Part shown: in pieces, positions 1 to 64,000 of the stretch
Layout: every line of letters begins with the position of its first letter
Numbering within the stretch: the stretch's first letter is position 1
DNA from: Gammaproteobacteria bacterium
Lineage (GTDB): Bacteria > Pseudomonadota > Gammaproteobacteria > QZLD01
DNA: 64,000 bases
Reading direction: 5' to 3'
Assembly: GCA_033852155.1 (NCBI GenBank)
Contig: JAWSVA010000004.1
Coordinates: forward strand, 7,830 to 71,829
Made by a program: the position numbers and the translations under genes
Notes under the pieces: generated by a model
The model's input: only the letters and a program-made list of their open reading frames with translations
What the model was told of the DNA's origin: nothing
The model's database searches: none

Positions 1-626
1 ATCCCTGATGTAACCATATCTTTGACTTGTGCCGAACTTAGCATCATATCCTGCGGCAATTCTACCCCGGCTATCTCAGCGAGTTTGGCAACCAGGTCTT
101 TACGCTGAGACATCTCTAGGTATTTAACTCCTAGGCGTATTTTATTAGCTACATTAATTCTTTTATTTTGTGTAGATAGGTCATAATTACCAGCAAACTC
201 AGCAGGAAATCCATCTGACTCAAACAGTTCAATGGTTTCATATTCTGTTCTGCGAATTGTTTCTATTATTGAATCATTCCACATTATGCCGCCATCAATG
301 AACCCGGAAGCGATAAAAAAGGTTGCAGGGAGATCCCATTTTTTAAGTATTGGCAGTGCAAGCGTGTAGTTATTGGCGTAGCCATCGTCAAAGGTCATTA
401 CGACACTTCTCGGTGGAAGCTGCCCTTTTTGCAACAACTCTACGGCTTGCTTTAAAGATAGGACATTAAAGTGTTTTGCTAGTATGGAGCATTGCCAATC
501 AAGCTCTGCCTGTGTAAAAGAGTCTACGTAAGGATCATTTTCTGAAGTTATGCGGTGGTAGTCGATAATACTCAAACGGCATCGACTCCCCCCTCTTAGT
601 GACAACTCAAGAATTTTATTTATCAT
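1..626 (-). CDS. Polysaccharide deacetylase (NodB/CE4 family), 3' end truncated by the window edge. The start codon is at 624-626.
   Basis: Manual minus-strand translation from the ATG at 626 gives MINKILELSLRGG...VVMTFDDGYANNYTLALPILKKWDLPATFFIASGFIDGG. The TFDDG motif is typical of NodB deacetylases. It is not in the ORF track because the 3' end runs off the window. Confidence 0.6.
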   Translation of the reverse strand, partial: MINKILELSLRGGSRCRLSIIDYHRITSENDPYVDSFTQAELDWQCSILAKHFNVLSLKQAVELLQKGQLPPRSVVMTFDDGYANNYTLALPILKKWDLPATFFIASGFIDGGIMWNDSIIETIRRTEYETIELFESDGFPAEFAGNYDLSTQNKRINVANKIRLGVKYLEMSQRKDLVAKLAEIAGVELPQDMMLSSAQVKDMVTSG

Positions 627-662
627 TTTCCAAACATTTTATACTATATTACACAATGTATA

Positions 663-1985
663 TTAAACCAGTTTAGCACGCTTAAGCCCTTTTATTCCTC
701 GGCTTTTCCCTTGACGTTCATTTTCAATTGTTTTCTTAGACTCAAGCTGCTTTTTTACAATGCTCTCTGCAATTACCATAATGGCTATATAATGATAAGG
801 AAGGTCCCAATAAGCCATCCCTTTAAATGCACCGCCGATGGCCCAGCAGATCATGGCTATCTGCAGCATTGTCGCAAGATCCTTAGCCCAGGCTAAGTCT
901 TTATGCTCTCCAGCCAACTTTCTAATCTTGCCCCCTGTTATAAAACCAAAAAAGTTTAATAACAGGTACAGAATCAACCCTATAAATCCATGTTCACCTA
1001 AAACTTCAAAATAAATACTATGGGCATCACGCGCTATCTCCATCTCTTTATTATATTTTTCATAGGTTTTAAACGTGAACATCCTATAACCACCGCCAGT
1101 TAACGGGTGGTCTGTTGCAACCCATGTGGCAAGATACCAGGCATCGTAGCGCCCTTGCATTGAGAGATCCTCTTCATAGTCACCGATACTATCCATTCGT
1201 TGAAACCACTGCTGCGGCAAGACGTTATATGCTCCAATAGCTCCAATAGCAACCAGTAAAAAAATAACTTTTCTATGTTTGCTTAAATAAACCATCATGA
1301 AAAAACATGGGATTAAGGATATAAAAGCTCCTCGAGAATAAGATGCAATCACTGCCGCTGTACACAATCCCATGAACCCAAATAAACCAAAACGGATCCA
1401 TTTGTTATATGGTTGCAATTGTAAGTACCTGACCAAGGGAAGGATTAAAACTAACGCAATCGCTAACTCATTATTACCCGATATAAATGTATAATCAGGC
1501 CCCCAAACAAGATAATTCCCCCCTGTTGCTATCGCAAACAAACCACCTTTAACACCATAAAAACCTATGGATAAAACAATAACCCAAACCAATTGATTCA
1601 ATCTGTCTTTAGTATTTATTAGATATAAAGTAAGAAAAATTGCCAACTGTATTTTTAGCACCCTCATCCACTCTACATGTGCTAATTTTGGTTCAAAGGC
1701 GAACTGTGTGGTAATTGACATCCACACAACAAATAACAACAAAATAACAATCGCAGGTGTCCATGGTATCTTACGTTTCTCCATTTTATCTGGGCAAAAA
1801 ATAGCTGCAGCAATAGTAACTACGGCTATTACTAATGCGAATGGGAATGAATAAGCGAACCCATAGGTGAGGCGATGGGGACTCATATATCCAATCCAAG
1901 ACCACATTATTATTCCCAAATAGGGGCGATAAAAGATAAAGGGGATAGAACCAAAAACCGCCAGAAGAACTATTAGATCTCTCAT
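663..1985 (-). CDS. Polytopic membrane protein, O-antigen-ligase/Wzy_C-like. Resembles the exosortase-A-associated putative O-glycosylation ligase.
   Basis: 440 aa and highly hydrophobic, with about 10 or more predicted TM segments. It has a periplasmic loop of the kind seen in Wzy_C proteins. Its stop overlaps the upstream glycosyltransferase start by 4 nt, suggesting coupling. It is the last gene in the XrtA locus. Confidence 0.55.
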   Translation of the reverse strand: MRDLIVLLAVFGSIPFIFYRPYLGIIMWSWIGYMSPHRLTYGFAYSFPFALVIAVVTIAAAIFCPDKMEKRKIPWTPAIVILLLFVVWMSITTQFAFEPKLAHVEWMRVLKIQLAIFLTLYLINTKDRLNQLVWVIVLSIGFYGVKGGLFAIATGGNYLVWGPDYTFISGNNELAIALVLILPLVRYLQLQPYNKWIRFGLFGFMGLCTAAVIASYSRGAFISLIPCFFMMVYLSKHRKVIFLLVAIGAIGAYNVLPQQWFQRMDSIGDYEEDLSMQGRYDAWYLATWVATDHPLTGGGYRMFTFKTYEKYNKEMEIARDAHSIYFEVLGEHGFIGLILYLLLNFFGFITGGKIRKLAGEHKDLAWAKDLATMLQIAMICWAIGGAFKGMAYWDLPYHYIAIMVIAESIVKKQLESKKTIENERQGKSRGIKGLKRAKLV

Positions 1986-3208
1986 GAGCTTAATTTCCCA
2001 TCAATAATAGAAGTAAAGATATCCAGCTGGCCCTGAGTTGTTTGTCTCCAGCAATTTTCAGATCCAATCGCAGCCACTGTTTTCCTTTTCAACCCTTTAT
2101 TAAGCATTGTTCGTATTGCTTTGGTTAAAGCAGCATCGGTTCTATCATTTACTATTGTTCCGCATTCATCCGACAAGATCTCCGACACCCCACCTACATT
2201 TGTCGCCACTACTGGCGTTCCGCATGCAAGTGACTCTAATACTACATTGGGCATCCCCTCTCTACTAGATGCCAGCACCAATAGATCCGCTGAAGTATAA
2301 TAATCCCGTAACTGACTTTGTGATAAGTTTGAAATAAATCTTACACTATCAGATATCCTTAGATCAGCAGCCTGTTGTTGCAGGTTCTGCCTCTCCTCTC
2401 CATCACCAATTATAATTAAATTCACATTAGGTATTAGATTCGCATCAGACAATTTGGCAAGAGCAGCTATTACCAGATCAAATCCTTTTAACTTAGTAAG
2501 ATTACCAACAGATAAGATAGTATTTGGTTTGATATTTAACTTATTTCGTAAAATATTACGTTCATCAACCGATATGGGATGAAAAATTTCCTTATCCACT
2601 CCATTACGTAAAACATGGATTTTTTCCGCATCAACCCCTTTCGCAATTAGCTTTTGCCGTAGAGAATCTGCAACGGTAATTATGCTGTTGCTTTGTAGTG
2701 CTGATTTTTTAATCAATCTACCTGCTAACTGATAATCAGCAAATAGATTAACATCAGTTCCACGAGCCGTGATAACCAAAGGCTTATTTAGTTTTTTTGC
2801 CAAAATCGCAGCGGCAACACCATCTGGATAAAAATAGTGTGCATCGATAATATCAAAGTCAAAACCTTGGTTTATAAGACTTTTAACAACAGGTAGAGCA
2901 GCCCTTGCCATCATCATCGGGGTGATCGCGCCACCAAATTTTGGCAGGATAAAATACCTCGGATGATAAACATCTATACCGTTTAACGTTTCATGTTTTG
3001 GAACAGAATCAGATTCAGCATAACGTTTAAAAGCACCAGTTTTTATCGGAAAGGTTGCTATCGGAGCAACCACTTTGGTCTCTACCTGCTCTGATTTTAA
3101 TAGCTGACGCAGGCGTGTCTCAACGAATATGCCATGCCTGGGGCGCTGTGAATTTGGGTAGAGGGAGCTGAAAAGCAAGGTTTTGATCATTATACTCCTG
3201 AGCTCCAA
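1982..3208 (-). CDS. GT4-family (GT-B fold) glycosyltransferase
   Basis: 408 aa with a C-terminal EX7E-like region (SSREGMPNVVLESLACGTPVVATNVGG) typical of the RfaG/GT1 superfamily. Confidence 0.75.
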   Translation of the reverse strand: MELRSIMIKTLLFSSLYPNSQRPRHGIFVETRLRQLLKSEQVETKVVAPIATFPIKTGAFKRYAESDSVPKHETLNGIDVYHPRYFILPKFGGAITPMMMARAALPVVKSLINQGFDFDIIDAHYFYPDGVAAAILAKKLNKPLVITARGTDVNLFADYQLAGRLIKKSALQSNSIITVADSLRQKLIAKGVDAEKIHVLRNGVDKEIFHPISVDERNILRNKLNIKPNTILSVGNLTKLKGFDLVIAALAKLSDANLIPNVNLIIIGDGEERQNLQQQAADLRISDSVRFISNLSQSQLRDYYTSADLLVLASSREGMPNVVLESLACGTPVVATNVGGVSEILSDECGTIVNDRTDAALTKAIRTMLNKGLKRKTVAAIGSENCWRQTTQGQLDIFTSIIDGKLSS

Positions 3209-3416
3209 AGAAGTTTTTCAGGATAATAGGCTTTATATGCATTCCCACGCAGAGCATGGGAACGAGAAAAGTTCCCTGAGCGTAGCCGAAGGGTCGCCAT
3301 TCGTCCTGAGCCTGTCGAAGCATGATCAATGGGGTCAGAGTCAATGATTTTAAGATCCCTGAGCGTAGCCGAAGGGTCGAAAGAAAAAACATTGACTCTG
3401 ACCCCATTGATCTTAA
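3209..3416. repeat. Composite extragenic repeat element. It has a 23-bp perfect inverted repeat (3324-3346 and 3390-3412) and two direct copies of the 23-mer ccctgagcgtagccgaagggtcg (3274-3296 and 3357-3379), plus a degenerate third copy at 3301-3320.
   Basis: Read directly from the sequence. The element fills the gap between the asnB-like stop and the glycosyltransferase start. A related degenerate copy lies at 36203-36237. Confidence 0.7.
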
Positions 3417-5324
3417 TCATGCAAAAGTCTTCCTGCAAAATGCTTCAAACATTAACAGTGACCATAGCAGTGTACTAAAGTCACGCATTCCAGACTGGTG
3501 TTGTTCAACCAACCATTTAATATATTCCATATCAAATATTTCGGTATCAGCTAAAACTGGCCCCAACAGAGAATCACGCAAACGCTGTTTTAATGGGCCA
3601 CGAAACCACTCTGCCAACGGCACTGAAAACCCCATCTTTGGTCGATATAAAATTGAATCTGGAACCATTGGCTCTAGGGCTTTTTTAAAGATATATTTGC
3701 CTTCATTCCCTTTTACTTTGTATTCCGGCTTTATCCCAGATATCCACTCCACAAACTTGTGATCTAGAATAGGTACCCGCACTTCTAAACTGTGAGCCAT
3801 GCTGGCACGATCCACCTTAGTTAAAATATCACCAGGCAGGTAAGTTTTTAAATCGACATATTGAATACGGGAAAGGGAATCATCTTTTGGGCATTTATCC
3901 ATCTGTTCACGGAAAAACTGTTTAACGCTGTAGCCATTCAGATCTTGCTTAAACTTATTCGAGAATAACTTTCCACGCCATGCCTCTGGCACAAATGAAA
4001 CAGCATGCAGGTAGCCCTCTGCATCATCCATTGCCAATGACTGAAATGTAGATTTGGCACGAAACATCTGCGGCAACCAATCAAATTTAGGGTAGATTTT
4101 ACCCAAGAAACTAAATAACGGTCTTCGAATACAAGTAGGAATCTTATTGCGCACTTTGTTTTCATAAAATGCAAAACGATGGCGGCGATAACCAGACATC
4201 AGCTCATCTGCACCATCTCCTGAAAGAGATACGGTTACATGCTTACGCGCAAGTTCACAAACGCGATAGGTTGGAATAGCCGAGCTATCAGCATATGGTT
4301 CATCATAAATCGCTGCCAACTCATCGATCAGATCAAAATCATCAGCACCAACATGCTCAGAGTGATGATTAGTCTTATAGCGATCCGCTATCATCTGCGC
4401 ATATTCAGACTCATTAAATTTTTTACTTCCAAACGCAATCGAGCAGGTTTCTACCGGTTTGTCCGAAATCTTTGACATCAGAGCTACGATACCACTCGAA
4501 TCTACACCGCCTGATAAAAAAGCTCCAAGCGGTACATCAGCAATCATCCGCCCCTCAATTGCCTCACTTAACTTCTCAATGAGTTCTTTTTGGATCTCTT
4601 GCTCAGAAAGCTCAGAACCATTTTCTCCTACAAGATCTGCAAACGGAACATCCCAGTATTGGGTGATCTGCGGCTGTTTATCACCTAGTTTTATCTGCAA
4701 TAAATTACCAGGAGGCAGCTTATATACCCCGGTAAAAATAGTTTTGGGGTCTGGGATGTAACCAAGGGCAAAATAGTCCTCTACCGCTTGTATATCCATC
4801 TCACGTGAAACTGTTTTTTCAACCAGAAGAGATTTTAGCTCTGAGGCAAATAAAAAACGTCCATCTTCTAATACCGTATAAAAAATGGGCTTGATACCTA
4901 AACGGTCCCGAACTAGTGTGAGCTTTTGATCCCGTTTATCCCAAATTGCAAAGGCAAACATACCACGGAAGTGCTGAATACAATCCTCTTTCCAGGCATG
5001 CCAGGCATTTAGCATAACTTCGGTGTCCGACTTGGTATTAAACGCGTAACCTAGCTCTATTAACTCCTGCCTGACATCAGCAAAATTATAGGCCTCGCCG
5101 TTATAGACGAGAACCACTTGGTCATCCGCCGAGATCATGGGCTGCACGCCCCCGACTATATCTATAATAGAAAGGCGCCTATGCCCTAAAGCAATGCCTT
5201 GTTCCTGAAACACACCTTCGCCATCAGGACCTCGGTGAGTTTGAACATCATTCATCGCTTGCAACAAAGTGATATCGACCTGGCTTTCAGGTCTGGTCGC
5301 AAATATTCCTACAATCCCACACAC
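3417..5324 (-). CDS. Asparagine synthase (glutamine-hydrolysing) paralogue. This is the amidotransferase typically associated with XrtA/PEP-CTERM loci.
   Basis: It has the N-terminal MCGIVGI class-II glutamine amidotransferase Cys nucleophile and the SGGVDSS PP-loop ATP pyrophosphatase motif. It is 635 aa. It sits between glycosyltransferases in the exosortase locus. Confidence 0.8.
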   Translation of the reverse strand: MCGIVGIFATRPESQVDITLLQAMNDVQTHRGPDGEGVFQEQGIALGHRRLSIIDIVGGVQPMISADDQVVLVYNGEAYNFADVRQELIELGYAFNTKSDTEVMLNAWHAWKEDCIQHFRGMFAFAIWDKRDQKLTLVRDRLGIKPIFYTVLEDGRFLFASELKSLLVEKTVSREMDIQAVEDYFALGYIPDPKTIFTGVYKLPPGNLLQIKLGDKQPQITQYWDVPFADLVGENGSELSEQEIQKELIEKLSEAIEGRMIADVPLGAFLSGGVDSSGIVALMSKISDKPVETCSIAFGSKKFNESEYAQMIADRYKTNHHSEHVGADDFDLIDELAAIYDEPYADSSAIPTYRVCELARKHVTVSLSGDGADELMSGYRRHRFAFYENKVRNKIPTCIRRPLFSFLGKIYPKFDWLPQMFRAKSTFQSLAMDDAEGYLHAVSFVPEAWRGKLFSNKFKQDLNGYSVKQFFREQMDKCPKDDSLSRIQYVDLKTYLPGDILTKVDRASMAHSLEVRVPILDHKFVEWISGIKPEYKVKGNEGKYIFKKALEPMVPDSILYRPKMGFSVPLAEWFRGPLKQRLRDSLLGPVLADTEIFDMEYIKWLVEQHQSGMRDFSTLLWSLLMFEAFCRKTFA

Positions 5325-6535
5325 TATATTATTTTCCTTTGTGCAGTTTTCCCCTTCTCTTTTTCCAATACGCTTGAATAGAGATTGTCATATTTTGCTA
5401 CCATTGCAGCAAAACTAAAATTCTGTTGTATTCGCTCAATTGCATTCTTACCATGCTGCTGGCGTAACTGATCATCTTCTACATATTTATTCATTGCATC
5501 AGCCATCCACTTAGAATCAGAAGCCGGCACTATATATCCTGTTTTGCCATCATCAACTAGCTCGCGGTTACCACCAACATCAGTTGCAATTACTGGCAGT
5601 CCAGTAGCCATAGACTCTAATATAGTATTTGATATACCTTCAGCTAATGATGGTAAAACAAAAATATCTAGCTTATGTAAAATTGCTGGCACGTCATCTC
5701 TAGCCCCTGGCATCCAAACTAAATCTTGAATTGCGTTATCTTCAATAAGTTTTTCTGCAGGTGCAAACAAATTGCCATTCCCCACAAGAACCAAACGCAC
5801 TTTTTCTCTATGCTGCGGATGATTCTCAATAAAATGAACAAAGGCTCTGACCAATAGAAGGGTGTCCTTCACTTCCTCCATTCTGCCAACTGTTCCTATA
5901 ACAATTTTATCATCAAACTCTGCAGGATAACCTGCTACATTTGTTGTAACAGAAGGACTGAACCTTTCCGTGTCTACACCATTACATATACGCACAACTT
6001 TTTTAGAACTAATACCGACATCCTTAATCAACCAATTTTCTAAATCCATCGATAGAGCTGCGAAGCGATCAATAACTGGCGATAATAAACGACGTAAAAG
6101 CCGGTATTTTTTATTTGAGCCATCTATATCAATAGTATCTCTGCCATGCTCACTATGAATAATATATGGCACACCGGCTAAAAAGGCTGGCATTACAGCA
6201 TCCAGTGCTGGCAGGTTTCTGGTGTGTACAACCTTTGGCTTTAACTTTTTTAACATCCGATAAAGCTTAATGTAAATTTTTATATCTTTACCTGGGTGCT
6301 TATGCAGAGATATATATTCAACCTCACGGTTGGTTATACGATCTTTAAAGTGGGTGATCTCAGTGAGTGAAATCACAATATGACGATACTTATCCTGTGG
6401 CAGATTATTCAAAAGATTTACCACGCCGTTTTCCAACCCACCTACGTCGAGCCGAAAAAGCACGTGCGCAATTATTGGCCTGCTATCCACAATTTTTTTA
6501 TTTGCTATTATGCTTCCTGCACTACTACTATCCAT
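5324..6535 (-). CDS. GT4-family glycosyltransferase. This is a sugar transferase of the PEP-CTERM/EpsH1-associated type.
   Basis: 403 aa with a C-terminal PSLAEGISNTILESMATGLPVIATDVGG GT-B motif. Its start overlaps the xrtA stop. Confidence 0.75.
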   Translation of the reverse strand: MDSSSAGSIIANKKIVDSRPIIAHVLFRLDVGGLENGVVNLLNNLPQDKYRHIVISLTEITHFKDRITNREVEYISLHKHPGKDIKIYIKLYRMLKKLKPKVVHTRNLPALDAVMPAFLAGVPYIIHSEHGRDTIDIDGSNKKYRLLRRLLSPVIDRFAALSMDLENWLIKDVGISSKKVVRICNGVDTERFSPSVTTNVAGYPAEFDDKIVIGTVGRMEEVKDTLLLVRAFVHFIENHPQHREKVRLVLVGNGNLFAPAEKLIEDNAIQDLVWMPGARDDVPAILHKLDIFVLPSLAEGISNTILESMATGLPVIATDVGGNRELVDDGKTGYIVPASDSKWMADAMNKYVEDDQLRQQHGKNAIERIQQNFSFAAMVAKYDNLYSSVLEKEKGKTAQRKII

Positions 6536-8136
6536 TATCCATCCCTGCTAACTGTGAAAAGCAATGATTTAAGCTTATCTCTTGCCTCTTCAGCAGAAGA
6601 TTCAAGCTTTATGGTTAATACCTCGATGATCGCATCCGATCTTCTATCTAATACTATAGATCTCACCTGATTTAATTTAGTTCTAAGTTTTCCAGACGAG
6701 TTATATTTACCTGTTTTAATCCAGCTCCATACCAGCATCACACCCGAATTGCTTTTTAAGGTATTTTCCTGCACCTTAACATTAACTTCTCCAGCGCTGG
6801 TTTGCATTGGTACGTTAACTCCCCTTTCTGAGATGTTTTTCCAGACATCATCATCAAAAAGTTTATTGTTAACGTTTATTAGCTCTTTATTCTGGTTTTG
6901 CACAAAGTATTGAGCATTAGCATACCCAATCATAACTCCGTCTATAGCAAAACATCCAGCCTCCAACATATCGGCATTACGATGATTAAGGCCTATGCTA
7001 TTACATGGCTTTGCCACAAAATCAAGTTTACCTGCTGTATCATCAACAGGCCCTATCTTAGATATACTAATCTGTGCCTGTGGTTTTGACTTATCAACAT
7101 TAATCAACAATAGCAGGATCGTAGGCACTAATAAGATAACCGTGCAAATAGCAATGGATGTCTTAATTATTCCTCTTCTATTTGAAGCGAAATCATCTTG
7201 AGTTAATGACGCGGATTTATTGGCATCACCAGCAATATTTGAACTATTTCCACTTTCGCTATCTGTTGGTTTACCATCTTCGCGCCAAAAAGATCCAATC
7301 CAGAACATGACTAACATAACAACACCAAACCAAACCCAGCCATATATTATATGATCAAATCCGGTTGCATACTCCATGTCACTCAAATGGGCAATCATAA
7401 CTATGCCATAGGCGCGCAAACCATTAGCTACAATGGGGAATATTATCGAAAGGGCAATAAAAAGCAGGCGCCTTTTGGTTGATCTATAAGTAAGAAATGC
7501 ATAGAAATAACCTAACGCAATAGATGCTATAAGATAGCGTATACCACTACACGCTTTTACCACTTCAAAATTCCCAGAAGGGATCTCAAACATTAACCCC
7601 TCCCAATAAACTGGGATTCCGGTCAACTGTAACCCTTTTACTGCAAACCAAGCTGTGAATTGCATCAGCGAAGGAATAAGAAACTCACCCATCGGCACTG
7701 CAAATAACAGATATAACAATGGGTACCATACAGTGCGCGCAACTCTACAACCAAATACAGATAAAACCAACATTGGTAACATTGCAAATAATGAAAGCTG
7801 TTGTCCAACCGCAATTCCAGCAATACTAGCGAAAATCCAGAACAGCCCAAATATGGCAACTCCCAACACACCAAGATAACTAGTTGATGGGGTAAGTTTT
7901 AAACAATCAGATCGTTGACTCCAGATCATCCACGCTACGGCAGGTACAACAAACATACCGTGAATATAAGTATCTGATGCATCCCACCAGATCATCGCAG
8001 TAGCAATAATTGTCTGATGAAAAGCTACTATCAATAGTAATAACAATGCCACAAACACCTTGGCACTTATACTCCATGCCATGATATTTTTCCCGGCTAA
8101 CTCTGAAACTTCTTGTTTGGTTTGCATATTATCCAC
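6535..8136 (-). CDS. xrtA: Exosortase A (XrtA) fused to a C-terminal EpsI-family periplasmic domain.
   Basis: 533 aa. The N-terminal ~290 aa are a polytopic membrane domain carrying exosortase signature residues: a conserved Cys in VKACSGIRY, and Arg and His in the IVANGLRAYGIVMIAHL region. After that come one TM segment and a ~200 aa soluble domain, as in EpsI. A PEP-CTERM substrate gene lies 10 kb away in the same locus. Confidence 0.8.
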   Translation of the reverse strand: MDNMQTKQEVSELAGKNIMAWSISAKVFVALLLLLIVAFHQTIIATAMIWWDASDTYIHGMFVVPAVAWMIWSQRSDCLKLTPSTSYLGVLGVAIFGLFWIFASIAGIAVGQQLSLFAMLPMLVLSVFGCRVARTVWYPLLYLLFAVPMGEFLIPSLMQFTAWFAVKGLQLTGIPVYWEGLMFEIPSGNFEVVKACSGIRYLIASIALGYFYAFLTYRSTKRRLLFIALSIIFPIVANGLRAYGIVMIAHLSDMEYATGFDHIIYGWVWFGVVMLVMFWIGSFWREDGKPTDSESGNSSNIAGDANKSASLTQDDFASNRRGIIKTSIAICTVILLVPTILLLLINVDKSKPQAQISISKIGPVDDTAGKLDFVAKPCNSIGLNHRNADMLEAGCFAIDGVMIGYANAQYFVQNQNKELINVNNKLFDDDVWKNISERGVNVPMQTSAGEVNVKVQENTLKSNSGVMLVWSWIKTGKYNSSGKLRTKLNQVRSIVLDRRSDAIIEVLTIKLESSAEEARDKLKSLLFTVSRDG

Positions 8137-8190
8137 GCTAGGCTGTTACGCTATCCATTTTGTAAAACTGTATTATCTATACTCATAGAC

Positions 8191-9387
8191 TTAACCTTCT
8201 AGTAGGTCCACAACTTTGGCAACGTTACTTTGCCAGTTATAATTTTTCAAGATCATCTCGCGCCCTTTATCACCCCAAGACTTAGCTTGTGCATCATCTT
8301 GTAATAGTTCAGCTACTTTGTCTGCGTAGGTTTGAGCATCATCTATAGTTAGCTCAGAAAACTGTTCAATATCTTTAATCCCTTCCATAGCCTGGCTAGT
8401 TGCAACAACTGCTTTGCCCATCGACATAGCCTCCAGCACTTTATTTTGTACTCCGCGAGCAATTCGAAGTGGAGCAACAGATAGGTTAGAGTATTGAATA
8501 TAAGGGCGAACATCCTCCACTCTTCCAGTAACAGTTACTCCGGCAATATTACTTAAGGCATTTACTTTCGCAGTTGGCTTTGACCCAACGATAAAAAACT
8601 CCAAACCGGATATTTTTTGCTGTACTAACGGAAGAACTTCTTCAGCAAACCAAACAACAGCATCAACATTAGCCCAATAATCCATGGCCCCTGTAAATAC
8701 AATTTTAGGCGCTGCATTTACATATAGATTTCCTACATCAGAATTTGCAGTAAAAAATTCATAATCGACACCGTTATCAATGCTATGTACCTTCTCTGCC
8801 ACAGCTGGAACAAGCTCACGAAACAAAGCGCTCTCTTTTTCTGACACAAACAGGCTGTGATCGGCCTGCTGCGCAACCATCTTTTCCCATTCAAATAATT
8901 TTTTATATTCACGTTTATACAACCAACTGGCAGGCCATTTTTTGCGGCTACTATATTGGCGCCACTTGTCCGAATCAATATCAACAAAATCAACGACCAT
9001 TTTCAGATCAAAGCGGGTTGATGAAACAAATTGAGCCATTGCAGATGAGAAAACCAGAGTTTTATTGACCCCTTTTGCAATAACTTGCTCTACATAATCG
9101 GATAGCTCTTTACTTTGGTAGTATGGAATAGATAACGCATCTGCGGTAAGAAAACCTTTTAAGGATTTAATCTTGCTTACAAATGGATCAATCTCTATCG
9201 CACAAAAAGACTCGCACAAAGATGCAACATGCTCTTTATATTGCAGATCTTCTTTATCATCTATGAAGGTCGCTAAGTGAATCTTGTACTCTTTTCGCAA
9301 CTCATTTAAGAGATGATAAGACCTAATCTTATCTCCTTTATTTGGCGGATATGGAATACGGTGCGCAAGAAACAGCAACTCTTTCAT
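8191..9387 (-). CDS. Glycosyltransferase (GT-B fold) of the type associated with PEP-CTERM/exosortase systems.
   Basis: 398 aa. Position and fold-level motifs only; family recognition is weak. Confidence 0.6.
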   Translation of the reverse strand: MKELLFLAHRIPYPPNKGDKIRSYHLLNELRKEYKIHLATFIDDKEDLQYKEHVASLCESFCAIEIDPFVSKIKSLKGFLTADALSIPYYQSKELSDYVEQVIAKGVNKTLVFSSAMAQFVSSTRFDLKMVVDFVDIDSDKWRQYSSRKKWPASWLYKREYKKLFEWEKMVAQQADHSLFVSEKESALFRELVPAVAEKVHSIDNGVDYEFFTANSDVGNLYVNAAPKIVFTGAMDYWANVDAVVWFAEEVLPLVQQKISGLEFFIVGSKPTAKVNALSNIAGVTVTGRVEDVRPYIQYSNLSVAPLRIARGVQNKVLEAMSMGKAVVATSQAMEGIKDIEQFSELTIDDAQTYADKVAELLQDDAQAKSWGDKGREMILKNYNWQSNVAKVVDLLEG

Positions 9388-9420
9388 TTGACTACCCCTA
9401 ATAATATTTAAGGTTTAGGA

Positions 9421-10473
9421 TTATCCAAGATTTTTAGAGATCATTGGGCCAATAACGCGACAAAGACCAAGAGGCAACTTCTTCCAAGTATCGATAAAAA
9501 ATTTATACTTTGGATTATTAGGGTTAATCTCTGGCATCTTATCTGCTTTTACCAAATAGTATTGATACGGAAGCGGTTCTGGTACAAATCCCCAGTTCTT
9601 TTTAAAACTATAGGCCCCAGTTCCCTCTTTACTACGGCCAAAATCAAAAATTCTACACCCTTTTTCTGCTGCGCGACGCATCACTTCCCAATACATAAAA
9701 TCATTGCCTGCAAGTGATCGAGCAGAATCTTTACCACCGCCGTAATAAGGCAATACTGCATCACGAAAATAAAAATTCATAACACTGGCAACCACTTCAC
9801 CTTCATGGGTAATAGTTACTATTTCACACTTATCTTTAAATACATCTTTAAGAATCTGGAAATATTTTTTCGCAAAGACTGGAGTTCCCAATCTCCAAAC
9901 ACTAAAGGAATACGCATCAAAAAAACGTTCAATATCTTCGTCAATCTCACTTTGTAAGCCAGCTTTAATACCCTTACGCACCATCGCCCTTTGCTTGCGA
10001 GGGATAGCTGACATATTCTCATCGTCATCAGAGCTTATCTCTTTACTAAAGGTTACATACAGCTCTTTAGTTGGCCATTCTGGATTATTTATTTTCCGTT
10101 CACGCAGTTCAAGACTATCTACCTTTAGCTGATCCGCCAGTTTACAAGCCTGCTGTTCCAGTAATTCCCTTACATCATCAGAATCTGCTATTGCCCCACC
10201 ATATACAGTAAAAGGCATACTCACTAAATTATTACCAAATAACATACTCTTTACATGGCCGAGAGGAAGCACACCTACTATCTTGCCACTAGATTCTCCA
10301 TCCGCAACAGATTCGGCATAATACATATAAGTCTTATGACCAAAGGCCTTTTCAATAACTGCTTGCCACTCCGCTAAATGGAAAAAAGTGCCATCAGCAT
10401 TATTAGTGACGTATTGATTCCAATCCGCATATTTATCTTTAGTAAGTAGTTTTATCGCTAATGCTTCGTTCAT
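9421..10473 (-). CDS. FemAB-family (GNAT-fold) protein of the type associated with XrtA/PEP-CTERM systems.
   Basis: 350 aa cytoplasmic protein. It is the expected size and occupies the locus position of the exosortase-associated FemAB-like proteins. Recognition is by context and general composition and is moderate. Confidence 0.55.
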   Translation of the reverse strand: MNEALAIKLLTKDKYADWNQYVTNNADGTFFHLAEWQAVIEKAFGHKTYMYYAESVADGESSGKIVGVLPLGHVKSMLFGNNLVSMPFTVYGGAIADSDDVRELLEQQACKLADQLKVDSLELRERKINNPEWPTKELYVTFSKEISSDDDENMSAIPRKQRAMVRKGIKAGLQSEIDEDIERFFDAYSFSVWRLGTPVFAKKYFQILKDVFKDKCEIVTITHEGEVVASVMNFYFRDAVLPYYGGGKDSARSLAGNDFMYWEVMRRAAEKGCRIFDFGRSKEGTGAYSFKKNWGFVPEPLPYQYYLVKADKMPEINPNNPKYKFFIDTWKKLPLGLCRVIGPMISKNLG

Positions 10474-10485
10474 TCTAATCCTAAT

Positions 10486-11343
10486 TTATTTATTAAGGTC
10501 TACGCGCGGCTTATCTTCTGGCTGTAAGAAAATATTATCCATCCGGTCCCAATCAAAATCCTGTAACAATCTACCTAATCTTTTTTCCATTCGACTAAGA
10601 TTAGTATAGTGCCTAAACTTAGTCTTAAAGTTAGTTCCTTCTTGTCTTGGCTGCTCAGGGTCTATCTCCCACGGATGAAAATAGAAAACAGACGCCTGTT
10701 TATCAACTTTATTTACTTTATTTATTGCGCGCTTAGACCAAAAATATGGCAACAAGCGAAAATAACCTCCGCCACCACAAGGAAAATTATTCCCCAACAC
10801 CTTAGTTGTAGTTACTGGAACTTCGATAAGATCCAGATCATTTGGTAAAAATGCAAAGCGTGGTGCATCAGGCATCCCATAAAGATCGTGGTGAATCGGA
10901 TATATACTTGAGCTATATTTATGCCCAGTTTCCTGCAATATATCTAATGCCCACAAATTCTTTGTTCCAATGGAGTAGCTCGGAGCCCTATAACCTTTTA
11001 TCTCTGTACCAGATAAATCCTCCAACAGCTTTTTGGTCTTTATAATATCTTCTCTAAATTCATCTTTAGTCATCTTGATGATACGAACATGATCCCAACC
11101 ATGACTAGCAAGCTCATGCCCCTGCTCAACAATTCTTTTAATTAACTGAGGATATCTATGGGCCACCCAACCAAGTACGAAAAATGTTGCTTTAACACCA
11201 TGCTGTGAAAATAGCTGCAGCGCTTTATCGGTATTTTGCTCTACACGACATGGTAATCTCTCCCAATCAGATCGATCGATTACATTTTCAAAGGCTGAAA
11301 CCTGAAAATAATCTTCTATATCAATGGTCATAGCATTTTTCAT
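10486..11343 (-). CDS. Polysaccharide deacetylase (NodB family) of the XrtA-locus type.
   Basis: 285 aa. MTIDIEDYFQ at the N-terminus and the HGWDH motif match the NodB/CE4 catalytic motifs. Confidence 0.7.
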   Translation of the reverse strand: MKNAMTIDIEDYFQVSAFENVIDRSDWERLPCRVEQNTDKALQLFSQHGVKATFFVLGWVAHRYPQLIKRIVEQGHELASHGWDHVRIIKMTKDEFREDIIKTKKLLEDLSGTEIKGYRAPSYSIGTKNLWALDILQETGHKYSSSIYPIHHDLYGMPDAPRFAFLPNDLDLIEVPVTTTKVLGNNFPCGGGGYFRLLPYFWSKRAINKVNKVDKQASVFYFHPWEIDPEQPRQEGTNFKTKFRHYTNLSRMEKRLGRLLQDFDWDRMDNIFLQPEDKPRVDLNK

Positions 11344-11397
11344 GATTTCAGCTTCGCTTGATTTATGTACAAAGTTATAAATACTTTTAAAAAAAGA

Positions 11398-12534
11398 TTA
11401 AGACAATTGCTCTAACCACTGCGATAGGTGTGCAGCAATACGTTTAGCAGTATTTCCATCCCAATATTCTGGAATACGCCCTGCCTTTCCTTTTCCTTCC
11501 ATCACCTGGTCAAAAGTTTTAAGTATCAGCTCACGATCTGTACCAACAATTGTATTGGTACCATCGGTAGCGGTAATAGGTCTTTCAGTGGATTCTCGCA
11601 GAGTTACACAAGGTACACCAAGAGCCGTTGTCTCCTCCTGAATCCCTCCAGAATCAGTCAATACAACCTTTGCCCCTTGCATCAATCCCAGCATATCTAG
11701 ATATCCAGCTGGAGGTATTCGCAGGATAGAATCAGTCTGTAATAACCCCTCTAACCCAAATATCTCAATTTTTGATGCTGTACGCGGATGAACTGGAAAT
11801 ACGATAGGGATGCGTTTACTGATTGTATTCATTGTTTCCAATAAACCACGTAAAGTAGCCTCATCATCCACATTAGATGGGCGATGCAGGGTTAAAATCG
11901 CATAACTTCCATTTTCCCCTGTGAATTTTTCCCCTCCACCGTTGTTTGCAAATATTTGCTGCGCTGGAGTTGCCTGTTCTAAGTTATTACGCAAGGTATC
12001 AATCATCACATTACCAACGAACTGCACTTTCTTGCCAGCAATCCCCTCTTGAGCTAGGTTATCTGCTGCTTCACGCTCAGTGGTATAAAGTAAGTCAGAT
12101 AGTTGATCTGTAAGTATTCTATTAATCTCTTCCGGCATAGTGCGATCGCGACTACGCAATCCTGCCTCAACATGAATAACAGGAATATTTTTTTTCGCAG
12201 CGACTAAACCACAAGCAACAGTTGAATTAACATCCCCGACAACTAACACTGCTGCAGGATTATGTTTATCAACTTCGGGCTCAAATCTTTTCATTATATC
12301 TGCAGTTTGTACTGCATGAGAGCCTGAACCAACACCAAGATCAACATCAGGTTTTGGAATTCCAAGTTGATCAAAAAATGTTTTTTTCATCGCCTCATCA
12401 TAGTGCTGTCCTGTATGTACCAAAACAGCGTTTATTTGACTATTTTCTCTATTAAATTCAGCCATTAATGGAGCTATTTTCATAAAATTTGGTCTAGCTC
12501 CAACCACACACATAACTGTTTTATTTTTTTCCAC
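11398..12534 (-). CDS. wecB: UDP-N-acetylglucosamine 2-epimerase (non-hydrolysing)
   Basis: 378 aa with the characteristic MKIAPL...HTGQHYD...RPNFMK and HVEAGLRS motifs. Confidence 0.85.
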   Translation of the reverse strand: MEKNKTVMCVVGARPNFMKIAPLMAEFNRENSQINAVLVHTGQHYDEAMKKTFFDQLGIPKPDVDLGVGSGSHAVQTADIMKRFEPEVDKHNPAAVLVVGDVNSTVACGLVAAKKNIPVIHVEAGLRSRDRTMPEEINRILTDQLSDLLYTTEREAADNLAQEGIAGKKVQFVGNVMIDTLRNNLEQATPAQQIFANNGGGEKFTGENGSYAILTLHRPSNVDDEATLRGLLETMNTISKRIPIVFPVHPRTASKIEIFGLEGLLQTDSILRIPPAGYLDMLGLMQGAKVVLTDSGGIQEETTALGVPCVTLRESTERPITATDGTNTIVGTDRELILKTFDQVMEGKGKAGRIPEYWDGNTAKRIAAHLSQWLEQLS

Positions 12535-12590
12535 GTCGTCCTTCCCAGGAATTAACTCATGCTATTTAAATTTTGGGGGTGGCAGATTAA

Positions 12591-13694
12591 TTAATTACCG
12601 CCATCTTGGTTAGAGCCAAACTGTTTGCGAATATTTCCAAATAAGATTTCATGAAGATATTCAATTTTCATCTCCAGTTTATTAACTTTTTTCTCTAATC
12701 CTTCTATCTTTTCTTCAGCCCCTTCAAGTGCTGCTGAAGTTATGGCCTTATATTCATCGTAATTTCTTTGCGGTGTACCAGGCTTGGTCTTTTTACTTGA
12801 TTCAGATGATTCCGCAATACACTTATCAAAAAACCGCTCCGAAATATCTACATCATCTTTTTGTGACTCATGAGTTATAGCAAGCATTTCCCCTTTTAGC
12901 TCATTAACAACTCTTATCGTTACATCGCTATTAAAGTGATCAAGCTCTTCAATCGCACCAAGCAATAGCAGCCTATTACACAATCTATTAATTTTACGAG
13001 GGATACCGCCAGAGTTTTCAAAAATTGACCTTAAAGCATCATCAGCAAACTCTGGCCTACTCTTCCAGCCAGATTTAATTAAACGATAAAGAATATAGTC
13101 CTTTGTCTCTTCTGAACTTAATGGTTCTAGATGGCAAGAAGCTATTATTCTTTGCCGAAACTGCTCCATAGATTCATGCCCAAGCAAATACTGTAGTTCA
13201 ATCTGCCCCAATAAAAAGCACTGTAATACTGGCTTACCTTTATAACTTATATTAGAAAGCATACGCAGCTCTTCTAAACCTGATAACGACAAATTCTGAG
13301 CTTCGTCAATTACAAGCAATACTCTCTTTCCATCTTTAGAAACCTTAAACAGATACTCTTCAAGCTTGCCAATTGCTTGAGGTTTTGTCAGCCCTTTACT
13401 ATCAATTTTCAAGGCTGAGCAAACCATATATGGGATATCATCCCCATCTAACTGAGTTGTAACAATTCTTGAAGCTATAACTGGACCAAACTCTAATACT
13501 GAAAACAACCTTTCAACCAAGGTTGTTTTACCAGTACCAATATCGCCAGTAATAACAATAAAACCTTCACCTTGCTTTAATCCATATTGGAGATAAGCGA
13601 ACCCTTGCTTATGTACCTTGCTACCAAAAAACAGGTCCATATTTGGAGTTAGTTGAAAAGGGTTGCCTTTAAATCCGTAAAAATCTTCGTACAT
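12591..13694 (-). CDS. AAA-type ATPase (ExeA-like) of the XrtA/PEP-CTERM-associated type.
   Basis: 367 aa. The Walker A motif is GDIGTGKTT and Walker B is LLVIDEAQNL. There is a C-terminal coiled-coil tail. Confidence 0.65.
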   Translation of the reverse strand: MYEDFYGFKGNPFQLTPNMDLFFGSKVHKQGFAYLQYGLKQGEGFIVITGDIGTGKTTLVERLFSVLEFGPVIASRIVTTQLDGDDIPYMVCSALKIDSKGLTKPQAIGKLEEYLFKVSKDGKRVLLVIDEAQNLSLSGLEELRMLSNISYKGKPVLQCFLLGQIELQYLLGHESMEQFRQRIIASCHLEPLSSEETKDYILYRLIKSGWKSRPEFADDALRSIFENSGGIPRKINRLCNRLLLLGAIEELDHFNSDVTIRVVNELKGEMLAITHESQKDDVDISERFFDKCIAESSESSKKTKPGTPQRNYDEYKAITSAALEGAEEKIEGLEKKVNKLEMKIEYLHEILFGNIRKQFGSNQDGGN

Positions 13695-13739
13695 ATTTGT
13701 TCCGCAAGCAATAGTCTGAATGCTTTATGATTAATACAA

Positions 13740-15182
13740 TTAATATTTCAGCTCAGCCCCAACAGTAAATTTTGCCTGTTTATATTCAAAAGCGGCTTCT
13801 GTGCCATCACGAATTCCTGCTTGAACAGCAGTATACCAGATTGCTTTTTTACTCATGTTTCTAGTGTATTTCAATGAGTAAGTGCTCATATCATCTAATC
13901 TATCATTTAAATCATCTCCAAGCCTCCACCATCTTAGGTTAGCTCTGATATTTGATTTACTTGATAGGGTATAATCCCACTGAATATCTGCCCCAATAAA
14001 AATCTCATTCTGCCCTAAATTTCTATAAATTCGATCTTCGTATTTCAAGGTTAAATCGATACTGTTTTTTACACCCTCAACATTCCAGGTGAGACGTGTT
14101 TTTTTCTGTACATAGACATCACTTTCTCCACGATAAAACTTATATAAACGTTCATCAACAAGCTGATCTGTAATATCCTGAGTTACTCGATTTACCTGCT
14201 GTTCGCTATAACTTAGGCTTAATGCAGTTTTATTATTTTCATAGCTGAAACTTGCAAGATATGTGTCACCATAAAGGTCTTCCCCACCACCAAACTCAAG
14301 CTTTGTTCTAGTTGATAGCGAGTAAGCAATTTTTGCATCCCAAACATTACCTTCAAACCAGGAATAATTGGTAGATGAGCTAAGCCGCTCCCATTTCTTC
14401 CCAAGCATAATATAAAATATAGCTCTATTAAAAATAGGGTAACTAGATACCAAATCTACTTGTCTATATTCTGAAGCATTAAAGCCTTCAGTTTGTATAT
14501 ATTCGAAGCTGGAATTAATATTCCAATTAAACAATGCTGATCTAGATGCTGTGCCAAATGATACAATCGCATCATGCTCTTCAACATCATCGATTCCTCG
14601 ATCATAATATATTTTTCCGTGCGACGATGAATAACTAACGCCTAAATCACCAGATATCGGCAGTACAAACCTAGGCTTAATCTGCCCAGTATATTTATTA
14701 GCGCTGTTGGCGCCATAGATCAATCCATCAAATGATATTGCATCTTCAGCATCTATTACTTCACTTTCATGTGAGACATAAAAATCAGTAAAAAACCTAT
14801 CCCTGATTAACTCAACCCCAAGATCACCTCTTAGCAGATGTTGCATGTCATTCATACCGCTATTTTTGGCGTACATATACCCCGAAGCTCTATAATCCAT
14901 ATAGGCATTAACTCTACGGCCTTGGCTCTTAAGGTTCACAAAAGGCGAAACTAATAGATAGCTATCTGATTCACGTTGCGCAGCCCCAATATCAACATTA
15001 TCTGTAAAAACATATTCTGAGGTAACCCCAGCATTAAGCTCCAACTTTTTTGCATATATGGTTGTTGAAAATAAAAGCAGTAAAACCACAACTGATTTAT
15101 TAACGAATACAAATGGGTTTTTAATTAAATAAACCACGGCATTCCCTCGTCTATTTATATTGTCTTCTATATGATGAACCAT
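13740..15182 (-). CDS. Putative outer-membrane beta-barrel protein of the PEP-CTERM-system-associated type.
   Basis: 480 aa. A hydrophobic signal-like segment VVVLLLLFSTTIYA lies near the N-terminus. The composition is rich in alternating aromatic residues and ends in a terminal ...AELKY (aromatic C-terminus). The annotated start overlaps the upstream gene by 32 nt, so the true start may be further downstream. Confidence 0.5.
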   Translation of the reverse strand: MVHHIEDNINRRGNAVVYLIKNPFVFVNKSVVVLLLLFSTTIYAKKLELNAGVTSEYVFTDNVDIGAAQRESDSYLLVSPFVNLKSQGRRVNAYMDYRASGYMYAKNSGMNDMQHLLRGDLGVELIRDRFFTDFYVSHESEVIDAEDAISFDGLIYGANSANKYTGQIKPRFVLPISGDLGVSYSSSHGKIYYDRGIDDVEEHDAIVSFGTASRSALFNWNINSSFEYIQTEGFNASEYRQVDLVSSYPIFNRAIFYIMLGKKWERLSSSTNYSWFEGNVWDAKIAYSLSTRTKLEFGGGEDLYGDTYLASFSYENNKTALSLSYSEQQVNRVTQDITDQLVDERLYKFYRGESDVYVQKKTRLTWNVEGVKNSIDLTLKYEDRIYRNLGQNEIFIGADIQWDYTLSSKSNIRANLRWWRLGDDLNDRLDDMSTYSLKYTRNMSKKAIWYTAVQAGIRDGTEAAFEYKQAKFTVGAELKY

Positions 15183-16134
15183 AGTAAGGATTTGAATTTC
15201 TTGTCCTTGATTTATTTAAAACAAGATTAACAATATCGTTATCATCCAGTATATCAACTGCTTTTTTTACATTTTCATGAGAGGTTGAGTAAGACTCAAC
15301 AACCAATACAACCTGCCCAACAATGTCAGCTAAAACCTTTGCTTCACTTGTAATAAGAAGAGGAGGTGAATCCAGAATAACAGCACGATCATTATATCTT
15401 TGTGAAATCTCATCTATAAGCGATAGCATTGCGCTACTTGCAAGAATTTCAGTTGCTTTTTCATGCCCGCTTCCTGCTGGTAGTATTACTAGGTTTTCAA
15501 TATTAGTTTTAACCAATACGTCGGTCATTTTAATAGTGTCATCAACCAATAAATCAATTAGCCCCGGTAAATCAGGGTCCAAACCAAGATATTCACTTAT
15601 CGATGGTTTAGGAATATCTGCATCGATAAGCAAAACCGTTGTATCCATCTCTGTAGCCATGCTCATAGCCAAGTTAATTGATGTAAAAGTTTTCCCTTCA
15701 CCAGGTAAGGCACTAGTTACCATTATAATATTAGAGTTATCGAACTCTTTAGATGCTGCCCCAAATGCATTATTTAGAATAGGCCTTTTAATAATTCTAA
15801 ACTCTTCAACTAAAGAATTATCATCTCTACTTGAAGTGATAATATTTTTGCTTTCAAGCTTACGCAAATCAATTTTCTGAGGTTTTGCGCTAGTTATGAT
15901 ATTTGATTCGCTTTCAGCCGCAATCTGACTTTGTCTATTAGCCGAATTAGAGTTATCTTTATTTTTGGAAGCTTTTCCCGGCTCATTCCAAAATTCAGCT
16001 GGATTTAACTCATCATTATATTCTTCTTCAATACGTTTACGATAATCTTGCTGATCTTTTTGTTCATCTACACTTGAACTTTCAGCTGAACCACTCTTTT
16101 TTAGTTTGTTAAATGCATTTTCTATAGTGCTCAT
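15151..16134 (-). CDS. BY-kinase ATPase subunit. This is the Wzc C-terminal-like tyrosine autokinase (EpsG type).
   Basis: 327 aa. It has Walker A ALPGEGKTFTSINLA, Walker A' VLLIDADIPKPS and Walker B VILDSPP. The C-terminal tail is Tyr-rich: PYYGSSYRRQYK. Confidence 0.7.
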   Translation of the reverse strand: MSTIENAFNKLKKSGSAESSSVDEQKDQQDYRKRIEEEYNDELNPAEFWNEPGKASKNKDNSNSANRQSQIAAESESNIITSAKPQKIDLRKLESKNIITSSRDDNSLVEEFRIIKRPILNNAFGAASKEFDNSNIIMVTSALPGEGKTFTSINLAMSMATEMDTTVLLIDADIPKPSISEYLGLDPDLPGLIDLLVDDTIKMTDVLVKTNIENLVILPAGSGHEKATEILASSAMLSLIDEISQRYNDRAVILDSPPLLITSEAKVLADIVGQVVLVVESYSTSHENVKKAVDILDDNDIVNLVLNKSRTRNSNPYYGSSYRRQYK

Positions 16135-16135
16135 A

Positions 16136-17752
16136 TTAACCTACCAATTGAGTCAGCTTAGCGGCCAGATCTATTCCAGCATAGTGGATAAAAACAATAG
16201 TTATAAAAAAACAAAAATATATTACAAATCCAAGAGAAAACGTCATTATCTCAAACTTACGTTTTATTTTTCTTCTGCTATCGACTACTAAAGATACAGC
16301 TCCTAAAATAGGTCTATCGGCTATTTTCTCTAACGTCTTTTGACTATCAACTATTGGTTTTATCTGCCCTAAAAAGAAAGCAAAGAAAATACCACAAGCA
16401 AGTGAAGCCAGCATAACCACAGCTGAAAAAATAATTCTCGGGGGACCAGATGGATTAAATCCAACATATGGAGGATCAACAACATCAAAGTTAACGTTAT
16501 CAGTTCTTTGCTCCACATTTTGCGATATTAATGCAGACTCTTTTCGATCGACTAAAGCCTCATAATTTTTCTTATGTATACTATAATCTCTATTCAAGCT
16601 TTTTAATTCTGCTTCTACAGCTGGTATGATATCAATCTTAGCTTTTAACTTCTCTACCCTGTCCTGATATTCCACCAGCCTTGCTTTTGATACCGCTAAA
16701 TCAGCTTCCGTATTTCCATAGGATATCAATAGTTCCTGATAGATCGGGTTGGTATTAAGCATATCAAGAGGATTAGCATTTATTTTTGCAACCACATCTT
16801 GCTCAATTTTTTCCATGTCTGCTGCACGCTTCGATTCCAACTGAGAAAGCATTGCTTGAGCTTGAACTACATCTGGATGCTCATCAGTAAACCGTAGTTT
16901 AAGATTTCTTAAAGTATCCTTGTATTCTTCAATATCACTATCTAAATCGTGTTCAAAATCTTTACTTAATTTTTCACCTGAGCTTCTTTCAGAAACTTTT
17001 TTAGCTTCCTCAATGGCGTCTTTTTTCTGCTTATCTATAAGCTTTTGTAATCTCTTGCGCTTATTTTTCAACTCTGTATTTACAAGTCTATGCTTTTCCA
17101 GGTCATCTAAAGCACGCTGCATTCTGACATAATAGCCACCGCTATCACCAGGCATCTCACCAACATGTTCTCTTTTAAACTCTTTTAAACTGTTTTCAGC
17201 CTCTTCAAGTTTTTCTTTGTATTCATCAATTTGCTGATCAAGAAATGCTTGAGCAACATCAGTATCCTTTCTATTAGCACCCAGAGTGCTCTCAATAAAA
17301 ACTGTTAATATTGAGCTTACTACTTTTTTAGCTACCACTGGATCTTCATGAACATAGATAATTTTGTATTGGTCTTTTTGCAGATATCGACCAATTTTAA
17401 TTTTTTTCTCTAGTTGCTTAAGCAGTTTCTCTTCATCTTCTTCAGAGCTAACCTCAATATCTAAATCCGCCATCCTCGCAATTTGCTGTAGCTTAGGACG
17501 GGTAAATAGACGGATTTTTATCTGGCGCACTCTTTCTGAAAGATTAGTTGTTACTACAAGCCTGCCTAAAAGTGGTTTTAGAATTGATTCAGTATCAGCA
17601 TAAACAGTCGCAGTTGCTTCATACTGATCAGGAAGCTGTGCTACGACCCCCCAGCCTAAAACACCAACAAACCATGCGACAGCCAACATTACCCAGCGAA
17701 AACGCCAGACACTTCTTAGATATGTGAATAACTTATCTATAAATTCAAGCAT
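16136..17752 (-). CDS. Polysaccharide chain-length determinant (Wzz/Wzc N-terminal-like) of the PEP-CTERM locus subfamily (EpsF type).
   Basis: 538 aa. There is an N-terminal TM segment, a long coiled-coil periplasmic region and a C-terminal TM segment. It sits immediately upstream of the split kinase subunit. Confidence 0.7.
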   Translation of the reverse strand: MLEFIDKLFTYLRSVWRFRWVMLAVAWFVGVLGWGVVAQLPDQYEATATVYADTESILKPLLGRLVVTTNLSERVRQIKIRLFTRPKLQQIARMADLDIEVSSEEDEEKLLKQLEKKIKIGRYLQKDQYKIIYVHEDPVVAKKVVSSILTVFIESTLGANRKDTDVAQAFLDQQIDEYKEKLEEAENSLKEFKREHVGEMPGDSGGYYVRMQRALDDLEKHRLVNTELKNKRKRLQKLIDKQKKDAIEEAKKVSERSSGEKLSKDFEHDLDSDIEEYKDTLRNLKLRFTDEHPDVVQAQAMLSQLESKRAADMEKIEQDVVAKINANPLDMLNTNPIYQELLISYGNTEADLAVSKARLVEYQDRVEKLKAKIDIIPAVEAELKSLNRDYSIHKKNYEALVDRKESALISQNVEQRTDNVNFDVVDPPYVGFNPSGPPRIIFSAVVMLASLACGIFFAFFLGQIKPIVDSQKTLEKIADRPILGAVSLVVDSRRKIKRKFEIMTFSLGFVIYFCFFITIVFIHYAGIDLAAKLTQLVG

Positions 17753-17780
17753 TATTTATATACGCTCTCGTTAGAGTATT

Positions 17781-18404
17781 CTAAAACCATGACTCAGGAA
17801 TTATAATTGTATCACCAGGCATCATAGGAACATTTGCTGATATATCACCATCTTTTATCAAATCACCCAGGCGCACTCTATATTGTTTTGAAACTCCATT
17901 TTCTTTTCTAATAATAGAAGCCATATTTCCTGATGCATTGACCGTTAATCCACCAACTGAGATCACAATATCGAGTACTGTCATACCTGACCTGTAAGGA
18001 ATTGCTATGGGCCTTCCTGCCTCACCTATAACGCGAACTAACTGTCCATATTCACCCGCAAACACTTTAACTAATACAGTTACTTGAGGATTCCGAATAT
18101 ACTTTTTAAGTAGTTTTTCAATTTCACGCGCTAAAGCTGAAGGAGTTTTACCCGCTGCAACAAGGTCTTCAATTAATGGGGTGTTTATTTTTCCATCAGG
18201 TCTTACAGGAATTTCAACAGAGAGATCAGCATTCCTCCATACGAATATATCTAGTCCATCTCCTGGACCAATAAGATAATCAATAGATTTACTCTTACCA
18301 ATTGACGTTGGAGCTTCCGGATAACTTGCCACACACCCAGTAATAGCACCAAAAAAAACCAGATAAGCAACTAATTTTGCTATAAAAAATTTCATCATTA
18401 CCAC
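17781..18404 (-). CDS. Polysaccharide export protein (Wza/EpsE-like lipoprotein)
   Basis: 207 aa. The signal peptide carries a lipobox-like ITGC. The PGDGLDIFVW and DGDISANVPMMPGDTIIIP motifs are typical of the Wza/soluble-ligand-binding beta-grasp family. Confidence 0.7.
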   Translation of the reverse strand: MVMMKFFIAKLVAYLVFFGAITGCVASYPEAPTSIGKSKSIDYLIGPGDGLDIFVWRNADLSVEIPVRPDGKINTPLIEDLVAAGKTPSALAREIEKLLKKYIRNPQVTVLVKVFAGEYGQLVRVIGEAGRPIAIPYRSGMTVLDIVISVGGLTVNASGNMASIIRKENGVSKQYRVRLGDLIKDGDISANVPMMPGDTIIIPESWF

Positions 18405-18538
18405 CTACTATACGATAAATGAACAAAAAGAGATTATTTAGCCTACAACATTAACAATAAAAAAGTTACGGACAACATTCCATGATTCTGCCGCACTTAA
18501 TAGAATAAGAATAATTTAGAAATCTACTTTTAGCAATT

Positions 18539-18566
18539 AAAAAAGGCTGCATAAGCAGCCTTTTTA
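18539..18566. terminator. Rho-independent, apparently bidirectional terminator immediately after the PEP-CTERM gene.
   Basis: The hairpin aaggctgc-ataa-gcagcctt is flanked by an A-run (18539-18544) and a T-run (18561-18565). Confidence 0.6.
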
Positions 18567-18585
18567 TTTCAAAGCAGTTAAAGAT

Positions 18586-19344
18586 TTACTTTCTTTTTCT
18601 ACTTACAAATCCAAATGCAGCTAATCCAAGACCAAAAATGGCTAATAAAGCTGGCTCAGGAATAGCTTCAACAGACTCAACCATAACTACAAAGTCAGTA
18701 TAGTCTTTATCTGATGTTGCTAGAGGCATATCTTCCCATGCAAGAATATACTCATCTGCTGTCCAAGTTCCTTTATCAGCTCCTGGCAATTCAATCTCAT
18801 CACCCTGCCCCTGATACGCAACCATGTGATCATCACCTTTCACATCACCATCAGCTGATTCATTTAAAATTGCTTGTGAATAATAAATCTCACCGCTACC
18901 TGAGTTCAGATAATAACCAAAACGATCGCGCTCAAACAAACCAGCCTTATATCCAACAAAAGCATTCTCATCATCTAAAGTTACAACAGAAACCACTCCA
19001 GCTGCATTGATAGATAGCGTAGATTTATAGCCAGCCACATGATCGCCAGCAAATAACTCAATTGAATTAAGTGGGTTTGAATAATCATATACACCAAATG
19101 AGTTTATATTTTCATACCCAGCAAGCTCAATTACCAAAGTAGCAAAAGACCCTCCAGATGCGGTTAACGACCAAAGCTCGTCATTTCTCATCTGGTCAGT
19201 ATGAACGTTTACAGAAGAATCTCCGACAACAGTGATATCATTTAAAACACCTTGCAGGGCATTGCCCTTAACAACAGTAGCTGAAGCAGTGCTCGCTAGC
19301 ACAAGCAAAGTTGTTGCAATTAGTGACGTCAAAAGTTTTTTCAT
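18586..19344 (-). CDS. PEP-CTERM sorting-domain protein. This is the exosortase substrate.
   Basis: 252 aa. It has a signal peptide MKKLLTSLIATTLLVLASTASA. The C-terminus IPEPALLAIFGLGLAAFGFVSRKRK gives the PEP motif, a hydrophobic TM helix and a basic tail. This is the canonical tripartite PEP-CTERM signal. Confidence 0.85.
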   Translation of the reverse strand: MKKLLTSLIATTLLVLASTASATVVKGNALQGVLNDITVVGDSSVNVHTDQMRNDELWSLTASGGSFATLVIELAGYENINSFGVYDYSNPLNSIELFAGDHVAGYKSTLSINAAGVVSVVTLDDENAFVGYKAGLFERDRFGYYLNSGSGEIYYSQAILNESADGDVKGDDHMVAYQGQGDEIELPGADKGTWTADEYILAWEDMPLATSDKDYTDFVVMVESVEAIPEPALLAIFGLGLAAFGFVSRKRK

Positions 19345-19393
19345 TTTATCTACCTTTGTATTGTATGGTAAAACAATTAATTTGAAATCTATT

Positions 19394-19411
19394 TAGCAAC
19401 AACCATACCAA
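19394..19411 (-). promoter_or_regulatory. Candidate sigma-54 (-24/-12) promoter for the PEP-CTERM gene.
   Basis: The minus strand reads TGGTATG-gttg-TTGCT, against the consensus TGGCACG-N4-TTGCW, with exact spacing. It is located about 50 nt upstream of the ATG. Confidence 0.45.
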
Positions 19412-19513
19412 CATTAAAATATTCTTATTTATCAAAATAATAATCAAGCATTGCATATTTCACAAAGCACTCAATGTAAAATATGCTGACACAATTTAAA
19501 AACTATTTTTACG

Positions 19514-22258
19514 TCACTCCCCAATCATCTCCAATAACTCTATGGCCTCTTGCCTAATTTTTGTATTGAATGATTTACCATTTATTGAATCTTTTAATAC
19601 GTCTCGCGCAGTGATCTCATCGCCATTTGCAATTAGTGCCTGCGCATAATGCAACGCAATCTCCTGATCCCCTTTTCTTTTTCTATGCGCCACAACCAAC
19701 TTATCCAATGCTTCTTTAACTTTTCCAGCCTTAAGCAATATAACCCCATATGTATCAATTATCTCTGGTTGATTCTGAGCTAACAAATATGCTTTTTGCG
19801 CATATTCTAAAGCCAATTGAAAATCGTCCTCAATTGATATGAATGCTAAATTATTCAGTGCCAATATATGATTAGGAGCATCTTGCAATATATTTTTAAA
19901 TTCAATTTTAGCTTTTTCAACCATACCTGACTGCAACAAGGAATCTGCTAATATATACCTAACTGCAATATCTCTTGGATTATTCTCCAACCACTTTTGC
20001 AGTACATCAATTCCTTTTCCAGCCTCTTTTATAGTGTAATAAGCCTTTGCTAACTGAACTGCTGCCTTGGGTGATTTGCTTATTGATAAAGCTTGCTCAT
20101 AATAACTTATTGCAGCTTCACTATCCCCTGTTGCAAACTTATACCTACCAAGTAAAACTAGTTTATCTGCATTATTTCCAACCTTTCCAATATCTGCAAT
20201 GAGCTTACCAGCTTTTTTGATTTCACCTTCAGTAATATATATATGGGCTAAACTCAGCTTCGATGGAATATGATTTGGGTTTTCCCTTAAAGCCTTTTTA
20301 ATGTTCAATTTGGCCCTTCGAGAATCCCCCACCCTTTCATAAACCTTTGCCAATAAATAGTACGCTATTGGTGAATTAGGTTGAGCCCCTATCATCTTTC
20401 CATAAGCTGACACGGCACTTGCTGGCGCATTCATAGCAAGATATATATCACCTAAAAACTTTAAAGCAAAAACATTATCAAGATTTAATTGTGGTGGCTT
20501 TCGAAGCACTTCTAAGGCACTAAATGGATCTCTGGATTGTATAAAAAAATTAGCCAAAGCTAATCTTGCCTCTAGCGACTCTGGATAGATTTTAACCCAT
20601 GTTTGCAGATATCCCATCGCGCTATCAAGCCTGCCAGACTTTGCTGCCAAATTCGCAATCTGAGGCAAAATAAGAGGGTGATTTGAAAACTTTTCAAGAC
20701 AATTTAAAAAGACTTTTTCAGCCTCTTGCACCTTATTTTGCTTAACCAACATCTTACCTAGGTGCAGGGTTGCCAGAGGATCCGCTATTCTGTTTTGTAA
20801 CGCGATCAAAAACGATCTCTCTGCCTCTTCATATTTATTGTTTTTTACAAACACCATCCCATTTAAAGTATGAGGTAAGGCGCTTTCAGGAAGTGCATTA
20901 GCAAACTTTGCAGCTTCATCACTGGCTTCTGATAATTTTTCTACCCTGATATAAGCCAATATTAATAATATCTGCGTCTGAATATTTTCTGGATATTCGC
21001 CAATTATAGACTCAAGGGTAGCTTGTTCCGAAACTGCGCCAATAAAATTAGATTGGCCATCAAGATCCCATTGAAGCATAAATGCTTTTTGCAATATTGG
21101 AACAGCATCATTTATCTCACCAAGCCCCATAAGTATTTTGCCATATATAAGTACAACAGAAGGGTCTTCAGGTAACTTCTCAATAACTGGTTTTATTACC
21201 AGTTTTGCTTGCTCTAACTTATTTGCTTTTACCAAAACCTTAGTTAAAATTTTTCTGGCATGATAATTATCTGGATTCTTGACTATAACTTTATTTAGAT
21301 TCTTTTCTGCCTGCTCTAGATTCCCAAGTTCAAAATACACCCCGCCTAAAAAAAGCCAGGTCTCTATTGAGTCTGGAGCAGATTTTAATGAACTTTCAAA
21401 AAAATCTTTTGCATCGATGAAGTTTCCTTTGCGCATTGACAAAAGGCCCTTAGCAAAAAAATACGTGGGGTGATCAAGGATCTTATTTTTAATTTGGGCT
21501 AAATCTAATTCAGCTTTTTCGAGCTCATTTATTCTAATTCTAAGTAAGGCGCGATGCATATAGGCTGTTAATGACAACCCCTCATTATTATCAATTACAA
21601 CCGAATATGATTTTTCAGCTTCTTCATATATTTTTAACCTGCTTTCAACTCTACCTTTTAATAACCAGGCACTATAGTGCTCTGGATATTTAACTACAGT
21701 TTCCTCAAGAAGTTTCTGTGCTGTTTTATAATTCCCCTGATAAACACTGTATTTGATTTGGACCATTTGAATTGAAAGATTTTCAGCATCTAACCCAATA
21801 CCCATTTCAATATAAGTATAGGCCTTACCCCCTTCACCTAGTCCCATATGTGCTTCAGCCATTGCAGCATAAACATTTGCTCTTAGCTTTGTGCTGAAGC
21901 TTTCACTTATCTCTATCTCGTCAATAACCTTTCTATACTCACCCTGTTTTAGAAGGGTCTGCATTAAGGCTGGATAAATTGCTTTTTTGTCAACACCAAG
22001 CTGCAAAGCAGCCTTTAATTCTTTTTCCGAGCTTTCCCACTTAGCAAGATCATTGTATATAAGACCTAATAACCACCTGGCTTCTGCATTTTTAGAGTTA
22101 AACTTCAGCGCATTTTTTAATTCAATTACGCTTGATTCAAGATCTCCCTGCTGTTGAAACCCTTTTGCCTTTCTAATATATTCGATATCAGACAGCTGTT
22201 TTTCCCCACATGATGTTAACAAAATGATTGCCAACATTATTGATGCAATTATTTTCAT
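19514..22258 (-). CDS. prsT: PEP-CTERM-system TPR-repeat lipoprotein (PrsT type)
   Basis: 914 aa. The lipoprotein signal is MKIIASIMLAIILLTSCGE. The protein is almost entirely TPR repeats. It lies adjacent to the PEP-CTERM gene. Confidence 0.75.
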   Translation of the reverse strand: MKIIASIMLAIILLTSCGEKQLSDIEYIRKAKGFQQQGDLESSVIELKNALKFNSKNAEARWLLGLIYNDLAKWESSEKELKAALQLGVDKKAIYPALMQTLLKQGEYRKVIDEIEISESFSTKLRANVYAAMAEAHMGLGEGGKAYTYIEMGIGLDAENLSIQMVQIKYSVYQGNYKTAQKLLEETVVKYPEHYSAWLLKGRVESRLKIYEEAEKSYSVVIDNNEGLSLTAYMHRALLRIRINELEKAELDLAQIKNKILDHPTYFFAKGLLSMRKGNFIDAKDFFESSLKSAPDSIETWLFLGGVYFELGNLEQAEKNLNKVIVKNPDNYHARKILTKVLVKANKLEQAKLVIKPVIEKLPEDPSVVLIYGKILMGLGEINDAVPILQKAFMLQWDLDGQSNFIGAVSEQATLESIIGEYPENIQTQILLILAYIRVEKLSEASDEAAKFANALPESALPHTLNGMVFVKNNKYEEAERSFLIALQNRIADPLATLHLGKMLVKQNKVQEAEKVFLNCLEKFSNHPLILPQIANLAAKSGRLDSAMGYLQTWVKIYPESLEARLALANFFIQSRDPFSALEVLRKPPQLNLDNVFALKFLGDIYLAMNAPASAVSAYGKMIGAQPNSPIAYYLLAKVYERVGDSRRAKLNIKKALRENPNHIPSKLSLAHIYITEGEIKKAGKLIADIGKVGNNADKLVLLGRYKFATGDSEAAISYYEQALSISKSPKAAVQLAKAYYTIKEAGKGIDVLQKWLENNPRDIAVRYILADSLLQSGMVEKAKIEFKNILQDAPNHILALNNLAFISIEDDFQLALEYAQKAYLLAQNQPEIIDTYGVILLKAGKVKEALDKLVVAHRKRKGDQEIALHYAQALIANGDEITARDVLKDSINGKSFNTKIRQEAIELLEMIGE

Positions 22259-22365
22259 GCACTACTTTCCAAGGTTTTATTAATTAATTTAAAAGGTCTG
22301 CCGACCAAACCTATAAAAGAATTTGTTTATGCATACAACATTTTCACTTTAATAAGGCTAAGTAT

Positions 22366-23175
22366 TTATTCAACAACAAAAGTAACTGAAGCAACCTCGC
22401 TCCCGCCCTTGCTATCAAACATCCTTAAATCATACTTACCTTTATATAAATATACCGTAAATACCATAATCCCATTTATTCGGCTATCTATCGTATACTT
22501 TTCCAAATCATGTTTATCATTTAGTTTTTCATCATCGTGCGGTACTGATGAACGTATCAAACCAATCCAAGCATTCTTTCTAAACCATTTTGGAGCTGAA
22601 AACTTAACCTTTATCGCTTCGCCAGTTTTATATTTTTTCTTATTTAGCTCTAGACTACCGCTTGATTCTTTAACCATAAAAGAAACATAAACAACTTCTT
22701 TTCCCATTTCGCTGTCATGCATTCTTATATCATATTTACCATATTTTAATGGTGCCGGAAAAAGCATTGTGCCTTTAGTTTTCCTATCCAAGTATTGATA
22801 AGTTAGCGCATGTAGATCATTTTCTTCTGCCTTACCATGCTTAATATTTGAAGGTATAATTCCTAACCAAGCATTTTCTCCATATCTTTTTGATGCTCTA
22901 AATGAAACTTTAATCTTTTCTCCTGGAGCATAAAGAGTCTTATTAATATATATTTTTGGTTTGAAAGTTTTTTTACTACTATTGCTATTGTTTTGTGCGT
23001 TACTTCTTATTATTTTATCCTGCTCTCTATCCTCAATTTCTTTATTTTGTTGCGTAACAAATTCAGGAGCGCTTCTAGCTGAAGCTGGCCGTCCCACTTC
23101 AGCGTTTACATTCCTCATAGACCCTAATAGCCCAACAGCTATAGTAAACGAGAGTATTAATCCAAAAAACCTCAT
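22366..23175 (-). CDS. Secreted protein of unknown function made of two tandem ~90 aa repeat domains.
   Basis: 269 aa with the signal peptide MRFFGLILSFTIAVGLLGSMRNVNA. It carries an internal duplication with the pattern GE-IKV-F-A-K...NAW(L/I)G(I/L)I...KGKYD(I/L)RM-DS...V-F-V-E. It is the first gene of the EPS gene string. Confidence 0.6.
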   Translation of the reverse strand: MRFFGLILSFTIAVGLLGSMRNVNAEVGRPASARSAPEFVTQQNKEIEDREQDKIIRSNAQNNSNSSKKTFKPKIYINKTLYAPGEKIKVSFRASKRYGENAWLGIIPSNIKHGKAEENDLHALTYQYLDRKTKGTMLFPAPLKYGKYDIRMHDSEMGKEVVYVSFMVKESSGSLELNKKKYKTGEAIKVKFSAPKWFRKNAWIGLIRSSVPHDDEKLNDKHDLEKYTIDSRINGIMVFTVYLYKGKYDLRMFDSKGGSEVASVTFVVE

Positions 23176-23365
23176 GTTTTGCCCTATTCATTTTTATGAT
23201 TCTTACCATCAAGATATGCGAAATCATATGTTTTTACAAAGATCTACCACACATATTTATAACTTTATTCTAGAATATGACACAAAAACCACCAATCAAC
23301 AGCCAGAATGCTCATAAAATACTCAGACTAAGCTTTAATAACCAACGATTGGTGGTAGGTTTTAA

Positions 23366-24415
23366 TTAAGCGATGGTTATGTCTTTTGAAAGATAAACAT
23401 CTTGAATCGCGTTAAGAATCTCAACACCTTCTTGCATTGGTCTTTGAAATGCTTTTCTACCGGAAATAAGTCCCATGCCACCAGCTCTTTTGTTGATTAC
23501 AGCTGTGCGAACCGCTTGCTCCAGGTCATTTTCACCAGAGCCACCACCAGAGTTAATAAGTCCCGCTCTGCCCATATAGCAGTTAGCCACTTGATATCTA
23601 GTTAAGTCAATCGGGTGATCAGTTGTTAGTTCGCTATAAACTTTCTCATGAGTTTTACCAAACTTAATAGCGTTATAGCCCCCATTATTCTCAGGCTGCT
23701 TTTGCTTTACTATGTCGGCATTAATAGTCGCAGCAAGATGATTTGCCTGCCCGGTTAAATCAGCAGAAACATGATAATCAACACCATCTTTTTCAAACGC
23801 TGGATTACGCAGATATGCCCACAAAATAGTGACCAGTCCAAGTTCGTGAGCATAAGCAAAAGCATCGCTTACTTCTTGAATTTGACGACGGCAATCTTCA
23901 GATCCGAAATAAATAGTTGCGCCGACTGCTGTAGCACCCATATCAAACGCCTGCTGCACTGATGCGAACATAGTTTGTTCATATTTTGCAGGGTAGGTCA
24001 AAACCTCATTATGATTTAGCTTTAGAATAAATGGGATTTTATGCGCATATCTTCTTGCAATTGAGCTCATACCACCAAGCGTTGAACAGACAGCATTACA
24101 GCCACCTTCAATAGCTAACTTGATAATATTCTCTGGATCAAAATAGATTGGGTTCGGAGCAAAAGATGCACCCGCAGAATGCTCAATACCTTGATCTACT
24201 GGAAGGATAGAAAGATAACCTGTTCCACCTAATCTACCAGTATCAAACATCTGCTGCATATTTCTTAAAACAACTGGCTTTCTGTCATTTTGAGAAAATA
24301 TGTCGTCGATATAGTTTTTACCTGGAAGGTGAAGTGTATCTTTTGGAATACCGGTACAGGTATAATCAAGTAAGGTTTCAGCTTCAGATCCTAATAGTTT
24401 TTCAATTGTTGTCAT
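23366..24415 (-). CDS. fbaB: Class I fructose-bisphosphate aldolase (DhnA/FbaB type)
   Basis: 349 aa. It is collinear with E. coli FbaB, for example [37 protein letters not shown] and [19 protein letters not shown]. Confidence 0.9.
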
Positions 24416-24804
24416 CTTTCTTTTCCTTTAAAGCCAGATTCAAATATTTTTCTGATACAAAGTGCTGAGCACTTTAATATATTTCCAATCTATAAATATC
24501 ATTTTCTCGGCATCTTAACCTGCAATTAACAGTCTAAAGTTGTTAATTATGCGTCAAAATACCGAAAAATGAGTGAGCAGGATTATAGTGTTTTTTTATC
24601 TGTTAATCACGTAAAAGACTGTAATTTTAGATTTTTCACTTCTCTATGTATAAAACACTATTTTAAATAGCTGCTGTTCGTCGGGAAAAGCAACCATAGT
24701 TTATATATGTGATATTTTTCACAGCTACTATTTTCTCAATATTCTATATTCCATATTGATGAATATTTTAAAGTTGGATATACCATTTTTTTGGGAAAAC
24801 ATAT

Positions 24805-27180
24805 ATGTCGCCTGGACAAAAAGTTGTTTACATAGATAAAGCAAGATCCGAAAAAGCAAGCGGAAATACGCCGTATGCTATTTTCAAAGCAATCCATAAA
24901 CTTTTAATCGACAAAATCAATGTTTCTGTTAATCAGGTTTTTAGTGCTATAGATGACTCTTTATTCACTTTAGCTGAGAAGGCTACAACATCACATGATA
25001 ATCAAGATTATTTTGCGTCTATGCGTGATGTCAGATGCAAGAAAACAGAGGCTATTGGTAAATATTGTCAGTTTATTACCCATGCTAACCAATGTTTTCT
25101 TTCTAATAGTGAAGATGATTGTAAGCAACTTGCTGGTCAGGTTAACTCAAATGATGATTTTTCACTTCTAGAGCATAATCAACTAGAACTAACCCTGGCT
25201 CTTGAAAATATCATCTCAAAAGCAAACTTACGTTCTTCAAAAGATATTGCTGCAATTGAAGCCAGGCTTGGCGAACTTTTTCCAAATAAATTTATTGATG
25301 AAGAAACCAATCCACTAAGTCCTAAAAACCTAACGACGCTTTTCTTTAACGCATGCAGAGATTTTGATGTTGATGGCCAATCTGAGCTAGTTATATATAA
25401 ACAATTTGATAAAGTTATCGCATCAGATTTTCAGGAGCTCTACATAAATATAAACGAGCTGTTTGTAAAAAATGGAGTGTTGCCAGACTTAAAGGGTATA
25501 CAGCAAAAAAAAGACAGTCCGAATACACCAGATAGCCAAAAGAAACCTACCTCTTCAGGGGCAAAAAGTGAATCAGAACCTCTATCAGGTGATGATGAAG
25601 ACTTAATAAATGTTCTGTACGAACTTCTTGCTCAGCGCCGAGGTGGAGAAACCTCTACTGGCTCTAATGGCTCAACAGAGAACACTTCAGGAAGTGGCGT
25701 TCAGCCATCAGCGTTAATCCAATCTCTATCCACCATACAAACAGAGAGATTTCATTCTCAGCATAATGGCATTGACTCTTCAGATAGTATTAAAAACTTT
25801 ATTTCTCATAACATTGAACATGCTGCCAAACATGGGTCATCTATTGCATTTAGTCAGATCCAGAATGATACGATCGACATAACTAGTATGCTATTCGAAT
25901 TTATTCTCGGTGATTCAAATATACCGGATAACATCAAGGCATTAATTGGACGTTTACAGATTCCTGTACTAAAAGTAGCTGTTATCGATAAAACATTCTT
26001 TAATCGAGCAAACCATCCAGCTAGAGCTTTGATAAATGAACTTGCTGGCGCTGCAATTGGAGTGCAATCTGAATCCCTTGCCTCAAAAGACCAACTGCTT
26101 CAAAAAACTGAGGTCATTGTTAATAAAATATTAACTGAATTCACAGATAACGTATCAATTTTTGAAGAAATATTGTTGGATTTTAGAGACTTCTTACTTT
26201 TAGAGCAAAAACGTTTCGAAGCGATTGAAAAGAAGACTAGAGATGCCGAGAAAAGTAAAGTTAAGGTTGAAAATGCCAAGGCGCTTGTGCATACAGAGAC
26301 CTCAAAAAGGATTGAAGATGTAATATTACCTGATTCAATATCCCACCTTATTTCTGATGTTTGGTCAAAGTTCCTCTTTATCTCTTATCTTAAAGAAGGC
26401 GAAGATAGCGAAATCTGGGCAAAAGGACTAAGTACAATTGACACCCTTATTTGGTCATTAACTCCGAAAGATACGGAAGATGGAAAAATAAAGTTATTAT
26501 CCATCATTCCAAAAGTTCAAAGAGAGCTGCGCGAAGGCCTAAACAGCATTCTGTTCAACCCTTTTGAAATAACAAAAATATTCCAAGACCTTGAATCAAA
26601 ACACATCAACAGCCTGACAATAACGAATGATCTTATTGCTGGCATTACAAAGCCAGAAGAAGATCTTGATGATTTCATAGATCCTCAGCCTGCTCCAACA
26701 AAAGAACAAAATAGTATTCGCGAAGCACTACATACATTAAGGATGGATGCTCACACCAAGAAAACACTTAAAGAAGAAAAACCAACTAAAAAACATAGTA
26801 GTGTTGCAACGAAAACAGCAAAAACTGAACCTATAGCTACTGACACTAAAGATAACAAAAAAATTATTGAACAGGCCCCATTACTTAAAGAAGTGAATGG
26901 AATTGAAATTGGTACATGGTTTGAATTTATACAGGGCGATAACGAAAAAATTAGAGCAAAGCTTTCGGCCAGGCTAAGAAATGGAGAGCGTCTAATATTT
27001 GTTAACCGCAGCGGTTTCAAAATGGCAGAAAAGTCATCAGAACAACTTGCTCATGAAATTGAGATCGGATTAACCACTATTCTTAATGATTCATTATTAT
27101 TTGACCGTGCTTTAGAATCAGTCATTACTGATCTCAAAGAGATCAAAAATTCCAGAGATAAAATTCACCCTCTAAGGTAA
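24805..27180 (+). CDS. Large acidic cytoplasmic hypothetical protein, possibly DUF1631-like.
   Basis: 791 aa with no TM segments. A central S/T/G-rich low-complexity linker is present. The conserved-looking C-terminal region includes IGTWFEF...RAKLSARLRNGERLIFVNRSGFK. Family assignment is from memory only. Confidence 0.45.
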   Translation: MSPGQKVVYIDKARSEKASGNTPYAIFKAIHKLLIDKINVSVNQVFSAIDDSLFTLAEKATTSHDNQDYFASMRDVRCKKTEAIGKYCQFITHANQCFLSNSEDDCKQLAGQVNSNDDFSLLEHNQLELTLALENIISKANLRSSKDIAAIEARLGELFPNKFIDEETNPLSPKNLTTLFFNACRDFDVDGQSELVIYKQFDKVIASDFQELYININELFVKNGVLPDLKGIQQKKDSPNTPDSQKKPTSSGAKSESEPLSGDDEDLINVLYELLAQRRGGETSTGSNGSTENTSGSGVQPSALIQSLSTIQTERFHSQHNGIDSSDSIKNFISHNIEHAAKHGSSIAFSQIQNDTIDITSMLFEFILGDSNIPDNIKALIGRLQIPVLKVAVIDKTFFNRANHPARALINELAGAAIGVQSESLASKDQLLQKTEVIVNKILTEFTDNVSIFEEILLDFRDFLLLEQKRFEAIEKKTRDAEKSKVKVENAKALVHTETSKRIEDVILPDSISHLISDVWSKFLFISYLKEGEDSEIWAKGLSTIDTLIWSLTPKDTEDGKIKLLSIIPKVQRELREGLNSILFNPFEITKIFQDLESKHINSLTITNDLIAGITKPEEDLDDFIDPQPAPTKEQNSIREALHTLRMDAHTKKTLKEEKPTKKHSSVATKTAKTEPIATDTKDNKKIIEQAPLLKEVNGIEIGTWFEFIQGDNEKIRAKLSARLRNGERLIFVNRSGFKMAEKSSEQLAHEIEIGLTTILNDSLLFDRALESVITDLKEIKNSRDKIHPLR

Positions 27181-27547
27181 TGCAGTAAGAAACACCACTT
27201 ATCACATCACAAACAACAAACCCACCTTTAACCCAATAACACCTTGATATTAAAGCAACTATTTCCACAGCAATTCAATAAAACCCTAAAGACATCACTG
27301 TAAAACACTCTAATAAATCAATCTCTTTTCCTATGTAGCTACTATACAGTGGCAATCCAATCATTTGGTCCATCACTATTTTTATGATACTTTCTGATAA
27401 ACTAAATAGATCTAAAAATTTAATCTTTATTAGCACCACAAGACACAATTTTAATAGTAAAATTGAAGGATTTGGAGTAGTCAGATCATCACTTGAAACC
27501 GCGCTTTAAATAATCCAATTTTATATCACTTTTAGCAAGGGTAAGAG

Positions 27548-28315
27548 ATGAAGAAATTATACTCATGGAATGTTAATGGAATAAGGGCCTGCCAAAAGAA
27601 AGGGTTAATAGACTGGATCAAAAATGAATCTCCTGACGTATTAGCTATTCAGGAAACCAAGGCTCAAGTTGATCAGCTTGATGATGAACTTATTAACATT
27701 AGTGGTTATAACAGCTATTGGCTTTCAGCCCAAAAAAAAGGTTACAGTGGTGTAGCGATCTATAGCAAAGATGAACCAAACAGCATTGAGTATATGGGCG
27801 AAGATGAGTTCGATAATGAAGGTAGGACCATTATTGCCCACTACGATACTTTCACTCTTATCAACTGCTACTTTCCTAACTCTCAGTCAGAAGGAGCACG
27901 GATTGATTACAAACTAGATTTTTGTAATCAGATACAAGGTATTTGCAATAAATTAGTTACATCAGGTAAAAATGTCGTTCTATGCGGAGACTACAACGTA
28001 GCCCATACCGCAATTGACCTAAAGAATCCAAAAACCAATCAAAAAAACCCTGGGTACCTACCTGAAGAAAGAGAATGGATGGGGAAATTTCTTGAAGATG
28101 GCTACACAGATACATTCAGACAATTCCACCCTGATGAGCCAGGTCATTACAGCTGGTGGTCATATAGATTTCAAGCAAGAGCCAAAGATGCTGGCTGGAG
28201 AATTGACTACTTCTGCGTCAATGATTCATACACTGAAAATGTAGTAGAGGCCAAAATTCATAAAGATGTAATGGGGTCGGATCATTGCCCGGTTAGCATC
28301 GTCATTAATGAGTGA
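27548..28315 (+). CDS. xthA: Exodeoxyribonuclease III
   Basis: 255 aa. The N-terminal SWNVNGIRA...IQETK motif, the internal GDYNVAH motif and the C-terminal MGSDHCPV motif match the ExoIII/APE1 family. Confidence 0.9.
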   Translation: MKKLYSWNVNGIRACQKKGLIDWIKNESPDVLAIQETKAQVDQLDDELINISGYNSYWLSAQKKGYSGVAIYSKDEPNSIEYMGEDEFDNEGRTIIAHYDTFTLINCYFPNSQSEGARIDYKLDFCNQIQGICNKLVTSGKNVVLCGDYNVAHTAIDLKNPKTNQKNPGYLPEEREWMGKFLEDGYTDTFRQFHPDEPGHYSWWSYRFQARAKDAGWRIDYFCVNDSYTENVVEAKIHKDVMGSDHCPVSIVINE

Positions 28316-28336
28316 ATTTTACACCCAATCTGAATA

Positions 28337-28374
28337 TAAAAAGCCGAATAAACTTAGTCTATTCGGCTTTTTTG
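28337..28374. terminator. Bidirectional rho-independent terminator between the convergent genes xthA and sspB.
   Basis: The hairpin aagccgaat-(11 nt loop)-attcggctt is flanked by an A-run and a T-run. Confidence 0.6.
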
Positions 28375-28390
28375 ATAACAGAGGAAAACC

Positions 28391-28798
28391 TTATTTTACA
28401 ACGGTAAGATTTGGTTTCTTTGGCTTAGGCTTATCACCACCACCATCTGGGTTTTCAGGTTCATCTGCGTGCTTAGCAACTGAAACATTTTCAATGTCAC
28501 CGAAAAACATCCCCTGGCCATTTTCACGAGCGTAAATTGCGAAAACATGAAATGTTGGAACCTGAACCTGCATCGGGTTACCGCTAAATCTTGCAGAAAA
28601 ATTGATATAGTCATTACCTAAATCAAGATCCCTTATAGATGAAGGGGCTATATTCAGAACCAGTTTTCCATCTTCAGCAAACTCTAAAGGGGCAAGAATA
28701 CCATCCCCAGTAGCATCTACCAGAATATAAGGGGTCCAATTATTATCAACAATCCATTGATAGTATGCCCTTATTAGGTATGGACGATTAGGTATCAT
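28391..28798 (-). CDS. sspB: ClpXP adaptor, stringent starvation protein B
   Basis: 135 aa. MIPNRPYLIRAYYQWIVDNNWTPYILVD is near-identical to SspB N-termini. sspA lies upstream. Confidence 0.9.
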   Translation of the reverse strand: MIPNRPYLIRAYYQWIVDNNWTPYILVDATGDGILAPLEFAEDGKLVLNIAPSSIRDLDLGNDYINFSARFSGNPMQVQVPTFHVFAIYARENGQGMFFGDIENVSVAKHADEPENPDGGGDKPKPKKPNLTVVK

Positions 28799-28885
28799 AA
28801 TAATTCCTTAATATTTGCACTCTGCCAAAATCATTAATAATTCACAATGATAATTATCAGATATATTAACAACCCGTATGAGGCA

Positions 28886-29515
28886 CTATAGTCCGCGAAT
28901 CTCTTTTTCTGCTTCAGTAAGACTTTCTTGGAAAGCTTCTCTGGCAAAAACGCGATCAGCGTACTCTTCAATCACAGCACCTTCAACAGGAAGATCAATT
29001 CCATATTTCGGTAGGCGCCATAACAATGGTGCAATTGTCGCATCCATAACTGTAAAATCATCACTAAGGAAGAATTTTCTTGATGCGAACACATCAGCGC
29101 TGGATATTAATGCCTCTTTAAGACCTTTTTTAGCCTTACTGATTTTTCTGTCACTTCCATTCTCAAGATCATCAACAAAAACATAAAGATCAGAAAGTAT
29201 ACGACAAACAGCTAAGCGACACTGAGCCCTTGAAACAGGATCAACAGGCATCAAAGGAGGATGAGGAAAACGTTCATCAAGATATTCAATCATCACTTGA
29301 GGATCGTATAAAACCAAATCTCTATCAACAAGAGTTGGTACCGATCCATACGGATTAAGAGCCAGAAGGTCTTCAGAAGGAGCCTCTTCAGAAGTCATTT
29401 CAACATCAACACCAATCCCTTTCTCGCCTAAAACAATACGTACGCGGTGACTATGAACACACATAGGACCAGTAAATAAAGTCATCACTGACCTTTTTCC
29501 TGTAACAGCAGCCAT
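28886..29515 (-). CDS. sspA: Stringent starvation protein A (GST-like)
   Basis: 209 aa. The region MTLF.G....SH.VRIVL.EKG...V is collinear with SspA. Confidence 0.9.
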   Translation of the reverse strand: MAAVTGKRSVMTLFTGPMCVHSHRVRIVLGEKGIGVDVEMTSEEAPSEDLLALNPYGSVPTLVDRDLVLYDPQVMIEYLDERFPHPPLMPVDPVSRAQCRLAVCRILSDLYVFVDDLENGSDRKISKAKKGLKEALISSADVFASRKFFLSDDFTVMDATIAPLLWRLPKYGIDLPVEGAVIEEYADRVFAREAFQESLTEAEKEIRGL

Positions 29516-29617
29516 TTTATCTCCAAAACAGAATAACTAGAATTTAGCAGCAGATAATCCACTAAAACCGACAAAAGGTCAAGCTTTTTATGAAAATCCC
29601 TTTATATTTCAACAGCT

Positions 29618-30376
29618 TCAAGCGTTATTTTCAATATCAATAAATTCAACTTCAACTTCAAAATTTTCTGCCAAATATTCACCTAAAGCCTGAATACCAA
29701 ATTTTTCTGTTGCGTGATGCCCTGCTGCAAAATAGCTAATGCCCAGTTCTTTAGCCATATGAGGAGTTCTTTCAGAAATCTCACCGGAAATAAATGCATC
29801 AACACCAGCCAATGCAGCTTCCTCGATAAAATCCTGAGCGGCACCAGTACATATGCCTACACTTGAAATTAACTTGTCACTAGAACCTGTAATTTCAGGT
29901 TTACGCCCCAAAATCGACGCAATTTTTTTCTGTAAATCAACCGCTGATAACTTAGTTGCTAACCTACCATAAATTCCAAGATCAATATTACCTGCTCTGC
30001 CAAAACCACCCTCAACTGTAACCTCTAGCCTCTTAGCCAATAGTGCGTTATTTCCCACCCCTGAATGTATATCTAACGGAAGATGGTATACCAGCAAATT
30101 TAAATTATTTTTAATTAACGATCGAATTCTCCCCCCCTTAACCCCAGTTATTGTCGGCTCCTCTCCTTTCCAAAAAAAACCATGGTGCACCAATATAGTA
30201 TCAGCACCTCTTGATACTGCTGCATCAATCAAATCAATATTTGCCGATACACCCGTAATAATTTTATTAACTTCAGTTGTGGATTCAATTTGTAAACCAT
30301 TAGGACAATAATCTCTAACCTTATCAACCGCTAGAAATTCATCTAAATGAGCTATCACATCTACCAACTTTATCAT
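29618..30376 (-). CDS. Nif3-family dinuclear-metal-centre protein (YbgI-like)
   Basis: 252 aa. It has the N-terminal CPNGLQIE motif and a C-terminal HHATE motif. Confidence 0.85.
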   Translation of the reverse strand: MIKLVDVIAHLDEFLAVDKVRDYCPNGLQIESTTEVNKIITGVSANIDLIDAAVSRGADTILVHHGFFWKGEEPTITGVKGGRIRSLIKNNLNLLVYHLPLDIHSGVGNNALLAKRLEVTVEGGFGRAGNIDLGIYGRLATKLSAVDLQKKIASILGRKPEITGSSDKLISSVGICTGAAQDFIEEAALAGVDAFISGEISERTPHMAKELGISYFAAGHHATEKFGIQALGEYLAENFEVEVEFIDIENNA

Positions 30377-30541
30377 TAATTAACTTCCTTATAACTCAGT
30401 GATACCTAACTATGCCTTTATCCATAACCAATGCACGTATGTATGCTAATATTGAAGCATACATACTAGTCTACGGCTAATATATTTCAGCCAAAGATTA
30501 TAGCTAAATTTTCATCCAAAACTTTTGCAGCTGGACTACAC

Positions 30542-31717
30542 ATGAAAACGCCACGTTTTGTTAAGCATATAATAAGTTATATTGCTGTTGGATTTGCTGC
30601 CGCAATTTTAACAATAATATATTTACCAAGTGATTCAGAAGAAAATAGTAATTCTATTAAGGGCAACAAATACACTTCTGTTATCTCAGAGCAAATAACC
30701 CCAACTAGCAAGTCAAACATATATGAACCTGTCTCATATGCAGAAGCAGTAAAGAAAGCAGCTCCGGCAGTTGTAAATATTCATACAGCTAAAATGGTGC
30801 AGCAACAAAATAGATTTTTTTCAGACCCATTATTTCGTCAATTTTTCGGTGTTCCAAATCAATCCAAACAAAAGCCAAAATTGCAAACCAGCCTTGGGTC
30901 CGGAGTTATTTTTGAAAGCGATGGGTTCATCGTAACCAACAATCACGTCATTGATGGTGCAGATGAGATTATTGTCGTGCTGCACGATGGACGCTCTGCA
31001 GCAGCCACAGTAGTTGGAACCGATAGCGAAACTGACTTAGCTATTCTTCAAATCAAACTTCCAGACCTACCATCAATATCTATCGGCAATTCTGATAATC
31101 TTGAAGTGGGCGATGTGGTTCTAGCAATTGGCAATCCATTTGGTGTTGGGCAAACGGTTACTCAAGGAATTGTAAGTGCTAAAGGGCGCAATGAGCTTGG
31201 TATAAGCACTTTTGAAAACTTTATCCAAACTGATGCAGCAATCAACCCAGGAAACTCCGGTGGAGCCTTAATAAACGCATATGGTGACTTAACAGGAATT
31301 AATACCGCTATCTTTAGTAAATCCGGTGGTTCACACGGAATCGGTTTTGCCATACCTGTAAACCTGGCAAAAATGGTAAAAGACAACATCACTGAAAGCG
31401 GCTTTGTTAAACGTGGTTGGCTTGGAATTGAACCACAAGAGATCACCTCAAGGCTTGCTGAATCATTCAGCCTTAATTCAACTAACGGGGTAATTATAGC
31501 TGGGGTCTATCGCGGTGGCCCGGCAGACAAAGCTGGCCTCAAACCAGGTGATATTATTTTCAAGATTAACGACATTGAAATAATCAATGCCTCAAAAGCG
31601 ATAAACTACCTGGCTACAATCAAACCTGGAAAAAGCGTTACGATTGAGGGAATTAAAAACAGTAAGGCCTTTACAACACAAGCAATACTTATTCAACGGC
31701 CAAATACCTCTAAATAA
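30542..31717 (+). CDS. Periplasmic serine endoprotease, DegS/AlgW-like (trypsin domain plus a single PDZ).
   Basis: 391 aa. There is an N-terminal membrane anchor. The catalytic triad context is TNNHVI, D and GNSGGAL. One C-terminal PDZ is present. It is divergent from the nif3-like gene, as algW is in Pseudomonas. Confidence 0.8.
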   Translation: MKTPRFVKHIISYIAVGFAAAILTIIYLPSDSEENSNSIKGNKYTSVISEQITPTSKSNIYEPVSYAEAVKKAAPAVVNIHTAKMVQQQNRFFSDPLFRQFFGVPNQSKQKPKLQTSLGSGVIFESDGFIVTNNHVIDGADEIIVVLHDGRSAAATVVGTDSETDLAILQIKLPDLPSISIGNSDNLEVGDVVLAIGNPFGVGQTVTQGIVSAKGRNELGISTFENFIQTDAAINPGNSGGALINAYGDLTGINTAIFSKSGGSHGIGFAIPVNLAKMVKDNITESGFVKRGWLGIEPQEITSRLAESFSLNSTNGVIIAGVYRGGPADKAGLKPGDIIFKINDIEIINASKAINYLATIKPGKSVTIEGIKNSKAFTTQAILIQRPNTSK

Positions 31718-31785
31718 TTGACGTACAAGCATAGCAAGTTAACCCGTTAAATTTTAGATATACACTCCATAGGGATGATCAAGAT

Positions 31786-32757
31786 ATGGCATCACCTTTA
31801 GCAAAATTTTTCATGTATGCTGCACTAATAATATCGACAGCAGTGTCTTCAACATCTTTTAGTATTGACACATCATCACTAAAAGAGGCGAAGATTTTCA
31901 ATCAAAATCTAACCGGTAACATTGAAAGTAGCCTACTTAACGAAGCTAGTGGAATTACTAGATCTGGCTATAGCAACGATATTTTTTGGCTTATTAACGA
32001 CGGTGGTGATGAACCGTTTATCTACGCACTAAATAAACAAGGAAAAGACCTTGGGCGCTATTATATTAAGGGCATTGATAACCGTGATTGGGAAGACATT
32101 AGTAGCTTTAAACTAGATAATCAAAACTATTTAATTATTGCGGATACTGGAGATAACGACTCAAAACACAAACACTCTTTTCTCTATATAATAAAAGAGC
32201 CAAAAATCACCAATAATTATTCAAACAGACTAACTAGATTAAAGCTAAGTTGGAGAATCAGGTTCCAATATCAAAATGGGCCTCGTGACTGCGAATCAAT
32301 AGCCGTTGATACTGAGAACAACCGTATTTTATTGTTAAGTAAGCGCACAATTCCCGCGATTATGTATGAACTACCATTAAAACCAAACAAGAAGCGTCGA
32401 CTTTTAAAAGCCACGCCTATCGCAAAACTTAATAGCATCCCTCAACCAGGAATATTTTTCATTATCACCAACCCAATTTATGGTCGATATGCATCTCAGC
32501 CTACAGCAATAGATATTAGCCTTGATGGAATGGAGCTAGCTGTATTAACTTATAAATTTGGCTACATCTATCAGCGTAATAATAATCAATCATGGGAAGA
32601 GGCTCTAACGAGCTCTCCAGAAGTATTTGATCTACCACAATTGGCCCAAGCTGAGGCTTTAAGCTTCGATATTAATAATGATATATTAATTACCAGCGAA
32701 AAAAGTCATGCCCCCCTATACTTAATCAAGCGCTCAAACGGCACCTCAACAAAATAA
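31786..32757 (+). CDS. Secreted hypothetical protein, possibly of the beta-propeller SdiA-regulated/phytase-like type.
   Basis: 323 aa with an N-terminal signal-like segment. The motifs NEASGIT and IIADTGDND are present. Family recognition is weak. Confidence 0.45.
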   Translation: MASPLAKFFMYAALIISTAVSSTSFSIDTSSLKEAKIFNQNLTGNIESSLLNEASGITRSGYSNDIFWLINDGGDEPFIYALNKQGKDLGRYYIKGIDNRDWEDISSFKLDNQNYLIIADTGDNDSKHKHSFLYIIKEPKITNNYSNRLTRLKLSWRIRFQYQNGPRDCESIAVDTENNRILLLSKRTIPAIMYELPLKPNKKRRLLKATPIAKLNSIPQPGIFFIITNPIYGRYASQPTAIDISLDGMELAVLTYKFGYIYQRNNNQSWEEALTSSPEVFDLPQLAQAEALSFDINNDILITSEKSHAPLYLIKRSNGTSTK

Positions 32758-32970
32758 AACACTTCCTTTAAATCAATATATTAAACCAACAAACCTCATC
32801 TTCAATTGTTCAATCAATATATTTCTAAAGTGCATACGGCAAATAGCACTATTCATAAAGCAAATGCAGACTATACATTTTGCTGCATTGCACAAAACAC
32901 CAGTTTATTATATATTTAAACCATAGAGAGATTATTCTCAATGACAACAACTATTTGTAAGGAGGTTATT

Positions 32971-33153
32971 ATGAACTATACGACAAATAGATATACAGAC
33001 CACAACTATAAAACTGCGAACACCTTTGATGAAAGTCTTAACATCAGACCTTATCAAGCCACTACAAGAGGCGCAAAAGTATTCACAGAATTGAAAAAGG
33101 AAACTTTCATGCAAAACATCCTCAACCACATGAGGAAACCAGAAGGAAGATAA
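32971..33153 (+). CDS. Small hypothetical protein of about 60 aa.
   Basis: A strong Shine-Dalgarno AAGGAGG sits 5 nt upstream of the ATG at 32971. A rho-independent terminator (ctccagc-aactc-gctggag-TTTTT at 33181-33204) follows the stop. Nothing in the protein was recognised. Confidence 0.35.
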   Translation: MNYTTNRYTDHNYKTANTFDESLNIRPYQATTRGAKVFTELKKETFMQNILNHMRKPEGR

Positions 33154-33231
33154 CATGGACGTTACATCATTTATCTAAAACTCCAGCAACTCGCTGGAGT
33201 TTTTCTATTAACTACTGCAAAACAAACTAAT

Positions 33232-34554
33232 CTAATTTTTACGCGCTTTCTTGTCCAGCTCCTGCAACTGATCTAATTTTCCCTTAATCTTAATTTCAAG
33301 CCCTCTTTCAACAGGGTGGTAATATTTCGTCTCCATATGAATGTTATCTGGGAAATATGTTTCACCAGCAGCATATGCACCTGGTTCATCATGAGCATAG
33401 CGATATTCTTTACCGTAACCTAGTTCCTTCATAAGTTTTGTTGGGGAGTTACGCAAATGAATTGGAACTTCAGAGGTACCATTACTCTTAATGTCTTTTC
33501 GCACAGCATTATGCGCCACATAAACAGCATTACTCTTAGGAGCTGCAGCCAAATAAAGCACAGCCTGGCTTAAAGCCAATTCTCCCTCTGGACTTCCAAG
33601 GCGTTCAAATGCATCCCAGGCATTAATAGTAATCTGTAACGCACGAGGATCAGCATTACCAATTTCCTCACTTGCCATACGCACTATACGTCGCGCTAGA
33701 TAGATTGGGTCACATCCACCATCCAACATTCTGTGCAACCAATAAAGAGCAGCATCTGGTGCCGAGCCACGCACAGATTTATGTAATGCTGATATCTGGT
33801 CGTAGAAATATTCTCCACCCTTATCAAACCTACGCCCACCACCAGCAACTATTTCACTAATCGTGTCGGCTTTAATTTTATTAGCGCCTTCAACATGCTC
33901 GGCAAAGTCAGAAGCGATCTCTAACACTGTTAGTGCTCGCCTTGCATCACCATCAGCATTATCGACAATCAGATCAATTGCTCGATCTTCTATCTCCAGC
34001 TGTTTACCCCCAAGACCACGTTCACTATCAGCAACTGCAGATTCTATTACCTGTCTGATCTCCTCATGAGTCAGCGATTTTAAAACGTAGGTTCTTAACC
34101 TGGATAACAGCGCATTATTCAGTTCAAATGATGGATTTTCTGTTGTAGCACCAACAAAAGTGATGGTTCCATCTTCAATAAAAGGTAAAAATGCATCTTG
34201 CTGTGATTTATTAAAACGGTGCACTTCATCAATAAACAAGATGGTTCTCTTTTGGAACATTTGCAGGTTTTGCCGTGCAGAATCAACTGCAGCTCGAATA
34301 TCCTTTACCCCAGACATTACCGCCGAAATAGAGACAAAATCAGCATCACAACAAGTGGCGATTATGCGGGCAATGGTTGTCTTACCCGTTCCTGGAGGCC
34401 CCCAAAAGACCATAGAGTGGACAACGCCGGCATCCAAAATATCTCGCAACGGACGACCTTCAGCTAATAGGTGCGATTGTCCAATATATTCGGTGATATC
34501 ACGCGGGCGCATCCGATCCGCAAGAGGTTTATGCTGCATAGATGGATTATTCAT
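33232..34554 (-). CDS. rarA: Replication-associated recombination protein A (AAA+ ATPase)
   Basis: 440 aa. Walker A is GPPGTGKTT and Walker B is ILFIDEVHRFNK. The C-terminal MgsA tetramerisation region is present. It is adjacent to lolA, as in E. coli. Confidence 0.9.
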   Translation of the reverse strand: MNNPSMQHKPLADRMRPRDITEYIGQSHLLAEGRPLRDILDAGVVHSMVFWGPPGTGKTTIARIIATCCDADFVSISAVMSGVKDIRAAVDSARQNLQMFQKRTILFIDEVHRFNKSQQDAFLPFIEDGTITFVGATTENPSFELNNALLSRLRTYVLKSLTHEEIRQVIESAVADSERGLGGKQLEIEDRAIDLIVDNADGDARRALTVLEIASDFAEHVEGANKIKADTISEIVAGGGRRFDKGGEYFYDQISALHKSVRGSAPDAALYWLHRMLDGGCDPIYLARRIVRMASEEIGNADPRALQITINAWDAFERLGSPEGELALSQAVLYLAAAPKSNAVYVAHNAVRKDIKSNGTSEVPIHLRNSPTKLMKELGYGKEYRYAHDEPGAYAAGETYFPDNIHMETKYYHPVERGLEIKIKGKLDQLQELDKKARKN

Positions 34555-34560
34555 TGCGGG

Positions 34561-35241
34561 TTATTTTTCTATGCCGATAACATCAACACCTTCAGGGGGA
34601 ACAAAGCTAAAAATAGCCTCATCCAAATCAATATTAAGCTGTAGGTTTTCAAATTCAAGATAAGTCAATTGATCAAATTTATCTGCAATCTGCACCACTT
34701 TTAATACATCATCAGCAAAACCAAGCCTAATAGAACCGTACTCGCTGTTTGGATTCTTTGGAGTAAATAATACCCACTTTACCCCCTGAGACTCACCAGC
34801 AAATGAGGTATCAAACTCCTTTTCAACCGCACCAAATCCTTCAGTCAAAATACTAACAGGTGTTGAGTTAATCGCATTCGCTTGCTCACGCACAGTAACC
34901 TGATCCAAATCTTTATCAAACACCCAAAGCTTAGTACCATCTGCCAGAATCATCTGTTCATATGGCTTTTGATAATCCCAACGGAACCGATTAGGGCGAC
35001 TCATAGTTAACACGCCCTCAACCTGCTGCGTTACCTTGCCACCTGCATCAAAAGAAACCTGTTTGAAGTCAGTTTTTACCTGTTTAGCGCTATCAAAAAA
35101 ATTCTTTAATAGCTTTCTCGCCTCACTATTATCAACCAGACCTTGATTGACCGTAGCCTTCTCAGCAGCGATTGCATTAACCTCTGTTAATAAAGAGATT
35201 GCCAGAAAAAAGGCTAAAACAATAGTCTTAAAAATTTTCAT
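34561..35241 (-). CDS. lolA: Outer-membrane lipoprotein carrier protein LolA
   Basis: 226 aa with a signal peptide. The size and synteny (lolA-rarA) fit LolA. Confidence 0.8.
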   Translation of the reverse strand: MKIFKTIVLAFFLAISLLTEVNAIAAEKATVNQGLVDNSEARKLLKNFFDSAKQVKTDFKQVSFDAGGKVTQQVEGVLTMSRPNRFRWDYQKPYEQMILADGTKLWVFDKDLDQVTVREQANAINSTPVSILTEGFGAVEKEFDTSFAGESQGVKWVLFTPKNPNSEYGSIRLGFADDVLKVVQIADKFDQLTYLEFENLQLNIDLDEAIFSFVPPEGVDVIGIEK

Positions 35242-35243
35242 AG

Positions 35244-36020
35244 TTATCTTTTCGCCGGAAATAGTTTAAAAAAGTTCTCTGTTGTATAGGCCGCAACCTG
35301 CTCAAAAGGTTCCCCCCTTAACTGAGCAATATATTCAGCTACATAACGCACGTAAGCAGGAACGTTCTTTTTGCCTCTATGTGGCACAGGAGCAAGAAAT
35401 GGGGAATCAGTCTCTATCAACAATCTATCTTGAGGAATGGTTCGAGCAACCTCTTTGATATCAGCTGCAGAATTAAATGTCACGATGCCAGAGATGCCAA
35501 TATGGAAATTAAGATCGATAACATGCTTAGCATCCTCAACATTGCCGGTAAAGCAGTGAACCACACCACCAATCTCTTCAGCATTCTCTTCTGCCATAAT
35601 CTTTACCGCATCATCATAGGCATCACGAATATGAATAATCAGTGGCTTTTTTGCCTCACGAGCTGCTGCAATATGCGTTCTAAATCTATCACGCTGCCAA
35701 TCTAAATCACCACTACTGCGAAAATAATCAAGGCCAGTTTCACCTATCGCAATCACCTTCTCATCTGCCGCACACTTAACCAGCTCTGCTTTAGTTACTT
35801 CTGGCTGATTATCATCATTTGGGTGTACCCCAACAGAGGCATAGACATTATCAAACCTGTTAGCTATACCCAAAATAGTTGGAAAATCCTGCATATTTAT
35901 CGATACACACTGCATAAAACTGACATCATTTTCCTTAGCTTGCTCGATATAAGCAGCAACAGCACCTTCGCTATACTCTTTTTCCATGATATCTAAATGA
36001 CAATGAGAATCGACTAACAT
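35244..36020 (-). CDS. TatD-family metal-dependent hydrolase (YcfH-like)
   Basis: 258 aa with the N-terminal DSHCHLD motif, plus ETD and HCF motifs. It lies downstream of holB-pilZ, as in Pseudomonas. Confidence 0.85.
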   Translation of the reverse strand: MLVDSHCHLDIMEKEYSEGAVAAYIEQAKENDVSFMQCVSINMQDFPTILGIANRFDNVYASVGVHPNDDNQPEVTKAELVKCAADEKVIAIGETGLDYFRSSGDLDWQRDRFRTHIAAAREAKKPLIIHIRDAYDDAVKIMAEENAEEIGGVVHCFTGNVEDAKHVIDLNFHIGISGIVTFNSAADIKEVARTIPQDRLLIETDSPFLAPVPHRGKKNVPAYVRYVAEYIAQLRGEPFEQVAAYTTENFFKLFPAKR

Positions 36021-36284
36021 AAAAACCTCAAAAAATTCCTACAATTGGTATGGTAGCAGGCAAGAATGCCGCTGCAGATGTGAATTCTAACTTAATTGCC
36101 ATTATTTAGAAAATAAGAGTGTCATTTAATAAATATGGCTATAATTCGCAGGATATTTTTTCAAAGACGCGGCGCAGTGAAGACTTTAGAAGGAGTTGAC
36201 TCCTAGTCAATGACTGCCCTTCGACTACGTTCAGGAACCATGTCTGAAGTTGTAACGCAGTATTCGGAGAAATAAACCAGAATT

Positions 36285-36635
36285 TTACATAGTGTGGGTT
36301 GGACGTTCAGAAGTAGTAGTTCCAGCTAAATAAGTTTCAATCTTAGCGCGAGCAGGCCCACCATCTTTATCAGTAAACTGTAAACCAATTCCTGCGGTTC
36401 TATTGCCCTGAGCACCTTTAGGCGTAATCCAAACAACCTTTCCTACTACTGGTATTTTTTCTGTCTCTTCCATTAGTGTAAGCAGAATAAATACTTCATC
36501 ACCTAGGTTATAGGTATTGTTGGTTGGGACAAATAATCCGCCGTTTTTTATATAAGATAAATATGCCGCATAAAGAGCATTTTTATCTTTTATTGTTAAT
36601 GACAATATTCCTTGTCTTGCTCCAGGTGAACTCAT
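36285..36635 (-). CDS. pilZ: Type IV pilus assembly PilZ-domain protein
   Basis: 116 aa. It sits immediately downstream of holB, as in P. aeruginosa. It has the PilZ fold pattern but lacks intact RxxxR/DxSxxG motifs, like the non-binding PilZ paralogue. Confidence 0.75.
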   Translation of the reverse strand: MSSPGARQGILSLTIKDKNALYAAYLSYIKNGGLFVPTNNTYNLGDEVFILLTLMEETEKIPVVGKVVWITPKGAQGNRTAGIGLQFTDKDGGPARAKIETYLAGTTTSERPTHTM

Positions 36636-36642
36636 ATTTGCC

Positions 36643-37620
36643 CTATTTATCTATATATATCCAACTAACAAAAAGATCTTCTAACACTAATTGTAGATTT
36701 GCTTGACGATCAATCAAGCTTATCGATGTAGAAATTTTATCATAATAACCATATAAGCTTGAAATTGAAATATTTTTCGAGAGAGATCCTAGCCTATTTA
36801 CTAAATCAAAATTCGTTATTTCAGTGATACTTCCAAGCATTTTCAGCTTTATCATATCTTCAATCCAACTCAATACCCATCCTATAGTTCTACGATTTGT
36901 CACCTTACTTAATTTTTCAGCTGCTGTAGTTGCCGTGACCTTTCCTGCCCTTAACCCTTCAAAAAGGGCAAACTGATTTTCCCTTTGCTGTAAATAATCA
37001 CTATCTAAGTATTTTTTCGCCTCTACAGGGCTAGAATCAGCAAGACTAAGAGCTAAATCAATATTATTATAATCACCTTGGGAACTAATCCATCTCACAG
37101 CATCATTGTGTACTGGAGGGTTAAATTCTATCACCTGGCAGCGACTCCTAACAGTGGCAGGCAAATTAGTTGTACTCTCAGCAACTAGAATTATTAGGCT
37201 GTTTTTTGTTGGCTCCTCTAATGTTTTTAACAAACTATTAGATGCATTTCGATTCATCTTGTCAGCAGGACAAATAACCCCAGTCTTATACGATGAAAGC
37301 TGACTACTATAAACAAAAAAACCACAGAAACCGCGAATTTGATCTACGAGTATACTCTTACCCTCATTAGCAGGAAGTATCTCTTTATAGTCTGGATGGG
37401 TATCTGCCCTCAATAACTTACACGTATGACAGACTCCACAAGCCTTACCTTCCAACTTACTTCCACACAATACAAAAGTCGATAGGCTTTTGGCAAATTC
37501 AAATTTACCCAGCCCTTTTGCACCTTGAAGTAATATTGCATGCGGCATCCTATCAGCATCAAACGCGGATATCATCTGTTGCCACTGCTTTTGATTCCAA
37601 GGGTAGATCTGGCTTTCCAA
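36643..37620 (-). CDS. holB: DNA polymerase III delta-prime subunit
   Basis: 325 aa. The Zn module is CGVCHTC. An AAA+ like fold is present. tmk-holB synteny is conserved. Confidence 0.85.
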   Translation of the reverse strand: MESQIYPWNQKQWQQMISAFDADRMPHAILLQGAKGLGKFEFAKSLSTFVLCGSKLEGKACGVCHTCKLLRADTHPDYKEILPANEGKSILVDQIRGFCGFFVYSSQLSSYKTGVICPADKMNRNASNSLLKTLEEPTKNSLIILVAESTTNLPATVRSRCQVIEFNPPVHNDAVRWISSQGDYNNIDLALSLADSSPVEAKKYLDSDYLQQRENQFALFEGLRAGKVTATTAAEKLSKVTNRRTIGWVLSWIEDMIKLKMLGSITEITNFDLVNRLGSLSKNISISSLYGYYDKISTSISLIDRQANLQLVLEDLFVSWIYIDK

Positions 37621-37628
37621 AGTTTTTC

Positions 37629-38303
37629 CTAAGCTGTGTTTAAATCATTACTAGCCTTAATTTTGGCTAATTTTTCTTCCAGAACAGATTTTATCTGCTC
37701 CTGTACCTCATAGATAGTTTTAGATGCATCGATCACCCTAAACCTATCAGGAGATGCATTTGCTCGCCGACGATATATTTCTGCAACTCGATGAAAAAAA
37801 CTCATTTTCTCAACCTCAAAGCGATCAAGTTCACCTCTTCTACTTGCACGCTCCATCCCGACTTCAACAGGAAGATCTAACAACAGGGTCATATCTGGAC
37901 GTAACGCCCCTTGCACCCAATCTTCAATTACTGAAATTCGTTTTGGGTCAATACCCCTCCCCGCCCCTTGATAGGCATAAGTGGCATCAGTAAATCTATC
38001 CGACACCACCCAATTCCCTGCATCTAATGCTGGAGAAATTTTCTTGGCTATGTGCTCAGCTCTAGCTGCAAACATCAATAATAGTTCTGTATCTGCAGAC
38101 ATCCCTAAGTAATCGTTATTTAATAAAATTCCGCGTACATCTTCACCAAGATCTGTCCCCCCTGGCTCTCGAGTAAAAACTGTTTGTATATCATTTTTTT
38201 GAAGAAAATCTTTTATAAAATCCAAGCAAGTTGATTTTCCAGCCCCTTCACCACCCTCAACAGTGATAAACAAACCTTTCTTAATACCAAATTCATTTTT
38301 CAC
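37629..38303 (-). CDS. tmk: Thymidylate kinase
   Basis: 224 aa. The P-loop is FITVEGGEGAGKST and the DRF/DAT motifs are present. Confidence 0.9.
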   Translation of the reverse strand: MKNEFGIKKGLFITVEGGEGAGKSTCLDFIKDFLQKNDIQTVFTREPGGTDLGEDVRGILLNNDYLGMSADTELLLMFAARAEHIAKKISPALDAGNWVVSDRFTDATYAYQGAGRGIDPKRISVIEDWVQGALRPDMTLLLDLPVEVGMERASRRGELDRFEVEKMSFFHRVAEIYRRRANASPDRFRVIDASKTIYEVQEQIKSVLEEKLAKIKASNDLNTA

Positions 38304-39315
38304 CTGTTTTTTTCCTCTTGCGCTGATATTTATCTACTGCTCGATTATGCTCAACTAGTGTTGCTGAAAAGACGTGCGTACCGTCTCCATTTGCGACAAA
38401 GTAAAGTTCCTTTCCTTTTGCTGGATGTAGTACAGCATAGATCGATGCTTCGCCAGGCATAGCTATAGGGGTTGGAGGCAACCCTTTTCTAGTATAGGTG
38501 TTATATGGAGTATCCTTTTTAAGATCTCTGAAGCGGATATCACCTTTATATGCATCGCCCATCCCATAAATCACTGTTGGATCAGTCTGCAATCTAATCC
38601 CTTTTTTTAATCTTCTGGTAAAAACGCCTGCAATTTTATCTCTTTCAGAGCCAACTGCAGTCTCTTTTTCAACGATAGATGCCAGAACTAAGGCCTGATA
38701 CGATTTTTTGAGAGTAGCGCTCTTTTCCCTTTCAGACCAAAGTTTCTCAAGTTTTCTATTCATCACTTTATAAGCTCGCTTAAGAAATTGAGAGTCAGTA
38801 GTTCCTCTTGGAAAGTAATAAGTATCTGGGAAAAACATCCCTTCAGGGTGAATTCCAGCTGCACCTATCTTTTGCATTAACTGAGCATTGGGCAATCCCT
38901 GCAAGTCATGCACTAATATTTTATTTTTATCAATTTCAGCGAGCAGCTGTTTGAAAGACCACCCTTCTACGATAGTAAAGCTGTATTGAAATACTTTACC
39001 TTTTACCAGTAGCTTTAATAAATCTCTTGTGGTCATCCCCGGCAGAAAATCATACTCCCCAGCCTTGATCTTATTTGCAGTTCCGTCAAGGCGTGCCATA
39101 AGAGCAAAATAATGTTTATTGGTAATAATTTGATCATCTTCAAGGCGTTTAGCAAGTGAAGACATTGAGGTTCCAGGTGGCACTAAATATTTAACCGAAT
39201 GCATCCCAATACCAAGAGTTCTATTGGTAAAAAAACTATAATCTAAAACCAGCCATGCCGCTGCAGCGGAAATCAATAAAACCAATACTAATAGTATACC
39301 AAGGCTTTTTTTCAT
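38293..39315 (-). CDS. mltG: Endolytic murein transglycosylase MltG (YceG)
   Basis: 340 aa with an N-terminal TM segment, a LysM-like region and the YceG catalytic region. Synteny is pabC-mltG-tmk. Confidence 0.85.
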   Translation of the reverse strand: MKKSLGILLVLVLLISAAAAWLVLDYSFFTNRTLGIGMHSVKYLVPPGTSMSSLAKRLEDDQIITNKHYFALMARLDGTANKIKAGEYDFLPGMTTRDLLKLLVKGKVFQYSFTIVEGWSFKQLLAEIDKNKILVHDLQGLPNAQLMQKIGAAGIHPEGMFFPDTYYFPRGTTDSQFLKRAYKVMNRKLEKLWSEREKSATLKKSYQALVLASIVEKETAVGSERDKIAGVFTRRLKKGIRLQTDPTVIYGMGDAYKGDIRFRDLKKDTPYNTYTRKGLPPTPIAMPGEASIYAVLHPAKGKELYFVANGDGTHVFSATLVEHNRAVDKYQRKRKKTGEK

Positions 39316-39384
39316 ACCTTTTCCTAATAACTAAACGTTTACCTAACTTTAAAAAAACAGATCAAAGCCACAGCCATGACTATT

Positions 39385-40200
39385 TCACAGAATATTTTCT
39401 TTTATAAGCTCTAATATAGAATCTGCATATTCTCTTTGATATGTTTCTACATCATCAAGATTCTTAACTGACCAAATTCCAATAATACTATTTGTTAAAA
39501 AAAGTTCCTGCGCCAGTTTTAATTCTTCCGACTTTACACTTCTCTCTTCAACATTATAACCTGCCATTTTTGCCGCATTAATTACTTGTTGACGCATGAT
39601 TCCAGCGACACCATAATCAGCAATGATAGGAGTAACAATTACGCCACCAATAACAGCAAAAATATTAGACTTTCCCCCCTCAATTACAAAGCCATGCTCC
39701 GACAAGACTATAGCTTCATCAGCATTCACTTTAGCAGTCTCATTAGCGATTAGAACCTGATCTAAACGATTTAGGTGCTTTATTCCTGCAAGATTAGGGT
39801 TTTTATATAAACGTAGCTTAGATGTAATTACATCGACACCCAAGTCTCGTTTTTCAAAAATACTCTTTGGAAACTGGGAAATTGAAATTATTATATTGGA
39901 TTCGCTGGATAGAGAAGCATAACCCCTTACACCACTACCTCTTGTCAAAGTTATTCTTATAATAGCTTCCGTAAGACCGGTTTTAGATATTATTTGCTGA
40001 ATATCATCACATACTGCTTTCAGGTCTAAACCACTTATAGACAATCTTGTTGCCGAAACTGACAATCTATTTAAATGAGAAGATAGAAGAAGAGGAGTTG
40101 AATTCTTTACAGCAATTGTTTCAAATATGCCATCACCATATAAGAGCCCCCTATCATCGGCCCTTATATAATCTGTCTCAACTCCATTTACCAGGATCAT
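39385..40200 (-). CDS. pabC: Aminodeoxychorismate lyase (class IV aminotransferase fold)
   Basis: 271 aa. Its position between fabF and mltG matches the E. coli and Pseudomonas pabC locus. Confidence 0.7.
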   Translation of the reverse strand: MILVNGVETDYIRADDRGLLYGDGIFETIAVKNSTPLLLSSHLNRLSVSATRLSISGLDLKAVCDDIQQIISKTGLTEAIIRITLTRGSGVRGYASLSSESNIIISISQFPKSIFEKRDLGVDVITSKLRLYKNPNLAGIKHLNRLDQVLIANETAKVNADEAIVLSEHGFVIEGGKSNIFAVIGGVIVTPIIADYGVAGIMRQQVINAAKMAGYNVEERSVKSEELKLAQELFLTNSIIGIWSVKNLDDVETYQREYADSILELIKENIL

Positions 40201-40249
40201 TACATCACCCTATAAACTGGAGCTGAAATAGATTGGTTGATTAGCAGCC

Positions 40250-41491
40250 TTAATCAACCTTTGAGAATAGAAGAGATCCATTCGTTCCACCAAACCCAAA
40301 CGAGTTGGAAAGAGCATGGTTAACACTTGCTTCGCGCGCAGTATGCGGCACGTAATCAAGATCACATCCTTCCCCTGGATTTTCAAGATTAATTGTCGGG
40401 GGTAGTATCTGGTCTCTAATAGCAAGAACAGAAAATATTGCTTCAATACCACCTGCCGCACCAAGCAAATGCCCGGTCATCGATTTTGTAGAGCTTACCG
40501 CAAGCTTATTTGCATGATCACCGAATGCTAACTTAATAGCATTGGTCTCTGCAATATCACCAGCCGGGGTTGATGTTCCATGAGCATTGATATAATCAAC
40601 CTGATCAGGGTTTAAGCCAGCATCTTTTAAAGTTGCCTGCATACATTTACATGCACCACTACCATCTAATGATGGCTGAGTCATGTGGTATGCATCGCTG
40701 TTTGAACCAAAGCCCGTCAATTCAGCATAAATTGTAGCGCCACGCTTTTTAGCAGCTTCATACTCTTCTAAAACAACTACGCCAGCACCTTCACTAAGAA
40801 CAAAACCATCTCTATCTTTGTCCCATGGGCGACTAGCAGTATCAAAGTCATCATTACGTGATGACAAAGCTCTTGCTGCTGCAAAACCACCAAGACCAGT
40901 TGGCGATATTGCCATCTCTGCACCACCAACAAGCATTGCATCGGCATCACCATATTGAATCATGCGCGCACCCATGCCAATACTGTGAGTTGCTGTTGCA
41001 CATGCAGAAACTACAGCAACATTTGGACCTTTCAATCCATATTTAATTGAAAGATTACCAGATACCATATTGATAATACTACTTGGCACAAAGAAAGGTG
41101 AAATTCTGCGTGGTCCGCTTTTATTAACCAGCTCATTGGCTTTTTCAATGGTTTGTACGCCACCAATGCCCGAGCTAACTATTACTCCAAATCTGTCTGC
41201 ATTTTCTTCAGTAACTTCAATACCTGAATCACTCATAGCCTGCATTCCTGCAGCCACTCCATACTGGATGAATGGATCCATCTTTTTAAGGTCTTTAGCT
41301 GGTATATACTCTTTCGGATCGAAATCAGATACCACACCACCAAAACGAGTGGAATACTTTGACACATCAAATGAGGTAATCGGTTTGATGCCACTTTTTC
41401 CCTCAATGATATTCTTCCATGCCGTCGGTATAGTGCTTCCTACTGGCGATACTATGCCAAGCCCTGTAACTACTACACGCCGCTTTTCCAA
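40250..41491 (-). CDS. fabF: Beta-ketoacyl-ACP synthase II
   Basis: The active-site region is [13 protein letters not shown], with HGTST and GHLLGAAG motifs. The ORF-track start at 41548 is an artefactual 5' extension. The likely true start is the TTG at 41491, preceded by AAGAGG and giving [12 protein letters not shown]. Confidence 0.9.
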
Positions 41492-41559
41492 GGTCAAACC
41501 TCTTTTGATTTTTTCAGAATAAAAAATGGGCTGCATTACGCAACCCATTCCATTACAAA

Positions 41560-41799
41560 TTAACTGTCTAGATTAGTATTAATATAATCTATAGCATTTT
41601 GTACTGTTGCGATTTTTTCAGCTTCTTCGTCTGGAATCTCACACTCAAATTCTTCTTCCAAAGCCATTACAAGCTCTACAGTATCAAGAGAGTCAGCACC
41701 AAGATCGTCAACGAAAGATGCTTCATTGGTTACTTCTTCTTCTTGAACACCAAGTTGCTCAACAACAATCTTTTTTACGCGCTCTTCAATATTGCTCAT
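41560..41799 (-). CDS. acpP: Acyl carrier protein
   Basis: 79 aa with the phosphopantetheine site DLGADSLD. The sequence is near-identical to AcpP. Confidence 0.95.
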
Positions 41800-41952
41800 T
41801 TCAAAATTTCCTTTGTTTCAGTTCAATATAGATCAAATTATCTAAATATCTTGGCGGCTATTGTATGTAAAACATAATTGCCAATCCAGCTTTTTTAGTG
41901 AATTTGAGTTATTTGTTTATGCCATTAACGTTGCAAGTATCATTGCAATGCT

Positions 41953-42690
41953 TTATGACATGTACATGCCACCATTTACACTAATGGTTTCACCAGTGAT
42001 AAATCCTGCACCTTTAGAGACCAAAAACGATACAGTCTTGGCAATATCTTCAACTTCACCAAGTCTCGCTAACGGAATTTTTGAGGCTAATGCTTCTCTT
42101 TGTTCATCAGACAAAGCTTTTGTCATCTCAGTGTTGATAAACCCAGGGGCTACAACATTTACTGTAATCCCTCTTGAAGCAACCTCTTGCGCTAGTGATT
42201 TTGAAAAACCAACAACACCAGCCTTAGTGGCACAATAATTCGTTTGCCCAGCATTACCCGACAGACCAACAACAGAACCAATTGTAACAATACGCCCTTT
42301 TTTAGCTTTCATCATGCCTCTTAAGCAAGCACGAGACATGCGAAATACTGAGCTTAAGTTTGTATTAACTACAGCGCCCCACTCTTCATCTTTCATTCTC
42401 ATTAAAAGATTATCTTTAGTAATGCCTGCGTTATTAACCAATACTGTCGGAGCACCTAGCTCTTTTGTAATGCTCTTAATAGATTCATCAATCGTTTCTT
42501 GGTCATTTACATTTAGTACTCGGCCTTCACCTTCAAAACCAGCATCTTTTAAGTAATCAGTTATTGATTGTGCAAATTCTTCATTTATATCAGTTCCAAC
42601 AACATAGAAGCCTTGAGCTGCTAGTTCTAAAACTACAGCTTTACCAATACCTCTGCTACAACCTGTTACTAATGCAATCTCTTTACTCAT
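41953..42690 (-). CDS. fabG: 3-oxoacyl-ACP reductase
   Basis: 245 aa SDR. It has the TGCSRGIGKA cofactor motif and YCATKAG active site. Confidence 0.9.
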   Translation of the reverse strand: MSKEIALVTGCSRGIGKAVVLELAAQGFYVVGTDINEEFAQSITDYLKDAGFEGEGRVLNVNDQETIDESIKSITKELGAPTVLVNNAGITKDNLLMRMKDEEWGAVVNTNLSSVFRMSRACLRGMMKAKKGRIVTIGSVVGLSGNAGQTNYCATKAGVVGFSKSLAQEVASRGITVNVVAPGFINTEMTKALSDEQREALASKIPLARLGEVEDIAKTVSFLVSKGAGFITGETISVNGGMYMS

Positions 42691-42694
42691 TTCC

Positions 42695-43642
42695 TTACTC
42701 TCCTAAAAGCGCAGTTTCTGCCTTTTCCAAGCTTTTATCATCAAATACTGAAAAGGTAGTTACTCCCTTGATAATCCGTTTATTCAATCCAAACAATACT
42801 TTGCCTGGACCAGACTCAACAATACCCTCAACATCATAATCTGCAAATGATGAAACCAGCTTAACCCACTGCACAGGGCAATACAGTTGTTTAACTAGCT
42901 TATCTTTAATTTCAGCTGCATCTTGTGCAATCAGCACATCAACATTGTGAAGAACAGGAATTTCTGGTTTTGTTATCTCAATTTTATCAAGCTCTACAGC
43001 AAGCTTATCTGCAGCATCTTTCATTAAGGCGCAATGTGATGGCACACTAACAGGCAATATAATTGTCTTTTTTGCACCCGCTTCTTTCAACAATTCACAT
43101 GCTCTTTCAACAGCAGCTGCAGCACCAGCAATCACCACCTGACTAGGGGCATTAAAATTAACTGCTGACACAACTTCACCTTGCTCAGCTTCTTTGCAGA
43201 CATCAATAATGACCTGATCTTCCAATCCAAGGATTGCAGCCATCAAGCCCCTCCCTTCAGGGACAGCTTGCTGCATCAATTTTCCTCTAAGCTCTACCAA
43301 TTTAATGGCATCAGCAAATTTCATCGCCCCAGAAGCTACAAGAGCAGTATATTCACCCAAACTATGACCAGCCATTACTACAGGCTCTATACTTGGGTTA
43401 CGTTGTTTCCAACTTTCCCAAACAGCTATACCGGCAGCCAACAGAGCAGGCTGTGTTTTATCAGTGCTATTTAAATCTTCAGCAGGGCCATTTTGAATTA
43501 AATCCCAAAGATCATAACCAAGCACCTTTGATGCCTCAGCATAAACTTCTTTAACTTTAGGATTTGTTTCTGCAAGCTCTGCCAGCATTCCAACTGACTG
43601 AGAACCTTGACCAGGAAAAACGAAAGCTATTTTCTTTGTCAT
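42695..43642 (-). CDS. fabD: Malonyl-CoA:ACP transacylase
   Basis: The GQGSQ and GHSLGE motifs are present. The true start is probably MTKKIAFVFPGQGSQ at 43642, preceded by a GAGAG Shine-Dalgarno. The ORF-track start is 18 nt upstream. Confidence 0.9.
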   Translation of the reverse strand: MTKKIAFVFPGQGSQSVGMLAELAETNPKVKEVYAEASKVLGYDLWDLIQNGPAEDLNSTDKTQPALLAAGIAVWESWKQRNPSIEPVVMAGHSLGEYTALVASGAMKFADAIKLVELRGKLMQQAVPEGRGLMAAILGLEDQVIIDVCKEAEQGEVVSAVNFNAPSQVVIAGAAAAVERACELLKEAGAKKTIILPVSVPSHCALMKDAADKLAVELDKIEITKPEIPVLHNVDVLIAQDAAEIKDKLVKQLYCPVQWVKLVSSFADYDVEGIVESGPGKVLFGLNKRIIKGVTTFSVFDDKSLEKAETALLGE

Positions 43643-43689
43643 AATTTCTCTCTGTAACAATCTTCTGAATAGATTTTAAAGCCAACACC

Positions 43690-44658
43690 TTAGATCTTAA
43701 CTAAAGCTGCACCCCAGGTTAAACCACCACCAAATGCTTCTAACACAGCTAGATCACCAGATTTGATCTTTTGTGATTCTAGCGCTCCATGTAGCGCCAA
43801 AGGAATTGATGCGGCTGAAGTATTTGCATGCTTATCCACGGTAACTATCACCTTGGATTCATCCAACTTCATCTTTTTTGCTGTCGATTTAAGAATCCTA
43901 ATATTTGCCTGATGCGGCACTAACCAATAATCGGTAGTAGCTGGATCAAATCCATTTTCAGCTAAGATATCAAGTGCGATTCGGGAAAGTGTTTTGACTG
44001 CATGCTTGAAAACTTCATTGCCTTTCATATCAAACCATTTTGAATCATCTGTAAGAGCATCATAACCTTGCGATACCCCCCAAGGAATTCCTAATAGATC
44101 CTCATACTCTCCATCTGCATCAATGTTAACTGATAAGATACCGGCCTCTTTAGAAGCTTGAAGAAGAACGCACCCTGCTCCATCTCCAAATAAAATACAT
44201 GTATTCCTATCATTCCAATTCAATATACGACTGTATGTTTCAGCACCAATAACCAAAACATTTTTTGCCGCACCAGAACGAATATAACTATTGCCAATAG
44301 AAAGAGCATATACAAAACCTGAACATGCGGCGGTTATATCAAACGCAGGGCATTTAGCGCCTAGCTTTTTCTGGATAATACAGGCAGTACTTGGAAACAT
44401 TCTATCTGGAGTGGATGTTGCCACTACAATTAAATCAATTTCACTAGCATCAACACCTGCGTTTTCCAGAGCCTGCTTTGCTGCTGAAGCACCTAGATCA
44501 GAACAAAGCTCACCTTCAGCACTTATATGCCTCTGCTCAATACCTGTTCTTTCTCGAATCCACTGGTCGTTTGTATCGACCATATTTTCTAACTGTTTAT
44601 TAGTTAGTATTTTCTCAGGCAGGTATGCGCCTGTTCCTGTGATTTTAGAGTAAATCAA
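43690..44658 (-). CDS. fabH: Beta-ketoacyl-ACP synthase III
   Basis: 322 aa. The active-site Cys lies in AACSGF. The C-terminal HQAN and GFGGG motifs are present. Confidence 0.9.
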
Positions 44659-45716
44659 TTTACTTCACTCTTTAGTAAAATTGAATCAAGCTCTTTATCA
44701 ATTAAGGTTGGTACATCTTTTTCAATTTCAAGTATCGCATTGGTAATTGCGCAAGCATAAGCATCTACACCAGCCCCCCCATGACTTTTAAGCACTATTC
44801 CCTTTAATCCCAATAGACTTGCACCGTTATACTTACCAGGGTCGATCTGATTTTTCAATTTTTTTAACACTGGCATAGCAATCAAACCTGCCAACATTGT
44901 AAAAACGTTTCTTTTAAATTCTTGCTGTAGAAATAAGCTAATCATTTTTGCCAGCCCTTCCATCATTTTTAAAGAGACGTTACCAACAAATCCATCGCAA
45001 ACAACCACATCGGCATCTCCAAAGAAAATTCTATTTCCTTCAACATAACCCGTGTAATTTAGAGCACTCTTAGAAAACAAAGTTGAGGCTTGTTTGACTG
45101 CACTATTCCCTTTCGTATCTTCATGACCAATATTTAGCAAACAAACACGAGGGTTTGGCATATTATCGACTGCTTGGGCATAAACGGATCCCATAACTCC
45201 AAACTGAAATAAGTGGTCAGCAGAGCAATCTACATTTGCACCAAGATCAAGTAAACGCACCACCCCCGTATCAGTGGGCAGAGTTTTCATGATTGCAGGT
45301 CTGTCGATTCCAGGGAGGGTTTTCAGAACAAATCTAGCAATTGCCATTAGCGCACCAGTGTTTCCGGCACTCACACAGGCAGCAGCCTCTTTTTCTTTTA
45401 CTAGATTTATGGCTACACGCATTGACGAATCTTTTTTTGACCTAAGGGCCAAAGCAGGTGATTCATCCATTTCTACTTTTTGAGTCGCATGTTTTACGGT
45501 TATGCGATCTTTAAATTCACTACCCTCACTAGCAGTGAGATGGCTATTTATCTCTTTCTCATCCCCAACTAAGGTAAGATGAAGATTATGATGTTGCTTT
45601 AGAGCTAAGATTGCACCTGGAACAACGACACATGGCCCATGGTCACCGCCCATTGCATCCAAAGCTATCTTTATTGGATTATTCATTAGTCTATTAAGAT
45701 TCCATTTTTCAGACAA
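44655..45716 (-). CDS. plsX: Phosphate acyltransferase PlsX
   Basis: 353 aa. The IALDAMGGD motif is present. It lies downstream of rpmF. The real start may be at the internal Met (MNNPIK...). Confidence 0.9.
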
Positions 45717-45771
45717 ACAAAACCACCTGCCCTAGTGACATTTTATGCCGAGCAGGTGGAGAAAATTTGTT

Positions 45772-45951
45772 TTAATCGAAATCTTTATGAATTACTTTCT
45801 TTCCACGATAGTAGCCATCAGCTGAAACATGATGTCTTCTATGTTTTTCACCAGTTGTATCTTCAACTGATAGAGTTGGACCAGAAAGAGAGTCATGCGA
45901 ACGACGCATGCCACGCTTTGAAGGAGTTTTTCTGCTTTTTTGTACGGCCAT
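45772..45951 (-). CDS. rpmF: 50S ribosomal protein L32
   Basis: Manual translation gives [59 protein letters not shown], which is collinear with E. coli L32. It is absent from the ORF track because it is shorter than 60 aa. The listed + strand ORF 45735..45953 is its antisense artefact. Confidence 0.9.
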
Positions 45952-45968
45952 GACTATTCCTTAAACTT

Positions 45969-46502
45969 CTATTGCTTATTCTTTAATAAATCGCCTAATT
46001 GCGCGAATGGATAAACTCTTTCTTTTCCATTCTCAGACCCTAAATCAGAATCCTCTGCAGCATATTCAGATACATATGATGAACATTTTGTATCTTCATG
46101 CATCGACACTACGGGTAATGCCAATATTATCTCGTCTTCTATTAGCTCCACTAAAGAGATTAACTCTTCAGAAACAACTAAAGGTTCGTACTCACCGGGT
46201 AAGTTTTGCGCCAATGATTCATCTGTAACCAGCCCAAATAAAAACTCGCAATTTACTGCGACATCCACAGGCTGCATACAACGCTGGCACTCAACTGACA
46301 ATACTGCTTCTGCAGTGCCGCTAATATACTTAATCCCTTCGCTGTCAGTATCAAAATTCAGCGATGCCGCAACCTCTCCGGCATTACTCTGTAGTAGCTC
46401 ACTTAGTCGCACCATTTTCGCAATAGACAAAGAGGTTTCAATGGTTCTACCTCTGCTTGCCATTAGGACTGGAGCTATTTTATCTTCAAACTGATTCAGC
46501 AT
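45969..46502 (-). CDS. yceD: YceD-family (DUF177) large-subunit rRNA accumulation protein
   Basis: 177 aa with the CxxC...CxxC pattern. It sits immediately upstream of rpmF, the conserved arrangement. Confidence 0.85.
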   Translation of the reverse strand: MLNQFEDKIAPVLMASRGRTIETSLSIAKMVRLSELLQSNAGEVAASLNFDTDSEGIKYISGTAEAVLSVECQRCMQPVDVAVNCEFLFGLVTDESLAQNLPGEYEPLVVSEELISLVELIEDEIILALPVVSMHEDTKCSSYVSEYAAEDSDLGSENGKERVYPFAQLGDLLKNKQ

Positions 46503-46764
46503 AGCGCGTGAATACTATATTCCAAAACGGCTTGTGTCAAAGATTAAGTAGAAATACTTATGGTAAAAAGCAGGGGGAAACCTATGAAATCATTCACTTC
46601 AATAGTAAATCAACAAAACAACTTGTTTTCCCTCCTCATTTAAGTTCTTTAAAGCCAGGAAAAATGGTGTTTTTTAAGTACTAGCATTTTTTGTATACCC
46701 TCTGCGGTTTTATTGTGGCAAAATTAGCGCATTATTTTCTCCCCATTATTAACGAGGCAAACCT

Positions 46765-47346
46765 GTGTCTTACCCTATTATTCTCGCTTCATCATCACCA
46801 TTTCGCAGAGAAGTTCTAAGCAAGATTATTGAAAAATTCGATATTTGCTCACCAGAAATAGATGAAACAAGGCTTCAAGATGAAAATATTGAAGTTTATG
46901 TTAAACGGCTCGCTATTGAAAAAGCTAAAGCCGTAGCCGTAAAACATGATTCAGGATTAATCATAGGTTCCGACCAGTCAGCTGTTATCGATAACGATAT
47001 AATTGGTAAGCCCAAAAACCACGACGATGCAGTTACTCAGTTATTAAACTCTTCAGGTAAAACAATTACATTTTACACATCAATTTGCCTGCTTGATGCT
47101 TCCAACAATAGCTATCAAGTAGCTATTGACACATTTCATGTGTCATTCCGCCAGTTATCAAAGGAACAGATTGAAAACTATCTATCTATAGAAAAACCAT
47201 ATAACTGTGCCGGAAGTTTCAAATCAGAAGGGCTTGGAATAGCTCTTTTCTCTAAAATGGAGGGGACGGACCCTAACTCACTTATTGGCTTACCATTAAT
47301 AAAACTTATCGACATGCTTAACTCGAAAGGCATAAATATCATTTAA
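46765..47346 (+). CDS. maf: Maf-family nucleoside triphosphate pyrophosphatase (YceF-like)
   Basis: 193 aa with the N-terminal ILASSSPFRRE motif. It is divergent from yceD. Confidence 0.85.
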   Translation: MSYPIILASSSPFRREVLSKIIEKFDICSPEIDETRLQDENIEVYVKRLAIEKAKAVAVKHDSGLIIGSDQSAVIDNDIIGKPKNHDDAVTQLLNSSGKTITFYTSICLLDASNNSYQVAIDTFHVSFRQLSKEQIENYLSIEKPYNCAGSFKSEGLGIALFSKMEGTDPNSLIGLPLIKLIDMLNSKGINII

Positions 47347-47447
47347 CATGTTTTCAAATAACGCTATACAACCAAACAACCCTTAATAAAACCAACATTA
47401 AGGGTATTCGAAAAAACCAGACTAATTAAAGCGCAATCATTGCAGCA

Positions 47448-48431
47448 TTAGTAGCTAACCGATTGCGCAATTTCCTGCAAAACCACTCCAAATTTTTGCG
47501 ATATATTATCTGCAAGACTTTTTCGTGGAGAATAGTCAACTACATTCTCTTGCTTCAATATATCTCTTGTTAACTGCTTAACACTTCCAAGCTGATCTAC
47601 TAACCCCATCTCAACCCCCTGATCACCAGTCCAGATAAGACCGGTAAAGGTATTTTCACTCTCTTTTAGGCGCTGACCACGCCCATTTCTTACCGCGCTT
47701 TTAAACTGCTCGTGCACTTTGGCTACTATCTGTTTAGAATGTTCAATCTCCTTATCTGTTTGAGGGGAAAAAGGATCTCTAAACCCCTTATTCTCACCAG
47801 CTGTTATCAACCTTCGCTCAATACCTAATTTTTTCATCCCTTCCACAAAGCCAAATCCACCCATACGTACACCTATTGACCCAACAATACTGGCTTTATC
47901 AGCATAAATTTCATCAGCTGCCGCAGCTATATAATAAGCCCCCGAAGCACAGATATCTTCAGCTACTGCATAGACCCTCTTTTCCTTATACTTTTCTTTT
48001 AAGCGCATTATCTCGTCATAAACATAACCAGACTGAACGGGGCTTCCACCTGGGCTATCAATTCGCAATACAATTGCAGTAGATTTTTTATTCTCAAACG
48101 CCAGCACCAGTGAATCAATGATATCTTCAGCATTTGCATATGCTCCAGCTGAAATAATGCCTTTTACATCAATCACAGCTATATGACTACTTTTTGCATC
48201 TGCTTGAGATGTTTGACCTATAGGAGATACAAACACCATGAAAATCACACTAACATATACCAATATTGCTAATTTAAAGAATATCCCCCACCTTCTTGCT
48301 TTTTTTTGCTCATCGATAACTGAAAGAGCAATCCCAACCAATGCTTTACGTTCCCAATGCTCTTCGGTGACAAAGTTATCTTTTTCCTGCCTTCCAGCAA
48401 TTGAACCAAAAATACTTCTCTTTCCTACCAT
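47448..48431 (-). CDS. sppA: Signal peptide peptidase SppA (S49 family, 36K type)
   Basis: 327 aa with an N-terminal TM segment. The S49 fold carries a Ser in the GYYIAAAAD region and a Lys in the expected position. Confidence 0.8.
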   Translation of the reverse strand: MVGKRSIFGSIAGRQEKDNFVTEEHWERKALVGIALSVIDEQKKARRWGIFFKLAILVYVSVIFMVFVSPIGQTSQADAKSSHIAVIDVKGIISAGAYANAEDIIDSLVLAFENKKSTAIVLRIDSPGGSPVQSGYVYDEIMRLKEKYKEKRVYAVAEDICASGAYYIAAAADEIYADKASIVGSIGVRMGGFGFVEGMKKLGIERRLITAGENKGFRDPFSPQTDKEIEHSKQIVAKVHEQFKSAVRNGRGQRLKESENTFTGLIWTGDQGVEMGLVDQLGSVKQLTRDILKQENVVDYSPRKSLADNISQKFGVVLQEIAQSVSY

Positions 48432-48466
48432 AATCTTTTCCCCTTTATTTTACTCTTTCTAATCTA

Positions 48467-49114
48467 TTAACCAGCTCGCTGCAACCAATCAACTACCTCA
48501 GGAGTGTAATCCAAAAATGCAGAAGCTGGGTATGCCTCCAGCCTATCTCGCTCATGAACTCCGCAACATACAGCAACAGAATCCACATTGGCATTAACGG
48601 CCATCTCAAGATCAAACTCTGTATCACCTACCATCAGCACCTTATCCTTCATAACTCCTAACCTATCTATCACTTCAAGAAGCATATGAGGATCAGGTTT
48701 GGAATAACTTTCATCAGCACATATTGTTGTATCAAAATATTTTTCAACACCTAGCTTACGCATGGAGCTATCCAAACCACCTCTACTCATACCTGTAGCA
48801 ACTGCCAGCATATACCCCTGTGCAGCTAAATTTTGCAGCATCTGCTCCACACCTTCAAATAGATATGTTTGCGGCAATGTCTTATAAAAATGCTCTCGGT
48901 AAATAACTATAAATCGATCCAAATCAGCAACTGAAATCCCCGGTATAAGTTTTTCTACAGCTGCAACCAACGAAAGCCCAATAATATTCTTCGCATCATC
49001 ACGTTCTAGCTCGAATCCTAGCTCATCAGCTGCTTTGCATAAACCATCAACAATATGTGACTGGGAATCCTTCAAGGTACCATCCCAGTCAAAAACTATT
49101 AATTCATATTTCAC
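48467..49114 (-). CDS. HAD-superfamily hydrolase (phosphoglycolate-phosphatase-like)
   Basis: 215 aa with the FDWDGTL motif I and GD motif IV. Its position between rluC and sppA is as in Pseudomonas. Confidence 0.7.
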   Translation of the reverse strand: MKYELIVFDWDGTLKDSQSHIVDGLCKAADELGFELERDDAKNIIGLSLVAAVEKLIPGISVADLDRFIVIYREHFYKTLPQTYLFEGVEQMLQNLAAQGYMLAVATGMSRGGLDSSMRKLGVEKYFDTTICADESYSKPDPHMLLEVIDRLGVMKDKVLMVGDTEFDLEMAVNANVDSVAVCCGVHERDRLEAYPASAFLDYTPEVVDWLQRAG

Positions 49115-50049
49115 GCGGACTCCAATCTTTCAATCACATCACTAAGCTCTTGCGGCAATGGCGCCTCAATCAAATACTCTTTCCCCGAAGATGGCATTAC
49201 AAATTTAATCTTCGCAGCATGTAAAAATAAACGTTTAAGACCAAAAGACCGCAACCCTTTATTAACTTCTCTATCTCCGTATTTTTCATCACCAGCAACT
49301 GGGTTTCCACAATGTTTACTATGCACTCTAATTTGATGAGTTCTTCCTGTTTTAAGGTCAGCTTCTAATAAAGTAGCGTTATCAAATTTCTTTAATATAC
49401 GAAAGATGGTAAGAGATGATTTACCGTCTTTTGATACCTTCACCATTCTTTCTCCGCCCTGAATAGTGAATTTTTCTAATTTAGCATCAACCTTTGTATT
49501 CCTTTCATCCCATTTATCACACACTAATAATTGATAGTATTTTTCCATTCTTGATTCACGAATCAATTCATGAATTTCACGCAAACGACTTCGCTTCTTA
49601 GCTATAAGAATACAGCCACTAGTATCGCGATCTAATCTATGCACTAACTCTAAAAAAGGAGCATTGGGGAAAATAACTCTGAGCGCCTCGATTAAACCAT
49701 AGTTTAAGCCACTCCCCCCATGAACAGCGAGTCCAGAAGGTTTATTTATCACCATAAGGCCTTCGTCTTCAAAAATTATCGACCTTGAAATAACATCTAA
49801 AATCTTAGAGCCTGGCTTACATGTATTTTCTTCAGACACTCTAATTGGAGGAATTCTGACAACGTCATCAGTTTGAATTCTATAATCAGGCTTCTTCCTC
49901 CCTTTGTTAACGCGAAACTCTCCTTTACGTAACAACCTATATATCCTGGTTTTAGGAACCCCTTTTAAATGACGTACTAAAAAGTTATCTAGACGCTGCC
50001 CTTGATCTTCTTCAGACACAATAATATTTTTTACAGAATCATTACTCAT
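49111..50049 (-). CDS. rluC: 23S rRNA pseudouridine synthase, RluC-like (RluA family plus S4 domain)
   Basis: 312 aa. The N-terminal S4 domain and the HRLDRDTSG catalytic Asp motif are present. It is divergent from rne, as in E. coli. Confidence 0.85.
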   Translation of the reverse strand: MSNDSVKNIIVSEEDQGQRLDNFLVRHLKGVPKTRIYRLLRKGEFRVNKGRKKPDYRIQTDDVVRIPPIRVSEENTCKPGSKILDVISRSIIFEDEGLMVINKPSGLAVHGGSGLNYGLIEALRVIFPNAPFLELVHRLDRDTSGCILIAKKRSRLREIHELIRESRMEKYYQLLVCDKWDERNTKVDAKLEKFTIQGGERMVKVSKDGKSSLTIFRILKKFDNATLLEADLKTGRTHQIRVHSKHCGNPVAGDEKYGDREVNKGLRSFGLKRLFLHAAKIKFVMPSSGKEYLIEAPLPQELSDVIERLESA

Positions 50050-50500
50050 TACTTATTTATAACCCAAAAAAACGTTACTCCACATTCTATATCAAATATA
50101 GATTTAGATCTTCAGATTTAATATTAGGTGTAAGCACAAGATTATTTGATGCCAAGCTACATCACTGCTATAGTGTTGCACAACAGCAGAGCACACTGCT
50201 GATTTGGCGATATTAGGTAACAATTCACGTGCAAATTTACAAAGCAAAAATGCAATACCCACAAATGGATATTGAAAGTTTTTAAGGGTTAAATATTGCT
50301 CGACCCTGAAACTGAGCAATTAAATCAAGCGCTCCCAAAAGCATATATAGTTTGGTTAAGTACGGTGTATTTTTAGTTCTTGCGGCAAAATAAAAGAATG
50401 GCTGAAAGCAGTCAACGTCGCCAGGCATGCAAATCTAACACCCGGAAAAACCTAACCAAAAAAGAAAGGTAGAGCGCTGAATAATAAAGAGATTTACAAA
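50050..50500 (+). promoter_or_regulatory. Long (~450 nt) rne promoter and 5' leader region, presumably carrying the autoregulatory UTR.
   Basis: The rluC-rne intergenic region is unusually long, as for the E. coli rne 5' UTR. The listed ORF 50104..50319 (-) is most likely spurious. Confidence 0.4.
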
Positions 50501-53176
50501 ATGAAAAGACTACTAGTCAACGCGACTCAGCAAGAGGAGTTGCGTGTTGCGATGGTTGACGGCCAAAAATTATACGATTTAGATGTAGAAAGACAAGCCG
50601 TAGCTAGAAAAAAATCTAATATATATAAAGGCAAAATCACTCGCGTTGAGCCCAGTCTCGAAGCTGCGTTTGTTGAGTATGGTTCCAACCGTCACGGTTT
50701 CCTCCCTCTTAAAGAAATTTCAAAAAGTTACTTCAAGCCAAATGTCGATCTTTCTGGAAAAATAAACATTAAAGAGGTTCTCTCTGAAGGGCAAGAAGTT
50801 GTTGTTCAAGTTGAAAAAGAGGAACGTGGTAATAAAGGAGCTGCACTAACCACATTCATCAGCCTTGCAGGACGCTACTTAGTTCTAATGCCAAACAACC
50901 CACGAGCAGGCGGGGTATCTAGGCGTATTGAAGGTGAAGAAAGAGACCAAATAAGAAGCATACTTAAAGCTCTTGAAATTCCTACAGGAATGGGAATGAT
51001 CGTCCGCACAGCAGGTGTTGGTAAATCTCATGATCAGCTTCAGTGGGACCTAGATTACCTTCTAAATATCTGGGAAGCTGTAAAAGATGCTGCAGGCAAG
51101 CAACAGGCTCCATTCCTAATCTATCAAGAGAGCAACGCCATCATCCGCGCCCTGCGAGACAACTTCCGCAATGATGTTGGTGAAATACAAATCGATGATG
51201 AAGACACATACAAAGAAGCATATAGCTTTATGAAGCAGGTTATGCCTCATAATCTTAATAAGCTAAACCAATATACAAATGATATCCCTTTATTCTCTAG
51301 ATATCAGATTGAAAGCCAAATTGAATCGGCCTACCTGCGCGAAGTGCGTCTTCCTTCAGGCGGAGCTATAGTCATTGACCGAACTGAAGCCCTTATATCT
51401 ATAGACATTAACTCTGCTCAAGCAACTAAAGGTAGTGATATTGAAGAAACTGCCCTCAATACTAATCTAGAAGCAGCGGATGAAATTGCAAGACAATTAA
51501 GAATTAGAGATTTAGGTGGTTTAATTGTTATTGACTTCATTGATATGCTAAATACACGCAATCAACGTGAAGTAGAAAATAGACTTAAAGAAGCCCTGCA
51601 AATGGATCGTGCCCGCGTACAGGTTGGCCGCATATCTAGATTTGGTCTTCTGGAGATGTCACGTCAGAGATTACGTTCTGCTCTTGGCGAAGCAACTCAT
51701 ACAATTTGCCCTCATTGCTCAGGTCAAGGCACAATCCGCTCTACAGAGTCAATGGCACTGTCTATTTTCCGCATTTTAGAAGAGCATGCGATTAAAGATT
51801 CAACTGAAAAAGTTATCACCCAAGTTCCTGTTGAAATCGGCACATATCTTTTAAATGAAAAAAGAGCAGCAATTGCCAGCTTAGAAAAAATACACGGAAT
51901 TGAAATTGTCCTTATTCCAAATAAATCATTCACTGCCCCACACTATGAAATAGAACGCATAAAAAGCAATGAACCTAGCAAGAAAAGCTCATCAAGTTAT
52001 GAAATGGCTACCGAATGGAAAGACAAAGAGATTGAACAAATCACTTCGCCCGCTCCAATTAAAGCTGCTCCAACGGAGACACCTGCAGTAAGCAATATAG
52101 AGCCAGGCACCCCAGCTCCTACCCGTAAAGAAGAAAACGGTAAAGGTATTATCAAAAAAATATTCTCTATTTTTTCTGGCGATACAGCAAGCGAAGAGCA
52201 AGCTGCCACTAAAAAACCTGGAACAACCAGACAAAATACTAGCCAACGTAGTAGCTCAACAAATACAACCAGAGGCGGAAATAATCGCAATAGAGCTCAA
52301 AGTAATGAGTCTCGCAGTTCATCCAATGCTTCTGGCGGGCAAAATAAATCTCGCCCTCAACAGAATAGACAGCCAAAAAAGACTAATGAGAGTCAATCTA
52401 CTGAGGCGAAGCCTGCAGCAGTTCGCAAACAGAATAATAAAGTAGTAAAGACAGAAGTTGCAGCAAAAGCAAGCGATAACAGGTCTATCAGTACCGCAAA
52501 CACTACAAAAGATGATGAAATAAAGGGCTCTACAACTAGACGTAGCAAACGTGGAGGCCGACAAAGAAAGCGCAGAACGAATGAAAACACTTCATCAAAC
52601 GTTGTTGAACAGGTCTCTACAGAAGGTACAACCAATATTCAAGAGCCTATAAATACTCCGTCTGTAAATAAAACACCTGCTGCAGAAAATCCTAAAACAA
52701 CAGAGCCTAAAGCACAGGACAAACCCATAGCTGAAGCCAAACCAGCTATTAAGGTTAAAAATGATGCGGTAGTTTCCAATGATACAGCTAAACCTACTGC
52801 TTCGGCTAAGCCAGAGCCAAAACATACTAAAAACTATGAAAAAGTAGAAAAGGTGGTGAAAAACATTGAGCTAGCACAGAAATCCGGCCAGGTAGAAACA
52901 AAACCTATCCATCAGGTTAAAGTTGAGACTGAATCTAAAAAAACAGATGCAAAAAAACCAGCTCCTAAACCAGCTCAGCAAAAAGAGCGTGCGCCAGAAG
53001 CTAAGCCCGCTCAAGCAGCAAAGCCTTCTCCGCAAAATCAAGGCACTAACGAAACTGCTATAACAAAAGCACCTTCACACTCTAATGCTGAAGATGCTTA
53101 CAAAAAGCTTTTAGAAAGAGCTAATAGCAAAATGAAGCAGGTCGAGACAAAGAAGGTTGATTCTGAGGAAAGCTGA
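50501..53176 (+). CDS. rne: Ribonuclease E
   Basis: The N-terminus [30 protein letters not shown] is near-identical to RNase E. The catalytic domain ends with the CPHCSGQG Zn-link. The C-terminal half is a low-complexity scaffold containing the Arg-rich segment [13 protein letters not shown]. Confidence 0.9.
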
Positions 53177-53187
53177 TTATTTACTGT

Positions 53188-53264
53188 GTCCCGGTAGCTC
53201 AGCAGGATAGAGCAACAGATTCCTAATCTGTAGGCCAGAGGTTCGAATCCTCTTCGGGACACCA
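53188..53264 (+). tRNA. tRNA-Arg (anticodon CCU)
   Basis: The cloverleaf was folded by eye. The acceptor stem is GTCCCGG/TCGGGAC and the anticodon loop is TTCCTAA. The T-arm is AGAGG-TTCGAAT-CCTCT. A 3' CCA is encoded. Confidence 0.85.
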
Positions 53265-53303
53265 TTTTGTTTGATGACTGCTTTAAACAATAACATTGAA
53301 TAT

Positions 53304-53332
53304 AAAAAGGGAGGCAACATGCCTCCCTTTTT
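53304..53332. terminator. Bidirectional rho-independent terminator
   Basis: The hairpin gggaggc-aacat-gcctccc is flanked by AAAAA and TTTTT. It lies between the tRNA and the convergent gene at 53354. Confidence 0.6.
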
Positions 53333-53353
53333 ATATTCAACTGCTCTACTTTT

Positions 53354-53638
53354 TTATGTGTCTATATTGAGGTAATGTAAACCTTCATTATTTAACATCA
53401 TGGGATGGCTTCCAGCATTTATCATACGTGTAACAAAGTTATCACACTCAAGTGCCGCTGAAATATCTTTAGCATTTTTCCCTTCAATAAACCCATCAGA
53501 AACCTTAAGAACATAAGAACTCTTACCTTTCTTTATCTGAAAAGAAATAGCGGCATTATCAAAGTCCTCCTGAACATCAACTGCATAGTCTGGTAGCAGA
53601 TCATTGATGCAATCTTTGATATCGGAAATACTAGCCAT
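53354..53638 (-). CDS. Small hypothetical protein of about 94 aa.
   Basis: The likely true start is MASISDIK at 53638, with an AAGGA Shine-Dalgarno 6 nt upstream. The ORF-track start at 53725 looks like an extension. Confidence 0.5.
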   Translation of the reverse strand: MASISDIKDCINDLLPDYAVDVQEDFDNAAISFQIKKGKSSYVLKVSDGFIEGKNAKDISAALECDNFVTRMINAGSHPMMLNNEGLHYLNIDT

Positions 53639-53932
53639 AATTTGTCCTTTTTTGTAACTATGTACGGGGTTGTTTTTCCAAACACTCTTATAACCACCTG
53701 AAGTAGTTATACTTATCCAACCCAAATCGTTTCTTACAAAGTGATTGGGAGCGAATTATAGCAAAAAAATGCCATTCGAACCAATCTGGTTCAAATACAG
53801 TGCAAAAAATTCAACTTGAGTAGTAACTCGCATTTCTTAAATGGATAATAACTAATTAGATGCAATATCTTTAAAGAGTGCTAGATTTAATAGATATATG
53901 AAATTGATTTGAGGTTTGAAGGTAAAAAACAA

Positions 53933-55192
53933 ATGACTGTGATTGCGACTGGTATTTCACCCGAAATTATTGAAAATTTATCCCTATTTAAGGATTTTAG
54001 CGCCGAATCTTTAGAAAATTTGGCTAAAGAATGTTCCATTGAAGAGCATCCTGCAAAAACTGTTGTCTTTCGCAAAGGCAGCTCTAGCGATCATACCCAT
54101 TTTGTTTTATCTGGTGTATTAGTACTAGTTAGCCCAACAGGGGACCAGGAGTCACTAGTTGGCATGGGGGATTCGGGTGTTGTAGATACACCTTTGGGAT
54201 GGGGAAACCCATTTGAAAAATCAGCAATAGCCCAGACAGATATCCGCCTTATTAAAGTCAAAACTGAGACTGTAATACGTTTACTTAAAGAAGCTAAACC
54301 GCCGGAACTTGAAGTTGCTACAGTTGATGAAGATGGGGAAGATATTGGAACAAGGATCTACTTCCGTCTATTTCAGGATCTAATGGAAGATAAGCTTGAT
54401 TTACCAAGCATGCCCGACATTGCTATCAGGGTTAGAGAAGCCGTTTCTAACCCAAAAGCTGGGTCCTATGATGTCTCGCAAATCATCCAATCTGATCCAG
54501 TTGTAACAGCCCGAATTATACAGGCAGCCAATAGCGCGTTATACTCGGGCCAACGCCAAGTAGATAATGTTTCTGCAGCTGTTGTTCGTTTAGGACTTTC
54601 AACCACCAGAGAGCTTGTAATGGCTGTCACTATGCGTGACATCTTTAAATCAAAGTCCCCCCTGTTAAACAAACGAATGGTTGAGCTTTGGATACATAGC
54701 ACTATGGTTGCATCTATTGCATCGGTTTTATCAAAAAAGATTCGCGGTTTTTCTCCAGACAAAGCTCTTTTAGCAGGGTTGGTGCATGATATCGGAATCG
54801 TCCCTATGTTGGTCCATGCTGGAAACTATCCCGAATTAACGCAGGACCCGATGTTGCTGGAAAAAACTATTAATGAATACAAAGGACAAATTGGCACCAT
54901 GATCATGCGTAAGTGGAATTTCCCTGATGATCTATCAAATTTGCCTGCTGATGCTGACTGCTGGATGCGCGATGAAAACCCTAAAGCTGACTACACAGAC
55001 CTTATAATAGTTTCACAACTGCATAATATATCTACTGGGGGTCATGCTGATGAATATCCTGAAATTTCGGAAATACCAGCTTTTTCTAAACTTGGATTAC
55101 AAAAAGATGAAGAATCCCATGCAGGACTATTAATTCGAGATGAAGCTAGAGAAGAGATCGCACAAATTCAAAAATTGCTACTTGGCAATTAA
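53933..55192 (+). CDS. Putative signalling protein with an N-terminal cyclic-nucleotide-binding-like domain and a C-terminal HDOD domain.
   Basis: The HDOD signature is LGLSTTRELVMAVT...LAGLVHDIGIVPML. The N-terminal ~130 aa have the cNMP-binding beta-roll pattern. The probable start is the ATG at 53933, preceded by GAAGG; the track start is 53909. Confidence 0.65.
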   Translation: MTVIATGISPEIIENLSLFKDFSAESLENLAKECSIEEHPAKTVVFRKGSSSDHTHFVLSGVLVLVSPTGDQESLVGMGDSGVVDTPLGWGNPFEKSAIAQTDIRLIKVKTETVIRLLKEAKPPELEVATVDEDGEDIGTRIYFRLFQDLMEDKLDLPSMPDIAIRVREAVSNPKAGSYDVSQIIQSDPVVTARIIQAANSALYSGQRQVDNVSAAVVRLGLSTTRELVMAVTMRDIFKSKSPLLNKRMVELWIHSTMVASIASVLSKKIRGFSPDKALLAGLVHDIGIVPMLVHAGNYPELTQDPMLLEKTINEYKGQIGTMIMRKWNFPDDLSNLPADADCWMRDENPKADYTDLIIVSQLHNISTGGHADEYPEISEIPAFSKLGLQKDEESHAGLLIRDEAREEIAQIQKLLLGN

Positions 55193-55206
55193 CGGCATCT
55201 TCCCAT

Positions 55207-55256
55207 AAAAAACATTCTATACAGGAGGGGGTTACAATCCCCCTTCCATTTTTTCA
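55207..55256. terminator. Bidirectional terminator
   Basis: The hairpin ggaggggg-ttacaat-cccccttcc is flanked by an A-run and a T-run. The ABC-F stop codon sits in the loop. Confidence 0.55.
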
Positions 55257-57127
55257 ATCTTTTCTAAAACGGTCATCCATTCTATTTCTAAATCACAGAC
55301 CTCAACCTTGATTTGCCCCTGCTTCAATAACTTTTCCTTAATTTTAACTTTATTTTCTTCGGAATAGATCTGAGGATCAGCCAATTCATTTTCTAATTGT
55401 GCTAACACTTTTGAATGTTTATCAATTTTCTTCTCTAATCCATCCGCCTCTTTTTTTAGCGGATAAAGCAATTTTCTCTTATCTGCTTCATTTCTACGCA
55501 ATTTTTTACGTGAAACTGTATCAATATTAGTTTTGTTTACAACCTGTTTACTCTTCTTACGTTCAAGCAACCACTTATAATAATCATCTAAATCACCTGC
55601 AAATTCTTGCATCTGGCCTGAATCAACAAGTAAAAATTTGTCGGTAGTAGTATTTAACAAATATCTATCATGGGAAACAATTACCACAGCGCCATCATAG
55701 TCTTGCAAAGCTGCTACCAATGCTTGGCGCATATCAAGATCAAGATGGTTTGTTGGCTCATCAAGCAATAAAAGATTTGGCTTTTGCCAAACTATCATAG
55801 CTAACACTAACCTTGCCTTCTCCCCTCCTGAAAAAGGTGCAACAACAGATTCAACCTTATCACCACAAAATCCGAACCCACCTAAAAAATTCAACAGCTC
55901 TTGATCAGTTGCTTTAGGGGAGATTCTACGCAAATGAAGTAATGGTGATGCAGACAAATCCAACTGCTCCAACTGATGCTGAGCAAAATACCCTATTTGC
56001 ACTCCATCGCTATACACGACCTCTCCAGCAGAAACTTTTAGCTCTTGAGAAAATAATTTAATCAAAGTTGACTTACCGGCTCCATTTAAACCCAATAGAC
56101 CCAGACGATCACCAGGCATAATTGAAATATTTATACCCGCAATAATTTCACTGCCACCCTTATAAGAAAAAGATGAGTCCTCAAACTTAATCATAGGTCT
56201 TGGAGACTTAGGCGATGGTTTAAACTTAAAGAAAAAAGATGAGTCTATATGAGCAGGGAGTATTTTTTCCATTCTGGCAAGAGCTTTGATTCGGCTCTGA
56301 GCCTGCCTTGACTTAGTTGCTTTCGCCTTAAAACGCGTTATAAAGCTGTGCATATGATCTATTTCGCGCTGCTGCTTTTCAAACATAGATTGTTGCTGAG
56401 ATAATTTTTCAGTCCTTGCGTACTCAAAATCAGAATAGTTTCCACTGTAATAATCTAACTTTGAATGTTCGAGAACTGCTATACCATTTACAACTGAGTC
56501 TAAAAAATCCCTATCATGCGAAATTAGCAACACCATCCCTTTGTACCCACGCAACCATCCCTCTAACCAAACTACGGCCTCTAGATCAAGGTGATTAGTC
56601 GGCTCATCCAACAACAACAAGTTTGAACGACAAAATAGCGCCTGAGCAAGATTAAGCCGCATTCGCCAACCACCTGAAAACTCATCCACATACTTATCCA
56701 TTTCCTGAGCAGAAAATCCTAATCCATCTAATAACTCAGCAACTCTGTTTTTACATGTATATCCATTTATCGCATCTATTTTATTATGGAGGTTTGCAAT
56801 CTCCCCGCCACACCCGTTAGATTCCTCAATCTTTAATTTTGTTTGCAACTCCCGCAACTCAATATCACCATCTATGACATAGTCAATTGCAGATTTTTTA
56901 ACTGAGGGTATTTCCTGAGATACGCTTGCAATAACCGTATTACCAGAAAGATCAATTCTTCCAGCATCAAGCACAAGCTCACCTTTTATCATAGAAAAAA
57001 GAGAGCTCTTTCCAGTTCCATTCGAACCAACTAATCCAATGCGTTGATTTGCAAATACAGAAAGGGAAGCATGGTCAAACAACTGCCTCCCTCCTCGAAA
57101 AAGGGATATATCACTAATTTTAAGCAT
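55232..57127 (-). CDS. ABC-F family ATPase with two ABC domains and a C-terminal coiled coil (Uup/YheS-like).
   Basis: Two Walker A motifs are present: GSNGTGKSS and GLNGAGKST. Two LSGG signatures are present: FSGGWRMRL and FSGGEKARL. The N-terminus aligns with Uup from MLKISDISL, so the start is 57127. Confidence 0.85.
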   Translation of the reverse strand: MLKISDISLFRGGRQLFDHASLSVFANQRIGLVGSNGTGKSSLFSMIKGELVLDAGRIDLSGNTVIASVSQEIPSVKKSAIDYVIDGDIELRELQTKLKIEESNGCGGEIANLHNKIDAINGYTCKNRVAELLDGLGFSAQEMDKYVDEFSGGWRMRLNLAQALFCRSNLLLLDEPTNHLDLEAVVWLEGWLRGYKGMVLLISHDRDFLDSVVNGIAVLEHSKLDYYSGNYSDFEYARTEKLSQQQSMFEKQQREIDHMHSFITRFKAKATKSRQAQSRIKALARMEKILPAHIDSSFFFKFKPSPKSPRPMIKFEDSSFSYKGGSEIIAGINISIMPGDRLGLLGLNGAGKSTLIKLFSQELKVSAGEVVYSDGVQIGYFAQHQLEQLDLSASPLLHLRRISPKATDQELLNFLGGFGFCGDKVESVVAPFSGGEKARLVLAMIVWQKPNLLLLDEPTNHLDLDMRQALVAALQDYDGAVVIVSHDRYLLNTTTDKFLLVDSGQMQEFAGDLDDYYKWLLERKKSKQVVNKTNIDTVSRKKLRRNEADKRKLLYPLKKEADGLEKKIDKHSKVLAQLENELADPQIYSEENKVKIKEKLLKQGQIKVEVCDLEIEWMTVLEKIEKMEGGL

Positions 57128-57200
57128 TACAACTTGAACAATTAATAAAAATGGCATTATGCCGCAAAAGGCCCGCTATAAAAACCTGAATTAATTATTT

Positions 57201-58028
57201 TTATTTCTTTTTATAAATAACGCCAGATCTGAACTTAATAAATTCATATGCACTTGCGTGAGCACCAAGAGACTCTGAAGCTCCGAGCACTAGGTAACCA
57301 CCATCGTTTAATATTTGAGTCATGCCACCAATTATCTGATTTCTAACCTCTGTAGAAAAGTAAATCAATACATTTCTACAAAAAATAACGTCAAATTTAC
57401 CCAGCGCTTTGTAACTGTCTAGCAGATTAAAGTTCCGAAAAGAGACATTTCTTCTTATTTCATCTTTTAACTTCCAGATACCGTCTGGTAGCTCAATAAA
57501 ATAACTTTTTTTACGTTCAGGAGATAACCCTCTATCAATCTCTGATAACTGATAAACGCCGCTCTTTGCCTGTTCGATAACGGTTGGAGATATATCTGTG
57601 CCTAAAATTGTTCCAGACATTCTTGATGCAGAAGTTTTTTGGTGTTCTGCCATAGCCATAGCTATTGAATATGGTTCCTGACCAGTAGAGCAAGCAGATG
57701 ACCAAACTTTAACATGGCTTTTTTTAGCTGCCGTAAATCCTGGATAAATAACAGATAAAAGCACAGAAAAAGGATAATCATCCCTAAACCATTGAGTTTC
57801 ATTAGTGGTCATAAGGTCTATAACCCTACCACGCAACTCAGAACTACCTACCCCTTTTAACTTTTCGACAAGCCCCCCTAAATCAGCAAATGAATTCTCA
57901 TTCATAAGCCTAGTAAGTCTGCTAGTAACTAAGTATTGTTTATTCGCACCCAATACAATGCCGCAAAATTCTTCAAGCAGATCACGAAAAGCATCATAAT
58001 GTTTGGGGTTTATTCGCTTAAGTGGCAA
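57201..58028 (-). CDS. cheR: Chemotaxis protein methyltransferase
   Basis: 275 aa. The SAM-binding fold carries VWSSACSTGQEPYS. The N-terminal helical CheR_N is present. Confidence 0.85.
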   Translation of the reverse strand: MPLKRINPKHYDAFRDLLEEFCGIVLGANKQYLVTSRLTRLMNENSFADLGGLVEKLKGVGSSELRGRVIDLMTTNETQWFRDDYPFSVLLSVIYPGFTAAKKSHVKVWSSACSTGQEPYSIAMAMAEHQKTSASRMSGTILGTDISPTVIEQAKSGVYQLSEIDRGLSPERKKSYFIELPDGIWKLKDEIRRNVSFRNFNLLDSYKALGKFDVIFCRNVLIYFSTEVRNQIIGGMTQILNDGGYLVLGASESLGAHASAYEFIKFRSGVIYKKK

Positions 58029-58057
58029 AAGGCCTCCCTATCTCTGATTCATATTAT

Positions 58058-58999
58058 TTATTCGCCTAAAACTTCTTTAAGCCTTTCAATTACCGCTCCA
58101 GCTAAATCATCAGCATTAAATTTAGCAATGAATTTATTAGCCCCTACTGTCTTAATCATATCCTGATTAAAAACACCGCTTAGAGATGTATGTAGCAAAA
58201 CATATAAATCTTTCAACCTTTCATCATCTCTAATCTCTGTTGTTAATGTATAACCATCCATCATTGGCATTTCAATATCAGACAGCACCATTACCAACTT
58301 TTTAAATGAGAATTTAGGGTCATCAGCCCATTTCTTAAGCGTTTCAAGCCCTTCTTTACCGTTCTTAGCCATAGTAACATTCAAGCCCGTAGGCTCAACA
58401 GTCCTCTTTATCTGGTTACGAGCTACTACTGAGTCATCAATTATTAAAATATGATAATCCTTAGCAAGGCTACTTATATTGCGAGTTTGCTCTTCAGCCT
58501 CTTTAGATACATTTAAATTTATTTCGGTAACTTCAGATAAAATCTTCTCTACATCAATAATTTGCACTAAAACGTCATTTAATTTAGTAACTGCCGTAAG
58601 GTAACTATCCAAAGTTGTCTGGCTTGGAGGTGGCATTACATCCTTCCAGTTCATATTTACAATTCTATCTACACTTCCAACCTTAAACCCTTGCACACTG
58701 CGATTATATTCAGTGATAATTACCGACCCGTTCGAATCATCACCCAACACCATTCCACCAACTGCTTTTTGCAAATCAATAATAGAAATGGTTGCCCCTC
58801 GATAATTGGTTATTCCAACAACAGCAGGGTTTGCATGCGGCACCTTAGTTATAACAGGAGCCCTTATAACCTCCCTAACCTTAAATACATTAATTCCAAA
58901 TAACTGCTTTCCAGCAAGAGAAAACAGCAATAGCTCCATACGGTTTCTTCCCGCAAGCTGTGTCCTTTGGTCAACTGATGCCATGAATCCTGTGGCCAT
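58058..58999 (-). CDS. cheV: Chemotaxis coupling protein CheV (CheW domain plus receiver domain)
   Basis: There is an N-terminal CheW-like domain. The C-terminal REC domain carries the IIDDS...LSDIEMPMMDG phospho-acceptor region. Confidence 0.85.
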   Translation of the reverse strand: MATGFMASVDQRTQLAGRNRMELLLFSLAGKQLFGINVFKVREVIRAPVITKVPHANPAVVGITNYRGATISIIDLQKAVGGMVLGDDSNGSVIITEYNRSVQGFKVGSVDRIVNMNWKDVMPPPSQTTLDSYLTAVTKLNDVLVQIIDVEKILSEVTEINLNVSKEAEEQTRNISSLAKDYHILIIDDSVVARNQIKRTVEPTGLNVTMAKNGKEGLETLKKWADDPKFSFKKLVMVLSDIEMPMMDGYTLTTEIRDDERLKDLYVLLHTSLSGVFNQDMIKTVGANKFIAKFNADDLAGAVIERLKEVLGE

Positions 59000-59166
59000 A
59001 CTTACTTACCCTTCTATGTTTTTTTAATGCTCCACTATAAAAATTAGTACAATATAGAGCTAATAGCCACTATCTATAACCAAATTTGTGACGCTAGTAA
59101 TAAAATGGTACTGATAGTGCATAGATATAGTTATATATTAGATGCGTCAAAATTTAGTTGTACTGA

Positions 59167-59907
59167 ATGAAATTACTTTATGAGAAGAAAATGACTGCCA
59201 TTTTTACAAAAATGATTATTATCACCGTATTAATACTATGCATAACAAACAATGCATTATCTCAAGATTCTAACTATGAAGACCTAAATCAGTTAAAAAG
59301 CAAAACAGCCACCTTTTTGAAGCAACAGTATAGTGATCACGATATTTCACCAATAGTAACTATTAACAATATTGACAAAAGATTAAAGCTACAAAAATGC
59401 TCACAAGAGCCAGAATTAAAAATAAAATCGAGCAACAAAAAATTTGGTCCAGTCACAGTCTTTGTAAAATGTACTGGTGAAAAGCCATGGTCTTTATATA
59501 TACCGGCCACAGTAACAGGATACGCAAATATTTTAGTATCGGCTCAAGGAATATTTAGAGGTACCATATTAGAATCAAAGCACATAAAAACTCAAAAAAC
59601 TGATTTATCAAAAGCTTATTATGGATATTATGCAGCCCCAAAAGAAATAATAGGCATGCAAGTTAGTAGGACAATCCCTGCCGGCATAATTATTAATCAA
59701 TCTTTTATAGAGCTGCCTGATATTATTAAAAAAGGGCAAAATGTTTATATCATAGCTTCAGCTAAGGGAATAAATGTTCAATTAAAAGGGGTAGCCTTAA
59801 TGAATGGTAAGCTTGGGCAAATAATTAAAGTAAAAAATTCATCTTCAGGCAAAGCTATACAAGGAAAGGTAATATCATCTTCAAAAGTCATGGTTGCTTT
59901 AGATTAA
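59167..59907 (+). CDS. flgA: Flagellar basal-body P-ring formation chaperone FlgA
   Basis: A signal peptide is present. The C-terminal SAF/FlgA domain includes GKLGQIIKVKNSSSGKAIQGKVIS. Synteny is divergent cheV with flgM-flgN downstream. The start may be the internal MTAIFTK. Confidence 0.8.
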   Translation: MKLLYEKKMTAIFTKMIIITVLILCITNNALSQDSNYEDLNQLKSKTATFLKQQYSDHDISPIVTINNIDKRLKLQKCSQEPELKIKSSNKKFGPVTVFVKCTGEKPWSLYIPATVTGYANILVSAQGIFRGTILESKHIKTQKTDLSKAYYGYYAAPKEIIGMQVSRTIPAGIIINQSFIELPDIIKKGQNVYIIASAKGINVQLKGVALMNGKLGQIIKVKNSSSGKAIQGKVISSSKVMVALD

Positions 59908-60006
59908 ATACATAGGTAACATAATTATTAAGCTGCTGAAATGACTAAAAATTTATCAGCAGGCTGCTCAAAAAAACAAAAAATCAACCTTTTTACATAA
60001 AAACAC

Positions 60007-60033
60007 TAAAGTAATATTTATTGCTGCCGATAA
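60007..60033 (+). promoter_or_regulatory. Sigma-28 (FliA) class promoter upstream of flgM.
   Basis: The sequence TAAAGTAA-N11-GCCGATAA matches the FliA consensus TAAAGTTT-N11-GCCGATAA almost perfectly. It lies about 115 nt upstream of the flgM ATG. Confidence 0.7.
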
Positions 60034-60148
60034 AATATATGATAGCTAGCAAAGGCAACAAGATGCTGCCGAAAATACGTAGTTTTGTTGAGCAAGAATT
60101 ACAGGGAATTTATAGTAAATGCTCCCCAAGACACAGAGGAACTAATCA

Positions 60149-60465
60149 TGAGCAATATAATCGATAGCGGTTCAACCCTTAGAAATATGGGGTTAGCTGA
60201 CAACAAAAAAGCACAGGCCAACAGTAGCCCAAAAGTTGCTCCTGAAAGCAATGTAGCAGCAGTAAACACTGATTCAGCTGACAAAGTTGAGATCTCAACT
60301 GCTTCAGAAAAATTATCACTAGTTAGAGAAACTATTGCATCGACACCTGAAGTTGACACTGCAAGAGTTGAAGATATTAAAGCAAAAATTGCTGCCGGAG
60401 AATACCCTGTAAACCCTGAGCAAATCGCTGACAAGATGATTGACTTGGAGAAATTGCTCTCCTAG
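60149..60465 (+). CDS. flgM: Anti-sigma-28 factor FlgM
   Basis: About 105 aa from the ATG at 60149, preceded by AGAGGAA. The track start at 60085 is an upstream TTG extension. The C-terminal amphipathic region DTARVEDIKAKIAAGEYPVNPEQIADKMI is typical of FlgM. Confidence 0.8.
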
Positions 60466-60479
60466 ATTACAATAACCAG

Positions 60480-60965
60480 ATGAATACAAATAATAAAATT
60501 CAAGAATTTATTGAGTTGCTTCAAGATGCAACATGCGCTTCAACTGATCTTCAAAAACTCTTAAAGCTTGAGATGCAACTTCTAGCGTCTCGCAAATTTG
60601 AAGACCTCAACGAAGTTCTTACCAAAAAAATGAAAATCATCGATCAACTTGAAAGTCAGGATAAGATGCGCTCTGAACTCTTATCCTCTGTAGGCTATAC
60701 AGCAGATGAAACTGGAACAAAGAAGTTTTTATCTGACAATGAAAGCCAAGAACTTGCATCAGCTTGGCAGAAGCTTATGGATATAATCAAAGAGTGCCAA
60801 ATCATAAACCAATCTAATGGAATGGTGGTATCTAAAAATCAAGCTCATATAAAGCAAGCAATGGACATAATTACTGGTGGAAATAATTCTGGCAGCAACG
60901 ATACTTATAATAATAAAGGGGTTCAAAGTTATAGTTCATCTCGCAGAGACATATCTAAAGCTTAA
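60480..60965 (+). CDS. flgN: Flagellar export chaperone FlgN-like
   Basis: 161 aa helical protein. It lies directly downstream of flgM in the conserved flgM-flgN arrangement. Confidence 0.7.
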   Translation: MNTNNKIQEFIELLQDATCASTDLQKLLKLEMQLLASRKFEDLNEVLTKKMKIIDQLESQDKMRSELLSSVGYTADETGTKKFLSDNESQELASAWQKLMDIIKECQIINQSNGMVVSKNQAHIKQAMDIITGGNNSGSNDTYNNKGVQSYSSSRRDISKA

Positions 60966-60989
60966 TACCCACAATTAATTAATCTACGA

Positions 60990-61715
60990 GTGGGGCATTT
61001 CATTAGAATGCACGAAAAAGAATTCACAAAGATCACCAACCGCGGGCAATTACGCAATATTTTAGGTCAAATTTGCAATAAAAATGCAATGCTTAATATT
61101 AGCATTGACGGTAGCAATGATATTTTTTCCAGCGCTCTGCTGGACATTAATGAAAAAAAGAAACTTTTAAAATTAGATGAGCTTAACCCTCAAAATGGAC
61201 ATGATCTAATCAAGAAAAGTTCCATACTAAAGGTGCACTGCAGACACTCAGGAAGTGAATCAATATTTAATCTTAAAATTAAAAATATAGGCATAGAAAA
61301 CGATATTTATTATTACCTAGCCTCAATTCCAGCAGAAATTAATCATTATCAACGCCGCAATTCATTACGTGTTTCCCCAGCACTATCTCTTGAGCCTGAA
61401 ATTGTAATTTTCAGCAACGGTTTTCATACACCAGGTAAAATACATAATATTTCATATTCTGGAGTTGGGGGAATTATAGAAGGCCCCTCCATTCCTGAGC
61501 TTGATGAAACATATTCTATACAGATATCATTTAACACCGAAGCACCAATAATAACCCCTATTAGAATAAAGTTTATTGGGGCCGCAGGACACAAAGGCAT
61601 ACGTCGATTTGGAGCTACTTTCACTAACTTAACTCCAGATGATGAGCAAAGAATAACCAACATGATCAATAAAATTCAACGTTACTATATCCGTCGTGGG
61701 AATATCACTACATAG
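60990..61715 (+). CDS. YcgR/FlgZ-like flagellar brake protein (PilZN plus PilZ, predicted c-di-GMP binding)
   Basis: 241 aa. The c-di-GMP switch motif RRNSLR (RxxxR) and NISYSG (N/DxSxxG) are both intact. Its position after flgN matches Pseudomonas FlgZ. Confidence 0.75.
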   Translation: MGHFIRMHEKEFTKITNRGQLRNILGQICNKNAMLNISIDGSNDIFSSALLDINEKKKLLKLDELNPQNGHDLIKKSSILKVHCRHSGSESIFNLKIKNIGIENDIYYYLASIPAEINHYQRRNSLRVSPALSLEPEIVIFSNGFHTPGKIHNISYSGVGGIIEGPSIPELDETYSIQISFNTEAPIITPIRIKFIGAAGHKGIRRFGATFTNLTPDDEQRITNMINKIQRYYIRRGNITT

Positions 61716-61897
61716 CCCCCCTCATTTTTACAAAAAACACATCAAAAATGTGACACGAGTCTCATTTTTAACTATAATTAAATTCCGTAGAAATAATGTT
61801 GTTGAACAAAGGATTAATACGCATTCAACACCGATACGAGCCAATGCGTCAACTCAGCAGCTAACCAACCCGTAAACAGTGATGTTGTGGAAATAAA

Positions 61898-62086
61898 ATG
61901 AACCTAGAAAATATTACAGCAGAACAAATAGCGGCAAACCGCAGAAGTGACCAACGCAGAACAGAGACAGACAGAAGAACAACCTTCCGTTTTTTAATGG
62001 AGAAGCCTAATCGCAGATCAGGAAGAGACAGACGAGCCAATCAAGACATTTGGAGCGAGCAGCTATTTCTACGCACGGGCAACTAA
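61898..62086 (+). CDS. Arginine-rich small hypothetical protein (62 aa), paralogue of the 62326 ORF.
   Basis: It shares the motif N-R-R-x3-R-R-T-x2-D-R-R-x3-R-F with the ORF at 62326. Most differences between the two are synonymous, including switches between the CGN and AGR Arg codon families. That pattern argues for selection at the protein level. Confidence 0.4.
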   Translation: MNLENITAEQIAANRRSDQRRTETDRRTTFRFLMEKPNRRSGRDRRANQDIWSEQLFLRTGN

Positions 62087-62325
62087 ACATAATACTTTAA
62101 TCATTACAACCGTACCATTAACTATGATTTAATATAATTAAAAGTTTTATTGGCACTTAACTTCATAATTACAATAAAAATACTTTTCCAGAATCAACCT
62201 CACCGCACAATAACATTATACTAAGCCCTGAAATTAATTTTAAGAATGGTCTTTTGTAAAGCTTTTTGCTTGCAATTTATTGCTCAGCAGATGCAGTCGG
62301 CAACTAAAGTAAAAATAGAGCTATT

Positions 62326-62439
62326 ATGAAAAACCTTAAAGATATGGTTCTTAATGAGAGTAACCGTAGACTTAGAGAACGGAGGACTAGCTGTGATCGC
62401 AGAAATCACATCAGGTTCGCGCATCAGGTGAGCATCTAA
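62326..62439 (+). CDS. Arginine-rich micro-ORF (37 aa), paralogue of 61898..62086, possibly frameshifted.
   Basis: It reads MKNLKDMVLNESNRRLRERRTSCDRRNHIRFAHQVSI. A second DRR-containing segment (NDRIVYFDRRDKKALLEPEIL) continues in another frame up to 62500. This mirrors the two-DRR layout of the 61898 ORF. Confidence 0.3.
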   Translation: MKNLKDMVLNESNRRLRERRTSCDRRNHIRFAHQVSI

Positions 62440-62505
62440 ACGACCGTATAGTTTATTTTGACCGCAGAGATAAAAAAGCTCTTCTCGAACCTGAAATTCT
62501 ATAAA

Positions 62506-63834
62506 CTAAGCTTTAATTAACTTCTGACAAATTTTGATAACACTCGCTCCTTTTTCTGCAAATGGTTGGCAGTAACAATATCCAACCATACAAGCTATCT
62601 CACCCCCAATATATATTAAAGGTACTGAGCTTCGTTTCCATGGTGGAATTCGATATTCTTGAAATAATTTCTTCACTTCGTGAGAACTATTGCGACCAAA
62701 AGGACGACAACGTTCACCACCTTGACGGTAGCCTATTGAAATATCTTTTCTATCAATACATTTTTTGCTCAATCCAATGCCTGCCTCATCAATAGCAACA
62801 AGGCTATATCGTTCATTTAAAGCAACGGCAGCATTAAGAGTCCAACTCTTTTCCTCAAATAATCCACTGTTTTCTTTAATGGAGTCGAGATACAACATCC
62901 CTTGATAACGGCGTATAATGCCAAAACCCCAGTCTAAAACAGGATTTTTATCTGCTTTTGCATTCAATAAAGACTCAATTCCAGACTCAAATCGATCAGT
63001 ATTTGGCAAAATAATACCGTTATTACGGATCCACAAACGCAAAATATTTTTTTGCTGCACGAAATCAAGCTGCTTTAGCTCTTCAACGCTAATCAAATTC
63101 TCCGCACAGATAAGTTCTAATTGAATGCGAGCCGAACCATCTATTTGCTCACCCGCCTCCTTACAATGATTTACACTGCGCAACAATGCCTTTTTAGCTC
63201 CAGGCCATCGTTTCTCCAGCAGAGGAATAATCTCATTTCGTAATAAATTGCGATCAAAATCAGACTGCTGATTGGTTGGATCTTCAATCCACTTCAACTG
63301 TTCCTGTTTGGCATATGTTTCGAGTTCTTTACGGGAAATTCCTAAAAGCGGCCTAAACAATTTTCCTTCGCCTAGCTTTCTTGACTCAGGAATACCGCTC
63401 AGCCCCTGCACCCCTGCTCCACGCAATGCTTGTTGTAAAAAGGTCTCAACTTGATCATCAGCATGATGCGCAAATAGCATAGTATCTGTGCATTTATTCA
63501 ATAACTGTTCAAATGCGTTATAGCGAGCATTTCTCGCAGATAGTTCAATACTTTCACCAGGGGCTTTTTCAAGATTTAATTTCACTAATTTAAAATTGAT
63601 TTCATAGCTTTCAGCTAACTCACTACACAAATTTGCCCACTGAGAGGAAGCTTCCTGCAGTCCGTGATCAACATGTACAGCAGTGATTTTCTTGTTGGAT
63701 AATTTCTCTGAATTTTCAGCGATTATATGAAGCAAAACCGAGGAATCCAGTCCACCACTAAAAGCAATCCAAATATCACCAACATTTGGATTCAAAAGGA
63801 TTTTATCGATTATTTGTTGATTAACACTTGGCAT
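62506..63834 (-). CDS. tilS: tRNA(Ile)-lysidine synthetase
   Basis: The PP-loop is AFSGGLDSSVLLHI. The likely start is MPSVNQQ at 63834. The track start at 63945 adds a hydrophobic 37-aa extension with no counterpart in known TilS proteins. Confidence 0.85.
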   Translation of the reverse strand: MPSVNQQIIDKILLNPNVGDIWIAFSGGLDSSVLLHIIAENSEKLSNKKITAVHVDHGLQEASSQWANLCSELAESYEINFKLVKLNLEKAPGESIELSARNARYNAFEQLLNKCTDTMLFAHHADDQVETFLQQALRGAGVQGLSGIPESRKLGEGKLFRPLLGISRKELETYAKQEQLKWIEDPTNQQSDFDRNLLRNEIIPLLEKRWPGAKKALLRSVNHCKEAGEQIDGSARIQLELICAENLISVEELKQLDFVQQKNILRLWIRNNGIILPNTDRFESGIESLLNAKADKNPVLDWGFGIIRRYQGMLYLDSIKENSGLFEEKSWTLNAAVALNERYSLVAIDEAGIGLSKKCIDRKDISIGYRQGGERCRPFGRNSSHEVKKLFQEYRIPPWKRSSVPLIYIGGEIACMVGYCYCQPFAEKGASVIKICQKLIKA

Positions 63835-64000
63835 ATGCAAACAAGTCAACTTGAAAATAAATATATAACAATTGATATAGTGGATTCTGAGCCATGAGAA
63901 GAAATTATTCCAGCATCTATCTAATAAAACAAACAGTCCTACCAAAATAATTTAACCGCATGTAATAATTAAGTCATCATAAAAAAGGTAAGCCTAAAGC

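Follow-up and report, generated by a model that had tools for sequence, protein, structure and literature searches.

The window, a 64-kb stretch of DNA from an uncultured gammaproteobacterium (host GC about 38%), carries on its minus strand, from position 22258 down to position 1, genes for exopolysaccharide (EPS) synthesis and genes of the exosortase A (XrtA)/PEP-CTERM protein-sorting system (Table 1). The genes named in the original prediction all lie where it had placed them, but it listed neither the amidotransferase nor the FemAB-like protein, and neither of the two deacetylases. The family assignments, made by NCBIfam and Pfam profile searches, are well past chance level. Nearly every gene of the system has a dedicated NCBIfam model, and the curated models for XrtA, EpsI, PrsT and 11 accessory families score above their cutoffs. 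The sole XrtA-system match under its cutoff is that of the ATPase, which falls short by 5 bits (319.6 against 324.5) in a full-length match (1-268 of 269) and bears a C-terminal extension of about 100 aa. The gene order is common to about 80 gamma- and betaproteobacterial loci; it is the same in the nearest relative (L001), with 79-97% amino-acid identity for 15 of the 19 query proteins, those inside the compared span.

Table 1. Genes and DNA features of the XrtA/PEP-CTERM EPS locus (scores in bits, model cutoffs in parentheses)
Feature	Position	Strand	Evidence or remark
Second polysaccharide deacetylase, last locus gene	3..626	-	Pfam Polysacc_deac_1, translation
Wzy_C/O-antigen-ligase-like polytopic membrane protein, exosortase A system-associated (PEP_O_lig_1)	663..1985	-	TIGR03097 489 (188)
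Generic GT4 glycosyltransferase, 402 aa from ATG at 3190	1982..3190	-	Best hit TuaC-like, 209
Non-coding intergenic repeat element	3191..3416	.	28-nt inverted repeat and 28-nt direct repeat
XrtA/PEP-CTERM system amidotransferase (AsnB-like)	3417..5324	-	TIGR03108 989 (817)
PEP-CTERM/XrtA system glycosyltransferase stp2 (GT4)	5324..6535	-	TIGR03088 516 (409)
Exosortase A (XrtA) fused to EpsI	6535..8136	-	TIGR03109 and TIGR02914
PEP-CTERM/XrtA system glycosyltransferase stp1 (GT4)	8191..9387	-	TIGR03087 513 (317)
FemAB-family XrtA/PEP-CTERM system-associated protein	9421..10473	-	TIGR03019 490 (260)
XrtA-system polysaccharide deacetylase	10486..11343	-	TIGR03006 451 (276)
UDP-GlcNAc 2-epimerase WecB	11398..12534	-	TIGR00236 300 (210)
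XrtA/PEP-CTERM system-associated AAA_22 (ExeA-like) ATPase	12591..13694	-	TIGR03015, Pfam AAA_22
PEP-CTERM system-associated outer-membrane protein	13740..15182	-	TIGR03016 104 (90.85)
XrtA-associated tyrosine autokinase, BY-kinase half of split Wzc	15151..16134	-	TIGR03018 268 (231)
XrtA-system polysaccharide chain-length determinant, PCP half of split Wzc	16136..17752	-	TIGR03007 468 (279)
XrtA/PEP-CTERM system EPS export lipoprotein, short Wza-like	17781..18404	-	TIGR03027 228 (180)
Intrinsic-terminator-like hairpin AAAAAGGCTGC-TTAT-GCAGCCTTTTTT	18539..18565	-	21 nt past cargo stop codon
PEP-CTERM cargo	18586..19344	-	Signal peptide, DUF4114, PEP-CTERM tail
Sigma-54 -24/-12 promoter (predicted) TGGTATGGTTGTTGCT	19395..19410	-	50 nt 5' of cargo ATG
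Putative PrsR enhancer site TGTCAGCATATTTTACA, 17 nt, ends TTTACA	19475..19491	-	64 nt 5' of sigma-54 promoter
TPR-repeat lipoprotein PrsT	19514..22258	-	TIGR02917 565 (312)
Secreted 269-aa protein, two tandem ~95-aa repeats	22366..23175	-	No family

A long operon runs from 18404 to about position 1, with prsT and the cargo gene as separate units outside it. It specifies EPS machinery of the Wzy-dependent type (Wza-like exporter, split Wzc, outer-membrane protein, WecB, glycosyltransferases and Wzy_C-like protein), the XrtA-EpsI fusion and polymer-modifying enzymes (deacetylase, FemAB-like, AsnB-like). Short or overlapping junctions had been described throughout, and 13 of 16 are at most 56 nt or overlapping; the description fails for the other three, between exporter and cargo (181 nt), cargo and prsT (169 nt), and GT4 and amidotransferase genes (226 nt). 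With these long junctions and a cargo gene that is its own unit, 'single string' was an overstatement. So was 'complete', because a priming sugar transferase (EpsB2-type phosphoglycosyl transferase) is missing from the 64-kb window, no flippase is recognisable in the window or locus by NCBIfam searches, and no PrsK/PrsR-like protein occurs among the remaining ORFs of the window, which are housekeeping genes; the absence of PrsK/PrsR had been noted correctly.

The span down to position 1 also stands, except that the last gene crosses the window edge, with aa 1-208 of 321 inside. The full-length 321-aa deacetylase, a generic CE4 enzyme distinct from the XrtA-specific deacetylase model, is found on contig L081, followed by ParE/RHH genes, and the locus ends about 340 nt left of the edge. 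On the same contig the generic GT4 gene has a counterpart with a 402-aa gene call; the best score of the window gene, TuaC-like, is under every cutoff, and the gene is outside the system-specific families. The repeat element next to this gene is probably an inserted REP/MITE-like element foreign to the system proper. The PEP_O_lig_1 protein has the Pfam domains DUF5935 and Wzy_C, the chain-length determinant has TM segments close to either end, and the lipoboxes are ITG/C in the export lipoprotein and LTS/C in PrsT (slash, cleavage). The outer-membrane protein gene overlaps its upstream gene by 32 nt, which suggests that its start is over-extended. Beyond prsT, the secreted 269-aa protein has no NCBIfam match, only a weak MG2-like match in Pfam and only 46 homologues; it adjoins prsT in close relatives too and is a possible member of the system. 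Some XrtA loci carry hydrolase, acyl-CoA ligase, ACP and decarboxylase genes (TIGRFAMs descriptions); these are absent from this locus.

The identity of the sorting enzyme was checked, as had been proposed, against exosortase models and for the Cys/Arg/His triad, and is borne out by both. Against a cutoff of 208, the protein reaches 329 bits with the XrtA-specific model TIGR03109; the general exosortase model gives 242 bits, and the EpsI domain (aa 397-526) scores 43.6 bits (cutoff 42.8); the Pfam matches are Exosortase_EpsH (240 bits) and DUF3485 (44.9 bits). The XrtA part covers aa 28-286, and hydropathy places a linking TM helix at about aa 327-345. Cys196, Arg241 and His262 are invariant in an alignment of 81 of 81 homologues, among which the fusion to EpsI is the norm, and constitute the putative active site.

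The cargo has a predicted signal peptide cleaved after ASA22 and ends in AIPEPALLAIFGLGLAAFGFVSRKRK, consisting of IPEP, a TM helix and SRKRK. This tail passes both PEP-CTERM models, PF07589 (24.2 bits, cutoff 20.7) and TIGR02595 (18.2 bits, cutoff 16), the comparison that had been suggested for telling it from an ordinary TM anchor. P229, E230 and P231 are conserved in at least 90% of 70 cargo homologues (62 of the 70 have PEP), while the helix sequence drifts; homologues without PEP have alternative exosortase-type tags instead, and in other lineages the same mature domain bears other such tags, for example VPLPA-CTERM. Such variation of the tag on one mature domain fits a modular sorting signal better than an ordinary TM anchor. 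The cargo gene is flanked by prsT and the XrtA-system exporter gene, both in the window and on L083, L084 and L085, the three related contigs that were examined. Only one cargo had been predicted to be visible, and a six-frame regex scan of the 64 kb indeed found one tail. Genomes with a working system usually carry many, and the single visible cargo counts against the explanation preferred below.

The sequence around the cargo gene indicates that it is a transcription unit of its own, with a PrsR-type upstream motif, a sigma-54 promoter and a terminator. The promoter TGGTATGGTTGTTGCT is the sole 0-mismatch match to TGGYAYRNNNNTTGCW across the 64 kb; the site is identical in L083, and near-consensus but partly degenerate in L084 (-12 element TTGT) and L086. 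It is the counterpart of motif 2 in Haft et al. (2006; PMC1569441). The putative PrsR site TGTCAGCATATTTTACA is conserved in L083 and L084 and matches motif 1 of the same study in format and in its 64-nt spacer (mean 62.8 nt in that study). A consensus terminator scan did not pick up the hairpin; RNAfold gives an MFE of -22.7 kcal/mol, computed over the entire 91-nt stretch around it (18500..18590).

The mature cargo domain is probably a Ca2+-dependent lectin of the LecB/PA-IIL type. It is a predicted LecB-like beta-sandwich assigned to DUF4114 (0.7 bits over cutoff), a domain linked to Ca2+ and sugar/EPS binding and known from Myxococcus PilY1.1 and the Acanthamoeba mannose-binding protein. 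The family keeps an acidic motif, ED...D.DY.D, like that of DUF4114 proteins and the PA-IIL/LecB Ca2+-dependent fucose/mannose lectins (PDB 1gzt). At the sequence level, however, the assignment is weak: identity to LecB is only 17%, hhalign gives a probability of 13%, hmmsearch of PDB sequences did not recover LecB, and Foldseek against PDB returned no match at E <= 0.001 (TM-scores <= 0.27). The domain is about twice the length of LecB and has four extra residues inserted in the presumed Ca2+ loop; unlike LecB, the cargo also has a signal peptide at one end and a PEP-CTERM tail at the other.

The prototype of the PEP-CTERM/EpsH (XrtA) system is the eps (methanolan) cluster of Methylobacillus sp. 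12S, with EpsH and EpsI (PMC1569441). The present locus is an EPS locus of that kind and draws on the same protein families; it has an XrtA with an EpsI domain, PrsT, and a single-gene PEP-CTERM unit with a large upstream region containing motif 1 and a sigma-54 site. It differs in that EpsI is fused to XrtA, where Methylobacillus has a separate gene, and in having neither PrsK/PrsR nor the priming transferase alongside. The floc-formation systems of Aquincola tertiaricarbonis RN12 and Zoogloea resiniphila MMB, which were studied experimentally, comprise pepA-prsT, epsB2-prsK-prsR and a large EPS cluster (PMC9850573). In Aquincola pepA is RpoN-dependent and adjoins prsT with a terminator in between, epsB2-prsK-prsR lies at a separate locus, and PepA converts soluble to bound EPS (PMC9850573). 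Here also the PEP-CTERM gene adjoins prsT and has its own predicted -24/-12 promoter and terminator, and by analogy the cargo may serve to retain EPS on cells. However, the order is prsT then cargo rather than pepA then prsT, both genes directly adjoin the XrtA EPS operon, and the regulators and priming transferase, placed at another locus in those organisms, are not found in the window. The cargo was rejected as a PepA orthologue (NF033554, 27 bits against a cutoff of 80); it is a lectin-like DUF4114 protein. Sortase A/LPXTG, archaeosortase ArtA/PGF-CTERM, rhombosortase/GlyGly-CTERM and myxosortase/MYXO-CTERM are other C-terminal sorting systems (10.1101/2023.06.07.544157; PMC11980579), which share with XrtA a tripartite signal (motif, TM helix, basic tail) and a dedicated membrane enzyme. 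Exosortases and archaeosortases also share the Cys/Arg/His signature. XrtA is a polytopic membrane protein of a fold unrelated to sortase A.

That EpsH/XrtA-like proteins act as Wzx/Wzy-like flippases or polymerases for polysaccharide, the PEP-CTERM gene being an unrelated neighbour, was suggested for Methylobacillus EpsH by Yoshida et al., as quoted in PMC1569441, and would suit a locus with no recognisable flippase. It is highly improbable here, given an invariant triad of the kind found in cysteine proteases or transpeptidases, a separate Wzy_C-like protein already in the locus, methanolan synthesis unaffected by EpsH disruption, and a family definition that rests on strict phylogenetic co-occurrence with PEP-CTERM tails (PMC1569441). 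The cargo could instead be a periplasmic protein held permanently in the inner membrane by its C-terminal helix, with no XrtA processing, and its PEP-CTERM scores are modestly above cutoff, as with any 24-residue model. Conservation of the PEP residues over a drifting helix, exosortase tags such as VPLPA-CTERM on the same mature domain, the constant position next to prsT and the exporter, and a PrsR/sigma-54 site of the sort that PEP-CTERM genes carry make this very unlikely.

The single tail in 64 kb, the window's lack of PrsK/PrsR and the repeat element inserted between two operon genes could also point to a decaying remnant, in which EPS may still be made but protein sorting no longer functions. 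Yet every ORF and the XrtA catalytic residues are intact, the cis-regulatory site matches consensus perfectly, order and identity are preserved in L001, and such systems normally have PrsK/PrsR and the majority of their cargo genes at separate loci (PMC1569441; PMC9850573); decay is very unlikely. The locus is very probably a canonical proteobacterial exosortase A/PEP-CTERM EPS locus, a type that Haft et al. (2006) defined.

In the proposed mechanism, PrsK/PrsR encoded at another locus would turn on the cargo gene via sigma-54, and Sec would export the pre-protein, whose C-terminal helix and basic tail would keep it in the inner membrane. From family knowledge, XrtA, using Cys196/Arg241/His262, would then cut at or near the PEP motif and either free the mature domain or pass it to an acceptor. 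The lectin-like domain may then reach the cell exterior and bind the polysaccharide of the same locus, which would stay cell-associated as a floc or biofilm matrix. The XrtA/PEP-CTERM system itself is already known, described in 2006 (PMC1569441); a mildly notable detail of the locus is that its in-cluster cargo is a candidate Ca2+-dependent sugar-binding lectin with a predicted sigma-54 switch of its own.

The minus-strand genes that run without interruption from 22258 down to the window's left end (ORF list) constitute an instance of the XrtA/PEP-CTERM system, which was defined in 2006 (PMC1569441). The testable defining features of XrtA, EpsI, the PEP-CTERM domain, PrsT, the PrsR cis-site and the accessory families are all present, with no departure in kind from the published, already known system. 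NCBIfam scans against curated cutoffs, supplemented by Pfam, place nearly all the genes named in the original prediction in curated XrtA/PEP-CTERM families (Table); the inventory was real as far as it went, and it left out an amidotransferase, a FemAB-like protein and the deacetylases. Ten of the eleven accessory families of XrtA-type EPS loci (exporter, chain-length determinant, tyrosine kinase, outer-membrane protein, ATPase, deacetylase, FemAB, stp1, stp2, amidotransferase and O-ligase) score above their NCBIfam cutoffs, the exception being the ATPase. The ATPase aligns with TIGR03015 over its full length yet falls 5 bits short, and it has a charged C-terminal extension of about 100 residues (269-367) outside the model. 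The PrsT match spans positions 4-896 of the 899 in TIGR02917, and lipoboxes are found in PrsT (LTS/C, residues 14-17) and in the exporter (ITG/C).

Table. Coordinates of the XrtA/EPS locus, the cargo regulatory elements and other features of the window
Feature	Position	Strand	Family or remark
Second deacetylase (first 208 residues)	3..626	-	polysaccharide deacetylase
O-ligase-like	663..1985	-	TIGR03097, 489 bits
Generic GT4	1982..3190	-	no system-specific family
Gap with repeat element	3191..3416		226 nt
Direct repeat (28 nt)	3269-3296 and 3352-3379
Inverted repeat (28 nt)	3324-3351 / 3385-3412		96% complementary
Amidotransferase	3417..5324	-	TIGR03108, 989 bits
stp2	5324..6535	-	TIGR03088, 516 bits
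XrtA	6535..8136	-	TIGR03109, 329.3 bits (cutoff 208)
EpsI domain, aa 397-526	6535..8136	-	TIGR02914, 43.6 bits (cutoff 42.8)
stp1	8191..9387	-	TIGR03087, 513 bits
FemAB-like	9421..10473	-	TIGR03019, 490 bits
Deacetylase	10486..11343	-	TIGR03006, 451 bits
WecB	11398..12534	-	300 bits
ATPase	12591..13694	-	TIGR03015, 319.6 bits (cutoff 324.5)
Outer-membrane protein	13740..15182	-	TIGR03016, 104 bits (cutoff 91)
Tyrosine kinase	15151..16134	-	TIGR03018, 268 bits
Chain-length determinant	16136..17752	-	TIGR03007, 468 bits
Exporter	17781..18404	-	TIGR03027, 228 bits
Hairpin and T6, 3' of cargo	18565..18539
Cargo	18586..19344	-	PEP-CTERM protein
Cargo sigma-54 site	19410..19395		TGGTATGGTTGTTGCT
Cargo motif 1	19491..19475	-	TGTCAGCATATTTTACA
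PrsT	19514..22258	-	TIGR02917, 565 bits (cutoff 312)
Secreted protein (269 aa)	22366..23175	-	no NCBIfam family
DUF1631 protein	24805..27180	+
Small PilZ protein	36285..36635	-
tRNA	53188..53261	+
cNMP-binding + HDOD protein	53909..55192	+
flgA-flgM-flgN-PilZN cluster	59167..61715	+

As predicted, XrtA scores against exosortase models, and the XrtA-specific model beats those of the other subtypes; the next best, XrtW, XrtD, XrtV and XrtB, all lie far below their own cutoffs. It also reaches 72 bits with the TIGR04178 signature (cutoff 23) and matches the Pfam 'Transmembrane exosortase' family at full length (positions 2-254 of 254). The exosortase Cys/Arg/His triad, C196 (in ACSGIR), R241 (ANGLR) and H262 (FDHIIYGW), is invariant in 81/81 aligned homologues. 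A crude Kyte-Doolittle scan gives multiple hydrophobic segments, in keeping with the polytopic architecture of the family, which has about 8 transmembrane helices. The EpsI domain is recognized by Pfam DUF3485 (44.9 bits, cutoff 26.1) and marginally by TIGR02914, with a transmembrane helix N-terminal to it at about residues 327-345. Sequence lengths in the 81-sequence alignment concentrate at 500-533 aa, which makes fusion of XrtA to EpsI the usual state within that set. The nearest homologue (84% identity) is from the Gammaproteobacteria MAG PJM12_PHB_gam1, and the remainder, at 30-54% identity, are from Competibacteraceae, Methylococcales and Oxalobacteraceae among others. A genome-collection scan yielded 80 loci with XrtA homologues, taken with 10-kb flanks that end before cargo and prsT; tblastn of the window proteins finds like accessory genes in the same order around XrtA in about 80 related loci. 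The original prediction had named three outcomes that would count against it: no exosortase score, no catalytic residues, and a cargo tail that is an ordinary anchor without genome-wide association with xrtA. Given the XrtA score, the triad in 81 sequences and the shared accessory genes, it withstands all three.

The junctions, supposed to be short or overlapping, mostly are so, but three are long: GT4-amidotransferase (226 nt), exporter-cargo (181 nt) and cargo-prsT (169 nt). At the left edge, translation and Pfam identify the start of a second polysaccharide deacetylase that leaves the window. In L081, a public contig with an identical O-ligase gene, this deacetylase is complete (321 aa) and is followed by a convergent ParE/RHH toxin-antitoxin pair, which places the end of the locus about 340 nt beyond window position 1. 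The ParE-toxin/RHH-antitoxin pair lies on the opposite strand directly after the last EPS gene (L081 3602..4155), and L001, the nearest relative, is arranged likewise (18351..18904). The ORF of the outer-membrane protein and the tyrosine-kinase gene share 32 nt, and the former shows a signal-like hydrophobic segment only from about residue 28; the true start of the outer-membrane protein therefore probably lies downstream of the listed ATG. As for the polymer, WecB, two CE4 deacetylases, and FemAB-like and AsnB-like enzymes suggest that N-acetylated amino sugars are probably among its constituents and that these undergo partial deacetylation and other modifications.

The generic GT4 and the amidotransferase are separated by a gap that contains a compact repeat element built of a direct and an inverted repeat. 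Its core, GACCCTTCGGCTACGCTCAGGGA, has no other copy in the window and is found exactly in 11 metagenome contigs, a few of them near-identical to each other, with flanks that are otherwise unrelated. Most of these copies look intergenic, and one metagenome contig (L101) carries a tandem array with a 33-nt period. The element has no Rfam family, and L001, the closest relative, lacks it; the sequence resembles a REP/MITE-like element that has inserted recently. Two small ORFs in the gap (82 and 95 aa) were rejected as genes because they have no tblastn match in related loci and consist of repeat-derived sequence.

The cargo has both signals expected of an exosortase substrate. By inspection, a Sec signal peptide, MKKLLTSLIATTLLVLASTASA, is predicted before TVV, and the C-terminal tail, AIPEPALLAIFGLGLAAFGFVSRKRK, ending at the stop codon, comprises the PEP motif, a hydrophobic helix and a basic cluster. 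The tail scores as PEP-CTERM, as had been proposed, with both PF07589 (24.2 bits, cutoff 20.7) and TIGR02595 (18.2 bits, cutoff 16). A six-frame regex scan of the 64 kb gives no second PEP-CTERM tail, in agreement with the single cargo seen earlier; two matches in 45-aa ORFs were dismissed as junk. Haft's profile required >2 PEP-CTERM proteins per genome (PMC1569441). A protein 100% identical to the cargo is already public, on an NCBI contig of 120,678 bp. A database search returned 392 relatives, nearly all of about 250 aa and annotated as DUF4114 + PEP-CTERM. That the cargo might be an orthologue of the flocculation-associated PepA was considered; the match to NF033554 is confined to the tail and reaches 27.2 bits (cutoff 80), which assigns the cargo to a different PEP-CTERM family. 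Within its own family, an alignment of 70 sequences shows at least 90% conservation of the PEP tripeptide. The motif is found in 62/70 homologues; in the others the shared mature domain ends in VPLPA-CTERM or VPAPG-type tails, the pattern expected of an exchangeable sorting tag. The DUF4114 cargo family illustrates how tags are swapped between exosortase subtypes. Homologues with PEP replaced by VPLPA-CTERM or VPAPG/VPVPA-type tails include P0051, P0086, P0067, P0072, P0099 and P0106, and one source names the Thioflavicoccus homologue 'VPLPA-CTERM sorting domain-containing'.

The cargo gene is predicted to be its own regulatory unit. Upstream is motif 1, the putative PrsR enhancer site TGTCAGCATATTTTACA, then a 64-nt spacer, then a sigma-54 (-24/-12) site, TGGTATGGTTGTTGCT, from which 50 nt lead to the ATG (19344). 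This geometry, compared by described format and spacing, fits the PEP-CTERM cis-site of Haft. There, a 17-nt element that terminates in TTTACA is separated by 62.8 nt on average from a -24/-12 motif, which precedes the start codon by a mean of 71 nt; the arrangement is tied phylogenetically to PrsK, PrsR and PrsT (PMC1569441). TGGTATGGTTGTTGCT is the sole perfect match to the consensus TGGYAYR-N4-TTGCW in 64 kb, and motif 1, searched for with a pattern taken from this very site and relaxed at N positions, has a single match in the window. Sigma-54 and motif-1 matches with 1-2 mismatches were dismissed, as they occur at chance-level numbers and inside genes. At the other end, a hairpin (GGCTGC-TTAT-GCAGCC) followed by T6 lies 21 nt 3' of the stop codon; a sigma-70/terminator consensus scan gave counts equal to those of shuffles and missed this terminator. 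The slot between prsT and the exporter is also where cargo homologues of 74% and 64% identity are encoded, and those at 49% and 43% are stand-alone genes. Among related contigs, the upstream motifs are essentially identical in L083, and L084 keeps motif 1 and has TTGT as the -12 element.

What the mature cargo does is suggested by its fold and its acidic residues. The AlphaFold model, from the 70-sequence alignment, is confident (pLDDT 90.3), and the fold is counted as PA-IIL-like, with no match at E <= 0.001 and TM-scores of at most 0.27 in a Foldseek search of the PDB. E204, D205, D212 and D217 are invariant in the alignment and D214 is at least 90% conserved; these residues lie in AWED....SDKDYTDFVVMVES. 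The acidic Ca2+-binding loop of LecB comprises E95, D99, D101, N103 and D104. Hhalign pairs cargo 210-223 with LecB 98-111 (GTDNDYNDAVVVIN) at a low probability of 13%. A search of PDB sequences with the cargo-family profile returned no LecB, and a GDSL lipase at E 0.5 was set aside as chance. DUF4114 has been related in print to PA-IIL-type lectins with a Ca2+ pocket, with EPS binding proposed for Myxococcus PilY1.1 (PMC9109919), and mannose binding has been demonstrated for the domain with DUF4114 in the Acanthamoeba mannose-binding protein (PMC11934332). On the strength of the acidic residues and these published links, the cargo is probably a secreted lectin, and probably a Ca2+-dependent one.

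A more specific reading, which we consider improbable, is that the cargo would be a dedicated EPS 'glue', a LecB-like Ca2+-dependent lectin for the polymer that the adjacent genes produce, and that its activity would be coupled to sorting through XrtA cleavage, which would create the C-terminus that completes the Ca2+/sugar site. The Ca2+/sugar site of a LecB subunit is completed by the free carboxylate of Gly114 from its neighbour. The PEP motif of the cargo begins 12 residues after D217, the last conserved Ca2+-ligand-like Asp, with an invariant VVMVESV strand between, so cleavage at PEP would put the new C-terminus near the position of LecB Gly114. If this were true, exosortase cleavage would be a maturation step, sugar binding being switched on only outside the inner membrane.

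The regulators PrsK (TIGR02916) and PrsR (TIGR02915), which had been said to lie outside the window, are indeed not encoded by any of the ORFs of 100 aa or more that lie outside the locus; these are housekeeping, flagellar or chemotaxis genes. The window appears to follow the pattern of Aquincola tertiaricarbonis, where the PEP-CTERM gene pepA, a neighbour of prsT, possesses a terminator and a mapped -24/-12 promoter that depends on RpoN, and where epsB2-prsK-prsR are at another locus (PMC9850573); this arrangement would explain the regulators 'missing' here. The priming sugar transferase of the system, EpsB2 (TIGR03013), has no gene in the window, an absence that is expected and not disqualifying since the Aquincola EpsB2 sits with prsK/prsR. 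No flippase was found in the window either.

Between the aldolase gene and prsT, in a position kept in close relatives, is the gene for a secreted protein that contains a tandem pair of repeats, each of about 95 aa (pattern K.YxPGE.IKV.F.A......NAW.G.I.S...H....ND.H.L..Y.......G.M.F...L..GKYD.RM.DS..G.EV..V.F.V). Pfam gives just a sub-threshold MG2-like match, and 46 homologues were found among 5.8 billion proteins, some in WOR-3 and Deltaproteobacteria. To the right of 24.4 kb all is housekeeping: fab genes, holB, tmk, mltG, RNase E, lolA, and flagellar and chemotaxis genes. The large DUF1631 protein gene is divergent from the aldolase gene, with synteny kept in relatives. The sole match of an Rfam scan of the whole window is one tRNA, immediately 3' of the RNase E gene; the locus itself has none. 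The DUF1631 gene may have a role in signalling, as may the genes for a small PilZ protein and a cNMP-binding + HDOD protein and a flgA-flgM-flgN-PilZN cluster (Table). The PilZ domains among the window genes suggest that the motile/sessile switch may be under c-di-GMP control.

The gene content, catalytic signature, sorting tail, lipoprotein signals and regulatory motifs established here can be combined with knowledge of the family into a sorting mechanism. PrsK/PrsR and sigma-54 would switch on the cargo gene, Sec would export the product, and the PEP-CTERM helix would retain it in the inner membrane until XrtA cuts at or near PEP; the lectin domain would then arrive at the cell exterior and tie the polysaccharide of the locus to the cell. 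Published working models are consistent with these steps (PMC9850573; PMC12188702), and in Aquincola overexpression of pepA shifts soluble EPS to bound EPS (PMC9850573). There is little new biology in this: almost every gene here already has a curated NCBIfam model, and the logic of a PrsR site and sigma-54 promoter on a monocistronic cargo beside prsT has been demonstrated in Aquincola and Zoogloea. The variations are minor and lineage-specific, namely the in-locus cargo, its lectin-like character, the conserved secreted protein by prsT and the small repeat element in the operon. The practical value of the locus is as a compact example, with a single in-locus cargo of recognizable lectin-like fold. 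Such a cargo could be a convenient substrate for finding where XrtA cuts and to what the cleaved protein becomes attached, and it offers a functional guess, EPS-binding lectin, for the widespread DUF4114/PEP-CTERM family of about 250 aa.

Follow-up and report, generated by a model that had tools for sequence, protein, structure and literature searches.

The 64,000-nucleotide stretch of DNA analyzed here (the window) most likely carries the downstream half of a canonical exosortase A (XrtA/PEP-CTERM) exopolysaccharide operon. In this operon three soluble cytoplasmic enzymes, namely a CE4 deacetylase, a FemAB-like protein and an AsnB-like amidotransferase, would tailor one amino sugar of a nucleotide- or undecaprenyl-linked precursor, with GT4 glycosyltransferases and a WaaL-fold membrane protein assembling the glycan. 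We place the probability of this reading at about 0.65, taking the identity of the locus and the roles of the enzymes jointly. Its basis is what was directly seen: family membership, folds, intact catalytic motifs, a predicted cytoplasmic location and a conserved gene order.

All of the reading frames flagged in the original prediction were confirmed on the minus strand, at 663-1985, 3417-5324, 9421-10473 and 10486-11343, with a partial frame at 1-626. The locus genes lie on one strand and are closely spaced or overlapping. The exosortase gene (6535..8136, minus strand) encodes XrtA fused to a C-terminal EpsI domain (TIGR03109, 329 bits against 208; EpsI_fam model, 43.6 bits against a cut-off of 42.8), with the motifs CSG at 196, ANGLR at 237 and DHIIYGW at 261. 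Two GT4 glycosyltransferases flank it on the same strand, stp1 at 8191..9387 (TIGR03087, 513 bits, cut-off 317) and stp2 at 5324..6535 (TIGR03088, 516 bits, cut-off 409), the latter overlapping both the XrtA and the amidotransferase genes by 1 nt each. A third GT4 glycosyltransferase (1982..3208, minus strand) varies between loci, with a median of 33% identity to its homologues in related loci; it is weakly TuaC-like (209 bits against the TuaC cut-off of 550), and its gene shares its last 4 nt with the start of the O-ligase-like gene. It was noted that a palindromic element of 208 nt sits between the amidotransferase gene and the next glycosyltransferase gene.

Upstream, at 11398..12534 on the minus strand, lies WecB, a non-hydrolysing UDP-GlcNAc 2-epimerase (300 bits, cut-off 210), which probably supplies a ManNAc-type precursor. 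The remainder of the same XrtA locus occupies 12591..22258, also on the minus strand, and includes the ATPase TIGR03015 (score just under cut-off), the outer-membrane protein TIGR03016, a tyrosine autokinase, a chain-length determinant, a Wza-like export protein, a single PEP-CTERM protein (18586-19344) and the TPR lipoprotein PrsT (19514-22258). At the other end, the locus had been described as ending with the O-antigen-ligase-like gene, which proved incorrect: the second deacetylase comes next, followed by a ParE/RelB toxin-antitoxin pair on the opposite strand. No UDP-sugar dehydrogenase, Wzx, priming transferase or PrsK/PrsR was found in the 64,000-nt window, the rest of which consists of housekeeping genes (fab genes, holB, tmk, lolA, chemotaxis and flagellar genes, and tilS). 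An Rfam scan of 1-24800 gave no match above the gathering threshold, and sigma-70 promoter and terminator sites were no commoner than in shuffled sequence, leaving the operon boundaries undefined by that scan.

We compared the gene order with that of 80 related genome loci, and its retention across them indicates that this grouping did not arise by chance. The XrtA-system deacetylase gene immediately precedes the FemAB-like gene in 68 of 76 related loci, XrtA lies downstream of the latter in 56/64, the amidotransferase is found downstream in 49/55, and WecB lies no more than 4 kb upstream in 37 of 69, with a median identity of 62%. Within the locus, conservation is highest for the CE4 deacetylase, the FemAB-like protein and the amidotransferase (median identity 56-62%), compared to only 33-36% for XrtA, the chain-length determinant and the variable GT4. 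Such conservation suggests a conserved chemical product. Although the original prediction called these enzymes unusual, they constitute the canonical, curated and highly conserved accessory set of XrtA loci.

The amidotransferase (3417..5324, minus strand) matches TIGR03108 at 989.4 bits against 816.9, and the match spans residues 1-632 of 635. Located two genes downstream of XrtA, it combines an N-terminal Cys2 glutaminase domain with a PP-loop adenylating domain (Pfam GATase_7 and Asn_synthase), and retains C2, R49, N74-G-E76, D98, SGGVDSS at 271 and LSGDGxDE at 367; the Cys2 glutaminase residues and the PP-loop are kept across 54 orthologues. It shares with WbpS, the uronamide-forming enzyme of the P. 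aeruginosa O6 antigen, and with housekeeping AsnB the two-domain architecture of class II glutamine amidotransferases, including the PP-loop synthetase domain and the catalytic residues. However, it is longer than AsnB (635 against about 554 aa), and in the alignment the Glu of the E. coli AsnB motif SGEGSDE, which we take to be the catalytic Glu348, is replaced by Asp. The glutamine-dependent amidation originally proposed for this AsnB paralogue is well matched by its family assignment and predicted chemistry. In Rubrivivax, a transposon insertion in the orthologous gene lowers aggregation (PMC3684757).

The FemAB-like protein (9421..10473, minus strand) is a FemAB-fold tandem-GNAT protein that matches TIGR03019 at 489.8 bits against 260.35. 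Pfam assigns Acetyltransf_6 together with a marginal pass for FemAB (27.5 bits, cut-off 24). The AF2 model (pLDDT 91.9) matched FemX in Foldseek with an E-value of 6e-17 (TM 0.69/0.72), so that a FemAB fold, whose absence would have counted against the original assignment, was indeed found. Further matches were FemA, Sbb17 and Sba18; the last two are among its nearest relatives of solved structure, their entries being aminoacyl-tRNA-dependent peptide synthases complexed with the aminosugar-containing streptothrisamine. The tandem-GNAT FemAB fold is shared with FemX/FemA/FemB, Sbb17 and Sba18 at a TM of about 0.7, whereas the sequence is only 13-19% identical to theirs. A conserved FKK motif lines up with the S. 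aureus FemX sequence, and the acetyl-CoA motif [QR]xxGx[GA] was absent from the protein. With more than 8000 database relatives, its nearest named one is from an uncultured gammaproteobacterial MAG (83% identity). From sequence and model, it is predicted to be a cytoplasmic aminoacyl-tRNA-dependent aminoacyl transferase, in keeping with the aminoacyl transfer first suggested for it; since FemAB-fold proteins are tandem GNATs, an acyl-CoA donor is also compatible with the sequence.

Both proteins could in principle be housekeeping enzymes, the first an asparagine synthetase and the second a FemX-type enzyme of the peptidoglycan cross-bridge. The amidotransferase does pass the broad model TIGR01536 (asn_synth_AEB; 507 against 267), far under its TIGR03108 score, and the Pfam FemAB pass noted above points the same way. 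Nevertheless, it missed the AsnB equivalog model (PRK09431, NF006949; 298.7 bits against a cut-off of 499), which sets it apart from the housekeeping asnB whose presence had been named as a refutation, and its best solved relative is not AsnB (144 bits for the E. coli enzyme) but the hydroxyamidotransferase 7ylz (211 bits). The FemX profile model gave the FemAB-like protein 31.5 bits against a cut-off of 500, and in dozens of genomes the two genes are part of the XrtA operon. On these scores and the gene context, the housekeeping readings were rejected as scarcely credible. To our knowledge, Gram-negative proteobacteria make no interpeptide bridges. Because the peptidoglycan of this organism needs no cross-bridge, the acceptor of the FemAB-like protein is presumably an amino sugar.

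As originally noted, two CE4 deacetylases are present, each with a NodB domain, the one at 1-626 being partial at the window edge. The XrtA-system polysaccharide deacetylase (CE4a; 10486..11343, minus strand) matches TIGR03006 at 450.8 bits against 276.2, and its gene is separated by 12 nt from the FemAB-like gene downstream of it. Pfam assigns it Polysacc_deac_1 (PF01522, NodB; 85 bits) and DUF3473, and it matches solved CE4 structures. The metal-binding and catalytic residues D8-x-E10-D11, H81-x3-H85, R119 and H223 are kept in at least 97% of 74 orthologues; motif 1 was placed at D8-x-E-D by inference, because that region is unaligned to the solved structures. The second protein (CE4b; 1..626, minus strand) is a generic NodB-type CE4 deacetylase of which the window holds the N-terminal 208 of 321 aa. 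Its full-length sequence, taken from a contig bearing an identical O-ligase-like protein, scored 88 bits with PF01522 and carries the motifs TFDDG and HTCFH. It passed none of the curated specific families and had no similarity to CE4a in a pairwise comparison, with a weak match to the oligosaccharide deacetylase HfsH; homologues follow the O-ligase-like gene in 10 related loci.

CE4a, CE4b, the FemAB-like protein and the amidotransferase all lack a predicted signal peptide and membrane segment, and CE4a is likewise predicted to be cytoplasmic. This makes a glycan precursor in the cytoplasm, rather than an exported protein, the probable target of these four enzymes, the likely substrate being a nucleotide-linked or lipid-linked sugar. 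The original prediction had allowed for modification of either the polymer or the PEP-CTERM protein. Its named chemistries, which are amidation, aminoacyl transfer, de-N-acetylation and glycan ligation or polymerisation, stand; its protein target does not fare as well, as the enzymes appear to be cytoplasmic. That they amidate, aminoacylate or glycosylate the PEP-CTERM polypeptide itself is very improbable. Some AsnB-like enzymes do act on peptides, and the lasso-peptide cyclase model scored 233 bits, under its cut-off of 525; however, the TIGR03108 score is far above those of peptide-modifying models, and the cargo carries a Sec signal peptide and its processing takes place at the membrane or in the periplasm, whereas the enzymes are predicted to be cytoplasmic and ATP- or tRNA-dependent. 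Direct modification is unlikely because they carry no export signals, the FemAB-like protein needing aminoacyl-tRNA and the amidotransferase ATP and glutamine.

The preferred precursor-tailoring reading can be set out as a pathway, its substrates, step order and amino acid drawn by analogy from VimE, VimA, WbpS, FemX and Sbb17. CE4a would strip the N-acetyl group from a ManNAc-type or GlcNAc-type sugar, probably supplied via the adjacent WecB. The FemAB-fold enzyme would then acylate the freed amine with an amino acid from aminoacyl-tRNA, and the AsnB-like enzyme would amidate a carboxylate, most likely that of a uronic acid, at the expense of glutamine and ATP. A UDP-sugar dehydrogenase-like ORF, judged from N-terminal sequence among clustered unassigned ORFs, lay within 10 kb in only 3 of the 80 related loci; as the window holds none either, this carboxylate substrate lacks a local source. 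The oligosaccharide may be assembled by stp1, stp2 and the variable GT4, and after flipping the WaaL-fold membrane protein would polymerise or ligate the lipid-linked unit at the periplasmic face. CE4b may deacetylate a further residue.

The membrane protein in question (663..1985, minus strand) is polytopic and matches TIGR03097 at 489 bits against a cut-off of 188. It comprises DUF5935 and a Wzy_C domain, adopts the same fold as the O-antigen ligase WaaL, and carries the motif H322-S-x9-G-x2-G. Compared to WaaL (PDB 7tpg/7tpj), it is 14-16% identical and has the DUF5935 region as an N-terminal addition; its top structural matches included no Wzy polymerase. The PF04932 family contains both ligases and polymerases, and this protein may be either. 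There is only slightly less than an even chance that it is the Wzy-type repeat-unit polymerase of the exopolysaccharide, which would make the name O-glycosylation ligase a misnomer: it is the sole polytopic polymerase candidate in a locus with a chain-length determinant and a Wza-like exporter, and in Rubrivivax a transposon-hit membrane protein of the same locus was labelled wzy (PMC3684757).

On balance we consider it unlikely that the tailored sugar is a mere decoration of the secreted exopolysaccharide, one whose free amines, aminoacyl groups and amides tune charge, cohesion and adhesion and which has no part in PEP-CTERM attachment. Deacetylation has a comparable effect on PNAG or the Caulobacter holdfast. 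The rest of the locus resembles a Wzy-type pathway (chain-length determinant, tyrosine kinase and Wza-like exporter), and the HfsH match of CE4b is in line with decoration, as are the VimA/VimE-like gene pairs of species without an exosortase (Veith et al., PMC7468200) and the flocs of Aquincola, which PEP-CTERM protein and exopolysaccharide give together, with no covalent link demonstrated. However, in most loci the three enzyme families occur alongside XrtA, and a variable decoration would not be expected to depend on genes so much better conserved than the polymer-specific ones.

Compared with the XrtA/PEP-CTERM system described by Haft et al. 2006 (PMC1569441), all flagged genes except CE4b pass the curated cut-offs of their NCBIfam/TIGRFAM families (the families compared were TIGR03097, TIGR03108, TIGR03019, TIGR03006, TIGR03087, TIGR03088 and TIGR03109). 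The gene order is common to dozens of Beta- and Gammaproteobacteria, including Nitrosomonas, Thiobacillus, Methylococcales, Massilia and Rubrivivax. Minor differences from catalogued loci are the XrtA-EpsI fusion, the 208-nt palindromic element and the place of CE4b in no curated family; PrsK/PrsR, the priming transferase and Wzx are absent from the window. The locus is an ordinary member of a known, biochemically uncharacterised system and adds no feature beyond those catalogued. The original remark that the chemistry of these families is essentially uncharacterised holds for the literature that could be searched, in which we found no biochemical characterisation of any enzyme from them. In wastewater and environmental bacteria, XrtA systems are the basis of floc and biofilm formation, and what exosortases attach PEP-CTERM proteins to has been a question since the system was described in 2006; the flagged enzymes are the best candidates for making that acceptor.

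A close parallel is the Wbp/Vim linking-sugar pathway of P. gingivalis and Tannerella forsythia (VimE, VimA, WbpS/PGN_1234 and VimF), with which the locus shares a CE4 enzyme, a TIGR03019-like transferase, an AsnB-like amidotransferase and neighbouring GT4s; the likeness to VimA, VimE and WbpS is as reported in PMC7468200. In P. gingivalis, VimE (a CE4 enzyme), VimA and PGN_1234/WbpS make 2-N-seryl-3-N-acetylglucuronamide, the sugar through which type IX secretion cargo is attached to lipopolysaccharide (PMC7468200). Veith et al. reported that VimA matches TIGR03019 and that the asparagine synthases of XrtA loci match PGN_1234 and TIGR03108, and an equivalent role for XrtA loci was put forward as a hypothesis in 2020 (PMC7468200). 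The WbpA/B/D/E genes for the 2,3-diacetamido uronic acid were absent from the window, in which only WecB is present. Each system includes a transpeptidase for C-terminal sorting; in the present locus it is XrtA and in the type IX system PorU, and the two are unrelated. By analogy we tentatively suggest, at rather less than even odds, that CE4a, the FemAB-like protein, the amidotransferase and WecB build, on the lipid-linked glycan, an N-aminoacyl (uron)amide sugar whose free alpha-amine resolves the XrtA acyl-enzyme, covalently tethering PEP-CTERM proteins to the polysaccharide. If this is true, the long-sought exosortase acceptor would be identified, and XrtA would act as PorU does in attaching type IX cargo to A-LPS.

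The minus strand was found to carry every large ORF between positions 1 and 22258, with tight or overlapping spacing, and the ORF and Pfam check recovered the flagged genes exactly as the original prediction described them. The deacetylase CE4a (10486-11343, minus strand, 285 aa) contained Polysacc_deac_1 and DUF3473 domains and matched the TIGR03006 deacetylase family at 451 bits (NCBIfam cut-off 276). It was followed by the FemAB-like gene (9421-10473, minus strand, 350 aa; Acetyltransf_6 and FemAB, the latter 27.5 bits vs a Pfam cut-off of 24), which matched the FemAB family TIGR03019 at 490 bits (cut-off 260). The AsnB paralogue (3417-5324, minus strand, 635 aa) combined glutamine amidotransferase and Asn_synthase domains (Pfam) and matched the amidotransferase family TIGR03108 at 989 bits (cut-off 817), and the ligase-like protein (663-1985, minus strand, 440 aa; DUF5935 and Wzy_C in Pfam) matched TIGR03097, a putative O-glycosylation ligase, at 489 bits (cut-off 188). 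Also on the minus strand, NCBIfam assigned stp1 (8191-9387; TIGR03087, 513 bits, cut-off 317), the exosortase XrtA with a fused EpsI domain (6535-8136; TIGR03109, 329 bits, cut-off 208), and stp2 (5324-6535; TIGR03088, 516 bits, cut-off 409). All seven of these NCBIfam families are ones curated for exosortase A systems. The upstream part of the locus encoded WecB, the system ATPase, a TIGR03016 outer-membrane protein, a tyrosine autokinase, a chain-length determinant, an export protein, one PEP-CTERM protein, and the TPR lipoprotein PrsT, while the remainder of the window consisted of housekeeping genes.

Several individual features of these genes were also noted. XrtA is a 533-aa protein with the EpsI domain at its C-terminal end, and a comparable EpsI-like tail could be detected in just 7 of 64 related loci. 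The system ATPase (12591-13694) scored 319.6 bits, slightly below the TIGR03015 cut-off of 324.5, and extended approximately 100 residues past the C-terminal end of that model. The ORF directly upstream of PrsT (22366-23175, minus strand, 269 aa) matched no Pfam or NCBIfam family.

We compared the locus with 80 loci from GTDB species genomes, retrieved by a FemAB-like protein profile; among them were Methylococcales, Nitrosomonas, Thiobacillus, Massilia, Halioglobus, and Ectothiorhodospiraceae. In 68 of the 76 loci with enough flank, CE4a immediately preceded the FemAB-like gene; XrtA (56/64, same strand) and the amidotransferase (49/55) lay downstream, and WecB was located at most 4 kb upstream in 37/69. 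The FemAB-like protein has more than 8000 database relatives and the ligase-like protein approximately 5100, many of them already bearing XrtA-system names. The predicted cluster of unusual modifying enzymes is therefore real and not unusual, as this conserved order and these thousands of relatives mark it as the normal make-up of XrtA loci. By median identity to the window, the locus genes with the highest conservation were the modifying enzymes, with 60% for CE4a, 56% for the amidotransferase, and 56% for the FemAB-like protein (biased upward by its use in choosing the loci, which leaves the other medians unaffected), alongside WecB at 62%; XrtA (36%), the chain-length determinant (34%), and the variable GT4 (33%) followed. 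Such a distribution suits a conserved chemical product more than it does a variable decoration. It was also observed that 16 of the 80 loci encoded a protein of approximately 353 aa (e.g., 16726-17787 of locus L079), judged from its sequence to be CapK-like or coenzyme-F390-synthetase-like and absent from the window, which would give some versions of the system a further carboxylate-activating enzyme. CapK is also listed in the Rubrivivax locus (PMC3684757).

The AlphaFold model of the FemAB-like protein (pLDDT 91.9) matched W. viridescens FemX in the structure search (E 6e-17; TM 0.69/0.72). The next matches were the aminoacyl-tRNA-dependent peptide synthases Sbb17 and Sba18, then S. aureus FemX and FemA, with aminoacyl-phosphatidylglycerol synthases ranking later. 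An invariant F290-K291-K motif aligned with the FKK of S. aureus FemX in the family profile, and a search of the protein for an acetyl-CoA motif returned none. The anticipated FemAB fold was thus confirmed. The amidotransferase did not reach the cut-off of the housekeeping AsnB equivalog model (299 bits vs 499), and among solved structures its best relative was the hydroxyamidotransferase 7ylz, which scored 211 bits where E. coli AsnB scored 144. By these scores the gene is therefore not a housekeeping asnB, as the original prediction had anticipated. Across 54 orthologues we found conservation of Cys2, R49, N74-G-E76, D98, and the SGGVDSS PP-loop, together with a family-specific LSGDGxDE at residues 367-374 (at least 97% conserved). 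Its Asp replaces the Glu found in E. coli AsnB (SGEGSDE) and in 7ylz, and the motif could mark a change in how the substrate is handled.

CE4a retained D8-x-E10-D11, H81-x3-H85, R119, and H223 in 74 orthologues. No signal peptides or hydrophobic segments were detected in CE4a, the second deacetylase CE4b, the FemAB-like protein, or the amidotransferase, whereas the PEP-CTERM protein carried a signal peptide and a C-terminal IPEP-helix-RKRK tag. Aminoacyl-tRNA, ATP, and glutamine are found in the cytoplasm, and the enzymes should accordingly act, ahead of export, on a nucleotide-linked or lipid-linked sugar and not on the exported cargo. By analogy, we consider it reasonably probable (roughly two chances in three) that the three soluble enzymes tailor a cytoplasmic glycan precursor: an amino sugar would be de-N-acetylated, the freed amine aminoacylated from aminoacyl-tRNA, and a carboxylate amidated with glutamine as donor. 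More tentatively, the aminoacyl amine might serve as the acceptor for XrtA transpeptidation, a step that we regard as somewhat improbable. The window contained neither a UDP-sugar dehydrogenase nor a Wbp gene, Wzx and a priming transferase were likewise not found in it, and dehydrogenases were rare in the related loci (3/80), so the carboxylate substrate has no local explanation. A predicted -24/-12 sigma-54-type element, TGGTATGGTTGTTGC, was located at approximately 19396-19410 on the minus strand, some 50-65 nt before the start codon of the PEP-CTERM gene (18586-19344). This candidate is consistent with a report from Aquincola that PEP-CTERM genes are expressed in an RpoN-dependent manner (PMC9850573).

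Possibly the ligase-like protein is no more than the Wzy polymerase, as it is the sole polytopic candidate in a Wzy-type locus. No Wzy polymerase appeared among its top structural matches, and the fold therefore does not decide between ligase and polymerase. Its gene had been taken as the end of the locus, which proved incorrect. Positions 1-626 (minus strand) encode the N-terminal 208 residues of CE4b, whose full 321 aa were read from a contig with an identical ligase-like protein (L001), where the next genes, on the opposite strand, are a ParE/RelB pair; the locus therefore ends after CE4b. That ParE toxin and RelB/RHH antitoxin pair (L001 3602-4155) marks the downstream boundary. CE4b is a generic NodB protein that matched no curated family and showed no pairwise similarity to CE4a.

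A 208-nt spacer (3209-3416, minus strand) separates the amidotransferase gene from the variable GT4 gene; in the nearest relative these genes abut and the spacer is absent. It contains a perfect inverted repeat of approximately 23 bp and a third hairpin, and CGACCCTTCGGCTACGCTCAGGGA occurs in it as an exact direct repeat (3273-3296 and 3356-3379); the predicted RNA fold is -86.7 kcal/mol (z = -8.7), and Rfam gave no match. A 19-nt piece recurs outside the window, to its left (L001 4295-4313). From its sequence, the spacer resembles a REP- or MITE-like insertion within the operon.

Overall, the original observation was confirmed and its interpretation supported in part. Full-text literature searches found no biochemical study of the XrtA-associated families, in agreement with the claim that their chemistry is uncharacterised, and the window locus is an ordinary further example of a bioinformatically well-defined, biochemically uncharacterised system. 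In Zoogloea and Aquincola, flocs need PEP-CTERM proteins as well as exopolysaccharide, and PepA undergoes processing (PMC9850573). The core gene order of the window locus is shared by Rubrivivax gelatinosus, in which disruption of the amidotransferase orthologue by a transposon weakened aggregation (PMC3684757). In P. gingivalis, the three-step chemistry proposed above was shown genetically and by mass spectrometry for VimE, VimA, and WbpS (PGN_1234), the product being 2-N-seryl-3-N-acetylglucuronamide, the sugar linked to type IX secretion cargo (PMC7468200). For PGN_1234, the change from amide to acid was seen as a mass shift of about +1 Da. According to those authors, VimA matches TIGR03019, and both PGN_1234 and TIGR03108 are matched by the asparagine synthases of XrtA loci; production of a similar compound by exosortase loci was their speculation (PMC7468200). 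The mechanistic reading of greatest interest had been put forward in 2020 and is not peculiar to the window locus.

Follow-up and report, generated by a model that had tools for sequence, protein, structure and literature searches.

Nested hairpin repeats of known kinds in an intra-operon asnB-glycosyltransferase spacer of a gammaproteobacterium

The asnB-glycosyltransferase spacer and its repeats

In the window, as we call the whole 64,000-nucleotide (64-kb) stretch of gammaproteobacterial DNA that was analyzed, an asnB-like gene is followed by a glycosyltransferase gene, both serving polysaccharide synthesis in an EPS operon, and the spacer between them is filled with short repeats. An earlier note on this DNA had already named the gene pair, which is confirmed here with the correction that both genes lie on the minus strand. 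Homologues of the asnB product carry the name XrtA/PEP-CTERM system amidotransferase, and the asnB stop codon, TGA, is located at 3419-3417. The glycosyltransferase most likely starts with the ATG at 3190-3188 and not with the TTG at 3208, judging from sequence comparisons: the 402-aa product from this ATG exists as an exact database record, and the N terminus MIKTLLFSS that it specifies is common to glycosyltransferase orthologues. A Shine-Dalgarno sequence, AGGAG, is located at 3199-3195, within a repeat unit. With this start, the spacer measures 226 nt (3191-3416) rather than the 208 bp given before, while the presence of repeats in it stands. The overlapping ORFs at 3120-3407 (minus strand), 3190-3438 (minus strand), and 3322-3762 (plus strand), previously described as spurious, have no match to any Pfam family, which is consistent with that description. 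The features are as follows.

1982-3190, minus strand: GT4 glycosyltransferase, the downstream gene (Pfam Glycos_transf_1, 2.3e-41)
3196-3219, plus strand: remnant like the 23-nt tandem unit (TCCTGAGCTCC...TTTTTC) of the related locus L125 (direct-repeat family D2)
3237-3266, no strand assigned: hairpin unit ATGCATTCCCACGCAGAGCATGGGAACGAG (DNA fold of -7.7 kcal/mol, z = -4.7)
3269-3296, plus strand: SRM-like unit, copy 1, AAGTTCCCTGAGCGTAGCCGAAGGGTCG (direct-repeat analysis)
3297-3322, plus strand: variant unit CCATTCGTCCTGAGCCTGTCGAAGCA, of the CCGTTCG...CTGAGCyTGTCGAAG type
3324-3330, no strand assigned: left half of the host hairpin, GATCAAT, pairing with 3406-3412; also found in the related loci L123, L124, and L128
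3331-3351, plus strand: left arm of the REPIN-like doublet, GGGGTCAGAGTCAATGATTTT, with the GGGGWSAS motif at its start
3352-3379, plus strand: SRM-like unit, copy 2, AAGATCCCTGAGCGTAGCCGAAGGGTCG, in the loop of the doublet
3385-3405, minus strand: right arm of the doublet, reading AAAAACATTGACTCTGACCCC on the plus strand (inverted-repeat analysis and DNA fold)
3406-3412, no strand assigned: right half of the host hairpin, ATTGATC, pairing with 3324-3330
3417-5324, minus strand: asnB-like XrtA/PEP-CTERM-system amidotransferase (Pfam Asn_synthase, 3.7e-103, plus GATase_7; homologue names)
36217-36235, minus strand: 19-nt core copy at a second site, CCTGAACGTAGTCGAAGGG, with 2 mismatches, in the pilZ-tatD spacer

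The spacer is thus a mosaic of at least two unrelated kinds of repeat and two further hairpin units, which are mutually nested. The largest structure is an inverted repeat that is perfect over 23 nt (3324-3346 and 3390-3412), as was noted before, and extends to 28 nt at 96% identity (3324-3351 and 3385-3412) around a loop of 33 nt; the DNA fold of these arms has a value of -29.5 kcal/mol (z = -9.7). It consists of two inverted copies of GGGGTCAGAGTCAATG(A)TTTT within a small hairpin just past the asnB stop codon, from which the foot of the big hairpin is 4 nt removed. The arm begins precisely at the end of the host hairpin; its first bases, GGGGTCAG, conform to GGGGWSAS, the motif shared by the terminal repeats of TIRYT transposase genes (PMC3733652), and no GTAG tag is present at the arm end. 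The doublet therefore fits the TIRYT type and not the classical GTAG REP. Only one GGGGTCAGAGTC doublet was found in the window and none in approximately 150 kb from relatives, and the inverted-repeat arm had no other copy in the window at up to 3 mismatches (0 in shuffled sequences). When filled and empty sites were compared, no target-site duplication was seen at the asnB site, where the boundaries of the insertion are ambiguous because of a GGGGT/CCCC microhomology.

The second main kind of repeat was first seen as a 23-mer, CCCTGAGCGTAGCCGAAGGGTCG, of which the two exact copies described in the earlier note, at 3274-3296 and, within the inverted-repeat loop, at 3357-3379, are both present. 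The shared unit is actually 28 nt long (3269-3296 and 3352-3379) with one mismatch, and the 23-mer has no further copy in the window at up to 3 mismatches (0 in shuffled sequences). We refer to this unit, an oriented hairpin of 25 to 28 nt with the core CCTGAGCGNAGCCGAAGGG, as SRM-like. A short G-C stem, a tandem G.A pair, and a GCGNAGC mini-hairpin make up its structure; on the 5' side a tag of 6 nt is conserved, and the 3' edge is sharp. Further written forms of its sequence are GCCTGCCCTGAGCGTAGCCGAAGGG, AAGNTCCCTGAGCGTAGCCGAAGGGTC, and GTCACCCTGAGCGTAGCCGAAGGGTGA.

The stretch at 3301-3320, previously taken as a degenerate third copy, does belong to the family but is a distinct member of it: a 21-nt stretch, bases 3300-3320 (TTCGTCCTGAGCCTGTCGAAG), matches the Chloroflexota locus L016 at every position, and units related to the 3297-3322 variant occur in Methylococcales loci. 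The hairpin unit at 3237-3266 is found in multiple copies in L141, L169, and L211, which are unrelated metagenome loci (its identity to L169 is 95% over 40 nt), and its core, ATTCCC...GGGAA, resembles Neisseria dRS3/NTS when compared by eye with the sequence quoted in PMC11893778. Finally, the remnant at 3196-3219, which now provides the ribosome-binding site of the glycosyltransferase gene, shares an 11-nt exact core with, and is presumably homologous to, the unit of a tandem array, AAGATYCCTGARCTCC...TTTTC, in L125.

Distribution of the two main repeats and their neighboring genes

The spacer repeats are real and of kinds already known from other bacteria, so that the feature is largely ordinary; on the evidence of sequence matches, both main kinds are spread over many bacterial phyla and are not specific to this genome. 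The earlier proposal of a small REP/MITE-like family is therefore upheld as to REP/MITE-like dispersed repeats and revised as to their number and range, since at least two unrelated kinds, both spread over many phyla, are involved.

The arm of the doublet is associated with RAYT-like genes elsewhere. Sequence identical to the first 20 nt of this arm, GGGGTCAGAGTCAATGATTT, flanks such a gene in the metagenome contig L162, where a Y1_Tnp gene at 949-1659 (Pfam, 4.7e-15; 77 bits against the NCBIfam model for REP-associated tyrosine transposase, which has a cutoff of 80) has GGGGTCAGAGTCA(A/T)TGA units on either side (790-831 and 1696-1785), including a nested palindrome. A second Y1 gene, at 3756-4463 of metagenome contig L167, is located between inverted ATATTTGGGGTCAGAGTAAAAAC repeats at 3686 and 4474, and this flanking repeat is a close variant of the doublet arm. 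Both genes came to light through a motif scan with subsequent Pfam and NCBIfam searches; tblastn with E. coli RayT gave almost no matches. In approximately 120 metagenome loci, the arm 16-mer had 15 matches with an inverted partner (up to 3 mismatches, within 320 nt), against approximately 0.14 expected by our own calculation. Its 11 matches in viral contigs are at or below a rough chance expectation, and hence no link to phages is drawn from them. An IS4-like DDE element, found in the group GGGGTCAGAGTCAATG|CCAGTAAGTTAAGC (including L168), was considered as the parent of the doublet and rejected, as the element abuts the motif and does not end in it. No Y1 transposase gene was found in the window or in approximately 150 kb from relatives.

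The exact 19-mer core of the SRM-like unit was found in more than 118 loci from at least 11 phyla, where approximately 4 chance matches are expected, and a complete viral scan with the loop base left free gave 76 loci (81 sites) against 0 for the reversed sequence, the loop base being A at 29, G at 28, T at 12, and C at 12 of these sites. In genome and viral loci alike, 6 positions 5' of the core are conserved, and information falls to approximately 0 right after GGG. Hundreds of independent assemblies, some of them complete genomes, contain units of these kinds. Most core occurrences (103 of 127, 81%) lie outside called ORFs, and 63% of them, versus 20% of random positions, are not spanned by an open frame of 150 codons or more. 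Flanks that can pair into a stem of 7 bp or longer accompany 18.5% of the cores versus 5% of controls. With respect to transcription, the core lay on the transcribed strand in 21 and on the opposite strand in 21 of 42 codirectional gene contexts. A full-text literature search for the repeat sequences returned nothing relevant, and we know of no convincing match of the 19-mer to rRNA, RNase P, or tmRNA.

All-against-all clustering of 2,776 neighboring ORFs revealed no dominant partner protein, and the one informative cluster was that of small GIY-YIG proteins. Ssn-like GIY-YIG genes were present in 7 of the 118 loci with the 19-mer (5 of them within 250 nt) versus 0 of 120 control loci, and in L039, L101, L106, and L112 such small genes have units on either side. 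Approached from the other direction, with plasmid loci chosen by GIY-YIG homology alone, the unit family adjoined the gene in 2 of 3. No GIY-YIG gene was found in the window or in approximately 150 kb from relatives.

Single-domain GIY-YIG nucleases acting on single-stranded DNA (ssDNA) recognize Ssn-related motifs (SRMs), of which the NTS/dRS3 repeats of Neisseria are an example (Chenal et al. 2025, PMC11893778). Like SRM/NTS, the unit described here is a hairpin repeat (25 to 28 nt) that is oriented by a conserved 5' flank, lies mostly outside genes, and occurs in multiple copies and in many phyla; small GIY-YIG genes have units on both sides, units cluster near surface-structure genes, and some have the NTS 5' tag (C/T)GTCA(T/C). 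It differs in that its stem has a tandem G.A mismatch and a GCGNAGC mini-hairpin and no perfect 7-bp palindrome, in that its commonest tags are GCCTGY and GTTTAY, with AAGNTC in the lineage of the window, and in that no ssn-like gene was seen in the window, the neighboring GIY-YIG proteins elsewhere being putatively Ssn-like. Moreover, when the 19-mers were tested with 12-nt flanks each, 0 of 127 occurrences matched the published SRM pattern, HGTCWYN(0-2)YYVSBRHN(0-5)WNVSBRGN(0-2)RNCYNB, which did match the NTS positive control. The single match to this pattern in the window, at 42121, is within a coding region and was treated as chance.

A second comparison is with the small dispersed repeats (SDRs) of Nostocaceae, which are reportedly 21 to 27 nt long, nested in repeats or hairpins, and without an encoded transposase. 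Likewise, our unit is 25 nt long, is nested in the doublet loop in the window, has flanks enriched in stems, and encodes no transposase, and in the Nostoc loci L006, L036, L053, L066, and L084 the exact 19-mer is nested in related units. By description, on which this comparison is based, SDRs are confined to Nostocaceae (PMC5861425), whereas the unit occurs in at least 11 phyla. A cyanobacterial origin with HIP1-linked SDRs was discarded, the window having 38% GC and one GCGATCGC site and its relatives being Gammaproteobacteria metagenome-assembled genomes (MAGs).

Gain of the repeats in one lineage

The earlier note had suggested looking for presence or absence in relatives, and when this was done, the elements were found to be absent from the relatives' spacers. 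The relatives are different species and not strains, with asnB identities of 90% and 84.5% at the nucleotide level. In the outgroup loci L346 and L347, asnB and the glycosyltransferase gene overlap by 4 nt (TTGA) and there is no spacer; in L123, L124, and L128, the spacer is 41 nt long (in L128 by gene coordinates) and, in the first two, reads TGAttaaGATCAATcaCCCCATTGATC, which is a small hairpin and nothing else; in L125 to L127, it is 102 nt long, contains what is left of a decayed left arm, and lacks the core unit. The series thus runs from a 4-nt overlap through 41 and 102 nt to the 226 nt of the window, in whose lineage alone the repeats were gained. Because a decayed left arm is present at the same position in L125, the doublet may be old at the asnB site and maintained or re-formed there rather than recently inserted. 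Compared with the relatives, the whole 5' untranslated region (UTR) of the glycosyltransferase gene, including its ribosome-binding site, has been replaced.

A second site in the window, the pilZ-tatD spacer, contains a 19-nt core copy on the minus strand with 2 mismatches, for which shuffled sequences gave 0 by chance; it is reproduced in the independent contig L120, and three related genomes lack it in the orthologous spacer. A related sequence had indeed been reported at 36203-36237, with an octamer, agtcaatg, next to it. The core part of that report holds, and a tie of the octamer to the inverted-repeat arm does not: the octamer is ancestral flank that is kept in relatives without the unit, and the composite alignment score is within approximately 3 standard deviations of shuffles, so that we regard it as coincidence. 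In the relative L125, the AAGATC-tagged unit is found in yet another place, as a perfect 25-nt inverted pair in the flaG-flagellin spacer.

Origin of the spacer and alternative explanations

We consider it likely that the spacer is a lineage-specific pile-up of small noncoding DNA repeats that form single-strand hairpins, arranged in a BIME-like manner and belonging to two known kinds, one nested in the other. Like the BIMEs of enterobacteria, it brings several short palindromic repeat types together in one intra-operon extragenic spacer, with a possible effect on mRNA stability or polarity; unlike them, its unit sequences differ, and they are nested, a unit lying in a loop, rather than regularly alternating. 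Likeness to insertion sequence-derived MITEs (short, noncoding, with terminal inverted repeats and presence/absence polymorphism) is offset by the lack of a target-site duplication and of a parent DDE insertion sequence with these ends. The closest counterpart of the doublet is the REP/REPIN plus RAYT system, including the TIRtron (Di Nocera et al. 2013, PMC3733652; Bertels and Rainey 2011, PMC3116915), with which it shares two inverted 21- to 28-nt units forming a long extragenic hairpin, an arm start that fits GGGGWSAS, an arm that flanks Y1 genes (with its first 20 nt in L162, as a close variant in L167), tandem as well as nested arrangements in other loci, and no target-site duplication. 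It differs from classical REPs in having no GTAG tag, from REPINs in that there is one doublet in approximately 210 kb of the lineage and in that its loop holds a foreign repeat unit, and from REPIN/RAYT systems in that no RAYT-like gene was seen in the window or in the relatives' loci examined.

By this account, the doublet would most likely be a nonautonomous element that is moved or maintained in trans by a RAYT-like (IS200-type, HUH/Y1) enzyme, and the SRM-like unit, by analogy, would behave like the SRM/NTS repeats recognized by single-domain GIY-YIG ssDNA nucleases. Enzymes of the Y1 and GIY-YIG types may spread such repeats as single-stranded DNA, with a preference for exposed hairpin loops. 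As side effects, the operon mRNA would have gained a hairpin predicted at about -50 kcal/mol with no U-tract, the ancestral translational coupling of asnB and the glycosyltransferase gene would have been lost, and the ribosome-binding site of the downstream gene would have been taken from a repeat unit. For the operon itself, this is of little import, the insert probably being a tolerated passenger. The locus is of interest as a compact case in which a RAYT-type and an Ssn-type hairpin repeat system are nested, and the Ssn-type unit represents a widespread class that was missed by the only published search pattern.

A further-reaching proposal, which we put forward only tentatively and regard as doubtful, is that the 25-nt unit (tag plus CCTGAGCGNAGCCGAAGGG) is a pan-bacterial, ultrasmall nonautonomous mobile element that is copied as ssDNA by Ssn-type GIY-YIG nucleases and inserts into hairpin loops, including those of REPINs. 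Ssn/SRM would then be a transposition system like RAYT/REPIN and not solely serve the restriction of transforming ssDNA, and the class would include many units beyond the SRM pattern. This proposal is based on the lineage-specific gains at two sites, on sharp unit boundaries that different phyla have in common, on the nesting in loops, and on GIY-YIG genes with units to either side. In the literature, SRM transposition has been put forward as a hypothesis, and the Ssn study left open whether NTS-ssnA-NTS modules and the repeats are mobile (PMC11893778). Insertion into loops, if true, would bear on the mobility of these modules and provide more nuclease/target pairs for ssDNA tools.

One alternative to the pile-up, namely, that the hairpin is a selected cis-acting RNA element that shields the asnB message or acts as a processing site or in polarity, and so tunes the enzyme ratio, appears unlikely. 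The RNA folds are strong, the doublet reaching -50.6 kcal/mol and the spacer -92.1 kcal/mol (z = -6.9), and the hairpin begins 4 nt past the asnB stop codon. The earlier characterization of a very stable stem with no U-tract, and hence no intrinsic terminator, is borne out, as no terminator-like site was found in the element on either strand and the sequence after the stem is AUGCUUCGACAGG. In E. coli, REP elements stabilize upstream mRNA and, near a stop codon, can affect translation termination, in keeping with such a role. However, the structure is missing from the orthologous operons, where the two genes are -4, 41, or 102 nt apart and the spacers of L123 and L125 fold at only -6 and -21 kcal/mol, and the units also occur in unrelated spacers and in either orientation to transcription (21 versus 21). 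In the element, no family in the Rfam 15 covariance models reached its gathering score, one tRNA being the sole match in the whole window, and the arms and loop unit are generic repeats found in distant phyla. Given the lack of strand bias and of an Rfam match, the units are read as DNA-level elements. A role as a stabilizer, processing site, or polarity modulator is therefore not favored as the primary function; an effect of the predicted hairpin on the mRNA would be secondary, with a barrier to 3' exonucleases or some polarity being plausible. A match to the plant MIR161 family scored 32.8 bits against a cutoff of 90 and was set aside as that of a generic long hairpin.

It is quite unlikely that the spacer is a scar of cassette exchange, that is, a recombination junction for swapping surface-polysaccharide cassettes, a role that dRS3/NTS play in Neisseria at the borders of variable surface-antigen genes, NTS clusters adjoining surface genes there (PMC11893778). 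Nucleotide identity to the relatives is lower in the glycosyltransferase gene (85% and 77%) than in asnB, the entire 5' UTR and ribosome-binding site of the former have been exchanged, and the unit pair between flaG and flagellin in L125 marks another variable surface locus. Against this, gene order and content are the same on both sides of the spacer in all relatives, and the upstream glycosyltransferase has also diverged (84 to 86% nucleotide identity), so that identity does not drop sharply at the spacer. Cassette exchange would, moreover, leave the nested architecture and the second site, in a housekeeping spacer, unexplained, and it and a repeat pile-up do not exclude each other.

Chance matches or an assembly artifact are very improbable, given the 0 matches in shuffled sequences, the many independent assemblies, and the second site in L120, even though a Logan contig of the same species, L119, stops exactly at window position 3265, the edge of the repeat cluster, which indicates that assemblers struggle there. 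For annotators, the practical point is that repeats of this type yield spurious ORFs and break short-read assemblies.

Repeats between asnB and the glycosyltransferase gene

The spacer between these genes is best read as selfish ssDNA-hairpin repeats of two known kinds that have piled up in BIME-like fashion, with one kind inside the loop of the other, and that were gained in the window's lineage. The two bordering genes are on the minus strand of an XrtA/PEP-CTERM exopolysaccharide (EPS) cluster, with a Wzy/DUF5935 protein encoded next after the glycosyltransferase. The latter most likely starts at ATG 3190 rather than TTG 3208, since its 402-amino-acid product read from ATG 3190 is on record as an exact match and the N terminus MIKTLLFSS is common to orthologues, which puts the length of the gap at 226 nt (3191-3416).

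All of the repeats described in the earlier note are present in the sequence. The inverted repeat has 23 nt of perfect pairing, extends to 28 nt at 96%, and has a 33-nt loop, and the 23-mer, found in two exact copies, is part of a 28-nt unit with one mismatch between copies.

3417-5324, minus strand: asnB-like amidotransferase (Pfam Asn_synthase, 3.7e-103; homologues named XrtA/PEP-CTERM system amidotransferase), upstream side
3324-3351 / 3385-3412: arms of the inverted repeat (doublet)
3352-3379: second 28-nt unit copy, within the doublet loop
3297-3322: variant unit; bases 3300-3320 match a Chloroflexota locus, 21 nt identical
3269-3296: first 28-nt unit copy
3237-3266: hairpin ATTCCCACGCAGAGCATGGGAA, multicopy in unrelated metagenome contigs
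3196-3219: unit resembling the tandem unit of L125, a relative's locus
Start ATG 3190, minus strand: GT4 glycosyltransferase, downstream of the spacer

By eye, the hairpin at 3237-3266 is like the Neisseria dRS3/NTS repeats. The ORFs overlapping the repeats, previously called spurious, matched no Pfam family. No further copies of the arm or the 23-mer with up to three mismatches were found in the 64 kb (shuffles gave 0). The 19-nt core of the unit, CCTGAGCGTAGCCGAAGGG, has a two-mismatch copy at 36217-36235 on the minus strand, in the pilZ-tatD spacer.

Two kinds of repeat

The 23-mer is a 25- to 28-nt oriented hairpin unit of a class resembling Ssn-related motifs (SRMs). The exact 19-mer was found at no fewer than 118 genome loci, with ~4 expected under a uniform model, and among the matches listed its hosts include Acidobacteriota, Chloroflexota, Bacteroidota, Cyanobacteria, Methylococcales and other Gammaproteobacteria, Planctomycetota, Nitrospirota, Verrucomicrobiota, Clostridia, and Patescibacteria. 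A completely scanned viral collection held it at 12 loci and, with the loop base free, at 76 loci (81 sites: A, 29; G, 28; T, 12; C, 12), while the reversed sequence had no match there. That the loop base within GCGNAGC is free agrees with the "mini-hairpin DNA" rule (reviewed in PMC13037366). Sequence conservation takes in six positions 5' of the core (GCCTGY, GTTTAY, GTCAY; AAGNTC in the window's lineage), and in both collections it ends sharply after GGG. Among the matches listed, 81% of occurrences fall between or beyond called ORFs, 18.5% have flank stems of at least 7 bp (controls, 5%), and the unit favors neither strand where the neighboring genes are co-directional (21 same, 21 opposite). 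Inverted doublets of the unit are also common. In the flaG-flagellin spacer of L125 (GCA_033852135.1), AAGATCCCTGAGCGTAGCCGAAGGG forms a perfect 25-nt inverted pair around a tandem array of four 23-nt copies of AAGATYCCTGAACTCCAGTTTTC (19713-19827), and array and bracketing unit have the 5' end AAGATCCCTGA in common. Three JAWSVC loci (L008, L030, and L042) also bear the unit, the last two inside larger shared repeats; these repeats (GCA_033852075.1) are MITE-like, with terminal inverted repeats CTGTCCGGGGAAAATATTGC and two internal inverted 19-mer units.

Clustering of neighboring ORFs and a motif scan associated the unit with small single-domain GIY-YIG genes, which occur in 7 of 118 unit loci among the matches listed and in 0 of 120 control loci. 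At five loci the gene is at most 250 nt from a unit, and at four (L039, L101, L106, and L112) units stand on both sides; at plasmid loci picked solely by GIY-YIG homology, the unit family adjoins the gene in two of three. This gene-repeat arrangement has been described for Ssn nucleases and their SRM/NTS repeats, which are 20- to 50-nt hairpins that take their orientation from a conserved flank upstream and reach hundreds of copies across many phyla; Ssn cleaves ssDNA immediately upstream of the motif, and the authors likened the NTS-ssnA-NTS layout to an insertion sequence (Chenal et al. 2025, PMC11893778). However, none of the 127 occurrences among the matches listed fits the published degenerate SRM pattern, and we therefore file the unit as one that would work like an SRM while standing outside the published definition. 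The pattern has a single match in the window, at 42121-42153 (TGTCATCTCAGTGTTGATAAACCCAGGGGCTAC), which is probably due to chance, as it lies within coding sequence and 0.07 matches per window are expected from shuffles.

The arms, for their part, form a REPIN-like doublet, and the repeat that is doubled is a RAYT-type terminal repeat. In metagenomes, GGGGTCAGAGTCAATG matched at least 120 loci; among the matches listed, many are short palindromes GGGGTCAGAGTC...GACTCTGACCCC, nested palindromes, or tandem arrays, and 15 have an inverted partner (up to three mismatches, within 320 nt) against ~0.14 expected by our own calculation. In L162, a Y1_Tnp gene (Pfam, 4.7e-15; best NCBIfam match "REP-associated tyrosine transposase," 77 bits against a cutoff of 80) is bracketed on both sides by GGGGTCAGAGTCA(A/T)TGA units with 20 consecutive bases in common with the window's left arm, and in L167 a second Y1 gene lies between inverted ATATTTGGGGTCAGAGTAAAAAC repeats. 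This is exactly the arrangement of TIRYT genes, which are bordered by terminal repeats with a common GGGGWSAS and whose repeat families are organized as dimers (Di Nocera et al., PMC3733652). The window arm starts with GGGGTCAG exactly where the host hairpin ends. No Y1 gene was found in the window or the relatives' loci, and a single doublet was seen in the window's lineage; any tie of the doublet to an enzyme in the window organism is therefore inferred.

Two apparently orthologous metagenome loci, L181 and L220, keep 16-bp arms (GGGGTCAGAGTCAATG / CATTGACTCTGGCCCC) around a diverged 15-nt loop (aactgcaacagcgtt versus agcagccaagacgtt), which hints at constraint on the arms or their homogenization. 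An IS4-like element (L168, 1-1568; DDE_Tnp_1 transposase, 8.3e-19; ends AATGCCAGTAAGTTAAGC...) repeatedly adjoins GGGGTCAGAGTC, also in L240, L158, L195, L207, L222, L230, and L231 among many metagenome loci, which suggests that this REP-like motif either is its target or becomes a 12-bp target-site duplication.

Apparent gain of repeats at two sites

At the orthologous junction, the two genes overlap by 4 nt (TTGA), and are therefore translationally coupled, in L346 and L347 (AsnB 82% to the window). They are separated by 41 nt in L123, L124, and L128 (AsnB 97% amino acid, 90% nucleotide), by 102 nt in L125-L127 (GCA_033852135.1; 91.5% and 84.5%), and by 226 nt in the window; the spacer is thus an accretion specific to this clade. 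Where its sequence was read (L123 and L124), the 41-nt gap is TGAttaaGATCAATcaCCCCATTGATCacgcttGAGGGtagtaaATG and contains only a 7-bp hairpin. The 102-nt spacer holds a decayed left arm between GGTCAAT and CCCCGTTGGTC, with neither right arm nor 19-mer. In the window, all sequence from the conserved GCTT to the start codon is also new, and the glycosyltransferase ribosome-binding site, AGGAG (3199-3195), now lies within a repeat-like unit. GGGGT/CCCC microhomology leaves the precise points of insertion ambiguous, and the spacer comparison shows no target-site duplication. A same-species Logan contig (L119) stops at window position 3265, precisely where the cluster of repeats has its edge.

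Three related genomes (JAWSVB, JBFPEJ, and JAWSVC) lack the second-site unit in their pilZ-tatD spacers and keep the adjacent flank ...tcattgactaggagtcaactcc. The "agtcaatg" by which the earlier note linked this site to the inverted-repeat arm is therefore a coincidence. Presence/absence differences, for which the note proposed to look, are seen for both the spacer repeats and the second-site unit. Both kinds of repeat are already known; new are a widespread class of units that escapes the SRM pattern as published, an SRM-like unit nested in a loop of REPIN type, and a comparison with relatives that fits unit gain at two sites. A putative role of the spacer as a recombination junction for variable surface-polysaccharide genes would be compatible with this reading.

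A ParE toxin/RHH antitoxin pair, conserved in relatives, directly follows the polysaccharide deacetylase gene with which the EPS cluster ends, just past the cluster's low end in the window (L119, 3602-4155; L125, 15536-16089; L126, 8210-8763).

Folding and other repeats in the window

As transcript-sense RNA, the doublet folds to -50.6 kcal/mol and the whole spacer -92.1 kcal/mol (z-score -6.9; 0 of 200 shuffles as stable); as DNA, the doublet folds at ~-30 kcal/mol on either strand (z ~-9.7). As previously noted, the stem lacks a U-tract, and the transcribed strand has no terminator-like site and no convincing promoter-like site; the sole Rfam match for the element was a spurious, below-threshold plant-miRNA hairpin. 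It is possible that the big hairpin acts at the RNA level, but the data can be explained without such a role, and neither conservation nor strand bias was seen, which speaks against it as the primary function.

Elsewhere in the window, a perfect 21-bp inverted repeat (53296-53340, TTGAATATAAAAAGGGAGGCA / TGCCTCCCTTTTTATATTCAA) comes after a tRNA (53188-53261; Rfam, 69 bits) and looks like a bidirectional terminator. An exact 17-mer, ATCTGCCCCAATAAAAA, is directly repeated within the EPS cluster (13201-13217 and 13986-14002, 785 nt apart), and a perfect 16-nt palindrome, AGTTGAGATCTCAACT, lies at 60285-60300.

What the first reader, a model, noticed from the sequence alone, without database searches (positions are those of the whole stretch)
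6535..8136. Exosortase and EpsI encoded as one fused polypeptide.
In most XrtA loci epsH/xrtA and epsI are separate adjacent genes. Here a 533 aa ORF carries the 8-TM exosortase core, then one additional TM segment and a ~200 aa soluble domain, so EpsI is fused to XrtA. The fusion supports a direct physical partnership between the transpeptidase-like core and the EpsI domain. It also gives a natural construct for structural work.
Basis: partly seen in the sequence, partly recalled or inferred. Interest (0 to 1): 0.55.

Follow-up and report, generated by a model that had tools for sequence, protein, structure and literature searches.

The report
Ordinary exosortase A with EpsI domain
The gene really does encode an exosortase joined to an EpsI domain in one protein, but this joined form is the normal, long-described architecture of exosortase A, so the finding is ordinary.

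Summary
ORF 6535..8136 (minus strand, 533 aa; 530 aa from the first ATG) encodes an XrtA core (aa 28-286, TIGR03109 329 bits against a cutoff of 208), a poorly conserved linker, one extra TM helix (aa 327-345) and a soluble C-terminal domain. That domain passes the EpsI models (TIGR02914 43.6 against 42.8; PF11984 44.9 against 26.1). It is not an assembly artefact: the orthologue in an independent assembly is also 533 codons, aligns without gaps, and shows synonymous-biased substitution across the EpsI part.

The interpretation rests on a wrong premise. Fused XrtA-EpsI is the norm:
- All 120 best whole-protein hits are fused.
- 141 of the 150 best cluster representatives found with the core alone are fused.
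- 79 of 80 species-representative genome loci are fused.

Haft et al. 2006 already described the fusion, and NCBI names TIGR02914 'exosortase C-terminal domain/associated protein EpsI'. The stand-alone EpsI genes in the papers read here sit next to exosortase B or in a few split pairs such as Geobacter GSU1979/1978.

The gene lies in a textbook XrtA/PEP-CTERM exopolysaccharide locus (663-22258). One small addition: the EpsI domain is predicted to be periplasmic and weakly resembles Mog1/PsbP-like folds.

Verdict: already known, low interest.

The parts
6535..8136 (-). Whole xrtA gene: 533 aa from GTG at 8136, including the stop codon. The first in-frame ATG at 8127 gives the 530-aa form found in the database.
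   Evidence: P0001 is 100% identical and 530 aa
7279..8055 (-). Exosortase A 8-TM core, aa 28-286
   Evidence: TIGR03109 329.3 bits against cutoff 208; PF09721 240 bits. The 8-TM, N-in/C-in topology is inferred from loop charges.
7549..7551 (-). Codon of Cys196, the conserved Cys proposed as the catalytic nucleophile (CSG motif)
   Evidence: Invariant in 47 aligned homologues; codon TGT read directly. The catalytic role was not tested here.
7414..7416 (-). Codon of Arg241, the conserved exosortase Arg (NGLRAY motif)
   Evidence: Invariant column
7351..7353 (-). Codon of His262, the conserved exosortase His (DH motif)
   Evidence: Invariant column
7159..7278 (-). Cytoplasmic linker, aa 287-326. 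Poorly conserved and low model confidence; positively charged just before the next TM.
   Evidence: 8.8% mean identity over aa 291-320; net charge +1.30 in the last 10 residues; pLDDT below 50 over aa 293-310; 22 amino-acid changes against 2 synonymous versus L001 over aa 291-326
7102..7158 (-). Extra TM helix (TM9), aa 327-345, inferred to run from cytoplasm to periplasm
   Evidence: Kyte-Doolittle mean 2.85, the highest in the protein; part of helix 313-345 in the model; charge pattern
6541..7029 (-). EpsI domain, aa 370-532, an alpha/beta sandwich predicted to be periplasmic
18586..19344 (-). PEP-CTERM protein, a candidate substrate in the same locus
   Evidence: C-terminal ...IPEPALLAIFGLGLAAFGFVSRKRK; PF07589 24.2 bits against cutoff 20.7
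663..22258 (-). Surrounding XrtA/PEP-CTERM exopolysaccharide locus. Genes: O-glycosylation ligase-like protein, GT4 glycosyltransferase, amidotransferase, stp2 glycosyltransferase, xrtA, stp1 glycosyltransferase, FemAB-family protein, deacetylase, WecB, ATPase, outer membrane protein, Tyr kinase, chain-length determinant, export protein, PEP-CTERM protein, PrsT.
   Evidence: XrtA-system NCBIfam models above cutoff: TIGR03097, 03108, 03088, 03087, 03019, 03006, 03016, 03018, 03007, 03027, 02917. TIGR03015 falls just below its cutoff.

Best explanation
This is a standard exosortase A (XrtA) gene in its usual form: an 8-TM core followed by a linker, a ninth TM helix and a C-terminal EpsI domain. 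It sits in a canonical XrtA/PEP-CTERM exopolysaccharide operon of an uncultured marine-type gammaproteobacterium.

Shown here: the family memberships, the conserved Cys196/Arg241/His262, the intact frame under purifying selection, and the prevalence of the fused form.

Inferred from loop charges: the core has both ends in the cytoplasm. The three conserved residues lie at the periplasmic ends of TM6, TM7 and TM8. TM9 carries the EpsI domain back across the membrane, so it sits in the periplasm on the same face as the active site.

From established proposals for the family (Haft 2006): PEP-CTERM proteins are exported by Sec and stay anchored by their C-terminal helix. XrtA then recognises and cleaves at the PEP motif, in a sortase-like way, and releases or transfers the protein into the exopolysaccharide matrix.

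Speculative: EpsI, a Mog1/PsbP-like sandwich, is a tethered accessory module. It may help present the substrate or the acceptor at the active site, or cap the site.
For: Family scores above curated cutoffs for the XrtA core and for EpsI. Full-length collinear alignment to the fused XrtW (NF038142) and XrtD (TIGR04152) models, both below their own cutoffs. Catalytic-type residues and five EpsI positions invariant in 47 homologues. Eleven flanking genes pass XrtA-system-specific models. A PEP-CTERM protein lies in the locus. Fused architecture in all 120 best whole-protein hits, in 141 of 150 representatives found with the core alone and in 79 of 80 genome loci. Literature: Haft 2006 text and Table 1. 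Frame integrity and purifying selection. Loop charges consistent with a periplasmic EpsI. Confident structure models.
Confidence: 0.93

Rival explanations
1. The fusion is an assembly or sequencing artefact: a collapsed stop codon or frameshift has merged separate xrtA and epsI genes.
For: None found. Raw reads cannot be examined with these tools.
Against: The L001 orthologue from an independent assembly is exactly 533 codons with no gaps, and substitutions are third-position and synonymous biased in TM9 and EpsI. Independent sequences at 83-89% identity are 530-541 aa. Hundreds of more distant homologues share the same single-chain architecture.
Confidence: 0.01
2. The fusion is a rare, lineage-specific event that gives new evidence for an XrtA-EpsI partnership.
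For: Split EpsH/EpsI pairs do exist: Methylobacillus sp. 12S EpsH/EpsI, Hahella HCH_03425/03424, Geobacter GSU1979/1978 and Gmet_2003/2002. Separate EpsI genes lie next to exosortase B in Janthinobacterium and Curvibacter.
Against: Fused forms dominate every sample taken. In the part of Haft 2006 Table 1 that was read, 7 EpsH entries carry the same locus tag as EpsI, against 3 split pairs. The fusion is stated in that paper's text and in the NCBIfam family name. XrtW and XrtD models are themselves fused-length, 494 and 486 positions.
Confidence: 0.02
3. The C-terminal domain is not a true EpsI homologue but an unrelated periplasmic domain that scores marginally by chance.
For: TIGR02914 scores only 43.6 bits against a cutoff of 42.8, and covers profile positions 37-163 of 174.
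Against: Independent Pfam model PF11984 scores 44.9 against a cutoff of 26.1. E-values are about 1e-11. All listed homologues carry a precomputed PF11984 domain. The protein aligns collinearly with the EpsI-containing C-terminal parts of the XrtW and XrtD models. Five residues are invariant across 47 homologues.
Confidence: 0.03

Closest known systems
Fused exosortase A proteins of Nitrosococcus oceani (Noc_1778), Nitrosomonas europaea (NE1797), Thiobacillus denitrificans (Tbd_0290), Dechloromonas aromatica (Daro_2406) and Nitrosospira multiformis (Nmul_A2521)
   Same: Same single-chain architecture of EpsH/XrtA core plus EpsI region. Listed under both the EpsH and EpsI columns of Haft 2006 Table 1. 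Named 'exosortase A' proteins of N. oceani and N. watsonii (528 and 526 aa) are among the hits at 38-39% identity.
   Different: Only sequence divergence (about 35-40% identity) and a somewhat longer linker here: 44 residues over aa 283-326, against a median of 32.
Methylobacillus sp. 12S EpsH + EpsI, the founding split pair, and exosortase B (XrtB) loci with a separate EpsI gene
   Same: Homologous exosortase core and homologous EpsI module, encoded together in an exopolysaccharide locus.
   Different: Two adjacent genes instead of one. They belong to a PEP-CTERM system 'of a distinct type'. The window protein scores only 60.9 bits on the XrtB model against a cutoff of 275.
Exosortases XrtW (NF038142) and XrtD (TIGR04152)
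   Same: Their models are fused-length (494 and 486 positions). The window protein aligns to them almost end to end, over aa 28-524 and 50-526. This suggests that core + TM + EpsI is shared across several exosortase subfamilies.
   Different: Scores are far below their cutoffs (181.8 against 425; 131.9 against 400), so this protein is not a member. Those subfamilies are named for other sorting signals, for example VPLPA-CTERM for XrtD.
Mog1/PsbP-like fold proteins (DcrB, PsbP, Eag chaperones PA0094/SciW, Mog1)

Membership tests
Exosortase A (XrtA, TIGR03109) | Score above the curated NCBIfam cutoff, with full-length coverage of the model | tested here: met
   329.3 bits against cutoff 208; model positions 3-261 of 261
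Exosortase A (XrtA, TIGR03109) | Conserved Cys, Arg and His of the exosortase/archaeosortase signature region | tested here: met
   C196, R241 and H262 invariant in 47 homologues. TIGR04178 exo_archaeo signature 72.3 bits against cutoff 23.
Exosortase A (XrtA, TIGR03109) | Located among XrtA-system exopolysaccharide genes | tested here: met
   TIGR03097, 03108, 03088, 03087, 03019, 03006, 03016, 03018, 03007, 03027 and 02917 all pass their cutoffs in 663-22258
Exosortase A (XrtA, TIGR03109) | PEP-CTERM substrates encoded in the genome | tested here: met
   One PEP-CTERM protein at 18586-19344, PF07589 above cutoff. The genome-wide count cannot be obtained from one window.
Exosortase A (XrtA, TIGR03109) | Co-occurring PrsK/PrsR two-component regulator | tested here: inconclusive
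   PrsT is present. No PrsK or PrsR was found among the ORFs scanned in the 64-kb window. They may lie elsewhere in the genome, as in several genomes of Haft 2006 Table 1.
Exosortase A (XrtA, TIGR03109) | Cleavage or sorting of PEP-CTERM proteins | not testable with these tools
   Needs biochemistry or genetics
EpsI (TIGR02914 / PF11984 DUF3485) | Score above the curated cutoffs | tested here: met
   TIGR02914 43.6 against 42.8, which is marginal; PF11984 44.9 against 26.1
EpsI (TIGR02914 / PF11984 DUF3485) | Fused to, or encoded next to, an exosortase | tested here: met
   Same ORF as the XrtA core. This matches the family definition in Haft 2006.
EpsI (TIGR02914 / PF11984 DUF3485) | Membrane-anchored domain outside the cytoplasm | tested here: inconclusive
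   A TM helix at 327-345 is preceded by a net-positive segment, and the loop charges are consistent with a periplasmic location. No experimental topology.
Mog1/PsbP-like fold | Significant structural similarity to solved members | tested here: inconclusive
   [not shown]

The most novel reading that the evidence does not exclude
The most novel reading not excluded concerns EpsI in general, not this locus. EpsI would be a periplasmic Mog1/PsbP-like module, tethered by TM9 next to the exosortase active site. It would bind the hydrophobic PEP-CTERM tail or the acceptor glycan, much as the structurally similar Eag chaperones (SciW, PA0094) hold transmembrane helices. That would give a function to a domain with 'no known function' since 2006.
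Probability: 0.12. Interest if true: 0.5.

Novelty: already known. Interest (0 to 1): 0.08.

Why it matters
It matters little as a discovery. The XrtA-EpsI fusion was reported in the paper that defined the family, and it is the dominant form of XrtA in current databases. Useful outcomes:
- The premise that split genes are the norm is corrected. In the papers read here, stand-alone EpsI genes sit next to exosortase B or in a few split pairs such as Geobacter GSU1979/1978.
- This locus is confirmed as a complete, intact XrtA/PEP-CTERM exopolysaccharide operon.
- There is a modest structural lead: EpsI is probably periplasmic and may have a Mog1/PsbP-like fold. This could guide experiments on a domain whose function is still unknown.

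Tried and rejected
- PDB sequence search with the whole protein: no match at E up to 1.
- Foldseek against the PDB with the full model: nothing at E of 0.001 or lower.
- The look-up of encoding contigs for the 100%-identical protein P0001: not on record, so the source record and organism name were not recovered. The nearest named genome is a Gammaproteobacteria MAG at 84% identity.
- Haft et al. 2012 (J Bacteriol) could not be read by DOI or by PMC id.
- A literature search for DUF3485 gave nothing relevant.
- The tblastn match for L076 (Nitrococcus) stopped at residue 311, which suggested a split gene. The HMM check showed core and EpsI in one ORF there too.
- The 9 of 150 representatives without a detectable EpsI were inspected. 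Several end in Arg/Gly-rich tails or have intermediate lengths that suggest frameshifts or contig-end truncation, so they are weak evidence for true core-only XrtA.

Full report
**Observation.** The window holds one uninterrupted ORF at 6535..8136 on the minus strand, 533 aa from a GTG start. The first in-frame ATG lies nine bases downstream, at 8127. It gives the 530-aa form, and a 100%-identical protein of that length is in the public protein collection. NCBIfam places aa 28-286 in exosortase A: TIGR03109 scores 329.3 bits against a cutoff of 208, over the full model. It places aa 397-526 in EpsI: TIGR02914 scores 43.6 bits against 42.8, which is marginal. Pfam agrees independently, with PF09721 over aa 33-284 and PF11984/DUF3485 over aa 408-525 at 44.9 bits against 26.1. 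A hydropathy scan finds the core TM segments plus the most hydrophobic segment of the whole protein at aa 327-345, followed by a soluble tail of about 188 aa.

**Is the ORF real?** I could not look at reads, but comparative evidence settles it. The orthologue in an independent metagenome-assembled genome (L001, 84% aa identity) is exactly 533 codons and aligns without a gap. Differences fall mainly at third codon positions: 24/10/93 at positions 1/2/3 in the core and 13/12/43 in EpsI. Synonymous changes outnumber amino-acid changes in the core (85:28), the extra TM (9:4) and EpsI (36:23). Only the linker evolves freely, with 2 synonymous against 22 amino-acid changes. Other independent sequences at 83-89% identity are 530-541 aa. 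A collapsed stop or frameshift is excluded for practical purposes.

**Is the fusion unusual?** No, and this is the central point. Four lines of evidence agree.
- All 120 best hits of a whole-protein search are 500-552 aa with both Pfam domains. They include proteins named 'exosortase A' from Nitrosococcus, Sulfurimicrobium, Inmirania, Nitrotoga and Methylophilaceae, and a fused-length Sulfuricella protein.
- To remove the bias of a fused query, I searched with only aa 1-300 against 1.84 billion cluster representatives (clusters at 50% identity). 139 of the 150 best are at least 480 aa. With HMMs built separately for the core and for EpsI, 141 of 150 carry both domains in one chain. Several of the nine exceptions look truncated or frameshifted.
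- In species-representative genomes, 79 of the 80 best loci have core and EpsI in the same ORF. The remaining one lies at a contig end. This ranking used the full-length query, so it favours fused genes.
- The literature already says so. Haft et al. [quoted passage not shown] In the part of their Table 1 that I read, seven genomes list the same locus tag under EpsH and EpsI (Nmul_A2521, Tbd_0290, Daro_2406, Gmet_1503, NE1797, Noc_1778, Rru_A3120). Three pairs are split.

NCBI's current name for TIGR02914 is 'exosortase C-terminal domain/associated protein EpsI'. The stand-alone EpsI genes in the papers I read accompany exosortase B in Janthinobacterium and Curvibacter. The founding Methylobacillus system is described as a PEP-CTERM system 'of a distinct type'. 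The window protein also aligns almost end to end with the fused-length XrtW and XrtD models, so this architecture is shared across exosortase subfamilies.

**Context.** The gene sits in a textbook XrtA/PEP-CTERM exopolysaccharide operon on the minus strand from 663 to 22258. In order, the genes are: putative O-glycosylation ligase, GT4 glycosyltransferase, XrtA-system amidotransferase, stp2 glycosyltransferase, xrtA, stp1 glycosyltransferase, FemAB-family protein, polysaccharide deacetylase, WecB, system ATPase, outer membrane protein, tyrosine autokinase, chain-length determinant, export protein, a PEP-CTERM protein, and PrsT. The PEP-CTERM protein ends in ...IPEPALLAIFGLGLAAFGFVSRKRK and passes PF07589. 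The xrtA stop codon overlaps the start of the stp2 gene by one base (TAATG at 6535), which suggests translational coupling. PrsK and PrsR were not found in the window. The remaining 40 kb is gammaproteobacterial housekeeping: fab cluster, RNase E, RluC, LolA, HolB, Tmk, MltG, PabC and TilS.

**How it most likely works.**
- Shown: Cys196, Arg241 and His262 are invariant in 47 homologues, as are Y410, N424, W432, W472 and K487 in the EpsI part.
- Inferred: across the alignment, loops 129-136 (+1.23), 217-222 (+2.21) and the ten residues before TM9 (+1.30) are net positive. Loop 46-59 (-0.68) and the 172-191 hairpin (-0.94) are net negative.
- By the positive-inside rule, and using the helices of a confident AlphaFold2 model (pLDDT 83, pTM 0.80), this gives an 8-TM core with both ends in the cytoplasm.
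- In that topology the three conserved residues sit at the periplasmic ends of TM6, TM7 and TM8. The linker is cytoplasmic, and TM9 delivers EpsI to the periplasm on the same face as the active site.
- The extra TM is thus a topological necessity of the fusion. In split systems the same helix would presumably act as the N-terminal anchor of EpsI.
- The catalytic scheme is the family's standing hypothesis from Haft 2006 and was not tested here. Sec-exported PEP-CTERM proteins stay anchored by their C-terminal helix and are cleaved or transferred by the exosortase.

**Verdict.** The protein is an ordinary member of a well-described family in its most common architecture. The Rosetta-stone argument for an XrtA-EpsI partnership and the idea of a structural construct apply to hundreds of known sequences and date from 2006. 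Novelty: already known. Interest: low.

Noticed in passing
[not shown]
   Followed up: partly
window 7159-7278 (-), aa 287-326: The linker between the core and TM9 evolves very fast: 22 amino-acid changes against 2 synonymous versus the 84%-identical orthologue, and 8.8% mean identity in the family over aa 291-320. The stretch aa 283-326 is 44 residues here against a median of 32. There are still no indels between the two close orthologues.
   Followed up: partly
window 6533-6537: The xrtA stop codon TAA overlaps the ATG of the downstream stp2 glycosyltransferase by one base (TAATG), which suggests translational coupling.
   Followed up: no
window 8127-8136 (-): The start codon is ambiguous. 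The ORF opens with GTG at 8136 (533 aa), but the identical database protein starts at the ATG at 8127 (530 aa). The N-terminal 20 residues or so are not conserved among homologues.
   Followed up: partly
window 12591-13694 (-): The XrtA-system ATPase scores just below its NCBIfam cutoff (TIGR03015, 319.6 against 324.5 bits). It is 367 aa against a 269-position model, so it carries about 100 extra C-terminal residues.
   Followed up: no
window 13740-15182 (-): The PEP-CTERM-system outer membrane protein (TIGR03016) matches only profile positions 3-283 of 477 and has no Pfam hit. Its C-terminal half is divergent.
   Followed up: no
window 22366-23175 (-): A 269-aa ORF lies next to PrsT, just outside the XrtA locus as delimited here (663-22258), and has no NCBIfam or Pfam match.
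   Followed up: no
window 24805-27180 (+): A 791-aa DUF1631 protein (PF07793, 577 bits). It resembles the NCBIfam 'PacR family' model but falls far below its cutoff (260 against 1200 bits). It lies just outside the XrtA locus on the opposite strand.
   Followed up: no
window 53909-55192 (+): A 427-aa protein that combines a cyclic-nucleotide-binding domain with an HDOD domain. It has no NCBIfam family.
   Followed up: no
window 18586-19344 (-): The only PEP-CTERM protein in the window also carries a DUF4114 domain (PF13448, 27.7 bits against cutoff 27). It sits between the export gene and PrsT, a plausible position for a dedicated substrate.
   Followed up: partly
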